From assembly GCF_001194135.2 (NCBI RefSeq), contig NC_068994.1:2905482-2969481 (forward strand): 64,000 nucleotides of DNA, given 5' to 3'. Position numbers and translations under genes: made by a program. Within the stretch, counting starts at the first letter, position 1. Every line of letters begins with the position of its first letter. This document shows, in pieces, positions 1 to 64,000 of this stretch. The notes under the pieces were generated by a model that had not been told where the DNA came from, made no database searches, and worked only from the letters and a program-made list of their open reading frames with translations. The DNA is from Octopus bimaculoides (taxonomy: Eukaryota).

Positions 1-1195
1 TACACTTTTCAAAAGGCTTCACACACACACACACACACACATACATACATACATACATACATAATACAAATACATTATTGAAAGGCAATTTACAGCAGTA
101 TTTACCAAGAGATATTTCTTATAGACATGCTGTGTTTAAAAACACAATATATATTGGAGGGAGATGAAAGTCATCTTAGCAGTGGCTACAGAGAACATCT
201 GATGCATTGTGACCTAGTTGGGCCTTATCAATGACAAAGAGATGTTATTTCTGACAAAATAATGCAATAAATTGCCCTTCAATAATGTATTTACAATGAT
301 ATATTATCCATGTATGATACATAGATGGCTATTTTAATTTGATAAAACTTTTGTTACATATAACAGTTATATATATATATATATAATTACATGTATTTAT
401 TCTATCCTAATAAATAATAATAAGGATAGAGTGAACGGGTTAATAGAAACCAAGGTAGCAAAGATCACAAAATAAACGTGGTGTAATTCCTGTTGGTGAG
501 GCAGAAACTCCTTTATATTTTGGGTATNNNNNNNNNNAATAAAATAAACATCAACTACCTAGCACACAGGTACCTTTATCAAATTTACAATATTGTAAGC
601 TTTCAGATAAGGTCATTGGATTCCCTGTTCCAAGCTCATTTTTCCTACAGATATTGATCTGAAGACATTCAGGTCGGACATAATTTGCATTTATCTCATC
701 AGTCTGAGAGGTGCTTCAAAGTTCATAGATATGCCCCACCTCTTCTGACTAACACAAAAATGTTTGCATTATTACATGTGTGTGAGTGCATGTTAGCACT
801 ATCTATGTATGCATTTTAAAGCCCAAAAGCTATTCTCTCCCTAATAGAATTGGATTATTAACAGTGACACTTTATTTGCACCAAATTCATAACTTTTTTA
901 TCCTAACCATCAAACATCCACCTTATATTATTCACTTTATACAAGACATATTTTTATCATTTACTTTATTATCATTTATTCCAAAAGCTGCCTTAATGTT
1001 CTCCAGTGATATGCCTATAATGTAAAGTTATATATTTTTTCCGTAACAAACTAAACTTTAGTTAGCAGTAACACTGAAAAATAAATTATTTTATTTTCTA
1101 AAAGTATAGTATTGCAATATTAGTACTTTTTATAAAGAAAAATGCCCATAAATCTATTTCACATCAAATTATAAACCATGTTTATGTATTTTCAG

Positions 1196-1275
1196 AATAC
1201 AGCAACTATCGACCAAACATACCACCAACACCAAAGTGCACACAGGAACAAGAAACGTATTTAGAGCCTGTATAA
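1196..1275 (+). CDS. Terminal coding exon (exon 3) of an upstream protocadherin whose body lies outside the window
   Basis: ttcAG acceptor at 1194-1195, phase 1. Reads (E)YSNYRPNIPPTPKCTQEQETYLEPV*. Same 80-nt length and near-identical peptide to exons 10501-10580 and 22758-22837. Confidence 0.85.
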
Positions 1276-1360
1276 CATGCTAATTCACAATTGCTGAACT
1301 ATTATCTAATAATTTAATGACTTGCATAAAGTAATAATACATTTTTAAGCATATTATATA

Positions 1361-1403
<43 letters not shown>

Positions 1404-1637
1404 GCACATACATATATACACACACACACACACACACATACATACATACATACATACATAATACAAATACATTATTGAAAGGCAATTTACAGCAGTATTT
1501 ACCAAGAGATATTTCTTATAGACATGCTGTGTTTAAAAACACAATATATATTGGAGGGAGATGAAAGTCATCTTAGCAGTGGCTACAGAGAACATCTGAT
1601 GCATTGTGACCTAGTTGGGCCTTATCANNNNNNNNNN

Positions 1638-1836
1638 TTACAATTTATGCGATCCATAGGAATCAGCGATGTTAAAAATGTAAACTTCTCCTCAGGGAAA
1701 TGTATGGGAATCATCTTAAGATGATTCCCATACATTTCCCTGGGGAGAAGTTTACATTTTAAACTCCCATACATTTCCCTGAGGAGAAGTTTACATTTTT
1801 AACATCGCCGATTCCTATGGATCACATAAATTGTAA
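1638..1836. repeat. ~200-bp foldback palindrome next to an assembly gap
   Basis: 1638-1717 is the reverse complement of the right arm, centred on CTTAAG (1715-1720). The right arm carries an internal ~35-bp duplication and ends in ttgtaa at 1836. Confidence 0.85.
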
Positions 1837-3168
1837 TTCTTCGAAACATATGTCGGAATAAAGTATGCAGTTATAACATGCGTTTTCTCCATTCCTTAAT
1901 TTTTATATATATATATACACACATACATATTTGCATATACATACATATATATATTGATATATACATACATATATATTGATATGCACATACATGTACGTAC
2001 ACACACACACACACACATTCACATCCATTCGTAGATTCTTTCTAGCAAAGATTTATCATTCAAATGAACAGAAGAAAAATCATTGCTAGCTTTAGTGCAA
2101 GTTGTACAGATTTGATAATAACATAAATAACATACAATAATGTAAATCTTCCATATTTATATGCATTTTTATCATTAAAATTTATGTTAACTAAAAGCTA
2201 TAATAATTAGGTACGCTCCTACTAAGAGCTAAGTTTATGTTACCTAATATCAGTATTTAACTTTTGTCATATGATTAAAGTTTTATGCCCCTGCTAGAAT
2301 TGATTATAAGGATTCATATTAAATACCATTTACAGTAAAATAGAAATTTATTTGTGGCCAATATATTTGCCAACATGAGAATACTGCATGTGTTCTTTAT
2401 GGCTGAATGGTCAAGAAGATCCCTTCACTATCATAAGGTCTTAGGTACAGTGTTGCATCTTGGGTAGGTACCTTGTACCTTAGCCTTGCATCAACCCAAG
2501 TCTTGAGAGAAAGATTTAGTTGGCAAAAATTATGCAGAACACTATCAGATGGCTTATACTTATAATTTAAAGATCTAGTCTTATCACTCCATGACACACC
2601 ATGGTTTTTCTTAAAGGTTATGCTAAAGGGACATGTGTTGGTGGAATACTCAGCCCCTCAAAAATTCAAAGAACAAATTGTTCAGTTCATTCAAACTAGC
2701 AAAGTTTCATTTAATTACTTATGTATGAATGTATGTTTCTAAATAAATTAACCGAGAACAAAGCAACATTAGCATAATATATTGTAAAATTCTTAAACTT
2801 TTGTCAAAAACATATTTTTAAATTTGCAATTTTTAAATTATGTTTATTTTTAAAACATTTTACTAAATTCATTTGATAATGCAACAGTTATAAAAGCACA
2901 AAAAATACCAGAAAATAAAACAATTTCTCAACAAAATGATAAGCTAAAATTTGAATAATAAAATTAAATTTAAATAGTTCAAAACTCAATTATGTTATAT
3001 TAGTTTCAAGATATTTCGTAGAAGTTGATACTGAAAAACATTAATGTTTAAATTTCTTAACTTATAAACCAAGCAATATTGAAAAGAACTGGCTCTAACA
3101 CATTTATTATAAATGCATTTGCATGCATACAACCCAAACTTCTATCCAAAGGTTCTACTTCTTATCAT

Positions 3169-3297
3169 CTGACTCACAACTGCAGTTCATTAACATATAG
3201 CTAAGTGCACAACTACAGTAGCAGTTACACCGGAACACAACATCGAGATACATGTCACTACTTACATACTGTGGAAATGATGGATTAAACAATGAAG
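3169..3297 (+). promoter_or_regulatory. Putative promoter / non-coding leader exon L1 of Pcdh A
   Basis: CTGACTCACA (3169-3178), gcagttac, gagatacatgt and ggattaaacaATGAAG|gtaaat donor (GT 3298). Homologous to blocks ending at 11784, 14848, 24247 and 59912. Confidence 0.65.
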
Positions 3298-5149
3298 GTA
3301 AATTTCACTATTTTGTCTTTTCTTATTTTGTGGCAGTTTTGGTGAATAGCAATTGACTATCTAGATAAAAGAATATAAAAATCTAGCTGTAATTTCCACC
3401 ATTACTGGGAATAGCAGTCAGAGGAAGACATATTTCCATAGCAGTTAGAATAATTACAAGACAGCCATTAATTTTTCTAACAAGGCATATATTTAATTGA
3501 ATCTATGCTTTCTATATTACTTTAATATATTTATACATAATTCTGATGTTAAACTGGGTGGATTTAGTTATTAGGGAATAGTAAACAAGGTTGATCTGTT
3601 GTAATGTAACATTTGTACTAAATAAAAGTGTTAATTATTCTCTGTGTGTATATCTGCATATACATAATAATAAATTGGGGTAAATTTTAAATAAACAGGG
3701 GAAAATTTTAAGGAATCAATAAAATATCTCATTCTTTATCAAAATAAGTAAATACAAAATAAAAATAAAGAATTATTAAATCTACTTTCAGAAATGCACA
3801 TTATGAAAAACAAACTATAGTGTTATATGGTGCAATATTTATTTATAATGATAACTTCATGGCTACAATTTTGGAATAGAATCTCTTTTGATGCAATTAT
3901 TTAAATAACTAATAATACCCTCATTTTTTTAGTTAATTATATCACTTGTTTATAGACCATGCCTGTTGTAAAAATATACAAATAGAAAATGTCTCACTTA
4001 GCAGCATCCACCTATTATATATGATACTGTAATTTATATTGATATGTTTAAGATGAATAAAAGACATGTACATAAGTCTACATTAATTTTGAGAAGATTA
4101 TGACTGCAAGAAAATTTTGTGACTTATCTTCGTTGAGTTCTGACTTTGATGTAGTCATGTACATTCTTGTCATAAGAAAGTAAACTTTACAACTAGAAAC
4201 CTACAGAAAGTAAGCTAAACAGCTATGTATATTATAATACTTTTAAAATGACATAAGAATGATTCAAATATAACATGCACAATTGGAGAAAATTTTTTTA
4301 ATTATTTATATATACTATCCATTTCCTTAAGCAATGTTTTTATAACACTGCACATGCATAAAATGACCAAAATATTTAATTATTTTATTTGATATGTAAA
4401 CATGGCAGTTTCAGAAATTAAAGTCATTCTATAAGATAACCACAAGGCTATAGTGTATCCAGGCTTTTTGAGGTATTTAAGAAATTGAGAGTAGTGGATG
4501 GTAGTTCATTGCAGAGTTAACTTCCAGTTGCCACTGGCTCTCTTTTCTGCTGAGTGAACGGGAGCAATGTGAAATGAAGCGCTTTGCTCAAGGACACGAC
4601 ATGCAACCCAGTTCAAAAATTGTACTTATGACCAAATGAGCATGAAATTAATATGTAAATCACAAGGGTATGTGCTTTCACATACTGATATGTGGAACAA
4701 TGGAGAAAAAGACATCCACTCAACCATTATACAACATATAAATGTATGCAGTTTATATCCTATCAAAGTCATCATAGTGTGTCCATGACAAAGACTCTTG
4801 TACTGTAAAGCAAGAACAACTCATAGCTTTAACCATTGGTTGTTCTGTAAACTAGATCAGTGGTCATAGCTTGCATTGCTGATTTCAACTCCTTCTGAAG
4901 GCACCAGAGAATCCATTCCAGTACTTATTAAAATTAGGGACTCCAATCATATCAACCCATTTTGGACAAAAGATGTGATTATGACTTGCATATAATGGCA
5001 ACTGGGCAACATTCCATTCCATATTTAACTTGTCTTTCAAAAACATCAGCTACTAGATGAATACCTTTCTTAGCCACTACAACTTGGAGTTGTTAAACTT
5101 CTAGAAGAACAGCTCAAGTTCTTCAATGCACTCTAGAAAAATACCAAAA

Positions 5150-5990
5150 GAACTTACTTGTCCCAATACAAAATTATTTTTACTATTGTTATTCCATCAT
5201 TTTTCCCATTACTTTCTCCTACTGCTGCTAATTTTATTCCAAAACCTCCACCTTCTATTCCATCTTCCAAATTTACGAACCTAACAATCTTACTCACCCT
5301 ATTATATCCACTTATAGTTGTTCTAATTCAAATTCTCTCAAAACATCTAAAAAATCTTATATCAGCTTTTGTTTCCTGTCCATCCCCCAACATCACAAAC
5401 ACTAATCACACCATCAGTTTTTCATCTATTCTTCTTTCGAACTTCTCTTCATTCATCATGATTATGACCATCATCATCGTCATTTAACGTCTCCTTTCCA
5501 TGCTGGCATGGGCTTGGATGGTTTAACTGAGGACTGGCAAGCCAGGAGGTTGCACCAGGCTCCAATTTGATTTGGCAAGGTTTCTATAGCTGGATGCCCT
5601 TCATAACACCAGTGACTCCAAGAGTGTATTGGGTACTTTTTACGTGCCACCAGCATGGGAGCCATTCAGGGAGCATTGGCATCGACCATGCTCAAATGGT
5701 GCTTTTTACATGCCACTGGCAGCACTAGCATCGGTATTAAATCCCTATTACTTTCATCCTTACAATGATAACCTGTCAAACTTACAAAACATCTTTGATA
5801 CCTGCTCAGCTCTCATACCCAGCACCATCACTTCCCACTTACATTTTTCATTAATAATCTCAATGCTGCACAAGAATTTAACCTCACTACTTTGGACATT
5901 TTCGTCAGTTTCCGTGATACCTCTGTCACAGTCAATAGCATCTTCATTTCCATTTCTGCATCTTAAACATTCTTAAAATCAATGAGGGAA
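5150..5990 (-). mobile_element. Highly degenerate RTE-like LINE fragment, interrupted by a (CAT)n-tailed RTE 3'-end copy at ~5470-5740
   Basis: Minus strand gives weak RT C-terminal-like residues. The 5470-5740 insert matches 12000-12300, 17200-17350 and 57065-57217. Confidence 0.4.
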
Positions 5991-6570
5991 TCACAACATG
6001 GTTATTCATTCTAGACCTAGCAGCCAAATCTACACTAAAATACTTCCTACAGTCTTAAAGCTTACTGTAGATAATGTAATCCAGAGTACTGTATTCCTAA
6101 ATAAATTAAAAAATAGATAGTCATGGCTTGAATGCCTTCATCACAGATTTGCTTGTTCAAAGCCATCTTAGAGCTAAAGAATAACAACAAATCCAGATAT
6201 TCACTCCTACATCTATTGAATTTTCTTCTCATCTCACTTCACACCCAAATTCCCCCATTTGTCTTATATAGGTTTAGTGATTTAGTAGTAAGTACTCAAA
6301 AGTATGTTTGTATAACAAGACTTTTATGTTATAATTTATACCATATAATTATTTGATTGAAAATATACTCTGTTGCCATTTGTTGGCAAAACAATTCATT
6401 TCATTTCATACATGCAGTGATTAACAAATAAAAAGAATATATTTGAAATGATTTTTCTACACCAACAAGTATCTTCAATCTATAAAACACATAATAATGA
6501 TACTGCTTATTTTATGTAATTTTAAAGTCATTCTTTTCTTATTTTCAGGTATTGTTAATTTTGAAAATAA

Positions 6571-8979
6571 ATGAAAAACAAAGAAATGACAAGGACAAGT
6601 TTGCTGGTATGTATTTTATACCAAGTACTGTCTCTCATTGTCTCAATAGACATCATTTACCATGTCAATGAAGAAGGCGCTCCTCAAACCTATATAGGAG
6701 ACATTGCTATTGACTCAAACTTATCACACCCTCTTACACATCGTCAGGATACTCTCATTACATTTACACAACTACGAAGGAAAGTGGCTAGTGGTTCTCA
6801 ATTATTCAATGTCACCAACTCTGGGAAACTATACACTACACAAACATTGGATACTGAGTCTTTGTGTACATACAACAAAGAATGTTTTAAAATTGTTAAA
6901 GTTGCAGTGAGGAAAGCAGAAACATTTATTACGGTTTTAAGGATAAAAGTCATCATAGAAGACATTAATGATCATCAACCAGAGTTCCCAGAGGATCTAA
7001 TTAAAATAGAATTTGGTGAAACTGATGCAAAAGGATCGACAAAATCAATACCAAATGCTGTGGATAAAGACATTGGTCTTCTTAATTCTAAGATCACATA
7101 TACACTCAAAGACAAAAGTAAGAAATTCTCATTATCTATATCTAATGAATTTGATGGAATGAATATATTGGAAATTATACTTGAAGAAAAATTAGACAGA
7201 GAATTAAAAGACACATACATGTTACAGTTGCTTGCAAAAGATAGTGGCTCCCCACCAAAACAAGGTATTCTGAACATAGAAATCTCTGTTACAGATGTCA
7301 ATGATAACAGACCTATGTTTTCTCAACAAACATACAATATTTCTATCAGTGATACACATCATATCACCTCTCCTGTTTTTGTTTTATCAGCAACAGATTT
7401 AGATTCTGGTCAAAATGGTGACATCACTTATAACTTTCACCAAAAAACAAGGCCTTACATTAAAACAAATTTCAAACTGAAACCAAATGGAGAGATCCTT
7501 CTAAATGAGAATTTTTACAGAAATAAGCAGCAAATATATAAATTATATATTGAAGCAAAAGATAAAGGAAGACCATCTTTAAGTTCTACTGCCACACTAA
7601 TTATCAATGTAATAAGCAATCAAAATAATGCTCCAATTATAGATATAGATTTTGTATCCCCTTTAACAGAGAGTTCTACAGCTATTTCAGAAGCAAGTAA
7701 AATTGGGAGTTTTATAGCTTATGTTATGGTCACTGACACTGATAGTGGACCTAATGGACAAATTAAATGCAATATTCATCATAAAATGTTCCAGCTTTCT
7801 CATATGAGTTCTAAAGAATATAAAATATTGGTCAAAGAACCTCTTGACAGAGAAATTAAAGACCACTATGGCGTTTCTATTGAATGTCATGACTTGGGAT
7901 CACCTCCATTAAAGACTAAGAAACAGTTCTCTGTCAAAGTAACTGATGTCAACGATGTAGAACCACATTTTACCAAAGAGACATTCCAATTCCTCACCTA
8001 TGAAAACCAGAAAGTTGACTTCCCTATTGGCTTCATCAATGCTACAGACCCTGATCTTGGAGATGGAGGTCAACTTACATATTCTATCATCAATGATAAC
8101 AACAATCATAACATTCCTTTCCAACTGACAAAATATGGATTTATTTCTACATCACAATCAATAGATCGAGAAGTGAAGGACATCTATAATTTACAGGTTT
8201 TAGTCAAAGACAATGGAATACCTTCTCTGAATAATACTGCCAATATTCTTATAGAGATTCTAGATAAAAATGATAATGCTCCATATTTTATCTTTCCTAA
8301 AAATGACCCTTACAATCTAGATGTCCACTACCATCCACACAGTAAGAAGGACATCACAATTCTGAAAGCATCTGACAAAGACACTGGAAACAATGCTTTC
8401 CTCACATATGGAATACTGAGATCCAATGATAAAAACCTGTTTACAGTGAACTCACACACTGGTGTGTTATCTTTCTCTCGCACAGTTTACCAAAATGATG
8501 CAGGAACATATGAGCTGCAGTTTATAGTGAAAGACGGTGGTACTCCAGTTCAATCAGCAACAACTGCTATCATACTAACACTGTTTGTTAGTAATGATAC
8601 ATCTCCAATGTTGACTGCTGTCCACTCAAAGTCTGGTAACAACCTTAATATGACTTGGATAATTATCATTGTAGCAGCAGCTGTAATACTGTCTGTGGCT
8701 ATTGTAGTGTCAATAACACTATGTGTTTTCAGATGTATCAATCACATTAATAATTCATCTACAACAACTGATAATCCAAAATTTCTTTCAAGGACTGAAA
8801 TGAGGCAAATATTGTATCAGACTAATAATCCTGTTGCAATAACTAGAAATGCAGAAGACATATTTAACAGAAATCTTCAATCAATAAACCCAAAATGCTC
8901 TTATTACTCAGACATGAAGCAGTCAGCTAATGAATGGAAATTCTCAACTACCCCCAGAAAATTACCACCAGTCCCAATG
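6571..8979 (+). CDS. Protocadherin A, large exon: signal peptide, EC1-EC6, TM, proximal cytoplasmic tail
   Basis: ORF with cadherin motifs (DINDHQPEF, LDRE, DVNDNRP, DVNDVEP, DKNDNAP), EC1 C-x5-C (LCTYNKEC) and TM WIIIIVAAAVILSVAIVVSITLCVF. Acceptor ttttcAG at 6547-6548; phase-0 donor ATG|gtatgt at 8980. The homologous start may be ATG 6586. Confidence 0.95.
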
Positions 8980-10001
8980 GTATGTATTCTTGTTAAAATA
9001 AACTGTTTATGAAGTTATCTTTACAAAGAGGAGTAAGGTTTTTTGATATTGTTTAAGCACATGTCAACCCTGATGGGAACAGACAAATCTGTGGTCAAAG
9101 TCAAGACCTTCTCATCTTTTTTGCATGGTATATTCAGGATCGAAGTGTTCAGTTCCTAAAAGAATGTGATGTAATTTGAAGGAGGGTTTACTTGCTATTT
9201 CTAGCTGGTCAAGCAACCCTATATCCAGGTTACGATGTAGATTATGCATATAGGAGATTGTAATAATTTAAAGTGAGGTAATCCATTAGAAGTGAGATTT
9301 TGGTACTGCTTGTCATTAAGAAAAGTAAATATGTAACCCCAATGTTGACTTTGAAGTATATGGTACTATGCCAAGGAAATAATAATAATATGTGAAATTC
9401 AGTCTCTCTTATAAAGACAAAACAGTAGTTAGAATTCATACTTTTAGCTCTAATGTCTGTATGTATTTATAATTTTAAATGACCGAACTCTTATAGCTAT
9501 GATAGTGTTACTATACTTCAGAATGTGATGTGCACCATTGGTAACATTTCAAAATGAATCTTTGATTCATTACTATAAAACAGAACAATATCTTAGCTTG
9601 ATTTTGGTTCTATAACTTTAAAAGTCTTCTATTAGTTTTAATTTAGGTATTCAATTGAGGTCCAGAAAATTCATGCCAACAATATATTGAGCAAAGACTT
9701 AAATTTTTAAGGAAGGCTTCCAGTGCACATGCAGATTTGTAGAGAAATAATGAAATGATTATTAATATAATATGAAATAATAAGGTGGTGAGCTAGCAGA
9801 ATCATTAGCATACCAGGCAAAATTCTTAGCAGCATTTTGTCCATTTTTATGTTCTGAGTTCAAATTATTTCGATAATTAAAAATATTCTCACCCTGATAA
9901 ACTGGATTGAGCTGAATATCAAAGATTAATATTAATTGTATGTTATACATTATGAATGTAATACTTTCAATTTATATTATTTTCTTTTCTTTTTTTTTTA
10001 G

Positions 10002-10161
10002 CATTGTAATGAGGATGAGACAATGAGTTCATCTGAACAAAAATGTTATAACAGCAGTATTATGACATCAAATAACCTGAATGATACATTATCTTCTCAT
10101 AAAGAACGGAAATGTGGTTGGAGTGATGGAGACATTACACATCAAACATCTGGAGCATCAG
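10002..10161 (+). CDS. Protocadherin A exon 2 (cytoplasmic)
   Basis: Poly-T AG acceptor, 160 nt, open in phase 0 (HCNEDETMSSSEQKC...QTSGAS), TCAG|gtaaat donor. Paralogous to 22284-22443. Confidence 0.85.
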
Positions 10162-10500
10162 GTAAATACAAAATAAATCATAAAATTGCAACAAGAATGT
10201 TAATGACATGGGAAAATGAATATCATAAGGAAATTGTTGTTTTTTTATAATGGAGAGTGAAATGTAGTATTCTGACCCATGTAGGGCAGTAACCCTGAAT
10301 AAGAACTAATGTAGATCGTAATGACACATCCAATTTATGCCAGCATTGAAAGAGGTTGAAAATGATAAGAGAACTTCATAGAATTATTATTTTCACAGGA
10401 ACAGAAAAATCATACACAATTAGTAGCTTCTCTAAAATTTTTATACATACATGTATCTTTCTCAACCCTGATCATTAGTAATTTTCATATACTTTTTCAG

Positions 10501-10580
10501 AATATGGCAACTACCGACCAAATATACTCCCGACCCCAAAGACTGTACAAGAGCAAGAAACGTATCTGGAGCCAGTATAA
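10501..10580 (+). CDS. Protocadherin A exon 3 (terminal)
   Basis: tttttcAG acceptor, phase 1. Reads (E)YGNYRPNILPTPKTVQEQETYLEPV*. Confidence 0.85.
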
Positions 10581-10974
10581 TGCAAACACAGTAACATCAG
10601 ATTTACTTTTTAATAACCAAAGAATCAACCCCTCAAATAATTCAATAGTGTATTAATAACATTCCATATAGCACTGTTTTCAATTAATCTTTTATTGAAA
10701 ACTCTTTAACAAATACTGAAGTTATAATTTTCCAATGAAGGTCATAGGGCTGATGCTAATTTTGGTGAGGTTTTCACTACTTTTTATTAAGTAAAGTATT
10801 TTTAGTATTAGCATTATATTATACATTGATAATACTAATAGATTTCAGTAGAGCTATATTGTGATGAATGAAAATAACTGCAGCAACTCTTTTCTTGAAA
10901 CTGGAATACAAGTATCCTGAGACAAGGTACATAACTCTTCTAGAGCTTCAAATACTGAAGCAGTATGCCGTCTT

Positions 10975-11110
10975 TACATTCTGAGTTTAAATTCCGCCAA
11001 GGTCGACTTTGCCTTTCATCCTTTCATCTTTTGTGTACTGGGGTCGATGTAATCGACTGACCCCCTCCCTAAAAATTTCGGGCCTTGTGCCTAGAGTAGA
11101 AAAGAATATA
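10975..11110 (+). mobile_element. tRNA-derived SINE fragment (family with gactttgcctttcatcc core)
   Basis: B-box-like gagtttaaattccgcc, followed by a body shared with ~13292, 23048, 30535, 30700, 55400 (minus) and 61630. Confidence 0.65.
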
Positions 11111-11694
11111 TATTTTCCTTTGATGACATTTTACCTGTCAAGAGCAAAACATGACTTTCTGCATATATATATATATATATATTCTTCCATTTGACAGCAT
11201 GAATTTCCACATTTTCAAACAGACTTCAAACTAAGAAGATAATGCCTAAATATGGCACTAAAATAAAATGACAAAAAATCATAGAATCAAGCTCAATGAT
11301 TTTAAAACTATGGACATAATAATTTTTTACATGAGAATTATAGAAGGCAATCTTTATATAAACATAGATGAGTAGATATGCCTCTAGCAAAGATATTGGT
11401 AAAGTAAAGGAAAATGAATCTACACTATTCTTCTTCTTAACATTAAAATTATCTTTCAAATATAGCATTTTATCTAAATATCATTGCATTTATTTATTAT
11501 TGTATAGGTTTTGTTGGAAGAAATGTTAATGTATCAAATGTATCTAGCCTTATTACAAATGAGATATGAAAAGCAATCCCAAATACACATAACCACACAT
11601 ACATTCACATATTAAATATATTTTAAAAACATTTTAAATACATTTATGAATTCACATTTCATTGGAACTCATTTTTGAAATATGACTGCAATTT

Positions 11695-11784
11695 GTGAAC
11701 AACAGCAGCAGTTACAGAAGAAGACTCCTACGAGATACATGTTTTTCTTCTTTTACGACAACAACAAAAGATTAAACAATGAAG
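11695..11784 (+). promoter_or_regulatory. Orphan leader exon L2
   Basis: gcagttac, cgagatacatgt and gattaaacaATGAAG|gtaaat match L1. The CTGACTCACA motif is not recognisable. Confidence 0.6.
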
Positions 11785-11965
11785 GTAAATCTATTTTTAT
11801 ATATATACTGTCTTTTCTCATCTCAGATAATCTTTGGAGAGCAAAGTTCTTTTCATAGCTTTTAAAACAGGATAATAGCTAAAACATTTCTCATACACAC
11901 ACACACATATATGAACATGAACAAATATATTTATTCATACAAATATATATATATATATATATATA

Positions 11966-12810
11966 TCATCATCATCATCATCATCATCATCACCATCATC
12001 ATCATTTAACGTTCATTTTCCATGCTGGCTGGGGTTGGGCAGTGTGACTGAGGACTGACAAGCCAATAAGCTGCACCAGGCTCCAATCTGATCTGGCAAG
12101 GTTTCTACAGCTGGATGCCTTCCCTAATGCCAACCACTCCAAGAGTGCAGTGGGTGCTTTTTATGTGCCACCAGAACAGGAGCTGGTCAGGTAGCACTGG
12201 CATCAACCACATTCAGATGGTGCTTTTTACATGCCACCAGCACATCAGCCAGTTGGGAGGCACTGGCATTGATCACATTTGGATGGTCCTTTTTACATGC
12301 CACTGGCATGGACAGCTAGTCAGGCAGCACTGGCATCGACTCATGCTTGAATGGTGCTTATTATGTGCCACCAGCATAGTGCCAGTCAGGCAGCAGCATC
12401 ACTGGCATTGGCCACAACTACGATTTCAATTTTGATTTCGATTTTACTTGATTCAATAGGTCTTGTCAAGTGTAGCATATTGCCCAACGATTCAAGGGTA
12501 CTTTTAAACGGGCTGATTACGCAACAGTGGTATCAGCCATGGCTGTGATCTCACTTTACTTACCAGGTCTTCTCAATCACAGCATATCTCCAAAGGTCTC
12601 TCATTGCCTCTATGAGGCTCAACATTCAAAGGTCATGCTTCACCACCTCACCCCATGTCTTCCTGGGTTTCCCTCTTCCACAGGTTCCTTCCACTGTTAG
12701 GATGTGACACTTCTTCATACAGCTCTCCTCATCCATATGTAGCACATGACCATACCAGTGCAGACATCTCTCTTGCATACTACATCTGATGCTTCTTATG
12801 TCCCTGTACA
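11966..12810 (-). mobile_element. RTE-clade LINE 3' fragment with (CAT)n tail
   Basis: Minus ORF ...LHWYGHVLHMDEESCMKKC...RGKPRKTWGEVVKHDL is the typical RTE ORF C-terminus. It is followed by a 3' UTR with internal repeats and a trinucleotide tail. Confidence 0.8.
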
Positions 12811-12882
12811 TGGCTCGCACAGCTCTCACTGTATTTATAATCATAAGTACAACATCCTAACCACTAAACTACACACCTCCAC

Positions 12883-12972
12883 CATACATACATACATACA
12901 TACATACATACATACATACATACATACATACATACATACATACATACATACATACATACATACATACATACA
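12883..12972. repeat. (TACA)n microsatellite
   Basis: Direct tetranucleotide array; it explains the spurious HTYI/YVCM ORFs. Confidence 0.95.
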
Positions 12973-13838
12973 TGCATGCATACATACATATATACATATA
13001 GATAAATATGGATGCATACATATATACAGATGCATATGCATGCATACATATAAACAGATGCATATTTTTTTATGGCTGGGCTCCAATGCAGGCCATTGCA
13101 ACAAAGTTCACCTACCACACTTCTCAATCCAGCATCACTGCCTCAAGATCCTGGATATAATCCAGTCCAGTGTCTGCGATCAAGTTGTCAAAGTAAGTGT
13201 GACACCATTTTTCTCTTTTTACATCAAATTTCATATTATTTCTTTTTCTTTGAATTATGATTTTATTATTATTATTATCATCATCATCATAAGGTGGTAA
13301 GCTGGCAGAATCATTAGCACAAGTTCAAATTCTGCCATGGTCAACTTTGCCTTTCATTCTTTCAGGGTCAATAAAATAAAGGACCAATCAAGTACTGGAG
13401 TCAATAAAATCATCTTGCCCCTCCTCCTAAAATTATATATTATAATATTTATTCTTGGCTGTTTTTCATGTTAAGTATTTAATATGAACCATATGTTAAC
13501 AAGATCGCTATCATCTTTGGAAATGAGTATTCATTCGTTCTATCAACTAAACTACCAGAAAATTGAATTAGCACGTAAATGATCGAATATTCCACAGACA
13601 TGTGTGCCCTTGACATAGCCCTCAGGCAAATATCAATGTGACAGTGTGTAACACAAACTGGAACTTTGTATCATAAGTATAATCAATCCAATGGGTTTCT
13701 TCACATTTTCCATTGACCACCTGCCCAAGAGTAATACTGTTGTAATGAATCTTGAGTTATTATTGCATAGTGAACCATTGTCCATATAAAAACATTTCAA
13801 GTAATTTTTTTTTCATCTTATCTGTGTATTTTTTACAG

Positions 13839-14219
13839 CATTAAGATAAGAATGTGGCAATGAGTCCTGCTGATCAAAAATGTTACGGTAGTATTGAAAC
13901 ATCAAACAACCTTAGTGAGACATTACCCTGGAACAAAGAATGGAACTATGTCTAGAATAAAGGAGACATTAAAAATCAAGCAATGGGAGCATCAGGTAAT
14001 AATGAAATAAACAAAAAAATTCAAACAACAAATAAAAATTTCCCTTAAGAAACATAACCTAGATATATTCAAATATTTGTCATGGAAACAAATTAAAACA
14101 TCATTAAGTAGTTTCCCCTTATTCTTATATAATTTCCAGAATATAGCAAGTACCAGCCAAACATACCTCTGACACCAAAGAATGAACAAGAACAAGAAAT
14201 CTATTCAGAGTTTATGTAG
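13839..14219 (+). pseudogene. Orphan Pcdh exon 2 (13839-13995) and exon 3 (14140-14219) with no ectodomain exon upstream
   Basis: Splice sites and phases are intact. Exon 2 has in-frame TAA (13842) and TAG (13953, where paralogs have TGG). Exon 3 reads (E)YSKYQPNIPLTPKNEQEQEIYSEFM*. Confidence 0.8.
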
Positions 14220-14701
14220 TGTAGTAATTATATCTTGCTTGTTTGGTTCTCATTAACAATAGAAAGAATTTCGATATAAATTATTTGTTTCAAGCAATAA
14301 TGAGTACTGCTTAAGATAATATTCAATGGTTATAAAATTTAAACTTGATCATTTAAGGAAAAAATTCTTTTAAGATTCAATTAAGCATATTTTATTTATT
14401 TATTTATTTTTACTTTAAAACTTTTGATATTTCAATTAAAATCAAATATTGCCTAATTTTTTTAAAATACAGTAGATAAATAATATAAACTCAAAACATA
14501 AAATTGAAGATAAAATTTCTGTAAAATGGAAATGCATTATGTGAGTCTACGCAAATTATACAGTTAAAGTCAGTTGATGTTATCTTCATTTTTACATTAA
14601 AGTTTATCAATTATATATAATAATATATTGTGCATATACACGCACACACATAAACACATCATTAGTTAAGCATTTATGGTCCTGATTCTACCTCCCACTC
14701 C

Positions 14702-14848
14702 CTGATTCACACCAGCACACAGCTATTGTCAAACTACTACATCAACAAGCAGCTATTTTAATACTACTACTATAGCAGCAAAAGCAGGCTACACCAGTAT
14801 GTATCTCTCTCTCAGAATCTAAAATGGGAAAAGGATTAACCAATGAAG
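14702..14848 (+). promoter_or_regulatory. Putative promoter / leader exon L3 of Pcdh B
   Basis: CTGATTCACA (14702-14711) and ggattaaccaATGAAG|gtatgt donor (GT 14849). Confidence 0.65.
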
Positions 14849-16831
14849 GTATGTCTTTTTATATTAAATTGCTAATTTTTATTAAAATGAAATAATCTAA
14901 ATTATTAACAGCTAAATTAGCTACCATGACATATATATATACACACACATAAAACTAAATAATATATGCATATTGGGACTAGAGCAGCAAAGATTAGAAA
15001 GATTTAACCATTATTTCCATAATTACCAATAATAGCAGCAATAACATAACCACCACTAAAAGGAAGGAATATTTCCTTCTCAGTTACAATTACCAAAACA
15101 AACTGACATCTAGACAGAAGGTACTAAATTAATAAACGTGTTATATATATTGCTATGACATGATTTTTACCCAAGCTCACAGATTTTTCACTGTGTATTT
15201 GGAAATAATGATTCCAAATAATATAATATTGATGTTTAAAGCATATTTGTGTTAGTTTGTGAATATGGAATAAATGAATGAATAATTCTATTATTTTTTA
15301 AAATATATTTTTAATTAAACATTGAATAGATTTATTATGATAAGACTTCTTACAAACCAGCAAGAACTCTATACCTGTTAGAAATAATATCCAAATCTCC
15401 CTTAAATTCTACCTTATTGACTTGCAAATTGAAGGGACACAGAAAAAGTAGTGCAGGGTATATATTGCCTGTAACAACATGAGATGGTGATGACATCAGA
15501 ATACCTTTGATCATAGGTCTACTCTGTCAGGGAGAGAGATGGTTATGAAATCAGAATAGGTTCATCAATAGGATGGTTATGAGATCAGAATATCTTTAAT
15601 CATAGGTCTGCTCTATCTGCTCTAAAAACAACTAACTTCTGTCTCATCAAACAAATCCCTTTTGATAAAGCAAAATATAGGAGCCAGATGCAAACTGAGT
15701 ACAGATCTTCCTGAAATATTAAGTGATAATTACGAATCCCTCATAAAAACAATGTCTTTACTGATGATAATATGGATAATAATAAAGCAACTTAGATATT
15801 AAAAATTAACCTAGTTCGATATTCCAAACTGTCTTATAGAATGTTAGGATATATTTTTGCTTTTAACATTTTTTCATTGCTTAAAGATAAATGCTAAAAC
15901 AACAAAAGCTTTTGCAGAATTTCAACATGAATCTGATACTTTTGATTCTAAATTAATTATAAAATAAATAACTGATATAATGCATTCTCATAAATATTCA
16001 TTTCAATTAAAGTTAATTTACTACATAACAAATTGTATAAGTTTTTCAATATCTGAACATCAGAAAATACTTTTGTTAGATAATATGAGGTTCTTGAGAA
16101 GACCTGCCCATATCAGTGAAGCTGAGTTCTATAAGTGCTGAGTGTCCCACCCACACATAAGAAAACTTCTCACACACCCTGCCACAACAAACCAAACTAC
16201 ATCTCTTCTCTTCATCACATTTCCACTTTATGCACTAGGTTTACCTCCCACTCCCCAATCCTGTCCTCATGTATTATTGTTTCTCTGTATTATTGATATC
16301 CAGTAGCACCCAGTCTGTGTGTTCCACCCACATGTAACAAGAAAACTTTTCACACATCCTACCCCAACAAACCAATCTACATCTTTACACCACTTCTCTT
16401 CCTCACATTTCCTCCTTCATGCACTATGCCTACCTCTCACTCCCCAATCCTGTCCTCACAGCCTGGTTTTTCTGTATCACACTGCTATCTAATAGCCCAC
16501 CCCACCTCTCACTCTATACCCAGGTTTTCTCCACTCACTTACCCTCTGCACTCTCTAATCATGTTTCTTTGACAATATCCTGCCACTTATATTGTGATTT
16601 TCAAACCTCAAGGATATGCTGTAGTACTTGCCACCATTTATATCTCTCTCTGCTTTTACTCAACCATCTCATTTTTATTTTGATCATCGTCCCTTGTGAG
16701 TATGCCCAGCAGTTTGCCACCATCTCTGTCCTGATATCTCCCATTCTCTCTCTCCTTCTCCTGCACTTCCCTCAGATTGGGTAACCATGTATTTCCTTTG
16801 CAGCAGCACACCTGTTTCTGTCCTCATTCCT

Positions 16832-16902
<71 letters not shown>

Positions 16903-17074
16903 CCCTCCCCCACCAGCTGGGTAACCTTGTACCTCCTCTTACAGCAAGACACCGGTTTCTGTTTCACTATAGCCTTTCACCATCTGACACAAGATGACCT
17001 CCTCCAATACCCACTCCCCTCTCAAAAGATTTCTGTTTTGCAGGCTACTCAGTGACCCTGTTAGTGCAGGTGCC

Positions 17075-17351
17075 ACTTAGAAAGCATCCAGTCCACACTG
17101 TAAAGTGGTTGGCATTTGGAAGGGCACCCAGCTGTGAAAACCTTGGCCAAACTGACCTCACTTGTGCCACGTAAAAAGTATTAAGTCCATTCTGTTGGGT
17201 CGTTGGTGTTAGGAAGGGCATCCAGCTGTAAAAATCTTGCCAAAACAGTCACAGATATCTGGTACAGGCTTCTGCCAGGCCGGCTCCTGTCAAACCATCC
17301 TACCCATGCTAGCATGGAAGGTGGACGTTAAACAATGATGATGATGATGAA
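17075..17351 (+). mobile_element. RTE 3'-UTR-derived repeat ending in (ATG)n
   Basis: Reverse complement of the 5470 and 12000 copies (gcatccagctgtaaaaatcttgcc...catgctagcatggaagg...atgatgatg). Confidence 0.65.
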
Positions 17352-18261
17352 TAACTGAATTGAATTTTGTGTTTGTTATTTGAAGATAGAATGGTGAATA
17401 CTTGCTTAAGTTTAAGCAAAAGAAAATGTACTTATACACAAAGTACTTAGATGAAGAGAGTATAAATGTGAGAACTCAGTAAGATGGTGCCTGTATCTCA
17501 CTGATGCTTTAGTAAAGAATCACAATAGGATGTAGCCTTAATGAGAATACACCCTCTTCCATCTACTTCATACACAACATTTTATATAAACTCCTAAAAT
17601 TTGAATTCTAATGTAAGCATACTTTGTGTCTTGCCTATGGATTTTGTCTTGACTTCAAGTTAATTAGAACATAAATTCTCATCCTTATGTTGAGGTTGAT
17701 GATATTCATCAAATTCACTCAGATCATTTTAAAAGGAATCTATCTGTAGTTTAAATTACTATGAATTTCAAGAGATATAATTTATTTATTATGTGCTTTA
17801 GGTGTCCTTCACTTGACTAAGAGATAACTTTTGATGCAAAAATTCTGATAAAATAATAATGTAAGCAGTAAGTAAGTTAACACAACATTAACTATACTTT
17901 ATTTCTGAACTACGTAAGCTATGTTAATATTTTGGTCATTCAATAGTGTCATACCCACAACTCGGTGCTAATTTTGCATTAATTCATCTCAATTTCATTA
18001 TTTCAAATTTAAAAAAAAATTCATTAAATTTTAGTTTCATTCACCACTTCATGACATAAATTTCCAAAATAGTTCCCAATATTATTTTTGCAAAAAGAGG
18101 GGCAACACGTATTTCCCAAATATTAATTTGATGCTACAAATATTGTGGATAAATATCATAAATGTGAAGTGATCATTCATGTTGACTGTTTTAATCTAAT
18201 AATAGAATTTCCATTTGTTTTTCAAGATACTGAGAGTCTGCAGGATTTGTGAAGAATCATA

Positions 18262-20658
18262 ATGACAAAAGAGAGTGGCTTATTCATCTGTCTACTACAT
18301 ACTTTACTACACTGTGTTCTAAGTGTAGATATCACTTACCATGTCAACGAAGAAGATAGTCCTCACACTTACATAGGAAACATTGCTGCTGATTCTAACT
18401 TTTCTCAATCTCTCAAACATCATCAAGGAACTCCCATTACATTTACACAGTTGCAAAGAACAATGTCAATGGGATCTCACTTATTCAATGTCACTAATTC
18501 TGGGAAACTATACACTACACACACACTTGATGCTGAGTCTCTATGCATTTACAAAAAAGAATGTTTTAAAATTGTCAAAGTAGCTGTTAGGAAAGAAGAA
18601 GCATTCATAAAAATATTAAAGATAAAGATAATAATTGATGATATTAACGATAACCAACCAGAGTTTCCAGAAGATCAAATTAAATTAGAATTTGATGAAA
18701 CTGAAGCAAAAGGTTCAACAAAATCAATACCAAATGCTGTGGATAAAGACATTGGTATTTTCAATTCTAACATCACATATGAACTGAAAGATAAAAGTAA
18801 TACATTTATATTATCAATATTCAAAGAGTTTGATGGAATGAAAATACTTAAAATAGCACTAGAAGGTAAGTTAGACAGAGAATTAAAAGACACTTATATG
18901 TTACAGTTAGTTGCAAAGGATAGTGGTTCTCCTCCCAAAGAAGATACTCTGAACATAGAGATATCTGTTATTGATGTCAATGATAATAGACCTATGTTTT
19001 CTCAGCAGATGTACAACATCACAATTAGTGATACACATCATACATCTTCTCCTGTTTTTGTTTTATCAGCTACAGACTTAGATTCAGGTCAAAATGGTAA
19101 TATCACATATAACTTTTATCAAAAAACAAGCTCTTATCTCAAAACACATTTCAAACTGAAACCAGATGGAGAGATATTCCTAAATGAGGATTTTTACAGA
19201 AATAATCAACAAAAATATAAATTATATATTCAAGCCAAGGATAGAGGAAAACCATCTTTAAGTTCTTCAGCCACACTAATTATCAATGTAATAAGCAATC
19301 AAAATAATCTTCCAAATATAAACATAGATTTTGTATCACCTTTAACAGTGAATTCTGCTGCTATTTCAGAAGCAAGTAAAATTGGGAGTTTTATAGCTTA
19401 TGTTATGGTCACTGACACTGATAGTGGACCTAATGGACAAATTAAATGCAATATTCACCATAAAATGTTCCAGCTTTCTAATATGGGGTCTAAAGAGTAT
19501 AAAATATTAGTCAAAGAACCTCTTGACAGAGAAACTATAGATCATTATGTTGTTTCTATTGAATGTCATGATATGGGATCACCTCCATTGAAGACTAAGA
19601 AACAGTTTTCTGTCAAAGTAACTGATGTCAATGATGTAGAACCACATTTTACCAAAGAGACATTCCAATTCCTCACCTATGAAAACCAGAAAGTTGACTT
19701 CCCTATTGGCTTCATCAATGCTACAGACCCTGATCTTGGAGATGGAGGCCAACTTACATATTCTATCATCAATGAGAACAAAAATGATAACATTCCTTTC
19801 CAACTGACAAAATATGGATTTATTTCTACATCACAATCAATAGATCGAGAAGTAAAAGACATCTATAATTTACAGGTTTTAGTCAAAGATAATGGGACAC
19901 CATCACTGAATAACACTGCCAATATTCTTATAGAGATTCTAGATAAAAATGATAATGCTCCATATTTTATATTTCCTAATAATGATCCTTACAATCTAGA
20001 TGTCCACTACCATCCACACAGTAAGAAGGACATCTCAATTCTGAAAGCATCTGACAAAGATTCTGGAAACAATGCTTTCCTCACATATGGAATACTGAGA
20101 TCCAATGATAAAAACCTGTTTACAGTGAACTCACACACTGGTGTGTTATCTTTCTCTCGCACAGTTTACCAAAATGATGCAGGAACATATGAGCTGCAGT
20201 TTATAGTGAAAGACGGTGGTACTCCAGTTCAATCAGCAACAACTGCTATCATATTAACACTGTTTGTTAGTAATGATACATCTCCAATGTTAACTGCTGT
20301 CCACTCAAAGTCTGGTAACAACCTGAATATGACTTGGATAATTATTATTGTAGCAGCAGCTGTAATACTATCTGTGGCCATTGTAGTGTCAATAACACTA
20401 TGTGTTTTCAGATGTATTAATCATATTAATAATTCACAAACAACAAAAAATAATCCAAAATTTCTTTCAAGGACTGAAATGAGGCAAATATTGTATCAGA
20501 CTAACAATCCTGTAGCAATAACTAGAAATGCAGAAGACATATTTAACAGAAATCTTCAGTCAATAAACCCCAAAACTTCCTATTACCCAGAGATGGAACA
20601 GCCAGCCAATGAATGGAAATTCTCAACAACACCTAGGCGATTGCCACCAGTTCCACAG
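18262..20658 (+). CDS. Protocadherin B, large exon (SP, EC1-EC6, TM, proximal tail)
   Basis: 810-aa ORF colinear with gene A. Phase-0 donor CAG|gtaaga at 20659; candidate acceptors at 18226 or 18243. Confidence 0.95.
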
Positions 20659-20767
20659 GTAAGATATTTATTTCCCATAGTTTTATTTAGGTAGCAATCA
20701 TTATTATAATTTTTGTGAAATTTGTCCTTCTGTAACATAATTTCTGGTGTGTTTACAACTACCCCTC

Positions 20768-20805
<38 letters not shown>

Positions 20806-20809
20806 GTAT

Positions 20810-21190
20810 GTGTTGGCACTCCGTCGCTTACGACGTCGAGGGTTCCAGTTGATCTGATCAACGGAACAGCCTGCTCATGAAATTAACGTGCAAGTGGCTG
20901 AGCACTCCACAGACACGTGTACCTTTAACGTAGTTCTCGGGGATATTCAACGTGACACAGTGTGACAAGGCTGACCCTTTGAATTACAGGCACAACAGAA
21001 ACAGGAAGTAAGAATGAGAGAAAGTTGTGGTGAAAGAGTACAGCAGGGTTCGCCACCATCCCCTGCCGGAGTCTCATGGAGCTTTAGGTGTTTTCGCTCA
21101 ATAAACACTCACAACGCCCGGTCTGGAAATCGAAACCGCGATCCTATGACCACGAGTCCGCTGCCCTAACCACTGGGCCATTGCGCCTCC
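20810..21190 (-). mobile_element. Full-length tRNA-derived SINE (~380 bp)
   Basis: Minus strand begins ggaggcgcaaTGGCCCAGTGGttagggcagcgg (A box) with a GGTTTCGATTTCC B-box-like motif. CpG-rich; ends in a microsatellite tail. Confidence 0.8.
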
Positions 21191-21619
21191 TATGCATGTA
21201 TGTATATATATATATATATATATGTGTATATACACAAACACATTTCTTAAAGACATTTAGTTAACTTATTAAGAAACTTCTTACTTTCAAAAGTATTAGT
21301 TTTTTTTTTCTTTAACTCTGCTAAATGTTTTTAATAGTCATGTTGAGAAATTTAAATGCATTTATCTGCATACATACATTCATACATATTGAGAGACAGA
21401 CAGATAATAGTATTGTTATATTTGTATGAATGTGTCCATGTGAATGCATATGTGTGTGCCATTATATAGAGAAAGAGGGAGGAGAGAAAGAAATGTGATA
21501 GAGAAAGAAAGAATGGTAATTCATATTTTTTCATATAAACTTGTAAGAAGCAACTTATTTTAAAAGATCAACTGCCCAGAACCAGCTAGAAATATTGATA
21601 ATTTCTGTTATGTTAGTGA

Positions 21620-22060
21620 CCTAACCAGCAGTGGAGGTGAGTGTTGTGAAAATATAGGAACCAAAGGAAAGGCAGGTGGAAAAGTTCAGGCAGCAATTAT
21701 CTTGGCAACAAAAGTCTTCCTAACGGAGTGAAGGGCAGTTTCTATGATGCTTGGGTATGAAGTGTGAAATTGCATTGTTATGTAATATGGGTAGAAGATG
21801 TGAAGGCTGGAAAGAAATGTGGTGAACATACCTTTTTGAATGTGTTATGAGTATAAATGAGAGAATGGATGCGCTAATGGAAAAATGAGCATAAAAAGAA
21901 TCAGCTGTGGTATGTAGCGGGGAAGACTATAATGGTATAGATACATGAGACATAAGATGGATGACAATTAAGGGAATGAAACTAAGGGATCCAAGTGGAA
22001 GAATTCTGCTGAAGAAGAAGACCTTTCAAAGGAGATTATGATGGACCATAGCCAGTGTTA
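21620..22060 (+). mobile_element. Degenerate RTE-like LINE ORF fragment in intron 1 of Pcdh B
   Basis: gtgaagggcagtttctatgatgcttgggta resembles the RTE VKGRLYDACV motif; many stops and frameshifts. Confidence 0.45.
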
Positions 22061-22283
22061 GGATATGCTGGAGATGAAACATCTAACTCATGTAAGCATA
22101 GAAAAATTAATGTCAAATGTTGATAATGATAAAGGCACTGTATTCTGTATCTTCTATCTTTCCATGTTCCTTATAGTTGCATTGGAGATAGGGTATACAA
22201 ATATACTTTGTGCATCAAGTTGTAATGTAAAAACTTCATATAACTTGTTCCAAGTAACTTTCATGATTATTATTATCTGACAG

Positions 22284-22443
22284 CATTACAATAAGGATGT
22301 GGAAGAGAGTTCAACTGAACAAAAATGTTTTAATGCCAGCATTGTGACATCAAACAATCTAAATGATACACTACCCTCTCTTAAAGAACGGAACCGTGGG
22401 TGGAGTGAAAGTGACATTACATCTCAGAAATCTGGAGCATCAG
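22284..22443 (+). CDS. Protocadherin B exon 2
   Basis: gacAG acceptor, 160 nt, open (HYNKDVEESSTEQKC...QKSGAS), TCAG|gtaatt donor. Confidence 0.85.
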
Positions 22444-22757
22444 GTAATTATATAGTAATTCAGAACATTCTAATTGAAATTATATAGTAATTCAGAACAT
22501 TCTAATTTATGAAAGTAACAAATTTAATAAATAAATTCTGTAAATGAACTCCATAAATGAATTCAATAAATGAAATGAAATTTTATTATTTAGTAAAACA
22601 AAAAATAATTCAAAATAGCTTTTAGCATTTTAAAATAGTTAATGTTAGATTTTATTTCTAAGAAACAAAGAATCATATAGATTTAGTAAACAGTTTTACA
22701 AATGTACATGTCTCATGGAAAACAATACAGTAAACTACGTTTTTATATATTTTTCAG

Positions 22758-22837
22758 AATACAGTAACTATCGACCAAACATACCTCCTACACCAAAACA
22801 TGATCAAGAACAAGAAACTTATCTAGAGCCTGTATAG
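22758..22837 (+). CDS. Protocadherin B exon 3 (terminal)
   Basis: ttttcAG acceptor. Reads (E)YSNYRPNIPPTPKHDQEQETYLEPV*. Confidence 0.87.
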
Positions 22838-23047
22838 CATGCAATCAATACATCATTAGTACTTCTGAAAAATAATGCAAAATAATCTCCCCAAAATTTT
22901 ATCATTTTCTCAAACAATATTCAATTCAGTAAGATGAATGGTTTATAAATATTATTTTCCTTAATTAACATAGAATCTAAATAGCACTTGATAGCATTCC
23001 TGTAAGTCTGTAACTTCAGTTGAATTTTATTCATTATAATACAAATT

Positions 23048-23240
23048 AAGGTGGTGAGCTGGTAGAACCATTAGTGCACCAAGAAAAATGCTTAGCAGCA
23101 TTTCGTCTCTCTTTACATTCTAAGCTCAAATTCCATCAAGGTTGATTTTGCCTTTCATCCTTTCAGGATGCACTGGGGTCAATGTAATTGACTTAACCCC
23201 TCCCCAAATTTGCTGGCCTCATGCCAAGATTTGAAACCAA
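23048..23240 (+). mobile_element. tRNA-derived SINE (same family as 10975)
   Basis: aaggtggtgagctggtagaa head, gctcaaattcc B-box-like motif, gattttgcctttcatcc core. Confidence 0.65.
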
Positions 23241-23441
23241 TATATAATACAAATTATAGATAATGTTCAATTTATATACACATTATTTGAGAAAAGAATG
23301 TAATTCTAAAATATTTTGCTTAAAAAGTAATAGCAAAGGTATATTTTATCCACATACTATCAATTCCTTTCTCACCTTTCATGATCAGAACTATTTATCA
23401 ATAAGTGATTAACATGAAAAGAGAGGGAGTGGATGTTGTAA

Positions 23442-23477
<36 letters not shown>

Positions 23478-24127
23478 CTGAGAGAATTATTGGAAAGATA
23501 GGTGAAGTGAAGTGAAGTGAAGTGAACTAGTTAAGTTTAGGAGCTGATGCTAGTTCAAGGACTGTTTTTAAGATTTTGTCTTCTACTTTAAGAAACTTAG
23601 GTATTTTTTTTAAATTACATTTTGTAATTTGAAAATTGTAATTGTAAAAATGAAAAGTAAAATACTTTATTAAATAATGGTTAGAGTAAAAAAATTGAAG
23701 TTAAAATCTACTGAAGAAAAATAGCACCATTTTATTTACTTCGTAAAATTTTTATAAGCTACTTTCATAAATTTAGCCATACATACAAATTGACAGTACT
23801 CAAGATACTGTTTCAGCTTCACACCAATTATTATGTACCAATCTACCTGGAGAAAAAAAATGGCTGAACTTAGGTTCTTGGGGAGAGAATGCAGCTCCTT
23901 AATTCATATGATAGAAATGATTATATCATTTAGAACAATAAAATTCTCCAAGATCTTAAGATTTAAAGAATAAACAAAAGTAGATGATTTCCTTCATAAC
24001 CTTGCAGGTGGCTGATCAAAATCAAGTCTAAATTAAAAAGAGAAAAAGAACATACATACAACCACACACATACATATCTATGTACATGTGTATGTATTCA
24101 TTGCTTTTTGCTACTCTATCCTACTGC

Positions 24128-24247
24128 CTGATTCACAATTCCAGTTCATCAATATATTGCTATTGCAAAATCACTGCTACACAGGAATACTATACCAGGA
24201 TACATGTCTAGTTACATACTGTAACAACAATGGATTGGGCAATGCAG
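24128..24247 (+). promoter_or_regulatory. Putative promoter / leader exon L4 (positional leader of Pcdh C)
   Basis: CTGATTCACA (24128-24137), ggatacatgt...ttacatactg and ggattgggcaATGCAG|gtaagt. Aligns along its length with L1. Confidence 0.65.
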
Positions 24248-24379
24248 GTAAGTCTTACTAAATTGTAATTTTGATTTGCTATATTTTCAGATATGCATCT
24301 TTTAATATTGAAACACAATAGATATATAACTAAAATTAAGTGTACAAGTCATTAAGAAAAAATTGCAGGATCTAATTGT

Positions 24380-24570
24380 GGACATATGATGCATATTAAC
24401 GAAGACAGGTGTATAAAGAAGTGCTAATTGCTTAAAGTGTATAGCACCAGTGAAAGAGGAAGACCCAAGAAGACAAGGGATGAAGTAGTGAGGGCTGATC
24501 TCAAAATATTGGACCTCACAGAGGAAATGACAATGAAGCTAGATGCCTGGTGATATGAGGTTCTTGAGAA
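24380..24570 (+). mobile_element. RTE LINE 3'-end fragment
   Basis: agaggaagacccaagaagaca...gatgaagtagtgagggctgatctc encodes an RGRPKKT..EVVRADL-like motif. Confidence 0.55.
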
Positions 24571-27227
24571 TCCTCACCCACCTCATCTTCTATTCCTCAC
24601 ATCTCTTCTTCTTCATGTTGTACACTTATATCTCCCTCCTGCAGAAGATGATGATGATTTAAGTGTAAACTGATGTTGGGTTGCATTCTTTCTCGTCAAA
24701 AAGTACCAAATGCTAAGATCCCTATGATCAACTAAAATGAAAACAGTACCCTAGCATTGCTGCAGTCAACTGACTAAAATCAGAAAACATTCATTTATTT
24801 TTAGGTTAATTTGATTACTCAAAAAGCAGTCACATACTAACAGTATTGCTTCATAAACAACTATATTGACTCAAATTCTTATCTTATATACTCATAATGA
24901 ATGAATCTTGTACATACTACTCTATTGTTTATAAATTATATGTTATATAAATTATATTTATAAATTATATAAGTTCAATTATACCAACTGAATAGGTAGT
25001 TGATCACTGTGTATATATAGACTTATGGGTTGCATTTATGAAGAATTGAATTGATTTCTTATTGGGAACTTGCTTCTTTTATATCAACATACAGCCAGCT
25101 ACATGACACAAAATTCACAATGCTTCCCAGTTTCTGGAAAGTATATCTATATATTGGAATCTCTTGTTCAATATTCAGTTGGCTTCCAGTCCGCTATGTC
25201 AGCTTTTTCTCAACTATAATTTAATCATTATGCTCTCTGATGCCATTAACTGTTAACCAATGCATCCTGAGAAAAGAAAATATAAATAAATTGTCAAACT
25301 TATCCCAAACACTCTGTACATCCATATTGCTTTATTATGCTGTGCTTATTTATTTATATCATTGCATTAAGTACAATAATTAATTAAATTATCCATTACA
25401 CTTCACTTAATGTATTCTCGATGAGTTAATTAATTTTATTACTAATTAATTAATTATATGCATAGATGACTCTCAAGTTTACAAGTATTAGAGGCATATT
25501 CATTAAAGTTTGAAAAATTATGAAAGAATTTCCAGTTTTGAAAAAAAGCAAGTATGCATTTCCGCATGCCATTTACTCAGTTGACTGAGTGTTAATCACT
25601 GTAGATTTATAGATGCTATATAACAAACATGCTACATATACAAATCTACTATAACTCTGAGAATGTGCTGCTAACTCTTTAAGCCTAATTCATATCAAAA
25701 TGATATTATGTGATTTATAAGAAAGCAGAAATCAAGTCTCTTGGATGAAATATTTTCTCCTATATTTTTACATTTCAGAATATAAAAGCAAGCAACCAGA
25801 AGTACTTCTGAAGTAAGAAAAGAAACTATACACAGATAGCAGATAATAATTTTCAACAAATAATCTTCCGACTCTGTTAGCATTTATGATTTGTAGATTA
25901 AATTAATAGCTAATGAGTTTCACTTAAATGTCAAATTCCAAACCAATCCTTATATGAATTATATGCAAATATTAAATTATTTTCTTTTAAGATTCTACCA
26001 TACTTAACATTCTAACAAGATAATATTTTAATCTGATGGTTACAAAAATATTTCCACTATGAAAATAATAGAAACCTTATACAGAGCAAAATGTAATTGA
26101 TGTTTCCAATAGATTTATTTCCAGTTGAAAAGGAAAGATGAATCTGAGTTTCACATAAAAAATAAACAAAAAATGTATATAAAGCACACCAAACACTCAC
26201 ACATGCACTAAAATATATTTCAAAATTTTCAAATTTCTGTTGTGATAATAGATATTTCAACTGAATTAATATTTATCCATGAGATAATTTCATTGCTATG
26301 TGTAGCTCATGATATGCCTTGCATATTAAAGTAATATTGCTAACATTTGAGTTCAGTTTGATTAGGCTTCAAAATGCATCTTATATAAACTGATTGTCAT
26401 AGACTTATTCAAAGTGTTTGTCACCATAAAATTGCTGTAATACATCTCATGAAATATTACACTGAGACATAATATCAGACACAGCCTTCAATAACAATAA
26501 AAAAATAAATAATATAGGTAAGCCTTTAAATTTTTTCTTCACAAATTTGCTGCAATAACGCAGTTTCTTAAAGCATTAAAAATAGCCAAGAAGCTGCAAT
26601 AATATCAGGTATTCATTCTTCAAAAATTTCTGTTAAGGATAATATGAAGGTAGAATCTACAATCAGAGAAAACTAACAAGTAATCCACAAGAGTATAAAA
26701 AATGCCACACAGTATTTATTCCAACTCACTGTACTTTGAGTTCAAGTAGCATTAAAGCCGATTTTGCTTTTCATCTAAGTAGGGTTCATAAAAAAAGTAC
26801 CAATTCAGGGTGGTGGTGGATTGGTGTAACTATCAAAATGTCAGACCAGATACCTTGTAATATTTGTTCTAGATGGGCCTTGTGCTTAGAGTAGAAAAGA
26901 ATATTTGTTCTAGATTTTTGTATTCTATATTCAAATCCTGCTATGGCTTACTTTGGTGGCAGACCTAATCCATTACCCAGCTTAACACCACTACCTCATA
27001 CTTTGGGGGCCTTTGGTGGGATCCACTATATTGCAAGCATTTGAGTCAGGCTTTGGTTTAAGAATACCTCCTTCCCACCAATCTCAGAAACCCTGAAAAG
27101 AGTCATAAGCACTGCCTTCCATCCTGACTAAGTTTTAAAAAATTAATAAATGTAATTGCCATATGGAAAAGAACAAAAGCATTTTGAGATCAGGCCCTTA
27201 AAATTATTTAAGCCTATTTCTCATTAT

Positions 27228-27368
27228 ATTATTTACATTATTTACAAGACAGGTATTTGTCCTCATTTTGTTTGTTGTTAACACATTTCGGCTGATATAC
27301 CCTCCAGCCTTCATCGGGTGTCTTGGGAAATTTCGAATATGGGTTCTCATTCCTAAGATATTTTTCAA

Positions 27369-27406
<38 letters not shown>

Positions 27407-27729
27407 TCACTGCCTGGAATCGAACTCAGAATCTTGGGATTAGTAGCCCACGGGCATATGGCATAGTGGTTAAGAACGTAGGCTACGAACCCCAAGATTC
27501 CGAGTTCAATTCCAGGCAGTGACCTGAATAATAATGATAATAATAATAATAATAATAATAACATTGAAAAATACTTTAGGTTTGAAATTTCCTCAAGACA
27601 CCTGATGAAGGCTGGAGGGTATATCAGCCGAAATGTGTTAACAACAAACAAGATGAGGACAAATATCCGTCAACTGTAAATAATGTAAATAATGTACATA
27701 ATTCCTCATCTCTTAAATATAGAACTGTA
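27228..27729. mobile_element. Head-to-head inverted pair of tRNA-headed SINE-like elements, each with a hammerhead-like core
   Basis: Left arm ~27228-27448 is the reverse complement of the right arm ~27480-27692. A box TGGCATAGTGG (27459), B box GAGTTCAATTCC (27502), (AAT)n linker, CTGATGA..GAAA core at 27602-27633. Confidence 0.8.
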
Positions 27730-30700
27730 TTATTTCTCATTAGTTTTATTAAATATACAAAAGCGATAACAAGAAAAATCACTGCTATATATATTTAAAA
27801 AACTAAAATTACAATCTTTAAGATCATAATTTGATGATTAACATCACTAGTGATGTGTAAAGCATAGATGATTATAATTTCTTGCGATAACATATAGATG
27901 TACCATAAGTAAGTTATGTTTTCAAACATAAACATTTTCATGCTATCATGATTATAGAAAACTCTGTATTTAGCAAACTGTAAAAATATGATTTGATATT
28001 TGGTCATTATTTCGCTATTTTATTTAACTTTGTTTAGTGAATGTGGATGTATATTTAAATTAGTTCGTTTAATGAATTTGGATGTGTATTGTTTATCATA
28101 TTTTTAATAATAATCTTCAAATTCCAGGCTCATATTCTTTCGATGGATTCACAACTTATATAATTGCATATAGATAATATATATATGAAAGGAAAATTTG
28201 TCTATTTCCTTAAGTTGAAACCAAAAGAAACTCACAACATTACAAAATAAACTAGATATCTGAGATTGAACTTCTGGAAATCTTAGAGAAGTAAATTCAA
28301 AAACAATTTTTTAAATATGGACTTTTAAAACAAGTTAAAGAAAATGCATTTCATTTTCAAAATCTTTCTTTGTTAAAATCATAAACTGAATTGTTTTCAA
28401 TAATGGATGTAAAATTCTTCTGTGTTGTAATTAATACCATGCATGAAAAGATAGGTTTAAAGGAAATGTTGTTGAGCGGCATCATTAAAATTTAGTGTAA
28501 ATTCATGATTTCATTAAAATTTCATTAAAACAAAACATCTGATTCACCAATTTTTTCCAATCAACCTGATACTTTTACCCAGGCTGTGAGCTATACATAA
28601 CTCAACATGTATGATGTTAACTGCCATCTTATGTAATTAAGCCATTATAAGTTGTCTGTTGTTGTATTATAGATCTTTTTTAATTTGTAATTAAATTTTG
28701 TAAATATGGGGTGAAATGTAAAACTATTCTGATTGGCAAGCTCAATTATGCAATGCAGTTTTCCTTTTTTTAATAAACTGTTTCAAATTATGTTGATAAT
28801 GATGTCAAATAAATAAATCAATATTCTATTTATGTTGAGAAAAATAAAAAAAAATTATGTACAAAGCTATTTAGTGTTTTTACATATGAAAAGTTAAATG
28901 CCTATTTGGAATTTCATATTGTAACAATATAAGAAATTCTTGTTTAAATATTAAAGCCTTTGAAAGTCAGTACTAAATAACTATTGATATACACCATCAT
29001 ATTTTTCTCTTTCACAATATAATTTATTTTTTTTATTTTTTACATTTTAAGTTCACTATTTCAATGTACAAATTGTAATTTTTCTCATTAGCTGCCTTGG
29101 AATGATTCTAGATAAAATTATATGCATTCATGAAACTAAAAATATCCAACTTTAAATGAGAAGCATCTATATGAACATCATTGTTCTCTCTGAATAATGT
29201 AAGAATCCCTTGGAAATATAATAAAATATCAGTTCATGGACAACAAAAGATATTGTTTGCAGTTGCTTCCATTCATTACACTTTTTTAATTTCACAAAAT
29301 TATGAAAAAAGAATTATAATTTAAAGGTCAAATTTAATTTTAACTGAACTATGGTGATTATTTTTCTTGCTTAATTTAAACACCTAATTAAACATGTATA
29401 TAAGAAAAAACTATTTAAATTTATTTTCCAATTTGAATGTGGAGTACCATAATCCATGAAGTAATATTGCATGTATCAAAGTGAAAGAAGACATATTTCG
29501 AATAATATGTCAATTAACATATATTTTGTTCTTGAAAATTGGAACTTTTTTTACCTTATTAATTTGGACCTCAGGAAGGAGCTACGCCCATGGCCATTAC
29601 TCCACAAGACTAACAAGAAAGATACTGCTAATATTCAGCTTAATGTGCTACAAGTCAATTATTGCAGGAACTATATGTGATGTGTAGGGAGGATATTCCA
29701 GAAAACTAATGTTCAAGGGAAGAAGGAGAGGGCATGAGAGCCAATACTGAGAATTAGTTACAATGTGGGTAATAACTGGAGAAGAGGTAAGTGAGTCAAG
29801 AGAACCTGAGTGGAGGTGATTCAACACATGCCAGCACTGAAAAGCAAAAGCTATTGAATTAGTATCAGGAAAGGCAGAGAGAAGAGATGGCATATCAGTG
29901 GGCCAGAAGTTAAAATTTGTCAGTGACAAACTTTAATTTCAGGCAAATGAGTCTAACTTCATATCAATCAGTCAAGAGGCTTTCCCCTTAATGCAGCTAG
30001 GATGGTTGTGTGTTGTAACAATATCATCCCTGATATAGGAGCTGTATCCATTGTGGAGAACAATAGGTACCAGTTGAGCACTGGGGTCAAAAAGTTAACT
30101 GGCCCCCTCCCAACAATTTCAGGTCTTGTACCTATAATAGAAAGGATTATTATTATTATTATTATTATTGATTGAGAGACCGGTGTATGCCATCAAAGGG
30201 ACACTGGGGTAAAATATACAAAGCCCAGTCTAACCATCATGATTACCCATCTGATAAGGGTACACTAGGCACATGCATCACAACCATATGTACGCAACAT
30301 AGTGATCTCATATCAAGGTAAACAGTGCATGACCTTGCAGGTGGGGCCCAGTTAGAATTTTTTTCAGGTTCAGTTGCCCATCCCGCTCAAAAGGTCCCTA
30401 AATAAGTGTTGTTTAAGGATGTTGAACAAAACACCCATGTTTCCATAGATGAATTATCCAAACCCCAAAGAATTCCTCTCAACACATGGCTATGATGCTC
30501 CCCCACTACTTATATTGTTATTATTATTATTATTCAACTTTGCCTTTCATCCTTCAGGGATCAATGAAATAGGTACCAGTTCAACACCGAGGTCAGTGTA
30601 ATTAACTGGCCCCCTTCCTCAAAATTTAAGATCTTGCACCTATAATAGAAAGGATTATTATTATTATTATTATTGTTATTATTATTATTATTATTATTAT

Positions 30701-30854
30701 TTGACTTTGCCTTTTATCCTTTCGGAGTCGATTAAATAAGTACTAGTTATGTTCTGAGGTTAATGTAATTGACTTAATCCCTTCCCCCAAATTTGAGGTC
30801 TTGTGCTTCCAGCAGAAAGAATTATTATTATTATTATTATTTTGTTGTTGTTGA

Positions 30855-30855
30855 T

Positions 30856-30904
<49 letters not shown>
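30855..30904. repeat. (TAG)n microsatellite within a cluster of SINE fragments and (TTA)n tracts (30060-30904)
   Basis: Direct trinucleotide array. Confidence 0.9.
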
Positions 30905-30905
<1 letters not shown>

Positions 30906-31399
30906 TTAAATTAATTTATAACCACATTCCTAACAAATAAATCTTACTGATTCCTATCCAAGCCTTCTCTAATTGAAGCTAAAGCTTTTCAGAGTAAAAA
31001 CATTTTTTTCTCCTTAATATACTTGAAGTAAACTATGCTAATCATTGCAGCAATTGTGAGTAGATTACTAATAAGTCACACAATGTTAAACCTAAATAAT
31101 ATACTTTGACAAGTAGTGCTAAGTCAAGAAAAAAATGAAAATCCATAATCCTTAATGGGAAACAAGAAGCATGTACAGACTATTTCAGCAGCTGCAATAA
31201 CAGTAGTTTGCAGCCAAAAATCAACTATAGCCTTAAATACAAACAATCATCACAATGCAAAGTATAGCCTTAGATAGAGCCTATCATAAAGCAGACAGAA
31301 ATTTGGGGAAGGGATCCTACTGTTCATGAAAGGCATAGGAGAGAACAATGACTGCAGAAGTAGGGCAAAGAGAAGAGAGACAGAGAATGAAGTAGAGGA

Positions 31400-32050
31400 A
31401 AAAGAAAATATTAGAATGACAAATCCTTTGTCCTTTAATAAAAGAATGCGGAATGTTGTATTGACAAATAATCATCAATGTGAAAATTAAACAGTATGCA
31501 ATAATACTGTGATATAACCTATCCACAAAGTTTGTATAAAATATTTTAAGGGATTGTATCATTCCTAGTTCATTAGCACTCCATTACCAAAGGTATTGAT
31601 GAAAATTATATCAGAACTGATGGATATACTATAACTTAAAAATTATCAAATAAGTATAACATACTCATACACATGTTTCAAATGTAATCATATCCAATAT
31701 TTCCCATTATTATATTTACGTTCAAAACAGAGGAAATTAGATATTTGCATCTTAATTATTTTTCCAACAACATTCCACAAAAAGAAAACAGTACTTCTAC
31801 AAATTATCAAAAATTCTACTCTAATTTCTACTGACTCATCATCTAAAGAGAAAAAAACTATCAAGAGAAGAATCAGATTAATCTAAAGACATATCATTAA
31901 AAATAAATATATAAATAGAACTGAAAGATTAACAATTTTTTAAAAAATTTTCCAGAAAATATTATTTTATAAAATTCCGAAGTAACATAATCTAAAACAT
32001 GAATGCCAATACTATGTGTCATTAGGAAAAAAGTCATTTCTATTAACAGG
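31400..32050 (+). mobile_element. Possible very degenerate Penelope-like RT remnant
   Basis: Only faint peptide resemblance (DI..LKN..., KNFPE..) with many stops; recognised by eye only. Confidence 0.25.
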
Positions 32051-34539
32051 GGGAAACCAAGGGTGGAGGGGAGACAAAAACATGAGAAAATATATGGAAA
32101 GGAGAAAGAATTTGTTGAGATACCAGCATCTGGAAATCGAGTTAAATTATTCAAACTAGTTCTTTTAAGTACATTATTCAACTTTAAAATATCTACTTAA
32201 AGGTCTAAATTTGATTTTTAAAAATATTGAATTCTCATTAGAAAAATTGATTTAAAAACTTTTTAGTGTTTAAATATACATGAAGGCAGGAAAGTAGAAA
32301 ATTGTTTCTATGCCTTAAAATGTTGAAGGGATGTTCTTGTAATACCAGCAAAAAACTCCATGTTTTATAACAATTCTTGTTTTACTTAGCTTCTAATAAA
32401 AATTATAAAAGTTTCCTCTGTCTTAAACCTATGTAAAAAAAATGAGAAAAATATTTACCCTTTGAGAACCATTATAATTAAGCTGCCATAAAGCAGTTTT
32501 ATATCCCAATCTATCTTTTGTTGAAGAATGTAATGTTTGAAACTATATTTTATTGAAATATATCAAGTTTATTGAGGCAACTTAGCTTAAAGAAAATACC
32601 AATTCTATTTTCTGGTAGATATTCAACATCATTACTGGAATAACCATGAAATTTAATTTCACAGTTAAAGGATTCAAATATCACCGTTGACATTTTATAT
32701 CCACTCTCCATGTTGGTATGGATTAAACAGATCATTATGGTCTGAGTCAGTTCATATTGAATGTTACTCCCATCTTAGTTGGGTTAGAGAACCACATCTT
32801 GCTCATAAATTTAGGTTTTGGTTTGGTTTCTATGGTAAGATGGTCTTCCTGTTAACAGCCACCTCACGACACATACTGGGTGCATTTTAATGTAGGACCA
32901 GCATAAGAGAGGCTATCATGTCTCCAGCAAACAAAAGCTCTTTCACTCCCACATTCTCAACTCATTCATCAACCACTTTACTGCACATACTGGATGTATT
33001 TTATCATGGTACCAATGCAAGTGAGACTGCCTTTTATCCCTTAAGACTAAAGAGTCTTCACTACTCTATAAAGTGGTCGTTCACTCAAGTTAATGTGCTT
33101 AAGAAAATAGAAAGAGCAATGACAGAAGAACTAGGAGGGAGCAGTTAAATATTGCAAGAGTATGATGGCAGAAACAGAGTGATTGCATGAAAGGATGGTA
33201 GAAGGGAAGAGAAAGTAATAGAAAGTATTAGAGTTGGATGTTGACAATAGTAAGGGTGAGTGATGGATGTCAATAGCAAGTGGCTTAAGGAACAAGAGAG
33301 CGATGACTGGTAGTAATGACTGGCAGTATAGAAAGGGTGACGGTAGGGTGTATGAGATACTGTCATCCTTAGTTACTCAGATGCAATACAATAGTAAATG
33401 TAAGAGAGAAGGAGGAAGTGAGTAAAGAGAGGAGAGTAATGGAGAAATGAGTGACAGAGAAATGAGAAGATACCAAAGAGGAAGTAACACATGCAGGCTT
33501 GATGAGGACTTATTGGGTTTTGTACACAGATGAGTCTTCTCCAGCACTGCATGTTACCACTCAGCCCAGTTCTTTGTCTATCTCTTTCATGAAACTCAGT
33601 ATCTAGAGGCCTTGATAGAATCCAAAATGTCTGTATTTTGATAGCTGACAAAATGCCTTTACACAAAGGAAACTGACACATTTATGCTTTCTCAACTGTA
33701 TAAATGTAACCAGTGGATGATGCTACATATGTAAAAATTCTGACAAGTTATATTTTGAGTAGAGTATGTTGTGTAAACTATAGTGTCAGAAACTTTTTTT
33801 GTTTTTTGGTAGTTTCTCAGAGAATGTTCCACGTGATAGCATTTTCATTTAAATAAGGGATCTTAAGATAACAACTGTGTTACAGTGGTTTCTTTCTTTT
33901 TATCTTAGTGTTTCATTACACTCTCATAAAGATTTGTTGTGATGCAATGGTATGCCTGGGAAAGGAATAAATGTGGCAATGTCCATTTTCCCAACTCTAT
34001 AAATCAAAAACTTTTATTAATATACACATAACTGTATTTGCAATCTTTATCTATGAGGTCACTCTTAATCAAGCATAATAATACAATGGTAAATGATGGC
34101 ATGTACTGATAATTGTAATATTAACTGAAGTAAATATGAACAAAAACATTAAAAAAAACAATATGTCAGTAAATTTGTCAAATTCAACATTACATATGCA
34201 TTTAACAATACTATCTGAATAACAAAAATGTTATTTTTAAGTTGTTGACTAATTTTTGTTTATTGAAATAAGTAAGAGATATACTTGCAAAATAAGTGAA
34301 AATATATTCAAATAAAATCGGTATTTCATAGATGTTTTTATCAAAATTACTTTTAAATCTATTTTTGATAGGGAAAATACATGAGAAAATGTTTTGTTTT
34401 TTTTTTTGTCAAAGGCTTTATGTATTTTATGTATTGTACAGCAAGCTAACTGTTCTGTACTCAAGTAATTTTTCCTGTACTTAGAGTTCATGCAATAGCA
34501 CAAATGAAGAGAAAAATGTTAGCTGCTGTCTCTCCCTAT

Positions 34540-34653
34540 CTGACTCACACCTCTAGTCCATCAATATTTTCACATTCTTGCTGCAGCAGTTATAAAGAAC
34601 AGTACAGAGATGTAGCAGTCTTGTCACATACACTAACTTCAACAAAAGAGCAA
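34540..34653 (+). promoter_or_regulatory. Second candidate promoter / leader exon L5 upstream of Pcdh C
   Basis: CTGACTCACA (34540-34549), then ctagtccatcaatat (cf. ccagttcatcaatat in L4), gcagttat and a CAA|gtaagt donor at 34654. Lacks the uATG. Confidence 0.5.
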
Positions 34654-36422
34654 GTAAGTTTTTCCACATTGCATTCTTACACTTACAATTTTTAGAAAAA
34701 ATATAATTTTAAAATATTTCTTTAAAAAGTATTTCTTTCAGAAAATATACAAATTTAACTTTTTTCTTTTATTATCAGAAGATAGTAATAAGTTTAGTTT
34801 GTATCTCACAAGGTGCTCACTCATCAAACAAATATTTAAATAGTTATATTACATTTATGATGCTAAAATATGAGTACTAAGTTTTTATTTACAATCAGTA
34901 ATCATTTATTAGTGCCCAGAAAACAAGGAAATTGCTTTTCTTTGAGTTATTGTCTGTGAAAAAATGTTATGCATTTAAAGAGAAGTGATTTCAGTATATT
35001 AATGCATAATATGATTTATTTAAAAGTAAAAGTAATTATTTCATTTACTCTTATTAATAAAAGAGAAAATACTGAAAGCGGTACAAATTTGTCATTATTA
35101 CTCAATTTAATACCTTGCTTTTCTATCTGTTCACTATAGACAAATTTTCCTACAAAATTAAATTGGCACAGACTTTTCTCCCCCACTAACTTTTCACATT
35201 TTCACATGCCCATAAAACTTTGTGAATAAGTTTAGTTGATCATGCTAGTATATAACTGATATTTATTTTATCAACCATTGAAGGCTGAAAGTCAATCCTG
35301 GCAGGATTTGAACACAGAACATAAAGCAATATAACCATATACTGTGAGGAATTTTTTTTTGGCTACCTCAACTTTCTTTCATATAAAAAAATATGAAGGC
35401 TTAGCAGTTTATATTGGCATAGTTCATGGATGAGAGAACCAGTAGGGCATCAAACAAGATATTTCATGGTATTTAGTTATGTCCTTTCTGAAGTTTTGAT
35501 TTTCATCCTTCTGAAACAAGTGCCAGTCAAATACTAAGTTTGATATAATAAACTACACCCTTGAAGGCATTCAATGACTAAAAGTAATTTTTAAAAATAC
35601 GACTATACAAGGCATTGGGATTACCACTTTATTGTATTATTTGATTAACTGAGAAACTAAGATAATATCTATATAACAATTATACTTAGTGAACCTAAAA
35701 CTTATTTTTTAATATTTTTGGTCCTCATACTTAGTTGTGTTACTAACCTGGTTTTAATGAGCTGGTTCTCAGAGCAAAGAAGGTTGGTATAAAACTATTA
35801 ATATAGATTCTTTGATGCAAAGATCCCTTTGTTAGTCAAATAAAACAATATCAGACATAGAAGTGTTTACCTACATCAGCGTCACATTAGATGCAATCCT
35901 TTAGCCACATTGAACACAAACAGCTAGTTGTACACAAGAAAATTAAATACAAGGAAATATAAATAATTGTTTATGATTGAGAATAATTAGCAAGGTCTAA
36001 GAGGTTCAACAAAGACTGTACAAGGCTCTGAGATGTTTGTTTTGTGTTGTTACCATGGGAATTCGTAATCACAGTAACTGTCACACTCAAGAGATGTTCA
36101 GATAACTAAACTAAAACAGGAACCTGCTTACTAGTCCAGGTAATGAAATATGTGGCTTGTATACATGGTTCCTTTCTTCCAAAGTGACACCATCCCAACA
36201 CAGTACTACTTTATATATAAGAATCATTATTGATAAAATGTATGAGTGATAGAAAATTTGAAAACAAAAACAAAAGGAGTGAATCCATTGTAAATTCTTG
36301 TCAATGCTATGTAAACAAAAAGTGTGGATGAATATAATTTTAATTTATGACCAATAATTATTATTTTTCTTTCTTTTAGATCTCAAATTAAAGATTATAC
36401 TGAACTCTAGTACAAACCAAAA

Positions 36423-38822
36423 ATGATAAGAAATATTCTTTCACTATATTTGCTAGACATGCTTCTGTTCTCTGTTGTGTCTTTAGACATTACCTACCAT
36501 ATCAATGAAGAAAACAACCCTCATGCCTACATAGGAGATATTGCTGCTGATTCTAATATGTCACATTTTTTTAAACATCAACAACACAATCTTGTTACGT
36601 TTACACAATTACAAAGGAAGGTGTCAAGTGGCTCTCATCTATTTAATGTCACCAACTTAGGGAAACTTTACACAACTCAGACACTGGATGCTGAGTCTTT
36701 GTGTACAATCAACAAAGAATGTTTTAAAATTGTTAGGATAGCAGTTCGGAAAAGAAAAACTTATGTAAAGATTTTAAAAGTCAAAGTAATCATAAAAGAC
36801 ATCAATGATCATGGACCTGAGTTTCCAGAAAGTGAAATAAACTTGCAATTTGATGAAAATGATCGGGAAGGAACTAAAAAGCCCATTCCAAATGCTATTG
36901 ACAGAGATATTACCATTCAGAATTCTAGGATAGCTTATGAACTGAAGGAAAATATAGATGACCCATTTTCATTGTCTCTTTCAAAAGACTATGATGGGAC
37001 TTTCATACCTGAGATAGTTCTACAAGGTAAGTTGGATAGAGAAAGAAAGAAACACTATATGTTAAAGCTGATTGCTAAAGATAATGGTATACCACCAAAT
37101 GAAAATATTTTACATTTTCAGATATCTGTAACTGACTCTAATGATAATAAACCATTATTTTCTCAAAAAGTATATAACATTTCAATAATGAATAAACACC
37201 CCAAATCAAAACCAATTTTAGTTTTAGAAGCCACAGATTTAGATTCAGGGACAAACGGAAAGATTGCCTTTAATTATAGTCCCAAAACACCAATTGAAAT
37301 AAGAAAATATTTTGAGTTGAAAAAGGCATCTGGAGAACTGTTTGTAAATGAGTACTTCAAAATAGATACCAAAAAATCTTACAAGCTGTTTGTTGAGGCT
37401 AAAGATGGAGGGAAACCTCCCTTAAGTTCAACAACAGTGATTTTAATTTCTAAAGAAAGCAATCATAATATTGCTCCAAAAATTGATATAGACTTTGTGT
37501 TTCCTTTGTCAGAAAGTTCGACTGCTCTTTTAGAAGACATTAAAGTTGGTAGTTTTATTGCTTATGTCATAATTACTGACAATGATATCGAAGAAAATGG
37601 ACAGATTAATTGTAATTTGGAACATGAAACCTTTGGAATATTTGAAATGGGTTCACATGAATATAAAATGACCACAAAATGTCCTCTTGACAGAGAAACA
37701 AAAGATCGCTATGATATTGTACTTGTTTGCCAGGATATGGGATTTCCACCACTCAAATCAGAAAAACAATTTTCTATTGAAGTACTTGATGTCAATGATG
37801 TAGAGCCACATTTTACCAAAGAGACATTCCAATTCCTCACCTATGAAAACCAGAAAGTTGACTTCCCTATTGGCTTCATTAATGCTACAGACCCTGATCT
37901 TGGAGATGGAGGCCAACTTACATATTCTATCATCAATGATAACAACAATGATAACATTCCATTCCAACTGACAAAATATGGATTTATTTCTACATCACAA
38001 CCAATAGATCGAGAAATGAAAGACATCTACAAGTTCCAGGTCTTAGTGAAAGATAATGGAACACCTTCACTGAATGACACTGCTAATATTGTTATTGAGA
38101 TTCTAGATAAAAATGATAATGCTCCGTATTTTACGTTTCCTAATAATGACCCTTACAATCTAGATGTCCACTACCATCCACACAGTAAGAAGGACATCAC
38201 AATTCTGAAAGCATCTGACAAAGACACTGGAAACAATGCTTTCCTCACATATGGAATATTAAAATCTAACGATAAAAACATGCTTACAGTAAATTCTTAC
38301 ACTGGGGTATTATCATTCTCTCGTATAATTAATATAAATGATGCTGGAACGTATGAGCTACAGTTCATGGTGAAAGACAGTGGTACTCCAGTTCAATCAG
38401 CAACAACTGTTATCATGCTAACACTGCATGTTAGTAATGATACATTTCCAATGCAAGCTGCAACCCATCTCTTATCTGGCAATGACTTAAACATAATTTG
38501 GGTAATAATCATTGTTGCAGCAGCAGTAATATTATCTGTGGGTATTGTAGTTTGCTTAACAATGTGTGTTTTCAGATGTATTAATCACATTAAAAGTTCA
38601 CCTTCAACTTCAGATAATCATAAAATCTTGACAGGCTCTAAGATGAGGTCAATGCCATATGAAACTAAAAATCCTGTTGCATTTACAAGAAATACAGAAG
38701 ACACATATAACAGAAATTGTCAGACAATGAGCTCAAAAAGTCATTATTACCCTGAGATGGAAAAGACTATCAATGAATGCAAATTTTCAGCAACAGCTAG
38801 AAAACTTCCACCAATTCCACAG
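36423..38822 (+). CDS. Protocadherin C, large exon (SP, EC1-EC6, TM, proximal tail)
   Basis: 811-aa ORF with six cadherin repeats and a TM. Acceptor ttttAG at 36378-36379; phase-0 donor CAG|gttggt at 38823. More diverged from A/B except in EC5 to mid-EC6. Confidence 0.95.
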
Positions 38823-39371
38823 GTTGGTAAAATTTATAACATTCATTTTATAGCTTAAATTCCCAGACATTTTAACCTCATTCTATATTTTTTAAGATTT
38901 ACATTATATTTTAATTAATTTAATCCCTGAGCATATCATGTACTACATTCCAAATATAGATGCATTTTTAAGGCTTAATCAGAGTGTTTATTTCTAATAC
39001 TGAGTTTCAGACTTTTAACAACTGTGCCTCTACCCCAACTTTTGAAATATGATACCACTTGAAACAATGTACAGCATGCATATGATATATGAAATTAATA
39101 GTACAGAAAATTTAATCATTACCACAATAACACATACCAAAAATATAAACATATTTCTCAGATTTTTAGTTATATCTACCCTAGTTTCAAGGAATTAAAA
39201 CAATGATATAGTTGTATATATCATATTTCTAAAACTAACAAACTAGTCAAGACTAGACCAAGTCCCATTCATTTGGATTAAAATTTAGACTATGTTTGAA
39301 TAATGACATAGCAGGTCAGTAAAAAATCAGGAAATACCATTTCAAACAAAAATAAAAGAAACCTACTATTA

Positions 39372-42300
39372 TATAGGGCAACAAAAAAAAAATTTTGTCA
39401 TGCTATTTAAACTTTTTCAGCTGATTTAAAGTAACTTTAGGGTGCTGAATCCGAATCTGACATCAGTTTTCAGACAGCATGTGTAGTTTTTTAGTTATTC
39501 ACAGCATCAGATTTTCCAACCAATTGATTTTCATTCATATACTCATCATTAAAACAAAAATAAGTGCTGATAGAGGGAAATGTAAGCTACCTGTTAAATT
39601 AAGGCAGTGGGGGCTAGAGGCTTCATTGAAAGAAAAATGACAACGCTATTCAAGAGAAGATTTGCGTTTTCAAACTCAGAACTGAGAAAACTGATAAGGA
39701 GGATACAGGAGGCGGTCGAAAAAGCCAGCGTCTATATATGGCTGAAGCGGGAAGACCGAATATGGCTTGAAAGTCATAACATGTCTAGGTGAGACAGGCT
39801 GACACTGAAGTGGCTTCGCACCCTCCATTGTCAGTTAAAGTTCAGACAGTGTCATGTGACAACTTGCTGGGGCTACTTGCTGGACCCTAGCAGCGGGAAA
39901 TTTAGACAGTGTCACGTGACAACTAGCTGGGGCTGCCTGCTGGAGCCTAGCAGCAGATATAAAAAGGAGAACTTGACATGATGATCAGTCGGACACTGAC
40001 ACTCGTTGATGCTTCATCGAAGAGGCCAGGGAATAGAAGAAAGAAGACATGCACCCAATACCAGAGCTGAAGACACCTCCGAAAGGAGGGGCCCCGCCAC
40101 GTCAAAACGGTAGAGGAGTAGGGGCCGAAACCGGACGTGGTTCCTCCTAATGATGTCTTGAGCTAACTGGATCCTATAAAGGAGCTGTTGTGGTAGCAGA
40201 CCACGAAACATGGTTGAAATTCCCCACCCAAAATGAGAATTTCTTTTACTTTGTTATCACTGTAATTATAGTAAAGTTATCCTCACACTAGGCTATTGAT
40301 ATTAGGTTATAGTAAGTCACTCAGACTCCCTTTTCTTGATAACTGCTAGTGCTATTAAAACAAAGTACATTAAATAAGAGAGCCAGGTTATATGAAAAGT
40401 AGTTTAGTAGTAAGTTTAGTCATTTATTAAAATGATCAATGTTTGAAATTTAGAGATGGAAAAAACTGTTTCGTGATAACCATAGCTTCAGTACATTCTA
40501 TAATAATTTCAATGATTTTTTTTTGAGAAATATATTTTGATGTTTTACAGTAACATTTACAGTTAATTTCATATTTTAGTTTACTGATAGGTTTCCTTGA
40601 TTGTTGATTTAGGTTATTACTGTATATATTTATGATGAGCAGAAAAGTTTGTGTTAATCACTTGGACAGCTTTTGTTATGTGTGTAGAAAATTTACACTA
40701 TAAGATCAGAGAAATAAGCTTACAAAGAAATTTTAAAATGCTTACAAGCTTCACTTTGGGTGCAAAGTTGGGGACCAAGATAAACTGTGGGAACCTCATG
40801 TTTGTTGCAAAAACTGCTACATAGCACTAACCCAATGACTGAAATGGTAAATGGAAAAGTATGCCATTTGCAGTACCAATGATGTGGCATGAACCAACAA
40901 ACCACTACACTGATTGTTATTTCTGCTTAATTTATATCACAGGTTTCTCAAAAAAAAAAACAAATCCAAGATTGTTTATCCAGATTGCCCTTCAGCTTTA
41001 AAACCATTTGCTCATGCTGTTGAAAATATTCCAATTCCAGAACCTCCTTCATCTTTTGACAAAGATACTTTAAGTGAAGAAAGTACTGCATCTACTTCAA
41101 TTGAAGGCATGCCGAGTGATACAGCAGATCACTGAGATAAACCAGGATCTTCAAAAAAAGTTCCTCATTCATTAAGTCAACTTGAGTTAAATGATTTAGT
41201 TAGAGACTTGGGTTTAGCAAAAGAAAAGTCAGAATCTTTTACACGATGTTGTATAATGCTCATATTTTCGAAAATGGCATACAGAATTGCATGAATTTTT
41301 TACAGAGAAACAGGGTATTTGTTTTTGTTGTGATGTTGAAGGACTCCTATGTGAGATGGGGTACAGCCATAATCCTGAAGGATGGAGATTCTTCATAGAT
41401 TCCAGCAAAGTAAGTCTAACAGCTGTTTTACTGCATAATGGCAATCAAAAATCTTCAATACCACTAGCACATGCTGTTGGATAAAAGGAAACTTAATGAA
41501 TCAATGAATCAATTTTGCACTTGATTAAATATTCTGAGCACAAGTGGAATATATGTGAGGACTTGAAAGTTATTGGTTTGCAAATGGAGTATACAAAGCA
41601 TCAAAGCTTTTTGTGCCTTTGGAACAGCAGAAATGACAAGCATCACTATGATCAAAAAGAGTGGCCAAAGAGAAGTGATTTCACTCCAGGGAGATACAAC
41701 GTTAAATATATTCCTTTAGTTGACCCTCAGAAAATATACCTTCCTCCCTTACACATTAAACTTGGCTTGTTTAAGAATTTTGTTAAGGTCATGAATGAAA
41801 ACAGTGAAGGATTCAAATATCTCAGTGAAAAATTTGTTTTTAGCAAGAGTGAAGCTTAGATCGAATCTGGTGTTTTTAATGAACTAGAAATTCACACACT
41901 AATTTGTGAAGAGCTTTTTCAAGAAAAATTAATCCCAATAGAGAAAACTGCTTGGGAAAAGTTTGTTTCTCTTGGAAAAAAATTTTGGGAAATGAAAAAT
42001 CATTTAACTCCATTGCAATTGTGAATGATTTTTTGAAAGCTTATAAGTAACTTGGGGCAAGAATGTCTCTAAAAATTCATTTTCTCCACTCTCATCTTTA
42101 CTTTTTTCCACCCAATATGGGTGATGTAAGCGATGAGCATGGTGAATGATTTCATCAAGAAATCAATGAGTTAAAAAGCCACTACAGTGGCAGACTTACA
42201 CCAAACATACGGACGGACTACTGCTGGTTTTTAAAACGAGAAACGGACATGCAACATAAGCATAAGAAAAGACACCAAAGCTATTTTTAAAACGCATAAA

Positions 42301-42586
42301 ATTAATAATATTCACTTTACACTTTTGCTTTGTTTTATTGGTTTTAAAACTATTTGTCCACCTAGTTGCAATTGTTCTTATATCAAATAATGGTAATTTA
42401 TGCTTGACATAACATTTTATTTGCCATGAATTTTCACACTATTGTAATTTTGATAGCAGTATAATAATGATAGCAAAGAAACGGGACATGCTAGAGCAAA
42501 AATGATTGCAGATTCAAAATCAGCACTCCCAAAATACGTATGAGCTCCATTTCATCTAATAGTAGCAAAACTTTTGTTGCCTAGTG
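39372..42586 (+). mobile_element. Degenerate CMC-superfamily (Chapaev3-like) DNA transposon in intron 1 of Pcdh C
   Basis: Broken transposase: N-terminal SFCYVC..HVCCKNC Zn finger, HIKLGLFKNFVK, MSLKIHFLHSHL, SDEHGE*FHQE. Right end reads CACTAGGCAACAAAA on the minus strand; left end tatagggcaacaaaa. Imperfect subterminal IRs and TTA on both flanks. Family assignment is from recall, not a database search. Confidence 0.7.
39581..40210 (+). mobile_element. LTR-like GC-rich insertion nested in the DNA transposon
   Basis: TGT...ACA ends, two ~59-bp tandem repeats (39843-39953) and a TATAAAAA at ~39958. No clear target-site duplication found. Confidence 0.5.
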
Positions 42587-42651
42587 TTATGAAAGAGATC
42601 TAATAAATATACCAATTAAAATACCATACTAAATGTTTCTTTTAACTTCAG

Positions 42652-42814
42652 CCTATTGATCAGCCAAGTAAGGAATCTTCTGATGAGCATGGAGAAAATA
42701 TATCTACTAAGAGTATCAATTATATGAGTAATACATTGCCATGCCAATGGCCTTCTGAAAGTACCTGGGATGAAAGATATACAAGAAATTTCAGTGATAT
42801 TTCTATTACATCAG
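42652..42814 (+). CDS. Protocadherin C exon 2
   Basis: cttcAG acceptor, 163 nt, open in phase 0 (PIDQPSKESSDEH...SNTLPCQW...ISITS), TCAG|gtaatt donor as in paralogs. Confidence 0.75.
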
Positions 42815-43417
42815 GTAATTTGTGAATTATATTCTATTTTTAAAGAGTTCTGTATGATCTTTAGCATTTCTCTTAGTTGTAATTAATTTCAAATGATTAA
42901 TGTGAAAATTGTAAAGTTCAAAATGAGTACTTTGACATAATGATAGAGTTTGATACTACAAAAGTAGTATACAACTACATTAGATTCATAAGAATAAATT
43001 TTGTTTGGTACAAAGGTGATCTAACATATTATTTCATATTTGTTTATTCACAAACTCTCATTGCACTTTAACATCTTCTGCTGCCTGATAGGTGTTAGTA
43101 TGTAAGAGAATAAGTTTACAAACCAGACTGCTAGCACTCAGTACCAAAACATATGCGTATGTAATATATTACATATATTTTTATTTAATCTAAGGATTGA
43201 CAGTATCCATTGATTCTGCCAGCTCTCATACACTGATGAAACGGATGAGGCTAATACTCAGCTTGAACTTCTGTAGATTACTGTCAGAATACAGCAGTTC
43301 TGGGAAGAAAGAATTGCGTGAAATGATTTGTAGAAAATTTTCTTAAAAATAATTGGCTAAAATATGTAATCCAATGATTTGAGCATAAGTTTTTTTATTT
43401 TATTTTATATTTTACAG

Positions 43418-43509
43418 AGTTTGATGAATCTAAACCAGATGTTCCTCCAAAACCAAATCTTCTACAAAACCAAGATACATATTTAGAGCCAATGTATCTA
43501 ACAAAATAA
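43418..43509 (+). CDS. Protocadherin C exon 3 (terminal)
   Basis: tttacAG acceptor, phase 1. Reads (E)FDESKPDVPPKPNLLQNQDTYLEPMYLTK*. Confidence 0.8.
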
Positions 43510-44619
43510 CTTTATTTGAATTCTTTGATGTCATGAAGATATGTCAAGAAATTATGAAATTCCATACAGATAGTATTGCTGATATTTCTAAATGATACAT
43601 TTGATACATAGGAATACTCTTAGATTTATAGATATTTTATCAAAATTCTGTTAAAAAACAATCGTCTTAAGATGTAACCAAGCACTACATAAGTTTTAGT
43701 TCTTTATACACTGTATAATTGAAGCACCAAGGTAAAATTAAAAGAACACAAGTTATCAAATGGAACATTTATAGCATCTTCTGCTCTAAATGCTTAATAT
43801 TTTATAAATGGGAAATCTTTAAAGCCTTTCCATTTATATTTTCATATATTACAAAATTGAATGCTTTAGAAATTAAGAATATAGCCCCAAAACAAATTCA
43901 ATTATTTCCTCTTCTGGTAGATCAAAACATTACAATTAGCACTCCTATTTTCCTACCCTAGGCAAAATATTGTACTTTTCTCTAATCTCAGCTAAGTTCC
44001 CAGCATCCGGTGTCACCTTTCTCTTTTCCATTTGGTTTCTAGTTACAGCAGTGTATAATTCACAAATAAATTTAATTCACTGATTGAAATGTACACTCTC
44101 TGAATGTCCAAGAATAGGATGGAAAATAGAAATTTGAATGTCCAAGTACGATATATCACATTACTTAATGAAATAAGTATTTCGTTCTTTCAAAAGTGAA
44201 AAATCTTCAACACATTCCACCCTCTATAGACAGGGTAAAAAGTACATCAATCATTTCAAATATTTTCAGAACATTTCTTTCATTATATGACACTGATTAT
44301 CATTGCTTTTTAATAAATTTAAATATAAATATTCTCGTGATTGACGAATGTATTTTGATATATTAAAAACTAATTTGAGATTTTAGTTTTACATAGAGTT
44401 CAAGTTTAAAACTTTCATTGCATAGTTATAGGAAATTCTATACTTCAAATCGAAAAAGCGAGTTATATTGAGTAGAAAAGGCATTATTTACAGTCAGCTT
44501 CTTTCTACAATAATTGAGTAACGATGAGGAGAATGCATATAGGAATAAAAACAATATAACGTTATAAATCACGTAAGTTCCAAAGGAAATAACCCAGACG
44601 ACACCCCCGTAGTTGGTTC

Positions 44620-44753
44620 ATGGAATACACAGCAGCTGGAGCAGTCTGTTAGATAGTTACGCCTGCTATTGTGCCAATAGTTACAGTGGACTACCTGTTA
44701 AGAGGCTCTAATTACAAAGAACATTAGCAACACTAATAAATTAATCAAACAAG
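44620..44753 (+). promoter_or_regulatory. Tentative leader exon L6 (positional leader of pseudogene D)
   Basis: Lies ~1.1 kb after the preceding terminal exon, like other leaders. cagcagc/agttac motifs and a strong AAG|gtaagt donor at 44754, but weak similarity otherwise. Confidence 0.35.
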
Positions 44754-47076
44754 GTAAGTTTTTTCAACAGTACTATTCAGAATTATCTTTCATAACAAAC
44801 CAGTAAGCCGATGATAATGGTTTGGTTTTAGAAATCAATTTGCTTAAACTGGAATACTGAAAGTACTTTTAGAAATAAAACATAATACTTAGAAAACTGT
44901 TCAGATAAGAAACCCTAGATTTGTTACATAACTTTGATGCGGCGAGGTTTGGAAAGAAATACATTTTTTGAAACTACTCAAAAACTTCATAGACTATATT
45001 AAATAACTAGCAAGGTGTTAGTATAGCATCTCCAAGGCATTAGTATTAGTCATTGTTTTACGATGATAAATAAAACTTTGAAGAAAATTGAAACCTGACG
45101 AGCCAATTGCGTACGTTTAAATGCAAGTGATGTTTTCGCAATCGAATATGTCAAATTATAAAGAAAATAAAGCAAATTTTATTAAATATAAACACGATTC
45201 TTTTGAAAATGCTCACAATTTACTTTCACTTTCCACCGCTTTCTATACATAAGTTTATTTTATTTTTAAGTTACAAACTTTCTAAATGTAATTACAAATA
45301 AAAAATGAAAATTCAGGTAAATAAACTTCTGTACAATATTGCCCAAATCCTGAGAGGGTGCTTTTGAATCATCTTCGGGTCGCGTCAAAATTACACGATA
45401 TATCTGACGTGCTGGGACAATGGACAGCATCGCAAAATTTTCGGCGATTAGAAAACTTTATCTCAGAATTTTACCATTTTCAGATTAAAGCTAAACATTA
45501 CCTATTTTGAACCTGAGTAGTTCTATTTAACGGCTATACAATCTTTATTTGTTTATATCTTATGTATTTTGCTTTCTCATTTAAAAAGCACTAGTGTATT
45601 CATTCTCATACTTTTTGAAGGATTGAGTACTATGGCATGAGTCTGTGAAATTGTCCAGTATAATTAAACAACCAGACTTATCCACACTCAATATTTTTTA
45701 AAATATATGCTGTCGACTTTTTTGAGAAACAGACAGTGAATCGGCTACTTTGACTCTTAATTGGAAAACTGTTGTCATTGATGTGCCACAATTAGTATGA
45801 CAAGTTTATTTACCATGCTGAAAGAAGCAAGCTATGGTCACGATGTAATGATCTCTAAGTCGCATCAATCATCAAATAGAGGAATTTGATTATTGGTCAA
45901 ATTGAATTCCATAAGAGAGAGACAAGTGATGACGTTCCTATTCGATGTGTGTTTGTGTGTGTGTGCGCTTGTTTCGATATCGATCCGTTTATGTCATTTT
46001 TCCCGAATCTCTATATATACTGAATAATTCGCTATTTTCCCGTTATTAGGAGCAAACTTATTTTTCCTAATTATGTCTGCGGCAAAAACAAAATTGGAAA
46101 AAGAATATTAGAAAACAGAAACAAATTGAGTTTCAAGTGATTAGCGTTTCTCATTAAAAGATGTTGGCTATATTTTGTTTTGACTTGAAAAGCTGTCATC
46201 TAGGTTCGTTAATTTCAGTAATTTTTTTTTATTTACTTACTTCTGTTTTAAAGTGAAAGAGAGGAGAAAGTGAAAAATGTATATACGCGGATATGAAATG
46301 GATGTGTGTATGTGAGGGAGAGGGGGGGGGAGAAAGAAAAGGGGTGTGTCATGTATATGTACATACATCAATACATATGCACACATCGTTTTGTATGTAT
46401 ATGTGCGTTGTGAGCAATTCACTCGAATATACCCCCTATTCATTTGAGACCTCGTGCCATGCATTTAAAGAAAATAAATAAATAAATGACTATTGTAGAA
46501 CAACGCTAGTTTCATAATATTCTGTTGTTACTCACAAAAAAAAAACCAGATCGATGACGTTCATTATTTAACTCCCAGAAGCTTTGGTGCCCGACCCAAT
46601 TTTAACTCTCAAATGAAGCATTTTAACACATTGCTCCCTTTTTAATTTTCATAGAGAAACTAGATTTACAATAATCCTTCAAAATCGACCGCCACTTTTC
46701 TGCGGGATGTGTAGCACACAGCTGCTACAACCCTTTTTCTTGTTTCTTCGTTCTCCATCGCTTTCTACTCTTCCTCCTTGTGCCTTTCTTCTCCACATCA
46801 AATCTACAAAGTGGAGCGTCCTCGTAAAAGTCCTTTGAATGCACTTAAGTTGAATCCACGACTTATATCAAATTTGAATTATCGCTGAAAATGCTTGATT
46901 TTTACCTGTAAACGATATAAAAAAAAATTTTAAACCGTCAAGTCTTGTTTTTGTTAATGACTCTACCAATGACATATTAATTGATAAATTCAGCTGAACT
47001 GTTAAACCGAAGTTCCAACTAGTATTTACAATACTATATTTCTATTGGTATGCTATTTTATTTTCGGCATACAATA

Positions 47077-47385
47077 GGCGCAGGCGTGACTGTGTGGTAA
47101 GAAACTTGCTTCGGGCCTCAGGTCGACTAAATGAATAGATTTGGTAGACGGAAACTGAAAGAAGTCCGTCGTGTATGTATGAATAATGTGTGTCTTTGTA
47201 TCTGTCTCCCAGCACCGCTTGACAACCGGTGTTGTGTTTAAATCCCCGTATCTTGGAGGTTTGGCAAAAGTACCGGTAGAATAAGTACCAGGCTTTAAAA
47301 AAAATAAGTACTGGGGTCGATTCATTTAACTAAAAATTCTTCAAAGGCGGTGCCCCAGCATGACCGAAGTCTAATGACTGAAACA
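47077..47385 (+). mobile_element. tRNA-derived SINE with internal deletion (family of 53327 and 55995)
   Basis: ggcgcaggcgtgactgtgtggtaagaa head; shared body gacaaccggtgttg...aataagtactggggtcgat. Confidence 0.65.
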
Positions 47386-47679
47386 AAAAGAAAACAAAAA
47401 GAAACCTACACATGTGTGTCCCTCACCCCCACTTTGTTTCCTCATGACTTCCAAGGAAAATGGATATTTTTAATGAAATTTTCTACAAATACGCTTCAGA
47501 CAGATTAGATTCCAATATGATTGTAACTTACACACTGAAAGATATTGGTAGGAAATTTGGTTAATGTTTACATCTTGACCCGGAAATGAAAATCCCCCCC
47601 CTCCCAAAAAATACTGGAATGGGTGTAAAACAATGTGTAGAAAACGAATATGAAAAACAATGCGCGCAAAGCAATAGGA

Positions 47680-48020
47680 GGGTGGGGAGAGGACTTCGAA
47701 AAATTCACAAGAGCCGAGCTTTTTCCTCATAACTTTTAGGAAAATGGGGTTTTTTTCAATGAAATTTTATAGAAATACCTTTCAAACGGCATACATTTCG
47801 ATTATAAAGAAATTTGTGGGAAAAATCTTTTCTAAGGGGTTGGGGAGAGGACTTGGGAAAATTCTCAAAATCCGAGTTTTTCCCTCATAGCTTTTAAGGA
47901 AATAGTTTTTTTTTTCAATGAAATTTTATATGAATACCTTTTAACGGCATACATTATGACTATAAAGTAATTTGTGGGGGAAATCTTTTCCAAAGGGTGG
48001 GGAGAGGACTTCGGAAAATT
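47680..48020 (+). repeat. ~158-bp tandem subrepeat (about 2.2 copies), related to 51770-51990
   Basis: ggtggggagaggactt..aaaatt recurs at ~47681, 47838 and 47996. Confidence 0.7.
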
Positions 48021-50947
48021 AATTTTTACATATCACTGGAAACATAGACCTTTTCTGGACTAAGGAGCACTATGAAACAATATTTCAAAATCAATGTTCA
48101 CTTCCGAAAGTTTGTAATTAAAGGTTTGGATGGCACAGCAACTTATACAGAAAAATGGCAACAATTTTCAATTACAACATAAGGAAAAACAAGGTTTGAA
48201 TCAAATTATAAAAATAGTATTAAAGATATGTTCTTCAATTAAAGCTCTTGTGTCACATTTGCTGTGACAATTTGGTGTTTTATTCAACCATAACAATGCT
48301 TGGTTTGAGACTGTTGTAGCTAAATTACATGGAAAAAGAAAGCAGGAACAGCTTGCTCCAGCTGCATTTATAAAGACTTCTGCTGATATAACCAGTGCCG
48401 TGTTAAAGGATACTAATTTTTGATGACTGGTCTGGATGACCACAATTTAGCTTGGTTGTATGAGAGTTGTTACAAAGCTTCTTTGTTAGCTCAACTTGGG
48501 TTTTAATTTTTACTGCTGTCTAGAGCTTCAGTTGATCATATTGTTCTCCTCTACTTATTTCAATCTGGTATTTATTTAGTCAGTATTTTTTTATTGAGTT
48601 AACAAGTTATGTTTTGATGTAAAGGAATGCAACTTTGCTACACACATGCATATACAGTAGGCTTTAGCACAGTTTTTATCAACCAAACTTCACACACAAG
48701 ACATATGATTACAGAAGATATTTCTCCATGGTGCTATGCAGTGAGATTAAACTCAAAACCACATGATTGTGAAACAAATCCTTACCACAAAACTATATCT
48801 ACATAATAGAGAAAGAAATAACCAATACAGAATTGGGGAATAAAACAAAAATTGAAAGCTCTTCAGATATTTGGAAATATTAAAGAGTATTTTATTACCA
48901 AAAAATATGTACCTTACTAATTTATTAATTTTTTTATTTTTATTTTTTTCAGAACTCAGAAACTATGAACTAAGTTGAAAAGTTATGCAAACTTTTGCTT
49001 ACAAATCAACTGTTTTGCCAAACAGAGGAATAAAATCTGAGATATCTTAACCCTAGCAATATTTATAAATAAATTCCCATACATTATTATTTCAGAATAA
49101 CTTGCTCATTCTTATAAACTAGACATATAAGAATGTTATTGTCAACAGTTTCTTTTTTTATTAAACTCCTCTCATTTTCTTAATTCTATTTTTTTAAATT
49201 GTGTAGTTTCATTTCAATATCACATTGTAGCATTTGCTAAATGTAAGTAAATGACTGAAACAAGTAAAAGAATAAAAGAGTATATATATATATATATACA
49301 TACATACATACACACATAGACATACATATACATGCATATACATATATACGTACATAAATATATATATATATTTTTCATTTGTTAGGCCTTTTCCTAATAC
49401 TGTAAAAATTGGAAATCTGGAGAAAGGAAAAAATTCCGATTTAGGCGAGGCAGCTATTCCGAAAATCCCCTTCACGGGAATTTCCCATTTATAGTCATTG
49501 CTGCGTTACAAAAGAAATAGTAGTAAACACACGTAAATTTTCTTATCAAATATGTAAAAACATGGCATAAGTAACAAAATATCCATTTTATGAACATTTT
49601 CTAAAATTATTCTATGGATTATGTAAAATTTGAAACATAACAAGACAAAGTAAACAAACTTGCATTGACAATATAATGTTATATTTATTGACTGCTTATA
49701 TTGCGCGCATGTGTGTACGTACGTGCAACTGTATTTGTGTTAGTACCCACGCGTGAATGATTCTGTGTGTTAGCATGCAAGTGTAACCGATGTTTTTTGT
49801 GTGATTGTGTCTGTGACAATGTGTGAACGTTTTGTAATACTGGCGGCAAAATGTTGCAAGGGACATAACTTGTCGCGCACCTGAACTGTTTTATTCAAAA
49901 TAGTAAAGTTTGTGAGTTGTTTTATAACCCACGAGGAATAAATTACAAGTGCCGTTTAGAAGCTACCCCTTCCGAGAGAGGTATTAAAGTACTTTTGTCT
50001 TACAAGGTGAAATGCAGAACTGTAAGCATTTTCGTTTTCCCATGACATACGAACTTCTCCAAATTAACGAATTTCATTATTTAAATTTTGCCGATTCAGA
50101 CCAAACTAGTTTTCGCGGACTGAGGCTTTTTATTGTTACAAAAGGTGAGAAATTTTAAACTCTAACTTTAAAGCATGCTGCATATATTTTGATATATGTT
50201 GCAGCCAGGAAAAGGGATCGATTTCGATCGGCTACAGTCCCAGAAAATTCAAGGTCTTGTGCTTGTTTGAAAAAAAAATAATTAATGGGGGGGGGGGATG
50301 AGGTGTTTTATTGCATTTTTGACTGAGACAATATATCTTTTACAAAAGCGAAACCATATGTTCGGCAATTTCCGTAAAACATTTTTATTTCTTGATTTTC
50401 TTTTACATACACAGACCTATAAATATATGCAAATATACATACACTCTGGCACACATGCATACACAACTATACGTACATGCACATGAACATAAGCCATTCG
50501 TGAAAACAAAACGTATATTTATTTATGTATGTATATGTGAGTGTTTGTGTAAATGAAAGACAATGAGTGTGTGTGCGACCGTCTTTTTCACTCTTCAGTT
50601 GCAAAAAATAAACATTAAAGAAAACAAAAAATGTTTACGAAAGTTGCTGAACGTATAGTTTTACTTTCTCGAGACCAATACCGATTGATTGCCTCAAAAA
50701 CTATATCAGCAAAGTAAATAGCCTTCCCTAAATGCATTAAAAGCATTATAAAATATAATTTGATCACTATTTCAGAAAATTATCGCCGTCCTTTCATATG
50801 AAAGACCAATTTAGCTGGGGCAAAATGATTAAGCCAAGATAAGGTACATTTTCCTCTTCAATTTTCCAGAATTACATTTGAAAAGTGACCTATGCACATC
50901 AATATCCATCCTTAAATATCACAAAAATCAGAAATGCAACAAAACTT

Positions 50948-51142
50948 GGCGGAGGTAAAGAATGTGTACATCACCCGTTTTCAGATATCTATGTTTTCGA
51001 TATAGGAGAATACGATTTTGCCCAAAAATCACGTTTTCAAAATTTTAATTTTCCTTTAAGAAACATTCAATATCTCTTCCACCCCTCCGTTTTACCCACC
51101 CATCACCGAAAACTGGTGGTGTACACATTCTTTACCTCCGCC
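50948..51142. mobile_element. MITE-like element bounded by perfect 23-bp inverted repeats
   Basis: ggcggaggtaaagaatgtgtaca (50948-50970) and its exact reverse complement (51120-51142). Confidence 0.6.
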
Positions 51143-52048
51143 CCAAGATTTAAAATATCTAGGTCAAATGGAAGAGGATCATGGAAAAATAGCACATGAA
51201 ATTAATGAAACTGAACTAAATAAAAAAACAAAACTCAAAATATCTTCTATAGCTTCTTCATGATCTGCTGTAGTGGCTCTCTTCCCGATATATTTACATA
51301 GAGACGAAGTCATTGAAATTAGGCATTACTCATTTTACCCCATTTTTAAACATCACTTTTGAAACTTGAAAATTATCAAATTAGACATTAGTGTGGAAAA
51401 AAAATTTACTTGGAATCCCACTGAAAAAAGGATGTTAATTGTTTCACACCAAAAATTATCCAAATATTTTATTAGTAACCTCAATTACAATCAGGTCAAA
51501 TTGAGGAAAAATTTCTTGAAAAGAGAAAAATACCTGTCATCTACGCTCAACCTAACTCAACTTCAGCAACAACTATATTGACCAATTTCTACTCCTTAAG
51601 ATGATGCAACAGTAAAAAATATTGATGGTATTACTTGCAATATAATGATTTCAAACAGGTAGGGGAAAAAAATCCGAAGTTACTCATTTTGTCCGCTCTA
51701 CAATTATTTATAAAGATAATTTAAGGTTAGGCATACCTACACAAGTAATTCAATTTCGTCATAACTTTCAGAAAAATGGCTTTTTTTAAATGAAATTTCT
51801 ACTAATACACATCAGATAGCTTAAACCCTGATTATATTGAAATTTGATGTGAAATGGAAAAAAATTCTGTGGGCGGGGAGAGGGTTTCAGAAAATTCACC
51901 TGAGTCGGATGGGTACTTTTTCTGAAATTTTTCTACAAATACCTTTCAGAATGTTAAGATTACAATTATATTGGAATTTAATATGGAAAAATAAATGGTG
52001 AACATGCACGCACACACACACATACTGACACACATCTTAATTTTTTTC

Positions 52049-52355
52049 TAGCCTGCGCCCTTAACCACTACGCCATATACCCAAGGGCATATGGCATAGT
52101 GGTTAAGGGTGCAGGCTACTAACCCCAAGATTCTGAGTTTGATTCCAGGCAGTGACCTGAATAATAATAATAATAACAACATCGAAAAATACCTTAGGAA
52201 TGAGAACCCATGTTTGAAATTTCCCCAAGACACCTGATGAAGGCTGGAGGATATATCAGCCGAAACATTGTGTTGACAACAAAGAAGATGAGAACAAATA
52301 TCTGTCAAATGTATATAATGTATATAATTTCTCATCTCTTAAATATAGAACTGTA
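52049..52355 (+). mobile_element. Second copy of the tRNA-headed, hammerhead-bearing SINE-like element, with a partial inverted head
   Basis: 52049-52082 is the reverse complement of the head starting at 52085. Body and tail match 27452-27729; hammerhead-like core at 52229-52274. Confidence 0.8.
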
Positions 52356-53326
52356 GTAATAATTGCATTAACAAACAGATTATTGTCAACTTACTGAAAC
52401 CTAAGATTGAACCATGTTTAGAATTCATTAAATTTAACAGTTTCAATGCAGCCATTCATCTATCTGCAAATACTTTATAGAAGTGTGTTTAAAAGGTAAA
52501 GAAAATAGCTATTTCAAATTAAAGAGTAATTCAAAACAATAGTTTTTGTTTCCTTTTTATATGCATTTCTATTATACAACAGATATATTGCCTGTCAGGC
52601 AAACATTTTTCTTAATACCAAACACTTTTACCATCAAATACATCAAGGTTTGGTAAACACACAATAATTTAGTTGTTGAATCTAGTGAAAAGACCAAAAC
52701 CCCAACAAATTGCACAATGTCTGAGCTAAAAATAAATTTCCTACTTTTCAAATGATAGGATTGTCATGACTAACACTTTTCATCATAGTTTTTTGGCTAC
52801 AATTGATCTAATAGTAAACAACAGAAACATTTCCTTGAACATGATGAGGAGAAATCTTCTGAAGGGCTGTGTTATCTCCTTAATATAGCAATAAATCTCA
52901 TCCTATCATCTTAGATTAATAAAGTATTAAAAGTGTCATTTGTGTAAATGTTGGTGTATCACATATGTTAGTGCATGTTCATATTTTTCACACATAATTA
53001 GTTTTACTTTTTTAATGTGATTCATTATACACATCACCCTCTTAGAACTGAGGCTTTGTTGTAGCCAAGAGTCCAATCCCATTGGCAGTGTTGTGTTAGT
53101 TTGATTCATCTCTCTACTTATATCAGGAATCACTTTGTGCTCCATCTCTGCTTATCCACGTCAGGGATCATATTTTTGTAAAGATCTCTTCTTAAGTCCA
53201 GTTTGTATTGTTATTTGTATGTGTAGTCATGCATACTATAGAGAGTGCCTGCTATGGAGGATAAAGAGCAACATCTAAGTTCAGTTTTCAACCTTAATTG
53301 TATACTTTTTTTTTTTTTTTTACTTT

Positions 53327-53700
53327 TTTACTAGTTTCAGTCATTTGACTGCGGCCATGCTGGAGCACCGCCTTTAGTCGAGAAAATCGACCCCAGGACT
53401 TATTCTTTGTAAGCCTAGTACTTATTATATCGGTCTCTTTTTGCCGAACCGCTAAGTTACGGAGACATAAACACCAACATCGGTTGTCAAGCGATGTTTG
53501 TTGGTGGGGGGGGGGACAAACACAGACACAAACACACACACATATATATATATACATATATACGACGGGCTTCTTTCAGTTTCCGTCTACCAAATCCACT
53601 CACAAGGCTTTGGTCGGCCCGAGGCTATAGTAGAAGACACTTGCCCAAAGTGCCACGCAGTGGGACTGAACCCGGAACCATGTGGTTGGTAAGCAAACAT
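53327..53700 (-). mobile_element. tRNA-derived SINE, near full length
   Basis: Minus-strand head with GGTTCAGTCCC B-box-like motif, internal (TG)/(TA) tract and poly-A-like end. Homologous to 47077 and 55995. Confidence 0.75.
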
Positions 53701-53749
53701 CAGTTACATACATGGGATTAATATATTCCTACAGGTGATACTAAAACGA

Positions 53750-54368
53750 AAAGGCAATGTAATATTTCCATTAAAGCAGACGATACTAAATGATACGGCA
53801 ATTTAATATTTCCATTAAAGCAGACGATATTAAAATAATATGGCAATTTAATATTTCCATTAAAGCAGACGATACTAAAACAATATGGCAATTTAATATT
53901 TTCATTAAAGCAGACGATATCAAAACAATATGGAAATTTAATATTTCTATTAAAGCAGACGATAGTAAAACAATATGGCAGTTTAATATTTCCATTGAAG
54001 CAGACGATACTAAAAGAATATGGTAATTTAATATTTCCATTAAAGGAAACGATATTAAAACAATAGACAATTTAATATTTTTATTAAAGCAGACGATACT
54101 AAAACAATATGGTAATTTCCATTAAAGAAAACGATATTAAAACAATATAACAGTTTAATATTTCCATTAAAACAGACGATATTAAAACAAAATGGCAATT
54201 TAATATTTCCATTAAAGCAGACGATATTAAAACAGTATAACAATTTAATATTTCCATTAAAGCAGACGATATTAAAACAAAATGGCAATTTAATATTTCC
54301 TTTAAAGCAGACGATATTAAAACAGTATAACAATTTAATATTTCCATTAAAGCAGACGACACTAAAAC
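53750..54368. repeat. 45-bp minisatellite (~13-14 copies)
   Basis: gcagacgat recurs every 45 nt (53821, 53866, 53911...). ORF-track translations show a 15-aa period. Confidence 0.92.
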
Positions 54369-55994
54369 TGCTCAAAAGTTGGGAATGGAAGTACTTCGAA
54401 TTTTTTTAAGCAAAACTATATTTAAACACCGTTAATGAATGTTAGTAAAAAAACAAGTAACGAAAAACTTATGGAGGTTCTCTGAATTTCTTTTTAGCAC
54501 TTTATAAAGACTTTTTTTTTTTCGATTTATGAATAAAACTTTTTTTGATTATCAAACTATTAAATATTAACAAAACGTTGTTAAAAAAAGAAAAAAACTC
54601 ATGGAAGTCCTTCGAAAAATTTCTTTTTAGCATTTAATAAAGAATCTCCCCGCCCCCCTTTTTTTTAGATTATCAAGCATTGTGTTAGAAATTAACAAAA
54701 CTCATACGATGTATCAGAAATGAATATCATTACTCACCCTTTGCTTTTACATGTAAATATCCATATTGAAAACATTTTCCTAAATAAATTTTGCGACGAT
54801 ATAAAATTAGAAATCTAAGGAGACAAATTTTACGAGCCTTCATTGTCAGCGTTTCTCTCAGCAATTGCGAACGGAACGCAGACGACAAATGTTGCAAGGG
54901 AGATGACTCTTGGTTTTTTTTTTAGATTCCAGATCATTTTTAAATATATGTGTATTTTTATTAATATTTAGCAGAGGGTTTTCGTGCGTTTAAGTACCAA
55001 TGTATGAAATTCTCGGTGCTTGAGTCACTCTGTTACTTTTGTTAAATATTAATAAAACTATACGTGTGTTCATATTCTGTGTTCTATTTTTCTGTCTGCA
55101 TCACCATACCTTCCATTCCCTCTGTTCCCCTGTTTGTTTCAGTCATTTGACTGCGGTTATGCTGGGGCACCACCTTTAATATATATATATATAATATGTG
55201 TGTGTGTATAGGTATATATTCTTTTATTTGTTTCAGTCGTTTGACTGTGGCCATGCTAGAGCACTGACTTAAAGGGTTTTAGTCAAATTAAGTTTAAAAT
55301 GTCGATTTTGTTTCATCCTTTCTAAAGATACTAACTTTTTTTTTTAAATTTCTGCTTGCACAATCCACATATCCACTTCCCCATATTGTTTTCACATTTT
55401 AGCACAAGATCAGCAATTTGGGGGAAGGAGTAAGTTGATTGCATCGACCCCAGCGCTCAACTGGTATTTATTTTATCTACCCTAAAAGGATGAATGGCAA
55501 GGTCAACCTCAGCGGATGCTGCTAAGCATTTTGCCAAACATAAAAACGATTCTGCCAGCTCACAGCCTTTGTCCACTCTTCCATACTAAATACACTTTGG
55601 CATTGCTATAAATATTTTTTTATCCACTTGTTGGTGATAAAAGTTTCTGTAACTACAAAAACACTGCTCCCAGAATTCAATGTATGTGTGAGGGTGTAGA
55701 AATTTCTGTCTTTGGTACGCACATGCACATTTAGCTTACCAGGATTGGTCAGACTCTAACTCTCTGATAGAAAAGCTTGAGGTATGTTGTTAATTGAATT
55801 TGTGGCAAGCATTTGCTCAAACTTTCTACAATCAGCATTTCCAAAAGGTGTGCTCATCTTAAACAAACCTTCATCACTGTAAAAAAAAATCATCTGTGTG
55901 GGTAGTCTAATGGCTATAACATTAACCATTAGACTGAAGAATCCACTAAAATATATGTGAGTGGGTGTGTATGAGTATTATATGTATGTGTGTG

Positions 55995-56300
55995 GTGCAG
56001 GCATAGCTGTGTGGTTGGAAGTTTTCTTCCCAACCATGTGGCTCCAGGTTCACTCCCAATATGTGGCACCGTGAGTAAATGTCTTCTGCTATAGCCTTGG
56101 GCTGACAAAAGCCTTGTTAGTGGATTTGGTAGCTGGAAACTGAAAGAAGCCAGCCGTGTGTTTGTATCTATGTTTGTTTCCCACCACCTCTTGACAACCG
56201 GTGTTGGTGTATTTACATTCCATATTTCAGCAAAAGAGACTAATAGATTAAGTACTAGGCTTAAAAAAGAAGACAATAAGTACTGGGGTTAGTTAGTTCA
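55995..56300 (+). mobile_element. tRNA-derived SINE immediately upstream of the surviving part of pseudogene D
   Basis: ggtgcaggcatagctgtgtggttgg head, ggttcactccc B-box-like motif, body shared with 53327. Confidence 0.7.
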
Positions 56301-56419
56301 ATTATTTTAAAATTCTATCTCCAAGCTAGGTTTTCTAGAGAATTTTTTGTAACTGCTTTATTAATGTTACATTTCTTCAGATTATAGTGTCTGTCACAAT
56401 TCACTGATCATTATTCTGT

Positions 56420-57872
56420 TTACTTTTTTAGCTTGTGGTACAATAATTAATAATGATATTGGACACAATGGAGATGTTACATTCTCTTATTAAAAGACAC
56501 CTTGACAAAGAAACATCTGTTGTATATCATGACATGGAATCATCTCCATTGAAGACTAAGAAACAGTTTTCTGTCAAAGTAACTGATGTCAACGATGTAG
56601 AACCACATTTTACCAAAGAGACATTCCAATTCCTCACCTATGAAAACCAGAAAGTTGACTTCCCTATTGGCTTCATCAATGCTACAGACCCTGATCTTGG
56701 AGATGGAGGCCAACTTACATATTCCATCATCAATGATAACAACAATGATAACATTCCTTTCCAACTGACAAAATATGGATTTATTTCTACATCACAATCA
56801 ATAGATCGAGAAATGAAAGACATCTATAAGTTCAAGGTCTTAGTGAAAGATAATGGAACACCTTCTCTCAATGACACTGCCAATATTGTTATTGAGATTC
56901 TAGATAAAAACGATAATGCTCCCTATTTCATCTTTCCTAATAATGACCCTTACAATCTAGATGTCCACTACCATCCACACAGTAAGAAGGACATCACAAT
57001 TCTGAAAGCATCTGACAAAGACACTGGAAACAATGCTTTCCTCACATATGGAATACTGAAATCCATCATCATCATCATTTCATGTCTGTTTTCCATGCTG
57101 GCATGGGTTGCACAGTTTGACAGGAGCTGTCCAGACTCCATTTGTCTGTTTTGGCAAGATTTCTACAGCTGGATGTCCTACTTAGTACCAGCCACTTTAC
57201 AGAGTGTGCTGGGTGTTGCACTTACACGCTGATGTGCTATCTTTCGCGGACAATTTACCAAAATGTTTCAGAAACATATGAGCTGACCTTAACAAGTGAT
57301 GTAATAGCATTACTAGCACAATAGAACATGGTATTGACTTATAACACCATTTACTCTACTTTGTAATATATTATGGTTGCATAACAAAATACCATGTTCT
57401 TAAAGTCATTAATATTAGCTGGAGTTTATAGTGGTACTCCAGTTCAATCAGCAACAGCTGCTATCATACTAACATTGTTTGTTAGTAATGATACATCTCC
57501 AATGTTGACTGCTGTCCCATTCCAGTCTGGTAACAACCTGAATATGACTTGGATAATTATCATTGTAGCAGCAGCTGTAATACTATCTGTGGCTATTGTA
57601 GTGTCCATAACACTGTGTATTTTTAGATGTATTAATCACAAAATAACTCACCTACAACAACAGATAATCCAAACTTTCTCTCTCAGACTGAGATGAGACA
57701 ATTACTGTATCAGACTAACAATCCTGTTGCAATAACGAGAAATGCAGAAGAGATATTTAACCGAAATCTTCAGACAATAAAATCTAAAAGTCAGTTTTTT
57801 CTGGAGATGGAACAGACACCAGATGAGTGGAAATTCTCCACAACACAAAGGAGACTTCCACCTGTGCCTCAG
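56420..57872 (+). pseudogene. Protocadherin D pseudogene: decayed EC4, near-pristine EC5 to mid-EC6, insertions, TM, frameshifted tail; EC1-EC3 not found
   Basis: 56420-56530 is degenerate EC4 (FLACGTIINNDIGHNG). 56540-57064 is almost identical to paralogs. RTE-tail insertion at 57065-57217, degenerate EC6 at 57218-57285, unrelated insert to ~57428, 1-nt frameshift near 57641. Ends RRLPPVPQ with a CAG|gtaaat donor. Confidence 0.85.
57065..57217 (-). mobile_element. (CAT)n-tailed RTE 3'-end copy inserted into the Pcdh D coding exon
   Basis: catcatcatcatttcatgtctgttttccatgctggcatgggtt matches the 5470 and 12000 copies and interrupts EC6 after YGILKS. Confidence 0.8.
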
Positions 57873-58215
57873 GTAAATATTATTTTATGTCACTGATATC
57901 CTTTTGATTTTAAATGCAAAAGTATTTTATTGATTATTCACATATGTTCAAACATTTCTATAAAATATCAACTTCAGAAACTCATGTGTATGAGCTGTTT
58001 TATTCCTTTGCTTAAAATTTATAGTCTATCTGCGACTTTCTGAATTAACTATTCTTTTTTGTTTAGTGATAGTTAAACAGTTACAATGCTCATTATAGAA
58101 ATATAATACTCTTTATATAAAGACTGTTTTATTAGGTGTGATCTAGACTTGTATTGATATAATTTTTTATCTTTTCTATAATCAACTGAAATATGATTTT
58201 ATCCATAGTTGAGAA

Positions 58216-58336
58216 GGTCACATCAGTTCCAGCATGTCTAACTACAACAGTGACTCCTTAACATCCCAAAAGGACAGAGAAGCTAGCAAGAGTAATGGCA
58301 AGACTAAACCATATGATGAGATACCTGCAGAACCAG
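58216..58336 (+). pseudogene. Exon-2-like segment of Pcdh D
   Basis: Open frame GHISSSMSNYNSDSL...EIPAEP ending at a phase-1 CCAG|gtaac donor in the expected position. No in-frame acceptor found. Confidence 0.45.
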
Positions 58337-58500
58337 GTAACTTTTATTGAAACATAACATATAAATGTAATTACCTTTATTACTGTAGGACAATATATAA
58401 TGTTATGCTTAGTGTAATATAAGATCAATGTTTCTATCTTTATATCTTGGAATTGTTATATTGAAATGTAATTTGTGTTTGTATATTTGATATTTTGCAG

Positions 58501-58580
58501 AATATACCAATGACAATCCAGTTGCAGCCACAATACTAAAGGGACAACAAATACAAGATACCTATCTACAGCCAACATAG
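58501..58580 (+). pseudogene. Exon 3 of Pcdh D
   Basis: ttttgcAG acceptor, 80 nt. Reads (E)YTNDNPVAATILKGQQIQDTYLQPT*. Confidence 0.75.
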
Positions 58581-59689
58581 TAGATGTTCCATGACTATTG
58601 TTAAATGATTCTCTCACACACCAAATCTTATACAATACTTTATATTCATATAAAAATATCAACTCTTTGTTTCTTTCACACATCACACATAAATGGCCTT
58701 ACATTGGTTTTTGTTATGACCCCTGATTTACATCTCTGATACCTCAAATACTAGAAATGCCCTTATCTATATTATCATTGATGACAGTATATTGGGCTCA
58801 TTGAATGTTATATTTAATTTTCTAAGCTCCAGTTTTAGTGTGATTCTAATTTCTATATTTACATCTACCATTTGTAGCATAAAACAACATAAAAGTTTTG
58901 CTATTATATCATTTAACTAATGATATTAATCTGGAGGTTCTGCAGAATGTTGTCATATTTTGTAGTATCCACAGCATCTGAGAGAAGAGTAATAATAAAT
59001 TTAGCATAATATGAAGTAAAGTGAAATATTACATGAAAAATGTTTACATCTAGTGTTGAATTTCGATTGAGTAAATCTTATGAATACTCCCCAAATTAAA
59101 TACATTCCAACACTAAAGATTTCTAATTTGTCCATTCACTTAAAATGTGGCTATACGAATATTTCATAGAAATAATAAAATACAGTTTTTATGCAGCAAA
59201 AGCCATTATGAATAATTTACATTTACTGTTGTTGCCTAATAGCTGTTGTTTAGATTTCTTTTTGCCACGTTTGTATCAACAATGTCTATTTCTTTAACTA
59301 ACATTGAATTTTTTATTGTTACAAGAATCTTTTTATTGCTAGGATATACTACAATCAGTTTAATATTAAAAAATACTTAATAACAGAACTAAATAGGATA
59401 CTCCTCGATTAATCACACTATCTATAAAATATATGAAAGATAATTACACATAATTCATCAAACAGCTTCTGTTTAACATGAATTCTCTTGTTTGATGTGT
59501 TTTGTGTGACACAGACAACATTGCAGTAATTTCCTATTGGATGAGAGAGATTTTCTAGATTTCTTTCAATATTGAAAGTGAGGCTGATAGCTTTTTTCTT
59601 TGTTCATCATACACACAATTGTGTGTGTGTGTGTGGAGGACATAGAGTTGTAACTAGCACACACCAGCATCTGGCTAACATCTCACCTC

Positions 59690-59912
59690 CCACTACATAC
59701 AGCAACTGTCACACTATTATATCAGCAGTTACACAGGAACACTACCACCACCACTACAACAACAGCAGCAGCAGTAACATAGGAACACTACTATAACAGC
59801 AGCAGTACCACTATAATACCACTTCAGCAGCAGCAGCAGTTAGAGTGGAACACTACAGCAGGATACACATCATCCATCACACACAACTACAGTGAAGGAT
59901 TAAACAATGCAG
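59690..59912 (+). promoter_or_regulatory. Leader exon L7 of the next array unit (its large exon is not in the window)
   Basis: cacctcccact, agcagttacac, ggatacacat and ggattaaacaATGCAG|gtaagt donor (GT 59913). Confidence 0.6.
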
Positions 59913-61629
59913 GTAAGTCTCTCTCTTTATTATCTTTTTATATTTTCATTTCCATTATAATATTTATATTGTATGTGTTTCTAATGTAAGACAGTGTAAC
60001 ACTACAATGTAAAATGTTCACCATGTTGTGTGTGTGTATATACACACAGGGACTTGGACAGTAGAGGATAGAGAGATCAAGCCATCACTTCCGCCATTAA
60101 TAACAGCAACATTGGTGGTAGTAGTGGTAGTAGTGGTGGTGGTGGTGGTAGTATTAGTAGTAGTAGTTTGTCCCCTTATTTTTAAAACACATATATACAC
60201 ACCTTTATTTGTAAAAACCATACGAATCTGTCCACAATCAGAGAATTTACCTTCAATTAATTCCATACTGTCTTCTAAATATTCTTTTAAACATTTTCGT
60301 AAATAGTATTGGTGTAATATAGTTTAAATAGGAGACATGTGTTTCATTACATGTCATAAAACATATATTGATCTGCCAATAATATAGAGTTGAGTTTTAT
60401 GAATTCGTTTCTCTGTGTTTGGATTATAACATTTCTTTAATAAATATAATCTCTCTTAAAAAGGTTTACATGATTAGATATTTACAATAATAATAAGAAT
60501 ACGAAGCATCTTATTTTACCAGATTTAATTATGAAAGAAACATTGTGTGGAGATTTACATCCAAGATGGTGGAAGACAGTGGATGATAGAAATTAACCTG
60601 GAAATAACAATTTGAAATAGAATTAAGATGAATGTTTAATGTCACATTTTCTGTGCTATATTTTTATCTCATAAGAATTTTGGCTGACTTTCTGCTGTAT
60701 ATTGGTTTGCAAGAACCGTTTCTTTTCCTATTAATTGTTGAACCTTTCAGTATTTATTTTTTATTGGAACTACTATTTGTTTTTTGCTAATCTGTTGTAA
60801 AATAAAAGTTTCTTGTAGTTCAGTTCACTTCCTTCATTTGAAACTGTCTCCTTTAATTTGTAAGCATTCTAATATTTATTTTAACTCTACAAGTCTTAAT
60901 TTCATTTAAAGAAAGCAATTAAAGATTTGATTGATATTACGGTCAGAATGTAGGCCAAGATAATCCAAAGACCTCATGTGCAGCAACGAAACAATGCTTA
61001 CATTGTAATATATTTCACTTCAGTGGCCTTCATGTCCTTCCTTACAAACAGAAAGACAAACTAAAATTTCAAAACAAAATACAAGGAAAATTGTAAAATT
61101 ATTGATAGATTAATATGTGAATTGTTCATTGATTATTACTGGAGTTCAATTTTAATGCATTTTTGATAGATTATTGTATGTAGCTGACGTTTCATTAACT
61201 AGTCTCTCATATCTTTAATTATATATCTTCTAGTCTCTACTAGAAATCCTCCTCTGCAATACCTATTTATTTTGAATACATGTCTACATGTCCATAATTT
61301 CACTATTTATGCACATGCATTGCTATTTAAAACTCTTGAATTTAAAATCTCTAACAAACATCATACTTCCACCAGAAACTCACATTAACATCAACATTAT
61401 TGTTACATGTTTAATGTTCCATTATATTGTATTAAATACTTTTCATTTTGTATATGTAGTAATCACTAATTGTTCAGTGCCAACATACAGATGCAAATAT
61501 TGCAGTAAGAATGGTAGAAAGCCTGTGTTATTGCAACTACTTGGCTGTTTAGAAATTAGATTTCATTTTCCTTTATTATTTATACAATCCTTTTCTCTTT
61601 TTAATATTGTCTCTGATATTCGTCTGTCT

Positions 61630-61782
61630 TTACGTTCTGAGTTCAAATTCTGCCGAGGTCGACTTTGCCTCCCATCCTTTTGGGGTCAATAAATTAAGTA
61701 CCAGTTGCGTACTGGGGTTGATCTAATCAACTGGCCCCCTCCCCCAAGATTTCGGGCCTTGTGCCTAGAGTAGAAAAGAATA
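61630..61782 (+). mobile_element. tRNA-derived SINE fragment (family of 10975)
   Basis: gagttcaaattctgccgaggtcgactttgcc...gggccttgtgcctagagtagaaaagaatat, nearly identical to 10975-11110. Confidence 0.7.
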
Positions 61783-61921
61783 TTGTCTCTGATATTAGTG
61801 TTGCTATTTTGTATTCTTATGTTAGTTTCAGCCATCATTTCTATCAAACCTTTATCTCACAGGACATAGAGTCACAACATAAACATCACTATATTTTAGA
61901 CCAGGGTAAACATAACGGTAG

Positions 61922-61969
<48 letters not shown>

Positions 61970-62427
61970 TTATATCATCCTCATTTTTGTCAGCCTTCCA
62001 TTGCTGGCATGGTTTGGATGACTTGTCACAGACTGAGTCAAATCCTGTTTCAGATAAGGGACCATTCCTCTTGTCTCACTCATGCATTCCATTTCTGGCA
62101 TGTTTTATATGGTTGAATGTCCTTTCTATTGCCAACCAATATTTTGGGTGCATTTTATCATGGCATCAGTGCTAGAGACATTGTCTTGTCACCAAGGATA
62201 CCTCCAGTGNNNNNNNNNNTGGCATCAGTGCTAGAGACATTGTCTTGTCACCAAGGATACCTCCAGTGTTCCCAAGGTGTGTGCAGCATTGTCCTTTAAG
62301 GATGTAGACCACTGATTGTGCTTTTCTGTTGTGTAGAATATGTGCTGCCTGAATTGTATAATTTTGTTGGGTGGTGATTGTGTTTCTTGTGTTGAGTAAT
62401 TCACTGTCAGACAGTAACTGTGTTGTG

Positions 62428-62464
<37 letters not shown>

Positions 62465-62599
62465 TCGTTTGTATGGCAGTAATAAGTTTCAGTTGTGTAG
62501 AGTGAGTTGTTGGTGTTATACAATTGTATGTCCTAGGTATAGTATGTAGAGAGAGTTGTAATCCAAACTGTGTTCTCTTGAAACATGTTGTGCATTCCA

Positions 62600-63300
62600 G
62601 TATGTCAGACTTGTATGTGGATCCTATATTTGTGTGAGGTATGCATAAGAGTTGAAAATACTGAGAAATATTTTCGCAGAGTAATTACATATCAAAACAG
62701 AAGATTGGAAACTAACATTTTTACTTCTTCTTAATCTCCTGTTTTGATATAGCATACATAGTATGTACATAAAGTGCTCCTGGAGGCATGAAGATAGTTT
62801 CAGTCTGTTACTGTAAGAATGGGAACACATGTCTTCAGTCCTGCAGTGTGCTTCAACTTCCATGATTTTACCACAAACCTGAAAGTAAACATTGAATATT
62901 TGTACAACATATCAGCCAAGAAGAGCTCCGTTGACATGCACATATTCATTCTGGTAGAAACTAAATTTAAGGGAAGAATGAAATAATTTTTCATTGTTTT
63001 ATGAACTTTCCCACCTTGTTTTGTTTGGCAAAATATTTACTTTTGGTTATTTCAAAATCTTTATCTTCAACTGTTTATTTTTGAGTGCCATATATCTTTA
63101 TTGTAGTATTAGTTGTACAAGTTGTTCTATCAGTACTTCCATGTCAATAAAAGCCCATAGTTTTCCAACATTACATTGTTGATTTTCAGTTATATAGGAG
63201 TGTGTTTAATTTCATTGAGTATTGATGGTGTTTAATGTTACATTGTGTTATTTGGTGTTGATTCTATAGACTATGAATCTGTGTTATTATATTTTGTGCT
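62600..63300 (-). mobile_element. Degenerate Penelope-like element, GIY-YIG C-terminal region
   Basis: Minus-strand peptides MSTELF...FRFVVKSWK and SCLQEHFMYILC..NRR resemble the PLE endonuclease tail (STELSKYIW..., C.LCL.EK..IL). Recognised by eye. Confidence 0.4.
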
Positions 63301-63559
63301 TATTGTATTGTATATGTGCTGGTGCACTGTATGAGTTGTGCTATTGGATTCAAAGTATTTGTGTAGGATGTGGACTGTGCTACACAAAGTTACCTTGTGA
63401 ACTGTGTGTAATGTTGTAAGCACTGGTGTGGCTTGTATATTTTTGTTCATTTTTAACAAACCTAGTATTTTAATTATCATCGGTACTGTTTAATTATCAT
63501 CAGTACTGTTTCAGCATGTCCCTTTATGCTAGAGAGACCCCCCAGTAGAGGGAACCTGT

Positions 63560-64000
63560 GGAAGAGGTAAGTAAACCCAGGAAGTCCTGGGATGAGGTAG
63601 TGAAGCACAGCCTTTGAATGTTAGGACTCACGGAGACAATGACGAGTGACTGAGACCTTTTGAGATATGTTGTGCTTAAGAAGACTTGGCAACCCAAGTG
63701 AGACCATAACGTGGCCTATGCCTGTGAAGCATAATCAGCCCATTTAAGAGTACCCTTCAATTACTGGTCAATAAACGGTGCTTGTGAAGACCTGTTGAGT
63801 CAAGTGAAGTCGTTGTCGTACCCGATGCCAGTACCACCTGACTGGCGCCCATGTTGGTGGCACGTAAAAAGTACCATTCGAGCGCGTTCGATGCCAGTGC
63901 TGCCTAACTGGTTCTGTGCTGGTGGTATGCAAAAAGCACCATTCGAGCATGTTTGTTGCCAGTGCTGCCAGACTGGCTCTCGTGCCGGTGGCACATAAAA
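63560..64000 (+). mobile_element. RTE LINE 3' fragment, running off the window end
   Basis: gagggaacctgtggaagagg...cccaggaag..ctgggatgaggtagtgaagcac mirrors 12630-12700; the 3' UTR repeats match 12200-12600 reversed. Confidence 0.75.

What the first reader, a model, noticed from the sequence alone, without database searches (positions are those of the whole stretch)
3169..59912. Each array unit has its own conserved promoter/leader cassette: a possible promoter-choice system without constant exons
Five blocks end in the same donor context, ggatt(aaa/aac/ggg)caATG(A/C)AG|GT, at 3297, 11784, 14848, 24247 and 59912. Four sites carry CTGA(C/T)TCACA ~110-150 nt upstream of a donor (3169, 14702, 24128, 34540), with shared gcagttac and gatacatgt words. 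These short islands persist while flanking intron and spacer DNA has no visible similarity, and each lies ~0.5-2 kb after the previous gene's last exon. In vertebrate clustered Pcdhs, a conserved CTCF-bound element in each promoter drives stochastic choice (established). Here each gene has private tail exons, so a shared AP-1-like TGA(C/T)TCA or initiator-type motif could be an independent route to paralog choice (inference).
Basis: partly seen in the sequence, partly recalled or inferred. Interest (0 to 1): 0.75.

Follow-up and report, generated by a model that had tools for sequence, protein, structure and literature searches.

The report
Conserved non-coding leader exon of octopus protocadherins
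Each protocadherin gene in this octopus tandem array starts with a short non-coding exon whose last ~150 bases have been kept since before octopus and argonaut split; it is a real shared leader, but nothing here shows it is a promoter or a gene-choice switch.

Summary
Six blocks, all on the + strand, have donors at 3297, 11784, 14848, 24247, 34653 and 59912. Each is recovered by a profile built without it (E 6e-8 to 6e-26), and nothing else in the 64 kb scores below E 0.1.

- **Splicing:** RNA contigs from three runs join 3297|GT to AG|6549, 22 nt before the ATG of an ~880-aa protocadherin. The block is therefore the 3' end of a non-coding exon 1.
- **Conservation:** the block sits once per gene in O. 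vulgaris, O. sinensis and Argonauta hians clusters. It carries 2.0% substitutions against 5.6% in flanks between close Octopus species (p = 4e-4).
- **Relic:** one copy (11784) belongs to a dead unit. A second (24247) has no coding exon of its own.

The promoter reading is not supported. In gene 1 the RNA starts at least 217 nt upstream of CTGACTCACA, so the motif is transcribed. Only 2 of 6 blocks carry a canonical AP-1 heptamer, and there is no CTCF or CGCT element. No data bear on paralog choice.

A conserved ATG 6 nt before the donor opens a junction-spanning upstream ORF, which suggests translational control. Private tail exons were already published.

The parts
2952..3297 (+). Gene 1 exon 1, the non-coding leader, as far as RNA contigs support it. 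The family-wide conserved block is about 3145-3297, and CTGACTCACA is at 3169-3178.
   Evidence: RNA contigs join 3297|GT to AG|6549 in X16, X19 and X25. Contig 5' ends are at 2785, 2952 and 3001. Leave-one-out nhmmer hits 3151-3306 at E 5.7e-26.
6549..8979 (+). Gene 1 exon 2: 22 nt of 5' UTR plus the large cadherin exon (ATG at 6571, with the homologous ATG of paralogs at 6586).
   Evidence: The joint and the donor at 8979 come from RNA contigs. Pfam Cadherin scores 1.8e-72.
10002..10580 (+). Gene 1 private tail exons 3 (10002-10161) and 4 (10501-10580, stop TAA at 10578). The 3' UTR continues beyond this.
   Evidence: The loose end of the RNA contig maps at 10002. The spliced model gives 882 aa, ending as O. 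vulgaris P0001 does.
11630..11784 (+). Orphan leader block of a dead unit, with a degraded motif ATGAATTCACA.
   Evidence: nhmmer E 3.6e-15. Its orthologue differs at 10 of 151 sites (6.6%), against 2.0% pooled for the gene-linked blocks; its own flanks read 10.7%, but that alignment includes poorly aligned stretches, so the within-locus contrast (p 0.15) is not informative. No cadherin ORF follows it.
13839..14210 (+). Pseudogenised tail-exon copies of the dead unit, with in-frame stops.
   Evidence: tblastn with the tail peptide shows stop codons.
14682..14848 (+). Leader block of gene 2, with CTGATTCACA at 14702-14711.
   Evidence: nhmmer E 1.4e-8. The O. vulgaris orthologue differs at 5 of 151 sites.
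18227..20658 (+). Gene 2 exon 2 (predicted acceptor at 18227, ATG at 18262).
   Evidence: ORF and Pfam results. The acceptor is read from the sequence, with no RNA check.
22284..22837 (+). Gene 2 tail exons (22284-22443 and 22758-22837).
   Evidence: Placed by homology to the gene 1 tail and a spliced model of 878 aa.
24110..24247 (+). Leader block with intact motifs (CTGATTCACA at 24128-24137) and no coding exon of its own. It is either an orphan or an alternative first exon of gene 3.
   Evidence: nhmmer E 8.8e-22. No cadherin or tail remnant lies between 24247 and 34500. It sits 1.3 kb after the stop of gene 2.
34523..34653 (+). Leader block of gene 3, with CTGACTCACA at 34540-34549 and donor GCAA|GTAAGT. 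It lacks the ATG at -6.
   Evidence: nhmmer E 5.9e-8. The O. sinensis orthologue differs at 1 of 151 sites against 6% in flanks, p 0.003.
36380..38822 (+). Gene 3 exon 2 (ATG at 36423).
   Evidence: It is 97.5% identical to O. sinensis P0036.
42649..43509 (+). Gene 3 tail exons (about 42652-42814 and 43418-43509).
   Evidence: tblastn with the P0036 C-terminus and a spliced model.
44620..44754 (+). Weak seventh leader-like block (ATAGTTACAGTGGACTAC ... AATCAAACAAG|GTAAGT).
   Evidence: It recurs as a sub-threshold nhmmer hit at E 0.2-0.7. The sequence was read. It lies 1.1 kb after the gene 3 stop. Low confidence.
56486..57887 (+). 5'-truncated protocadherin pseudogene (aa ~420-808). Its tail-exon region is at 58172-58778.
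   Evidence: tblastn. The O. sinensis orthologue in L004 is intact.
59502..59912 (+). Class-2 leader of the next gene, whose coding exon lies beyond the window. It comprises an upstream module (59502-59665, with CCTATTGG and CTGATAG), repeated CAGCAGTTACAC-GGAACAC units, and the donor at 59912.
   Evidence: nhmmer E 2.5e-21. It aligns with Argonauta L003 from about -410 to +75.
10733..10742 (+). CAATGAAGGT in the gene 1 3' UTR. This is not a leader.
   Evidence: No block surrounds it in the alignment or in nhmmer.

Best explanation
The window holds a head-to-tail array of complete protocadherin genes from an Octopus species. Each gene has four exons: a non-coding leader, one 2.4-kb exon for the ectodomain and transmembrane region, and two small private cytoplasmic exons.

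The blocks in the finding are the last ~150 nt of the leader exon plus its 5' splice site. They descend from one ancestral leader and have stayed under purifying selection in units that still carry a gene. They decay in units that have lost the coding exon.

- **Shown:** for gene 1 the block is transcribed and spliced onto the coding exon.
- **Inferred:** the transcription start lies roughly 300-350 nt upstream of the donor. That is outside the family-wide block, so the CTGAYTCACA box is leader sequence rather than an upstream promoter site.
- **Mechanism I commit to:** the block is a shared 5'-leader control module. Its conserved ATG, 6 nt before the donor and in an A-rich context, opens an upstream ORF that crosses the splice junction. 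That ORF ends on the main ATG (TAATG or ATGA) or runs past it out of frame, which would throttle translation of the protocadherin.
- **Other words:** CTGAYTCACA-CAGTTCATCAATATA, CAGCAGTTACA-GGAACAC and GGATTAAAC would be linear protein-binding sites on the RNA or on promoter-proximal DNA. Which of the two is not resolved.

Each gene has its own promoter simply because whole genes were duplicated.
For: - **Splice joint:** 3297|GT..AG|6549 is seen in RNA contigs of three runs from three studies, with no intron coverage. The donor at 8979 joins to 10002.
- **RNA start:** spliced contigs are colinear with the genome upstream to 2952 (X19, the deepest run, with zero depth at 2700-2951), 3001 and 2785. 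Six RNA runs hold 0.64 of the words of 3100-3400, which is everything up to the donor.
- **Copy number:** six copies, all on the + strand, with leave-one-out E 6e-8 to 6e-26 and no other hit below E 0.1.
- **Other species:** the block occurs once per gene in O. vulgaris, O. sinensis and Argonauta hians loci, at E 1e-12 to 1e-31, about 1-1.5 kb after the previous coding end and 2-6 kb before the next ATG. A subfamily only ~50% identical in protein still has it.
- **Motif specificity:** TGAYTCACA occurs 11 times in 245 kb of octopod cluster DNA. Nine of these lie 112-145 nt upstream of a leader donor.
- **Constraint:** the three gene-linked blocks differ from their orthologues at 9 of 453 sites, against 184 of 3259 in flanks (Fisher p 4e-4). 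The orphan 11784 differs at 10 of 151.
- **Upstream ATG:** it is present at -6 in most near-subfamily leaders, including Argonauta. The upstream ORF ends on the main ATG in gene 2, Ah3_b, Ah3_c and Os4. It overlaps out of frame for 42 codons in gene 1, its O. vulgaris orthologue and Ah2_b.
- **Composition:** the block is C-rich and T-poor on the sense strand (A+C 60% against 49-50% in flanks), an asymmetry expected of a transcribed-strand feature.
Against: - The start site was never mapped. Contig ends are only a proxy, contig depth is flat, and X16 has RNA continuous from upstream that could come from the previous gene's 3' UTR. A second, major start inside the block is not excluded.
- RNA evidence exists for gene 1 only.
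- In class-1 units, paralogue conservation starts sharply about 25 nt upstream of CTGAYTCACA. That is also what a core promoter plus a short exon 1 would look like.
- In class-2 units, conservation with Argonauta runs about 75 nt into the intron and about 400 nt upstream. This points to DNA-level elements as well.
- The upstream ORF has no constant form. The gene 3 leader (34653) lacks the -6 ATG, and every leader has other upstream ATGs.
- CAATG could be conserved as a DNA site, for example a SOX-like AACAATG or a CCAAT box (recalled from memory, not tested).
- No conserved RNA structure was found.
Confidence: 0.55

Rival explanations
1. The block is a compact promoter plus a short first exon. 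CTGAYTCACA is a bZIP/AP-1-like or initiator element just upstream of the start, followed by a TATA-like CAATATA and an initiator-like CAGTTAC. The shared element lets a common factor choose among paralogues.
For: - Paralogue conservation begins abruptly about 25 nt upstream of the motif and nothing further upstream is shared.
- The spacing from motif to donor is held at 112-146 nt across genera, 127 in Octopus against 126 in Argonauta.
- CATCAATATA follows the motif by about 22 nt in 4 of 6 class-1 leaders, and CAGCAGTTACA is the best-conserved word.
- Conservation crosses the exon-intron border in class-2 units.
- There is no RNA structure.
Against: - In gene 1, spliced RNA contigs and the word content of six RNA runs include 70-380 nt upstream of the motif.
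- The canonical TGASTCA is present in only 2 of 6 blocks and is not enriched in the window.
- Class-2 and distant-subfamily leaders lack the motif yet keep the rest of the block.
- No data on choice exist.
Confidence: 0.25
2. The similarity is only leftover from tandem duplication or occasional gene conversion, and the block has no function of its own beyond carrying a splice donor.
For: - Whole-gene duplication is the published origin of the family (PMC9068888).
- Gene conversion clearly acts on the coding exon. Four-fold-site divergence between genes 1 and 2 is 0.16 while their introns do not align.
- Global identity of blocks (0.61-0.73) is only modestly above AT-rich controls (0.52-0.68).
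Against: - Introns and spacers of the same units have lost all similarity while the block has not.
- It is retained in Argonauta and in a subfamily only ~50% identical in protein.
- Substitution rate between close species is about one third of the flank rate in gene-linked copies. The orphan copy runs at 6.6%, above the gene-linked 2.0%, though a single 151-nt block cannot establish neutrality.
Confidence: 0.1
3. The block is a fragment of a dispersed repeat or transposon that happens to lie in the cluster.
For: The cluster is rich in SINE-like repeats. A genome-wide scan could not be run.
Against: - All copies in 245 kb from four species are on the gene strand, one per unit, at a fixed place between the previous tail exon and the next coding exon.
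- It is spliced as exon 1.
- It shows no similarity to the window's repeats and matches no Rfam family.
Confidence: 0.03

Closest known systems
Conserved sequence element (CSE, CGCT box, a CTCF site) upstream of each variable exon in vertebrate clustered protocadherins (review PMC7811963)
   Same: A short non-coding element is repeated once per paralogue, in one orientation, at a roughly fixed place ahead of the large ectodomain exon of a tandem protocadherin array. It is conserved while surrounding DNA is not.
   Different: - There is no sequence relation. The blocks lack a CGCT box, and the window has no excess of CTCF-like sites and none at a leader.
- The octopus element lies in a separate, spliced, non-coding exon 2-6 kb from the ATG and is transcribed. 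The CSE is promoter DNA about 200 bp from the ATG.
- There are no shared constant exons (PMC9068888).
- Choice is demonstrated in vertebrates and untested here.
Conserved 5' leader exons with upstream ORFs in animal mRNAs (uORF-mediated translational control; general knowledge)
   Same: A conserved upstream ATG in a favourable context. The upstream ORF terminates on the main start codon or overlaps it. The leader is strand-biased and unstructured.
   Different: Here the upstream ORF is split by the first intron. Its start is conserved but its length and peptide are not, and no translation data exist.
Whole-gene tandem duplication of cephalopod protocadherins (PMC9068888; PMC6339937)
   Same: Head-to-tail multi-exon genes, private 3' exons, pseudogene fragments and signs of gene conversion are all seen in this window.
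   Different: The papers I could search and read do not describe a shared leader exon or any shared cis element.

Membership tests
Vertebrate-type clustered-Pcdh promoter choice (CSE/CTCF) | A CGCT-box CSE or CTCF motif at each alternative promoter | tested here: not met
   CCASYAGRKGGCR with up to 2 mismatches gives 8 hits against 6.1 expected, and none lies at a leader. The aligned blocks contain no CGCT.
Vertebrate-type clustered-Pcdh promoter choice (CSE/CTCF) | Variable first exons spliced to shared constant exons | tested here: not met
   Each gene has its own two tail exons. The gene 1 RNA contig joins 8979 to 10002. PMC9068888 states the same.
Vertebrate-type clustered-Pcdh promoter choice (CSE/CTCF) | Stochastic, mutually exclusive expression of paralogues in single neurons | not testable with these tools
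   This needs single-cell or allele-resolved RNA data.
Non-coding leader (5' UTR) exon shared by tandem paralogues | Transcribed and spliced to the coding exon | tested here: met
   The joint 3297|GT..AG|6549 is seen in three RNA runs. This covers gene 1 only; the other genes could not be tested.
Non-coding leader (5' UTR) exon shared by tandem paralogues | One copy per gene unit, on the gene strand, upstream of the coding exon | tested here: met
   Exceptions are relic or orphan copies at 11784 and 24247, and no leader within 10 kb of the L005 gene.
Non-coding leader (5' UTR) exon shared by tandem paralogues | Purifying selection relative to flanks | tested here: met
   9 of 453 against 184 of 3259 substitutions, p 4e-4. 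The block is conserved in Argonauta.
uORF-mediated translational control | A conserved upstream ATG giving an ORF that ends at or overlaps the main start in the mature mRNA | tested here: inconclusive
   The -6 ATG is present in most leaders, and the stop falls on the main ATG in 4 modelled mRNAs and beyond it in 3. The gene 3 leader lacks it, and acceptors other than that of gene 1 are predicted only.
uORF-mediated translational control | Ribosome initiation at the upstream ATG and an effect on main-ORF output | not testable with these tools
   This needs ribosome profiling or reporter assays.
AP-1/TRE promoter element | The canonical TGA(C/G)TCA heptamer | tested here: inconclusive
   It is present in 2 of 6 window blocks (3170, 34541). 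Two have TGATTCA and two have neither. The heptamer is not enriched in the window, 11 found against 10.4 expected.
AP-1/TRE promoter element | Located upstream of the transcription start | tested here: not met
   For gene 1 the RNA contigs begin 170-380 nt upstream of the motif. A minor internal start is not excluded.
Dispersed repeat / transposon fragment | Copies in unrelated contexts and on both strands | tested here: not met
   Within 245 kb from four species all copies are in the leader position on the gene strand. The whole genome could not be scanned.

The most novel reading that the evidence does not exclude
The block is the octopod counterpart of the vertebrate protocadherin CSE. On this reading it is an independently evolved, family-wide cis element, working on DNA or on nascent RNA at the 5' end of every paralogue. 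A common factor would use it to activate one or a few paralogues per neuron, giving convergent promoter choice in an array that has no constant exons and no CTCF sites.
Probability: 0.08. Interest if true: 0.85.

Novelty: new member of a known kind. Interest (0 to 1): 0.42.

Why it matters
Regulation of the large cephalopod protocadherin arrays has been called still enigmatic (PMC10658181). I found no paper in the searchable library that describes a shared cis element.

This work gives a concrete, alignable ~150-nt module present at every gene, conserved from Octopus to Argonauta, with defined words and a conserved upstream ATG. That makes it an obvious first target for CAGE, ATAC-seq, ribosome profiling and reporter mutagenesis. 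Its profile could also be used to annotate first exons, and to spot dead units, across octopod protocadherin clusters.

The result also narrows the hypothesis space. The element is not CTCF-like, and in the one gene tested it is transcribed rather than upstream of the start.

Tried and rejected
- **RNA structure:** RNAalifold on 11 leaders gave zero pairs. Single-sequence z-scores ranged from -2.4 to +2.4 with no trend.
- **Known RNA families:** no Rfam hit in the window.
- **CTCF-like motif:** no enrichment.
- **AP-1 heptamer:** no enrichment.
- **Shared upstream promoter module in class-1 units:** local alignments of -650..-160 were no better than shuffles, apart from one borderline pair that does not survive fifteen comparisons. 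The class-2 upstream module is not found at other leaders.
- **TATA boxes:** TATA-like words occur at no consistent distance. A TATAAAAG at 2889-2896, kept in O. vulgaris, fits a start near 2920, but such words are common in 70% A+T DNA.
- **More RNA evidence:** Junctions for 11784, 14848, 24247, 34653 and 59912 are therefore untested.
- **Transcript contigs through partial proteins:** only one came back (L007, unknown species, 323-nt 5' UTR), with no significant match to the block at E 0.1.
- **Look-ups:** P0053 was not on record, and Albertin 2015 is not held.
- **Self-correction:** my first gene 1 protein (885 aa, reading through exon 3) was wrong at the C-terminus. It was corrected to 882 aa with a fourth exon.


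Full report
**What the window is.** The 64-kb window is AT-rich (27-39% G+C). It carries three intact ORFs of about 810 aa on the + strand (6571, 18262, 36423) and one truncated copy (56486-57887). All have strong Pfam Cadherin matches. The best database relatives are "protocadherin beta-15-like" proteins of O. vulgaris (93%), O. sinensis (97.5% for gene 3) and Argonauta hians (about 73%). Orthologous loci from O. vulgaris (L001) and O. sinensis (L008, L004) align with the window through introns and spacers. Where the alignment is unbroken, substitutions run at about 5-6%. The source is therefore an Octopus species close to those two.

**Gene structure.** RNA contigs and homology give four exons per gene.
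- Gene 1: leader ending at 3297; 6549-8979; 10002-10161; 10501-10580. The product is 882 aa.
- Genes 2 and 3 are built the same way, each with its own two small tail exons.
- Private tail exons and whole-gene duplication are already published for cephalopods (PMC9068888).

**The observation.** A profile of the five listed blocks finds a sixth at 34523-34653, whose donor is GCAA|GTAAGT. In leave-one-out tests every block is recovered at E 6e-8 to 6e-26, and no other place in the window scores below E 0.1.
- The CAATGAAGGT at 10733 is a chance match in the gene 1 3' UTR.
- A recurrent sub-threshold hit at 44620-44754 ends in AAG|GTAAGT, 1.1 kb after the last exon of gene 3. It may be a seventh, decayed copy.
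- Self-BLAST confirms that units share only the coding exon, the tail exons, SINE-like repeats and the leader blocks.
- Upstream regions at -650..-160 of class-1 units show no similarity above shuffles, apart from one borderline pair that does not survive fifteen comparisons.

**The blocks are exons.** RNA contigs of three runs from three studies join 3297|GT to AG|6549. That is 22 nt upstream of the ATG, and the intron has no coverage apart from repeats. The "donor context" is thus a real 5' splice site of a non-coding exon 1.

**Where transcription starts.** The same spliced contigs stay colinear with the genome well upstream of the conserved block.
- X19 reaches 2952. It is the deepest run and has zero depth at 2700-2951.
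- X25 reaches 3001, with a separate upstream contig ending at 2896.
- X16 reaches 2785.
- Six RNA runs hold 16 of 25 sampled words of 3100-3400, which is everything up to the donor.

CTGACTCACA at 3169 is therefore inside RNA that begins at least 170-217 nt further upstream. Contig ends are a poor proxy for start sites, and contig depth is flat. A second start inside the block cannot be excluded, but the simple promoter reading is not what the data show.

An independent hint comes from the class-2 unit at 59912. Conservation with Argonauta extends to about -410 and includes a near-invariant CCYATTGG...AAAGTGAGGCTGATAGC module at -386 to -320. If that module is the proximal promoter, a start near -300 would follow. 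This last step is inference.

**Depth and breadth of conservation.**
- The block is found once per gene, on the gene strand, in Argonauta hians (L002, L003; E 1e-8 to 1e-20) and O. sinensis (L004, L008).
- It lies 1-1.5 kb after the previous coding end and about 2-6 kb before the next ATG.
- A subfamily only about 50% identical in protein (L005, L006) keeps a recognisable version: CCCTATCC...CCTGAC...CATCAACA...GCCATTGTCACAC...ACAGCAGC-TTTACAATGG...CCAATG...AAAAG|GTAAG. Its profile cross-detects window blocks at E 1e-4 to 4e-3.
- Across 245 kb of cluster DNA from four species, TGAYTCACA occurs 11 times. Nine of these are 112-145 nt upstream of a leader donor, with 127 nt in Octopus gene 1 and 126 nt in Argonauta.

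**Selection.** Between close Octopus species, the three blocks attached to intact genes differ at 9 of 453 sites, against 184 of 3259 in their flanks (Fisher p 4e-4). The block at 11784 differs at 10 of 151 (6.6%). That is above the 2.0% of the gene-linked blocks, although one 151-nt block cannot establish neutrality, and its own flank figure (10.7%) includes poorly aligned stretches. It heads a unit that has lost the cadherin exon, and its tail exons carry stop codons. That contrast argues that the block is maintained for the gene it serves.

Gene conversion does not explain this. The coding exons of genes 1 and 2 are homogenised (four-fold-site divergence 0.16), yet their leaders are among the least similar pairs.

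**Anatomy of the block.**
- Class-1 leaders (3297, 14848, 24247, 34653 and two in Argonauta L002) read: pyrimidine-rich tract; CTGAYTCACA; CAGTTCATCAATATA; (CAG)n-CAGTTACA; GGAACACTAC; GAGATACATGT; GGATTAAACAATGNNN|GTAAGT.
- Class-2 leaders (59912, O. sinensis L004, Argonauta L003) lack CTGAYTCACA and have CTGTCACAC instead. They carry repeated CAGCAGTTACAC-GGAACAC units.
- The sense strand is C-rich and T-poor (A+C 60% against about 50% in flanks).
- There is no conserved RNA structure and no Rfam match.
- An ATG sits 6 nt before the donor in most near-subfamily leaders, including Argonauta.

**The upstream ORF.** In modelled spliced mRNAs the ATG at -6 opens an upstream ORF that crosses the junction.
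- It ends on the main ATG in window gene 2 (TAATG) and in Argonauta Ah3_b, Ah3_c and O. sinensis Os4 (ATGA).
- It runs 42 codons past the main ATG, out of frame, in gene 1, its O. vulgaris orthologue and Argonauta Ah2_b.
- The distant subfamily has a 3-codon mini-ORF near the exon end.
- The gene 3 leader at 34653 lacks the ATG.
- Only the gene 1 acceptor is confirmed by RNA.

**Interpretation.** The best-supported reading is an ancient, selectively maintained, non-coding leader exon shared by all octopod cluster protocadherins. Each gene has one because whole genes were duplicated.
- I commit to a 5'-leader control function, most likely translational throttling through the conserved upstream ATG. 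The other words would act as linear binding sites on RNA or on promoter-proximal DNA.
- The rival, a compact promoter with a start inside the block, is kept at about 0.25. The sharp 5' edge of conservation, and the conservation across the exon-intron border in class 2, fit it.
- The AP-1 idea is weak. Only 2 of 6 blocks have TGASTCA, and the heptamer is at chance frequency in the window.
- The vertebrate mechanism is not copied here. There is no CGCT or CTCF element and no constant exons.
- Nothing here tests stochastic choice.

**Novelty.** Searches of the held literature found the cluster organisation but no description of a shared leader or cis element. One review calls the regulation of these clusters enigmatic. 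Albertin 2015 could not be read.

Noticed in passing
window 7915-8514 (gene 1); ~19594-20190 (gene 2); ~37800-38400 (gene 3); 56516-57065 (pseudogene); L003 ~11296-11846: A ~600-nt island inside the large coding exon is 91-99% identical between paralogues that are otherwise 58-78% identical. It is 88-94% identical to Argonauta, so synonymous sites are frozen too. Candidates are gene conversion plus a nucleotide-level constraint, such as an exonic regulatory element or an RNA-editing structure.
   Followed up: partly
window 6571-8979 vs 18262-20658, and their introns: Four-fold-site divergence between genes 1 and 2 is only 0.16, and amino-acid divergence is similar at 0.14. Their introns and spacers do not align at all. 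The coding exon appears to have been homogenised by conversion with sharp borders at the exon edges.
   Followed up: partly
window 11630-14210: A dead mini-unit consists of a leader exon (donor 11784) followed by pseudogenised tail exons (13839-14210, with in-frame stops). The 2.4-kb cadherin exon is deleted. O. vulgaris has the same arrangement.
   Followed up: yes
window 56486-57887 vs L004 1-2130: The window copy lacks the first ~420 codons, whereas the O. sinensis orthologue is a full gene. A 45-nt tandem array of 14 copies (53737-54368) lies just upstream. This could be a lineage-specific truncation or an assembly problem.
   Followed up: partly
window 21-230 = 1418-1627; N runs at 528-537, 1628-1637, 62210-62219; 62161-62209 = 62220-62268: Exact duplications abut 10-N gaps, which looks like scaffolding artefacts. 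Distances across 1-2000 and around 62.2 kb should not be trusted.
   Followed up: no
window 5453-5725, 11975-12395, 57063-57214, 63823-64000, 17192-17367 (-): A SINE-like repeat family with 66-nt internal repeats is very abundant in RNA contigs, with word depth up to ~2500 and many variant reads. It accounts for the only RNA signal inside intron 1.
   Followed up: no
L001 21606-21613 (O. vulgaris orthologue of the 14848 donor): In O. vulgaris the leader ends CAATGTAG|GT, so the upstream ATG is followed at once by a stop (a start-stop mini-ORF). The window species has a 13-codon upstream ORF instead.
   Followed up: no
L007 (Logan contig SRR8281666_21009) 1-323: A protocadherin transcript contig from an unidentified species has a 323-nt 5' UTR that is richer in G+C, and a frameshift between two ORFs. 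It has no significant match to the octopod leader block.
   Followed up: no
window 41500-41856: A 119-codon open frame with no Pfam match lies in the intron between gene 3 exon 2 and its tail exons. The region is conserved in O. sinensis at about 89%.
   Followed up: no

What the first reader, a model, noticed from the sequence alone, without database searches (positions are those of the whole stretch)
7940..57064. EC5-to-mid-EC6 block homogenised at DNA level across all four paralogs while EC1-EC3 diverge
From the EC4/EC5 linker (DVNDVEP) to FLTYGIL in EC6, the segments A ~7945-8420, B ~19625-20100, C ~37787-38262 and D ~56585-57060 are nearly identical including synonymous sites. The first ~130 bp differ at only a few positions. 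Gene C switches abruptly from diverged to near-identical exactly at the linker and back again in mid-EC6. A and B share a longer tract (EC4 through TM). This pattern indicates gene conversion rather than purifying selection alone. In vertebrate clustered Pcdhs, EC1-EC4 give trans-homophilic specificity and EC5-EC6 give promiscuous cis pairing (established), so a shared cis module with variable recognition domains would be convergent combinatorial logic (inference).
Basis: partly seen in the sequence, partly recalled or inferred. Interest (0 to 1): 0.75.

Follow-up and report, generated by a model that had tools for sequence, protein, structure and literature searches.

The report
Gene-converted shared module, octopus protocadherins
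In this octopus protocadherin gene array the DNA for the membrane-proximal part of each protein (EC5, EC6 and the membrane anchor) is kept nearly identical between neighbouring genes by copying from one gene to another. The outer domains diverge freely, which repeats independently a pattern known from vertebrate clustered protocadherins.

Summary
The window is a tandem protocadherin array of Octopus bimaculoides. It holds three intact genes (A, B, C; each a ~2.4-kb exon plus two small private 3' exons) and D, a 5'-truncated, repeat-disrupted, frameshifted pseudogene.

Between A and C, synonymous differences at amino-acid-conserved codons fall from 38% outside the block to 10% inside it (p=2e-11).

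Syntenic loci from O. vulgaris and O. sinensis, and paralogs from Argonauta hians, show this is concerted evolution by gene conversion, not nucleotide-level constraint or an assembly artefact:
- Orthologs diverge in the block about as fast as elsewhere.
- The pseudogene's block is "younger" than its flanks.
- In quartets of two subfamilies × two genera, EC2-EC4 and the cytoplasmic tail group by subfamily (94:7 and 38:3 sites). The module groups by genus (43:0.5).

The real unit is EC5+EC6+TM (~800 bp, A coordinates ~7930-8738). Both of its boundaries are shared by Octopus and Argonauta.

Vertebrate clustered protocadherins show the same EC5/EC6 homogenisation. For cephalopods, gene conversion had only been suggested in general terms.

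The proposed role as a shared cis-assembly module is an untested analogy.

The parts
6571..8985 (+). Gene A, large exon 1 (signal peptide, EC1-EC6, TM, start of cytoplasmic tail). The ORF itself runs to 9012, past the splice donor.
   Evidence: ORF. Pfam Cadherin x5 plus Cadherin_2. The annotated O. bimaculoides protein P0137 maps at 99.9% to 6571-8985.
10002..10577 (+). Gene A private 3' exons 2 (10002-10178) and 3 (10497-10577).
   Evidence: tblastn of the P0137 C-terminus.
18262..20658 (+). Gene B, large exon 1 (ORF to 20694).
   Evidence: P0141 maps at 100%.
22281..22834 (+). Gene B private 3' exons 2 (22281-22442) and 3 (22754-22834).
36423..38822 (+). Gene C, large exon 1 (ORF to 38858). 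It belongs to a more divergent subfamily, 66% amino-acid identity to A and B.
   Evidence: P0130 maps at 100%.
42649..43506 (+). Gene C private 3' exons 2 (42649-42813) and 3 (43414-43506).
56486..57887 (+). D, a 5'-truncated protocadherin pseudogene. 56516-57065 aligns without gaps to A 7876-8425. The remainder is 83% identical to A, with a 10-bp deletion and 1-bp indels.
   Evidence: D-private substitutions are 3/484 in the block vs 24/479 downstream.
57066..57216 (.). First insertion interrupting D in mid-EC6. It resembles the dispersed repeat at 17188-17346 on the opposite strand.
57286..57411 (.). Second insertion interrupting D.
   Evidence: Gap between the D-A alignment pieces 57217-57285 and 57412-57884.
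7942..8738 (+). Homogenised EC5-EC6-TM module in gene A. The 5' boundary lies at 7927-7944 and the 3' boundary at ~8738-8747.
   Evidence: Sliding identity, dS by domain, boundaries at nucleotide level, quartet site patterns.
19621..20417 (+). The same module in gene B (A coordinate + 11679).
37787..38254 (+). Conversion tract in gene C (A 7942-8409). Only this part of the module is shared by C, and both flanks are diverged.
   Evidence: The same boundaries occur in the O. vulgaris and O. sinensis orthologs.
56582..57065 (+). Module fragment inside pseudogene D. It has no indels and is 98.7% identical to A over A 7942-8170.
8171..8270 (+). Dimorphic stretch at the end of EC5 ('EC5b'; B 19850-19949, C 38016-38115, D 56811-56910). 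It has an A/B-type and a C/D-type haplotype.
   Evidence: dS is 0.37-0.55 between the types and 0.03 within the C/Ov9 type.

Best explanation
**What it is.** The window is part of the tandem, head-to-tail protocadherin array of Octopus bimaculoides. An ~800-bp stretch of each large exon encodes EC5, EC6 and the transmembrane helix. Interlocus (non-allelic) gene conversion keeps this stretch nearly identical among paralogs, including paralogs of different subfamilies and at least one pseudogene. EC1(part)-EC4 and the cytoplasmic tail keep their old, subfamily-specific sequences.

**How it works.**
- Shown: internal patches are copied non-reciprocally between paralogs. Tracts are bounded on both sides, so a single unequal crossover cannot explain them.
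- Shown: the process has run independently in the Octopus and Argonauta lineages. It continued after O. bimaculoides split from O. vulgaris.
- Inferred: tracts stop at the EC4/EC5 linker and just after the TM for two possible reasons. The flanks are too diverged (dS ~1 or more) to support heteroduplex. Alternatively, or in addition, imports of foreign EC1-EC4 or foreign tails are selected against.
- Inferred: high identity inside the module in turn favours further conversion, so the state maintains itself.

**Likely function (inferred by analogy only, about 40% likely).** The common module is a shared membrane-proximal platform, for example for cis association. The diverged EC1-EC4 carry recognition specificity, as in vertebrate clustered protocadherins.
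For: **1. Synonymous identity is confined to the tract.** Fisher p=1.6e-11. dS for O. bimaculoides A/B vs C is 1.1-2.8 in EC1-EC4 and 0.09-0.10 in EC5a/EC6a.

**2. There is no special nucleotide constraint.**
- Ortholog identity in the block is 96.5% for A and 97.1% for C. In EC1-EC4 it is 94.4% and 98.3%.
- Six of the 9 differences between the near-identical O. vulgaris and O. sinensis C genes lie in 8052-8355.

**3. Pseudogene D serves as a neutral control.** D-private substitutions are 3/484 in the block vs 24/479 downstream (p=2e-5). The block has no indels, while the rest has several.

**4. Trees conflict between segments.** Orthology clades get 100/100/100% bootstrap in EC1-3. A's clade gets 0% in the block and in EC6b-TM.

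**5. A/B quartets, O. bimaculoides vs O. vulgaris.**
- EC1-3: 136 orthology, 1 concerted, 1 control site.
- EC4 to cytoplasmic tail: 25 orthology, 15 concerted, 1 control site. Seven of the concerted sites cluster at 8721-8792.

**6. Two subfamilies × two genera (subfamily/genus/control site patterns).**
- EC2-3: 94/7/8
- EC4: 38/3/3
- Module: 0.5/43/0.1
- Cytoplasmic tail: 15/2/1
- Thirty-three of the 35 sites fixed between all Argonauta and all O. vulgaris genes lie in 7935-8694.

**7. dS between the two Argonauta subfamilies.** EC2 1.75, EC3 2.27, EC4 0.96, EC5-TM 0.04-0.10, cytoplasmic tail 0.85.

**8. The pattern is reproduced elsewhere.** The same mosaic appears in three independent Octopus assemblies and in genes 200 kb away.

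**9. GC3 is raised where conversion is inferred.** It is 0.28-0.35 in EC5-EC6 vs 0.20-0.22 in EC2-EC4, as GC-biased conversion would give.

**10. There is vertebrate precedent.** Clustered protocadherins have their lowest dS in EC5/EC6, attributed to gene conversion (PMC4978886, citing Noonan 2004).
Against: - No conversion event is observed directly; everything is inferred from fixed differences.
- For gene C there is no clear post-speciation exchange with A or B: 1 concerted vs 2 control sites in the block. Its tract is therefore old, and the rate of conversion into C is low.
- dS in the module between genera (0.21-0.26) is lower than in EC2-4 of matched subfamilies (0.40-0.70). Some extra constraint, or non-orthology of the matched genes, cannot be excluded.
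- The GC3 excess could reflect codon usage rather than biased conversion.
- Nothing here tests the functional part (a cis platform). The closest solved structures include non-clustered delta-type protocadherins as well as gamma-B4. Sequence similarity therefore does not place these proteins with the cis-dimerising vertebrate clustered type.
Confidence: 0.88

Rival explanations
1. Purifying selection acts on the nucleotide sequence itself, for example an exonic regulatory element, an RNA structure or an overlapping feature. That selection, without any copying between genes, keeps the block identical.
For: The block is the most conserved part of the protein (dN 0.01-0.03). dS between genera is somewhat lower in the module than in EC2-4.
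Against: - Orthologs diverge in the block about as fast as elsewhere.
- The block holds most of the very recent O. vulgaris vs O. sinensis differences in C.
- All Argonauta paralogs share 33 substitutions relative to all O. vulgaris paralogs inside the module. The sequence is therefore free to change, but it changes in all copies together.
- A decayed pseudogene keeps a fresh block.
- There is no Rfam match in the window.
Confidence: 0.03
2. Assembly artefact: reads from different paralogs were collapsed or cross-polished, so the consensus looks identical in the most similar region.
For: The window has three 10-N gaps and a 210-bp exact duplicate next to two of them (21-230 = 1418-1627). Local scaffolding is therefore imperfect.
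Against: - The same mosaic, with the same boundaries and copy-specific differences, is present in separate assemblies of O. sinensis, O. vulgaris and Argonauta hians.
- The copies in the window are not identical. They differ at 4-6% of sites, in phylogenetically sensible patterns.
Confidence: 0.02
3. The genes are all young duplicates, with an age equal to the module's dS. EC1-EC4 and the tails then diverged very fast under diversifying selection.
For: EC2-EC3 have the highest dN, 0.3-0.46 between subfamilies. This fits recognition domains under diversification.
Against: - Synonymous divergence in EC2-EC3 is 1.4-2.8, against 0.04-0.12 in the module. Selection on protein sequence cannot produce that.
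- The EC1-EC4 and tail subfamilies are shared between Octopus and Argonauta, so they predate that split. The module groups by genus.
Confidence: 0.02
4. Gene conversion is real but functionally meaningless. The module is simply the stretch that stayed similar enough for ectopic repair to continue. Its limits are set only by the divergence of the flanks, not by any need for a common module.
For: - Boundaries coincide with the points where flank identity drops to 65-70%.
- The pseudogene takes part too.
- Gene C has escaped homogenisation in EC6b-TM without losing its reading frame in three species.
- EC5b tolerates two haplotypes.
Against: - Both boundaries fall at domain limits, the EC4/EC5 linker and the end of the TM. 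They are the same in two genera that homogenise independently.
- The same domains are homogenised in vertebrate clustered protocadherins, where they form the cis interface (PMC4978886, PMC7811963).
- This rival concerns function only and is compatible with the mechanism proposed above.
Confidence: 0.4

Closest known systems
Domain-restricted gene conversion in vertebrate clustered protocadherins (Noonan et al. 2004, Genome Res 14:354, as summarised in PMC4978886)
   Same: - Tandem arrays of large exons each encode six EC domains plus a TM.
- dS is lowest in EC5/EC6 and highest in EC2/EC3, attributed to conversion that spares the specificity domains.
- Converted tracts make paralogs group by lineage.
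   Different: - The octopod array is an independent expansion, not orthologous to vertebrate clusters (PMC4978886 and PMC9068888, citing Albertin 2015).
- There are no shared constant exons; each gene has its own two 3' exons.
- The octopod module includes the TM and ends sharply before a subfamily-specific cytoplasmic tail.
- Its two boundaries are conserved between two genera.
- No shared promoter motif was seen.
General statements on cephalopod protocadherin clusters (Albertin et al. 2015 as quoted in PMC6339937; Albertin et al. 2022, PMC9068888)
   Same: [quoted passage not shown]
   Different: In the texts I could read and in three literature searches, I found none of the following:
- a domain-resolved analysis
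- tract boundaries
- a dS profile
- a cross-genus test
- pseudogene involvement

The full text of Albertin 2015 and of Wang & Ragsdale 2017 was not available to me.
Vertebrate clustered protocadherin cis/trans architecture (PMC7811963)
   Same: The proteins have the same six-EC layout. Query residues 30-668 align to the EC1-6 chains of 6VG1, 6E6B (gamma-B4) and 6VG4. The conserved membrane-proximal domains contrast with diversified distal domains.
   Different: Cis dimerisation through EC5-EC6/EC6 and trans binding through EC1-EC4 are demonstrated only for the vertebrate proteins. Nothing is known for the octopus proteins.
Pseudogene participation in gene conversion (for example chicken immunoglobulin pseudo-V donors; from general knowledge, not checked here)
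   Same: A non-functional fragment (D) exchanges sequence with functional neighbours. D shares the EC5b haplotype with C and a near-identical EC5a with A.
   Different: D is demonstrably an acceptor, since its block is fresh. Whether it also acts as a donor is unknown. There is no evidence for programmed or somatic conversion.

Membership tests
Protocadherin (six-EC, single-pass cadherin superfamily member) | Six tandem extracellular cadherin repeats. | tested here: met
   Pfam Cadherin in 5 stretches plus the N-terminal Cadherin_2. Residues 30-668 align end to end with EC1-6 chains 6VG1, 6E6B and 6VG4.
Protocadherin (six-EC, single-pass cadherin superfamily member) | A single transmembrane helix after EC6, and an ectodomain plus TM encoded by one large exon. 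| tested here: met
   A hydrophobic stretch WIIIIVAAAVILSVAIVVSITLCVF follows EC6. The ORFs of 810-813 codons are uninterrupted, and annotated proteins map to them.
Vertebrate-type clustered protocadherin locus (alpha/gamma organisation) | Tandem same-strand array of large variable exons. | tested here: met
   A, B, C and D all lie on the + strand, 12-20 kb apart. The syntenic arrays in O. vulgaris and Argonauta are arranged the same way.
Vertebrate-type clustered protocadherin locus (alpha/gamma organisation) | Variable exons spliced to one shared set of constant exons. | tested here: not met
   Each gene has its own exons 2 and 3, 1-4 kb downstream of its exon 1. This agrees with PMC9068888.
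Vertebrate-type clustered protocadherin locus (alpha/gamma organisation) | Conserved promoter element upstream of every variable exon. | tested here: inconclusive
   No 10-mer is shared by the 600-bp upstream regions beyond orthologs. That is a crude test only.
Vertebrate-type clustered protocadherin locus (alpha/gamma organisation) | Promiscuous cis dimerisation through EC5-EC6/EC6 and strict homophilic trans binding through EC1-EC4. | not testable with these tools
   Needs biophysics or cell assays. Only the conservation pattern is analogous (PMC7811963).
Concerted evolution by interlocus gene conversion | Synonymous divergence is sharply lower in the tract than in both flanks of the same genes. 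| tested here: met
Concerted evolution by interlocus gene conversion | The tract groups by lineage while the flanks group by orthology or subfamily. | tested here: met
   Bootstrap trees, A/B quartets, protein groups, two-genus quartets 0.5/43/0.1 vs 94/7/8.
Concerted evolution by interlocus gene conversion | Not explained by constraint: orthologs diverge normally and non-functional copies take part. | tested here: met
Concerted evolution by interlocus gene conversion | Direct observation of conversion events (pedigree, sperm typing or population haplotypes). | not testable with these tools
   No read or population data were available.

The most novel reading that the evidence does not exclude
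Octopods have independently evolved the two-part logic of vertebrate clustered protocadherins, without constant exons:
- A common EC5-EC6-TM module is kept uniform by gene conversion. Its boundaries have held since before Octopus and Argonauta split. It serves as a promiscuous cis-assembly and trafficking platform.
- It is joined to diversified EC1-EC4 recognition heads and to subfamily-specific cytoplasmic tails.
- The dimorphic end of EC5 (A-type vs C/D/Ov9-type) could define two cis-compatibility classes.
Probability: 0.35. Interest if true: 0.8.

Novelty: new member of a known kind. Interest (0 to 1): 0.6.

Why it matters
Octopus protocadherin expansion is a textbook case of convergence with vertebrate nervous-system complexity, yet nothing is known about how these proteins work.

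A conversion-maintained common EC5-EC6-TM module sits next to old, diverged EC1-EC4 domains. This is the same evolutionary footprint that, in vertebrates, marks the cis-assembly and trans-recognition halves of the molecule. It gives a concrete, testable prediction and exact domain boundaries for swap and truncation constructs.

It also carries a practical warning. Full-length trees of cephalopod protocadherins mix two histories, so orthology should be inferred from EC2-EC4 only.

Tried and rejected
1. A protein search with the 160-aa block alone returned only 6 short proteins. This was because of the word-index candidate step. It was useless for counting block carriers, but it revealed the window's source contig.
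2. P0123 and P0126 were looked up as possible O. vulgaris orthologs of D. Both lie elsewhere: L005 is upstream and L009 is 200 kb downstream. D's ortholog was never retrieved, because L007 ends about 7 kb short of it.
3. Noonan 2004 and Albertin 2015 could not be read. They are cited only through papers that quote them.
4. An Rfam scan of the window found nothing.
5. The search for a shared upstream motif found nothing beyond ortholog identity.
6. No clear 3' exons were found for D.
7. The wider protocadherin repertoire (second-tier hits) shows EC5/EC6 as the most similar domains, at 68-82% amino-acid identity. It does not show near-identity, so the near-identical module is a property of this subcluster, not of all octopus protocadherins.
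8. No domain shows dN/dS above 1, so positive selection on EC2-EC3 is not demonstrated.
9. I considered whether C's tract was copied from a D-like truncated fragment. C's 3' end at A 8409 is 16 bp from D's repeat insertion at A 8425, and C and D share the EC5b haplotype. This remains an untested idea, since the 5' ends do not coincide.

Full report
**What is in the window**

The 64-kb window is AT-rich (32% GC) and has three 10-N gaps. It carries three uninterrupted + strand ORFs of 813, 810 and 811 codons: A 6571-9012, B 18262-20694 and C 36423-38858. A fourth, 259-codon ORF lies at 56453-57232.

A and C match Pfam Cadherin five times plus the N-terminal Cadherin_2 domain. Residues 30-668 of A align end to end with solved six-EC protocadherin ectodomains: 6VG1, gamma-B4 6E6B and Pcdh10 6VG4.

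The best database relatives are 'protocadherin beta-15-like' proteins of Octopus sinensis, O. vulgaris and Argonauta hians. The D ORF, and the O. bimaculoides members of the A and C protein clusters, sit on a 60,576,134-bp O. bimaculoides contig. The window is therefore from that species.

Annotated O. bimaculoides proteins map exon 1 to the three ORFs. They add two small private 3' exons per gene: A 10002-10178 and 10497-10577, B 22281-22442 and 22754-22834, C 42649-42813 and 43414-43506. There are thus no shared constant exons, as stated for cephalopods in PMC9068888.

**What D is**

D is not a fourth full paralog. Homology to A starts at the end of EC4 (about 56486-56516). It runs without gaps to 57065 (= A 8425) and is then broken by a ~150-bp repeat (57066-57216). 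It resumes for 70 bp, is broken again (57286-57411), and continues to 57884 at only 83% identity, with a 10-bp deletion and 1-bp indels. 'EC1-EC3 diverge' therefore cannot be assessed for D.

**Check of the observation**

The four stated segments align at 94.5-96% identity.

A-C synonymous p-distance in 30-codon windows:

| A coordinates | pS |
|---|---|
| EC1-EC4 | 0.4-0.9 |
| 7957-8130 | 0.10-0.11 |
| 8137-8260 | 0.25-0.41 |
| 8272-8360 | 0.00-0.09 |
| from 8407 | 0.58 |

The test can be restricted to codons that encode the same amino acid in both genes. Synonymous differences are then 14/145 inside the block against 141/369 outside for A-C (p=1.6e-11), and 13/144 against 144/365 for B-C (p=1.3e-12). 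The longest synonymous-identical run in A-C (42 codons) was never reached in 20,000 permutations.

C's private differences stop at A coordinates 7942-7943, with one more at 7962. They resume at 8410. A and B share a longer similar stretch from mid-EC4 to the TM.

**Related loci**

I fetched the syntenic loci listed here.

| Locus | Species | Content |
|---|---|---|
| L008 | O. sinensis | A ortholog |
| L001 | O. sinensis | C ortholog |
| L002 | O. vulgaris | A ortholog |
| L006 | O. vulgaris | B ortholog |
| L007 | O. vulgaris | C ortholog |
| L003-L005 | O. vulgaris | six further intact paralogs upstream, plus one fragmentary and one end-truncated copy in L005 |
| L009 | O. vulgaris | two intact genes and one frameshifted copy of another subfamily, 200 kb downstream |
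| L010, L011 | Argonauta hians | three genes from each of two subfamilies |

Every one of these genes carries the block. Among the 11 Octopus genes first compared, nucleotide identity is 93-98.5% in the block against 67-95% in EC1-EC4.

The L009 genes are only 55-74% identical to A in EC2-EC3. They are 94-100% identical over 7950-8149 and 8250-8549, and 87% in 8150-8249. The same mosaic therefore appears in four independent assemblies, which disposes of an assembly artefact.

**Constraint or conversion?**

Four results argue against nucleotide-level constraint.

1. *Orthologs diverge in the block about as fast as elsewhere.* Identity for A is 96.5% in the block and 94.4% in EC1-4. For C it is 97.1% and 98.3%.
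2. *Recent differences concentrate in the block.* O. vulgaris and O. sinensis are about 99.8% identical in EC1-3. Six of the nine differences in gene C lie in 8052-8355, and several match states of other paralogs. Five of 16 differences in gene A cluster in 7800-7914.
3. *Pseudogene D has a fresh block.* D has 3 private substitutions in 484 block positions against 24 in 479 downstream (p=2e-5) and 4 in 66 just upstream. The block has no indels. A decaying pseudogene can keep a fresh internal patch only if that patch has been overwritten.
4. *The sequence does change, but in all copies together.* This is shown in the next two sections.

**Concerted evolution within Octopus**

Neighbour-joining trees give 100% bootstrap to all three orthology clades in EC1-3. 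A's clade gets 0% in the block and in EC6b-TM. In 7942-8170 the O. bimaculoides copies A, B and D group together at 70%.

Quartet site patterns for A and B in O. bimaculoides and O. vulgaris:

| Region | Orthology | Concerted | Control |
|---|---|---|---|
| EC1-3 | 136 | 1 | 1 |
| EC4 to cytoplasmic tail | 25 | 15 | 1 |

Seven of the concerted sites fall within 8721-8792. Exchange between A-like genes therefore continued after these species split.

For C the block holds only 14-15 orthology sites in 467 bp, against 83-85 in 316 bp of EC4. There is no excess of concerted sites. All three species also share C's tract boundaries. The main conversion into C is thus somewhat older than the species split.

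**Concerted evolution across genera**

At protein level, EC1-3, EC4 and the cytoplasmic tail group by subfamily across genera:
- In EC1-3, Octopus A-like vs Argonauta group 1 is 67.6% identical, against 59.2% for A-like vs other Octopus genes.
- The block and EC6b-TM instead group by genus. The two Argonauta groups are 97.0% and 98.8% identical to each other, and 84-92% identical to Octopus.

At DNA level, dS between the two Argonauta subfamilies:

| Domain | dS |
|---|---|
| EC2 | 1.75 |
| EC3 | 2.27 |
| EC4 | 0.96 |
| EC5 to TM | 0.04-0.10 |
| Cytoplasmic tail | 0.85 |

Same-subfamily genes of the two genera differ by dS 0.21-0.43 in the module.

Averaged over all quartets of the two subfamilies in the two genera (Argonauta groups 1 and 2; O. 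vulgaris A-like and L009-type genes), the site patterns are as follows:

| Region | Subfamily | Genus | Control |
|---|---|---|---|
| EC2-3 | 94 | 7 | 8 |
| EC4 | 38 | 3 | 3 |
| Module 7945-8738 | 0.5 | 43 | 0.1 |
| Cytoplasmic tail | 15 | 2 | 1 |

Of the 35 sites fixed between all six Argonauta genes and all ten O. vulgaris genes, 33 lie in 7935-8694. This is the classical signature of concerted evolution. The converted stretch is flanked on both sides by old sequence, so it reflects gene conversion, not a single unequal crossover.

**The real unit and its boundaries**

Subfamily-specific differences between the L009-type and A-like genes stop at A coordinate 7926. So do those between the two Argonauta subfamilies. 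C's differences stop at 7943. All three boundaries fall within 20 bp upstream of the EC4/EC5 linker.

At the 3' side the Argonauta subfamilies and the L009-type genes part company at about 8738-8747. That is just after the TM, at ...LCVFRC|INH.

The unit is therefore EC5+EC6+TM, about 800 bp.

Inside the unit, 8171-8270 (the end of EC5) is dimorphic in Octopus. There is an A-like type, and a type shared by C, D and the L009 genes. dS is 0.37-0.55 between the types and 0.03 within the second type. In Argonauta this stretch is uniform (dS 0.04).

GC3 is 0.28-0.35 in EC5-EC6 and 0.29-0.31 in EC1, against 0.20-0.22 in EC2-EC4. This would fit GC-biased conversion but is not proof of it.

**Mechanism**

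*Shown:* non-reciprocal copying of internal patches takes place between tandem paralogs. It includes a pseudogene, operates over at least 200 kb, recurs in two lineages, and is confined to one ~800-bp stretch.

*Inferred:* tracts end where flank identity falls to about 65-70%, too low for heteroduplex formation. Selection may also remove conversions that would import a foreign recognition head or tail. High identity within the module then favours further conversion.

*Inferred by analogy only:* the module may be a common membrane-proximal platform. In vertebrate clustered protocadherins EC5-EC6/EC6 form promiscuous cis dimers and EC1-EC4 give strict trans specificity (PMC7811963). dS is lowest in EC5/EC6 because of gene conversion (PMC4978886, citing Noonan et al. 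2004). Nothing here tests cis association in octopus, and no domain shows dN/dS above 1.

**Comparison with what is known, and novelty**

Domain-restricted conversion of EC5/EC6 is established in vertebrates. For cephalopods I found only general remarks:
- 'homogenization through gene conversion' (PMC9068888)

Searches combining octopus or cephalopod, protocadherin and gene conversion, EC6 or concerted evolution found no domain-resolved analysis. The held library is incomplete, and the Albertin 2015 and Noonan 2004 texts were unavailable.

I therefore rate this as a new member of a known kind. It is the same process acting on the same domains, in an independently expanded array with a different gene architecture:
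- private 3' exons
- a module that includes the TM
- subfamily-specific tails
- boundaries conserved between genera

**Limits**

- No conversion event is seen directly.
- D's ortholog was not retrieved.
- The matching of Argonauta and Octopus subfamilies rests on similarity, not synteny.
- The near-identical module is a property of this subcluster. More distant octopus protocadherins show EC5/EC6 merely as their most similar domains.

Noticed in passing
window 6649-6975 (EC1 of A; likewise B and C): EC1 also looks partly homogenised.
- Cross-subfamily dS is 0.5-0.7, against 1.4-2.3 in EC2-EC3.
- Two-genus quartet patterns are 7.7/8.1/2.7 for subfamily/genus/control.
- GC3 is raised to 0.29-0.31.

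This may be a second, weaker conversion zone at the 5' end of the exon.
   Followed up: partly
window 8509-8570 in A = about 38354-38415 in C: A second short patch where C approaches the A-like genes. Identity is 0.91-0.92 against 0.75-0.80 in the flanks, and pS is 0.17-0.24 against 0.5-0.6. It may be a separate small conversion tract in EC6.
   Followed up: no
window 38254 (C) and 57065 (D): C's tract ends at A coordinate 8409, 16 bp from the point (A 8425) where a repeat insertion breaks D's homology. C and D also share the EC5b haplotype, and O. vulgaris C is 99% identical to D in 8171-8270. A D-like truncated copy as the template for C's tract is possible but untested.
   Followed up: partly
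window 13839-13994 and 14154-14210: Orphan sequences resembling protocadherin exons 2 and 3 (47-63% amino-acid identity) lie between genes A and B, with no large exon nearby. They are probably the relic of a lost paralog.
   Followed up: no
window 21-230 and 1418-1627; N runs at 528-537, 1628-1637 and 62210-62219: A 210-bp stretch is duplicated at 100% identity, and the second copy ends exactly at an N gap. This looks like a scaffold-gap artefact of the assembly, outside the genes studied.
   Followed up: no
window 1192-1272: The last exon of the preceding paralog of the array. It is 92.6% identical in amino acids to B's exon 3. The window starts inside the 3' end of another gene.
   Followed up: no
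window 8701-8970 (cytoplasmic part of exon 1; B 20380-20649): B's orthologs in O. bimaculoides and O. vulgaris are only 85.2% identical here, against 97.4% in EC1-3. O. bimaculoides B is 89.3% identical to O. bimaculoides A in this part. This points to a discrete post-speciation replacement of part of the tail in one species.
   Followed up: partly
database proteins P0128, P0136, P0140 and P0142 (not in window coordinates): RefSeq models of 4355-5758 residues in O. bimaculoides and O. sinensis, named 'protocadherin Fat 4' or 'uncharacterized', fall in the same 90% clusters as single genes A and C. They look like gene-model fusions across tandem paralogs.
   Followed up: no
window 53737-54368: A 45-bp tandem repeat of about 14 copies, 85% matching, lies upstream of D. 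A dispersed repeat family occurs at 5469-5653, 11987-12174, 17161-17346 and inside D.
   Followed up: no
L005 9710-11251 (O. vulgaris): Another fragmentary protocadherin copy. It retains the module at 94-99% identity outside the dimorphic EC5b stretch (77%), apart from a ~34-bp deletion, and its other parts are degraded. Truncated copies that carry the module seem common in the array.
   Followed up: partly
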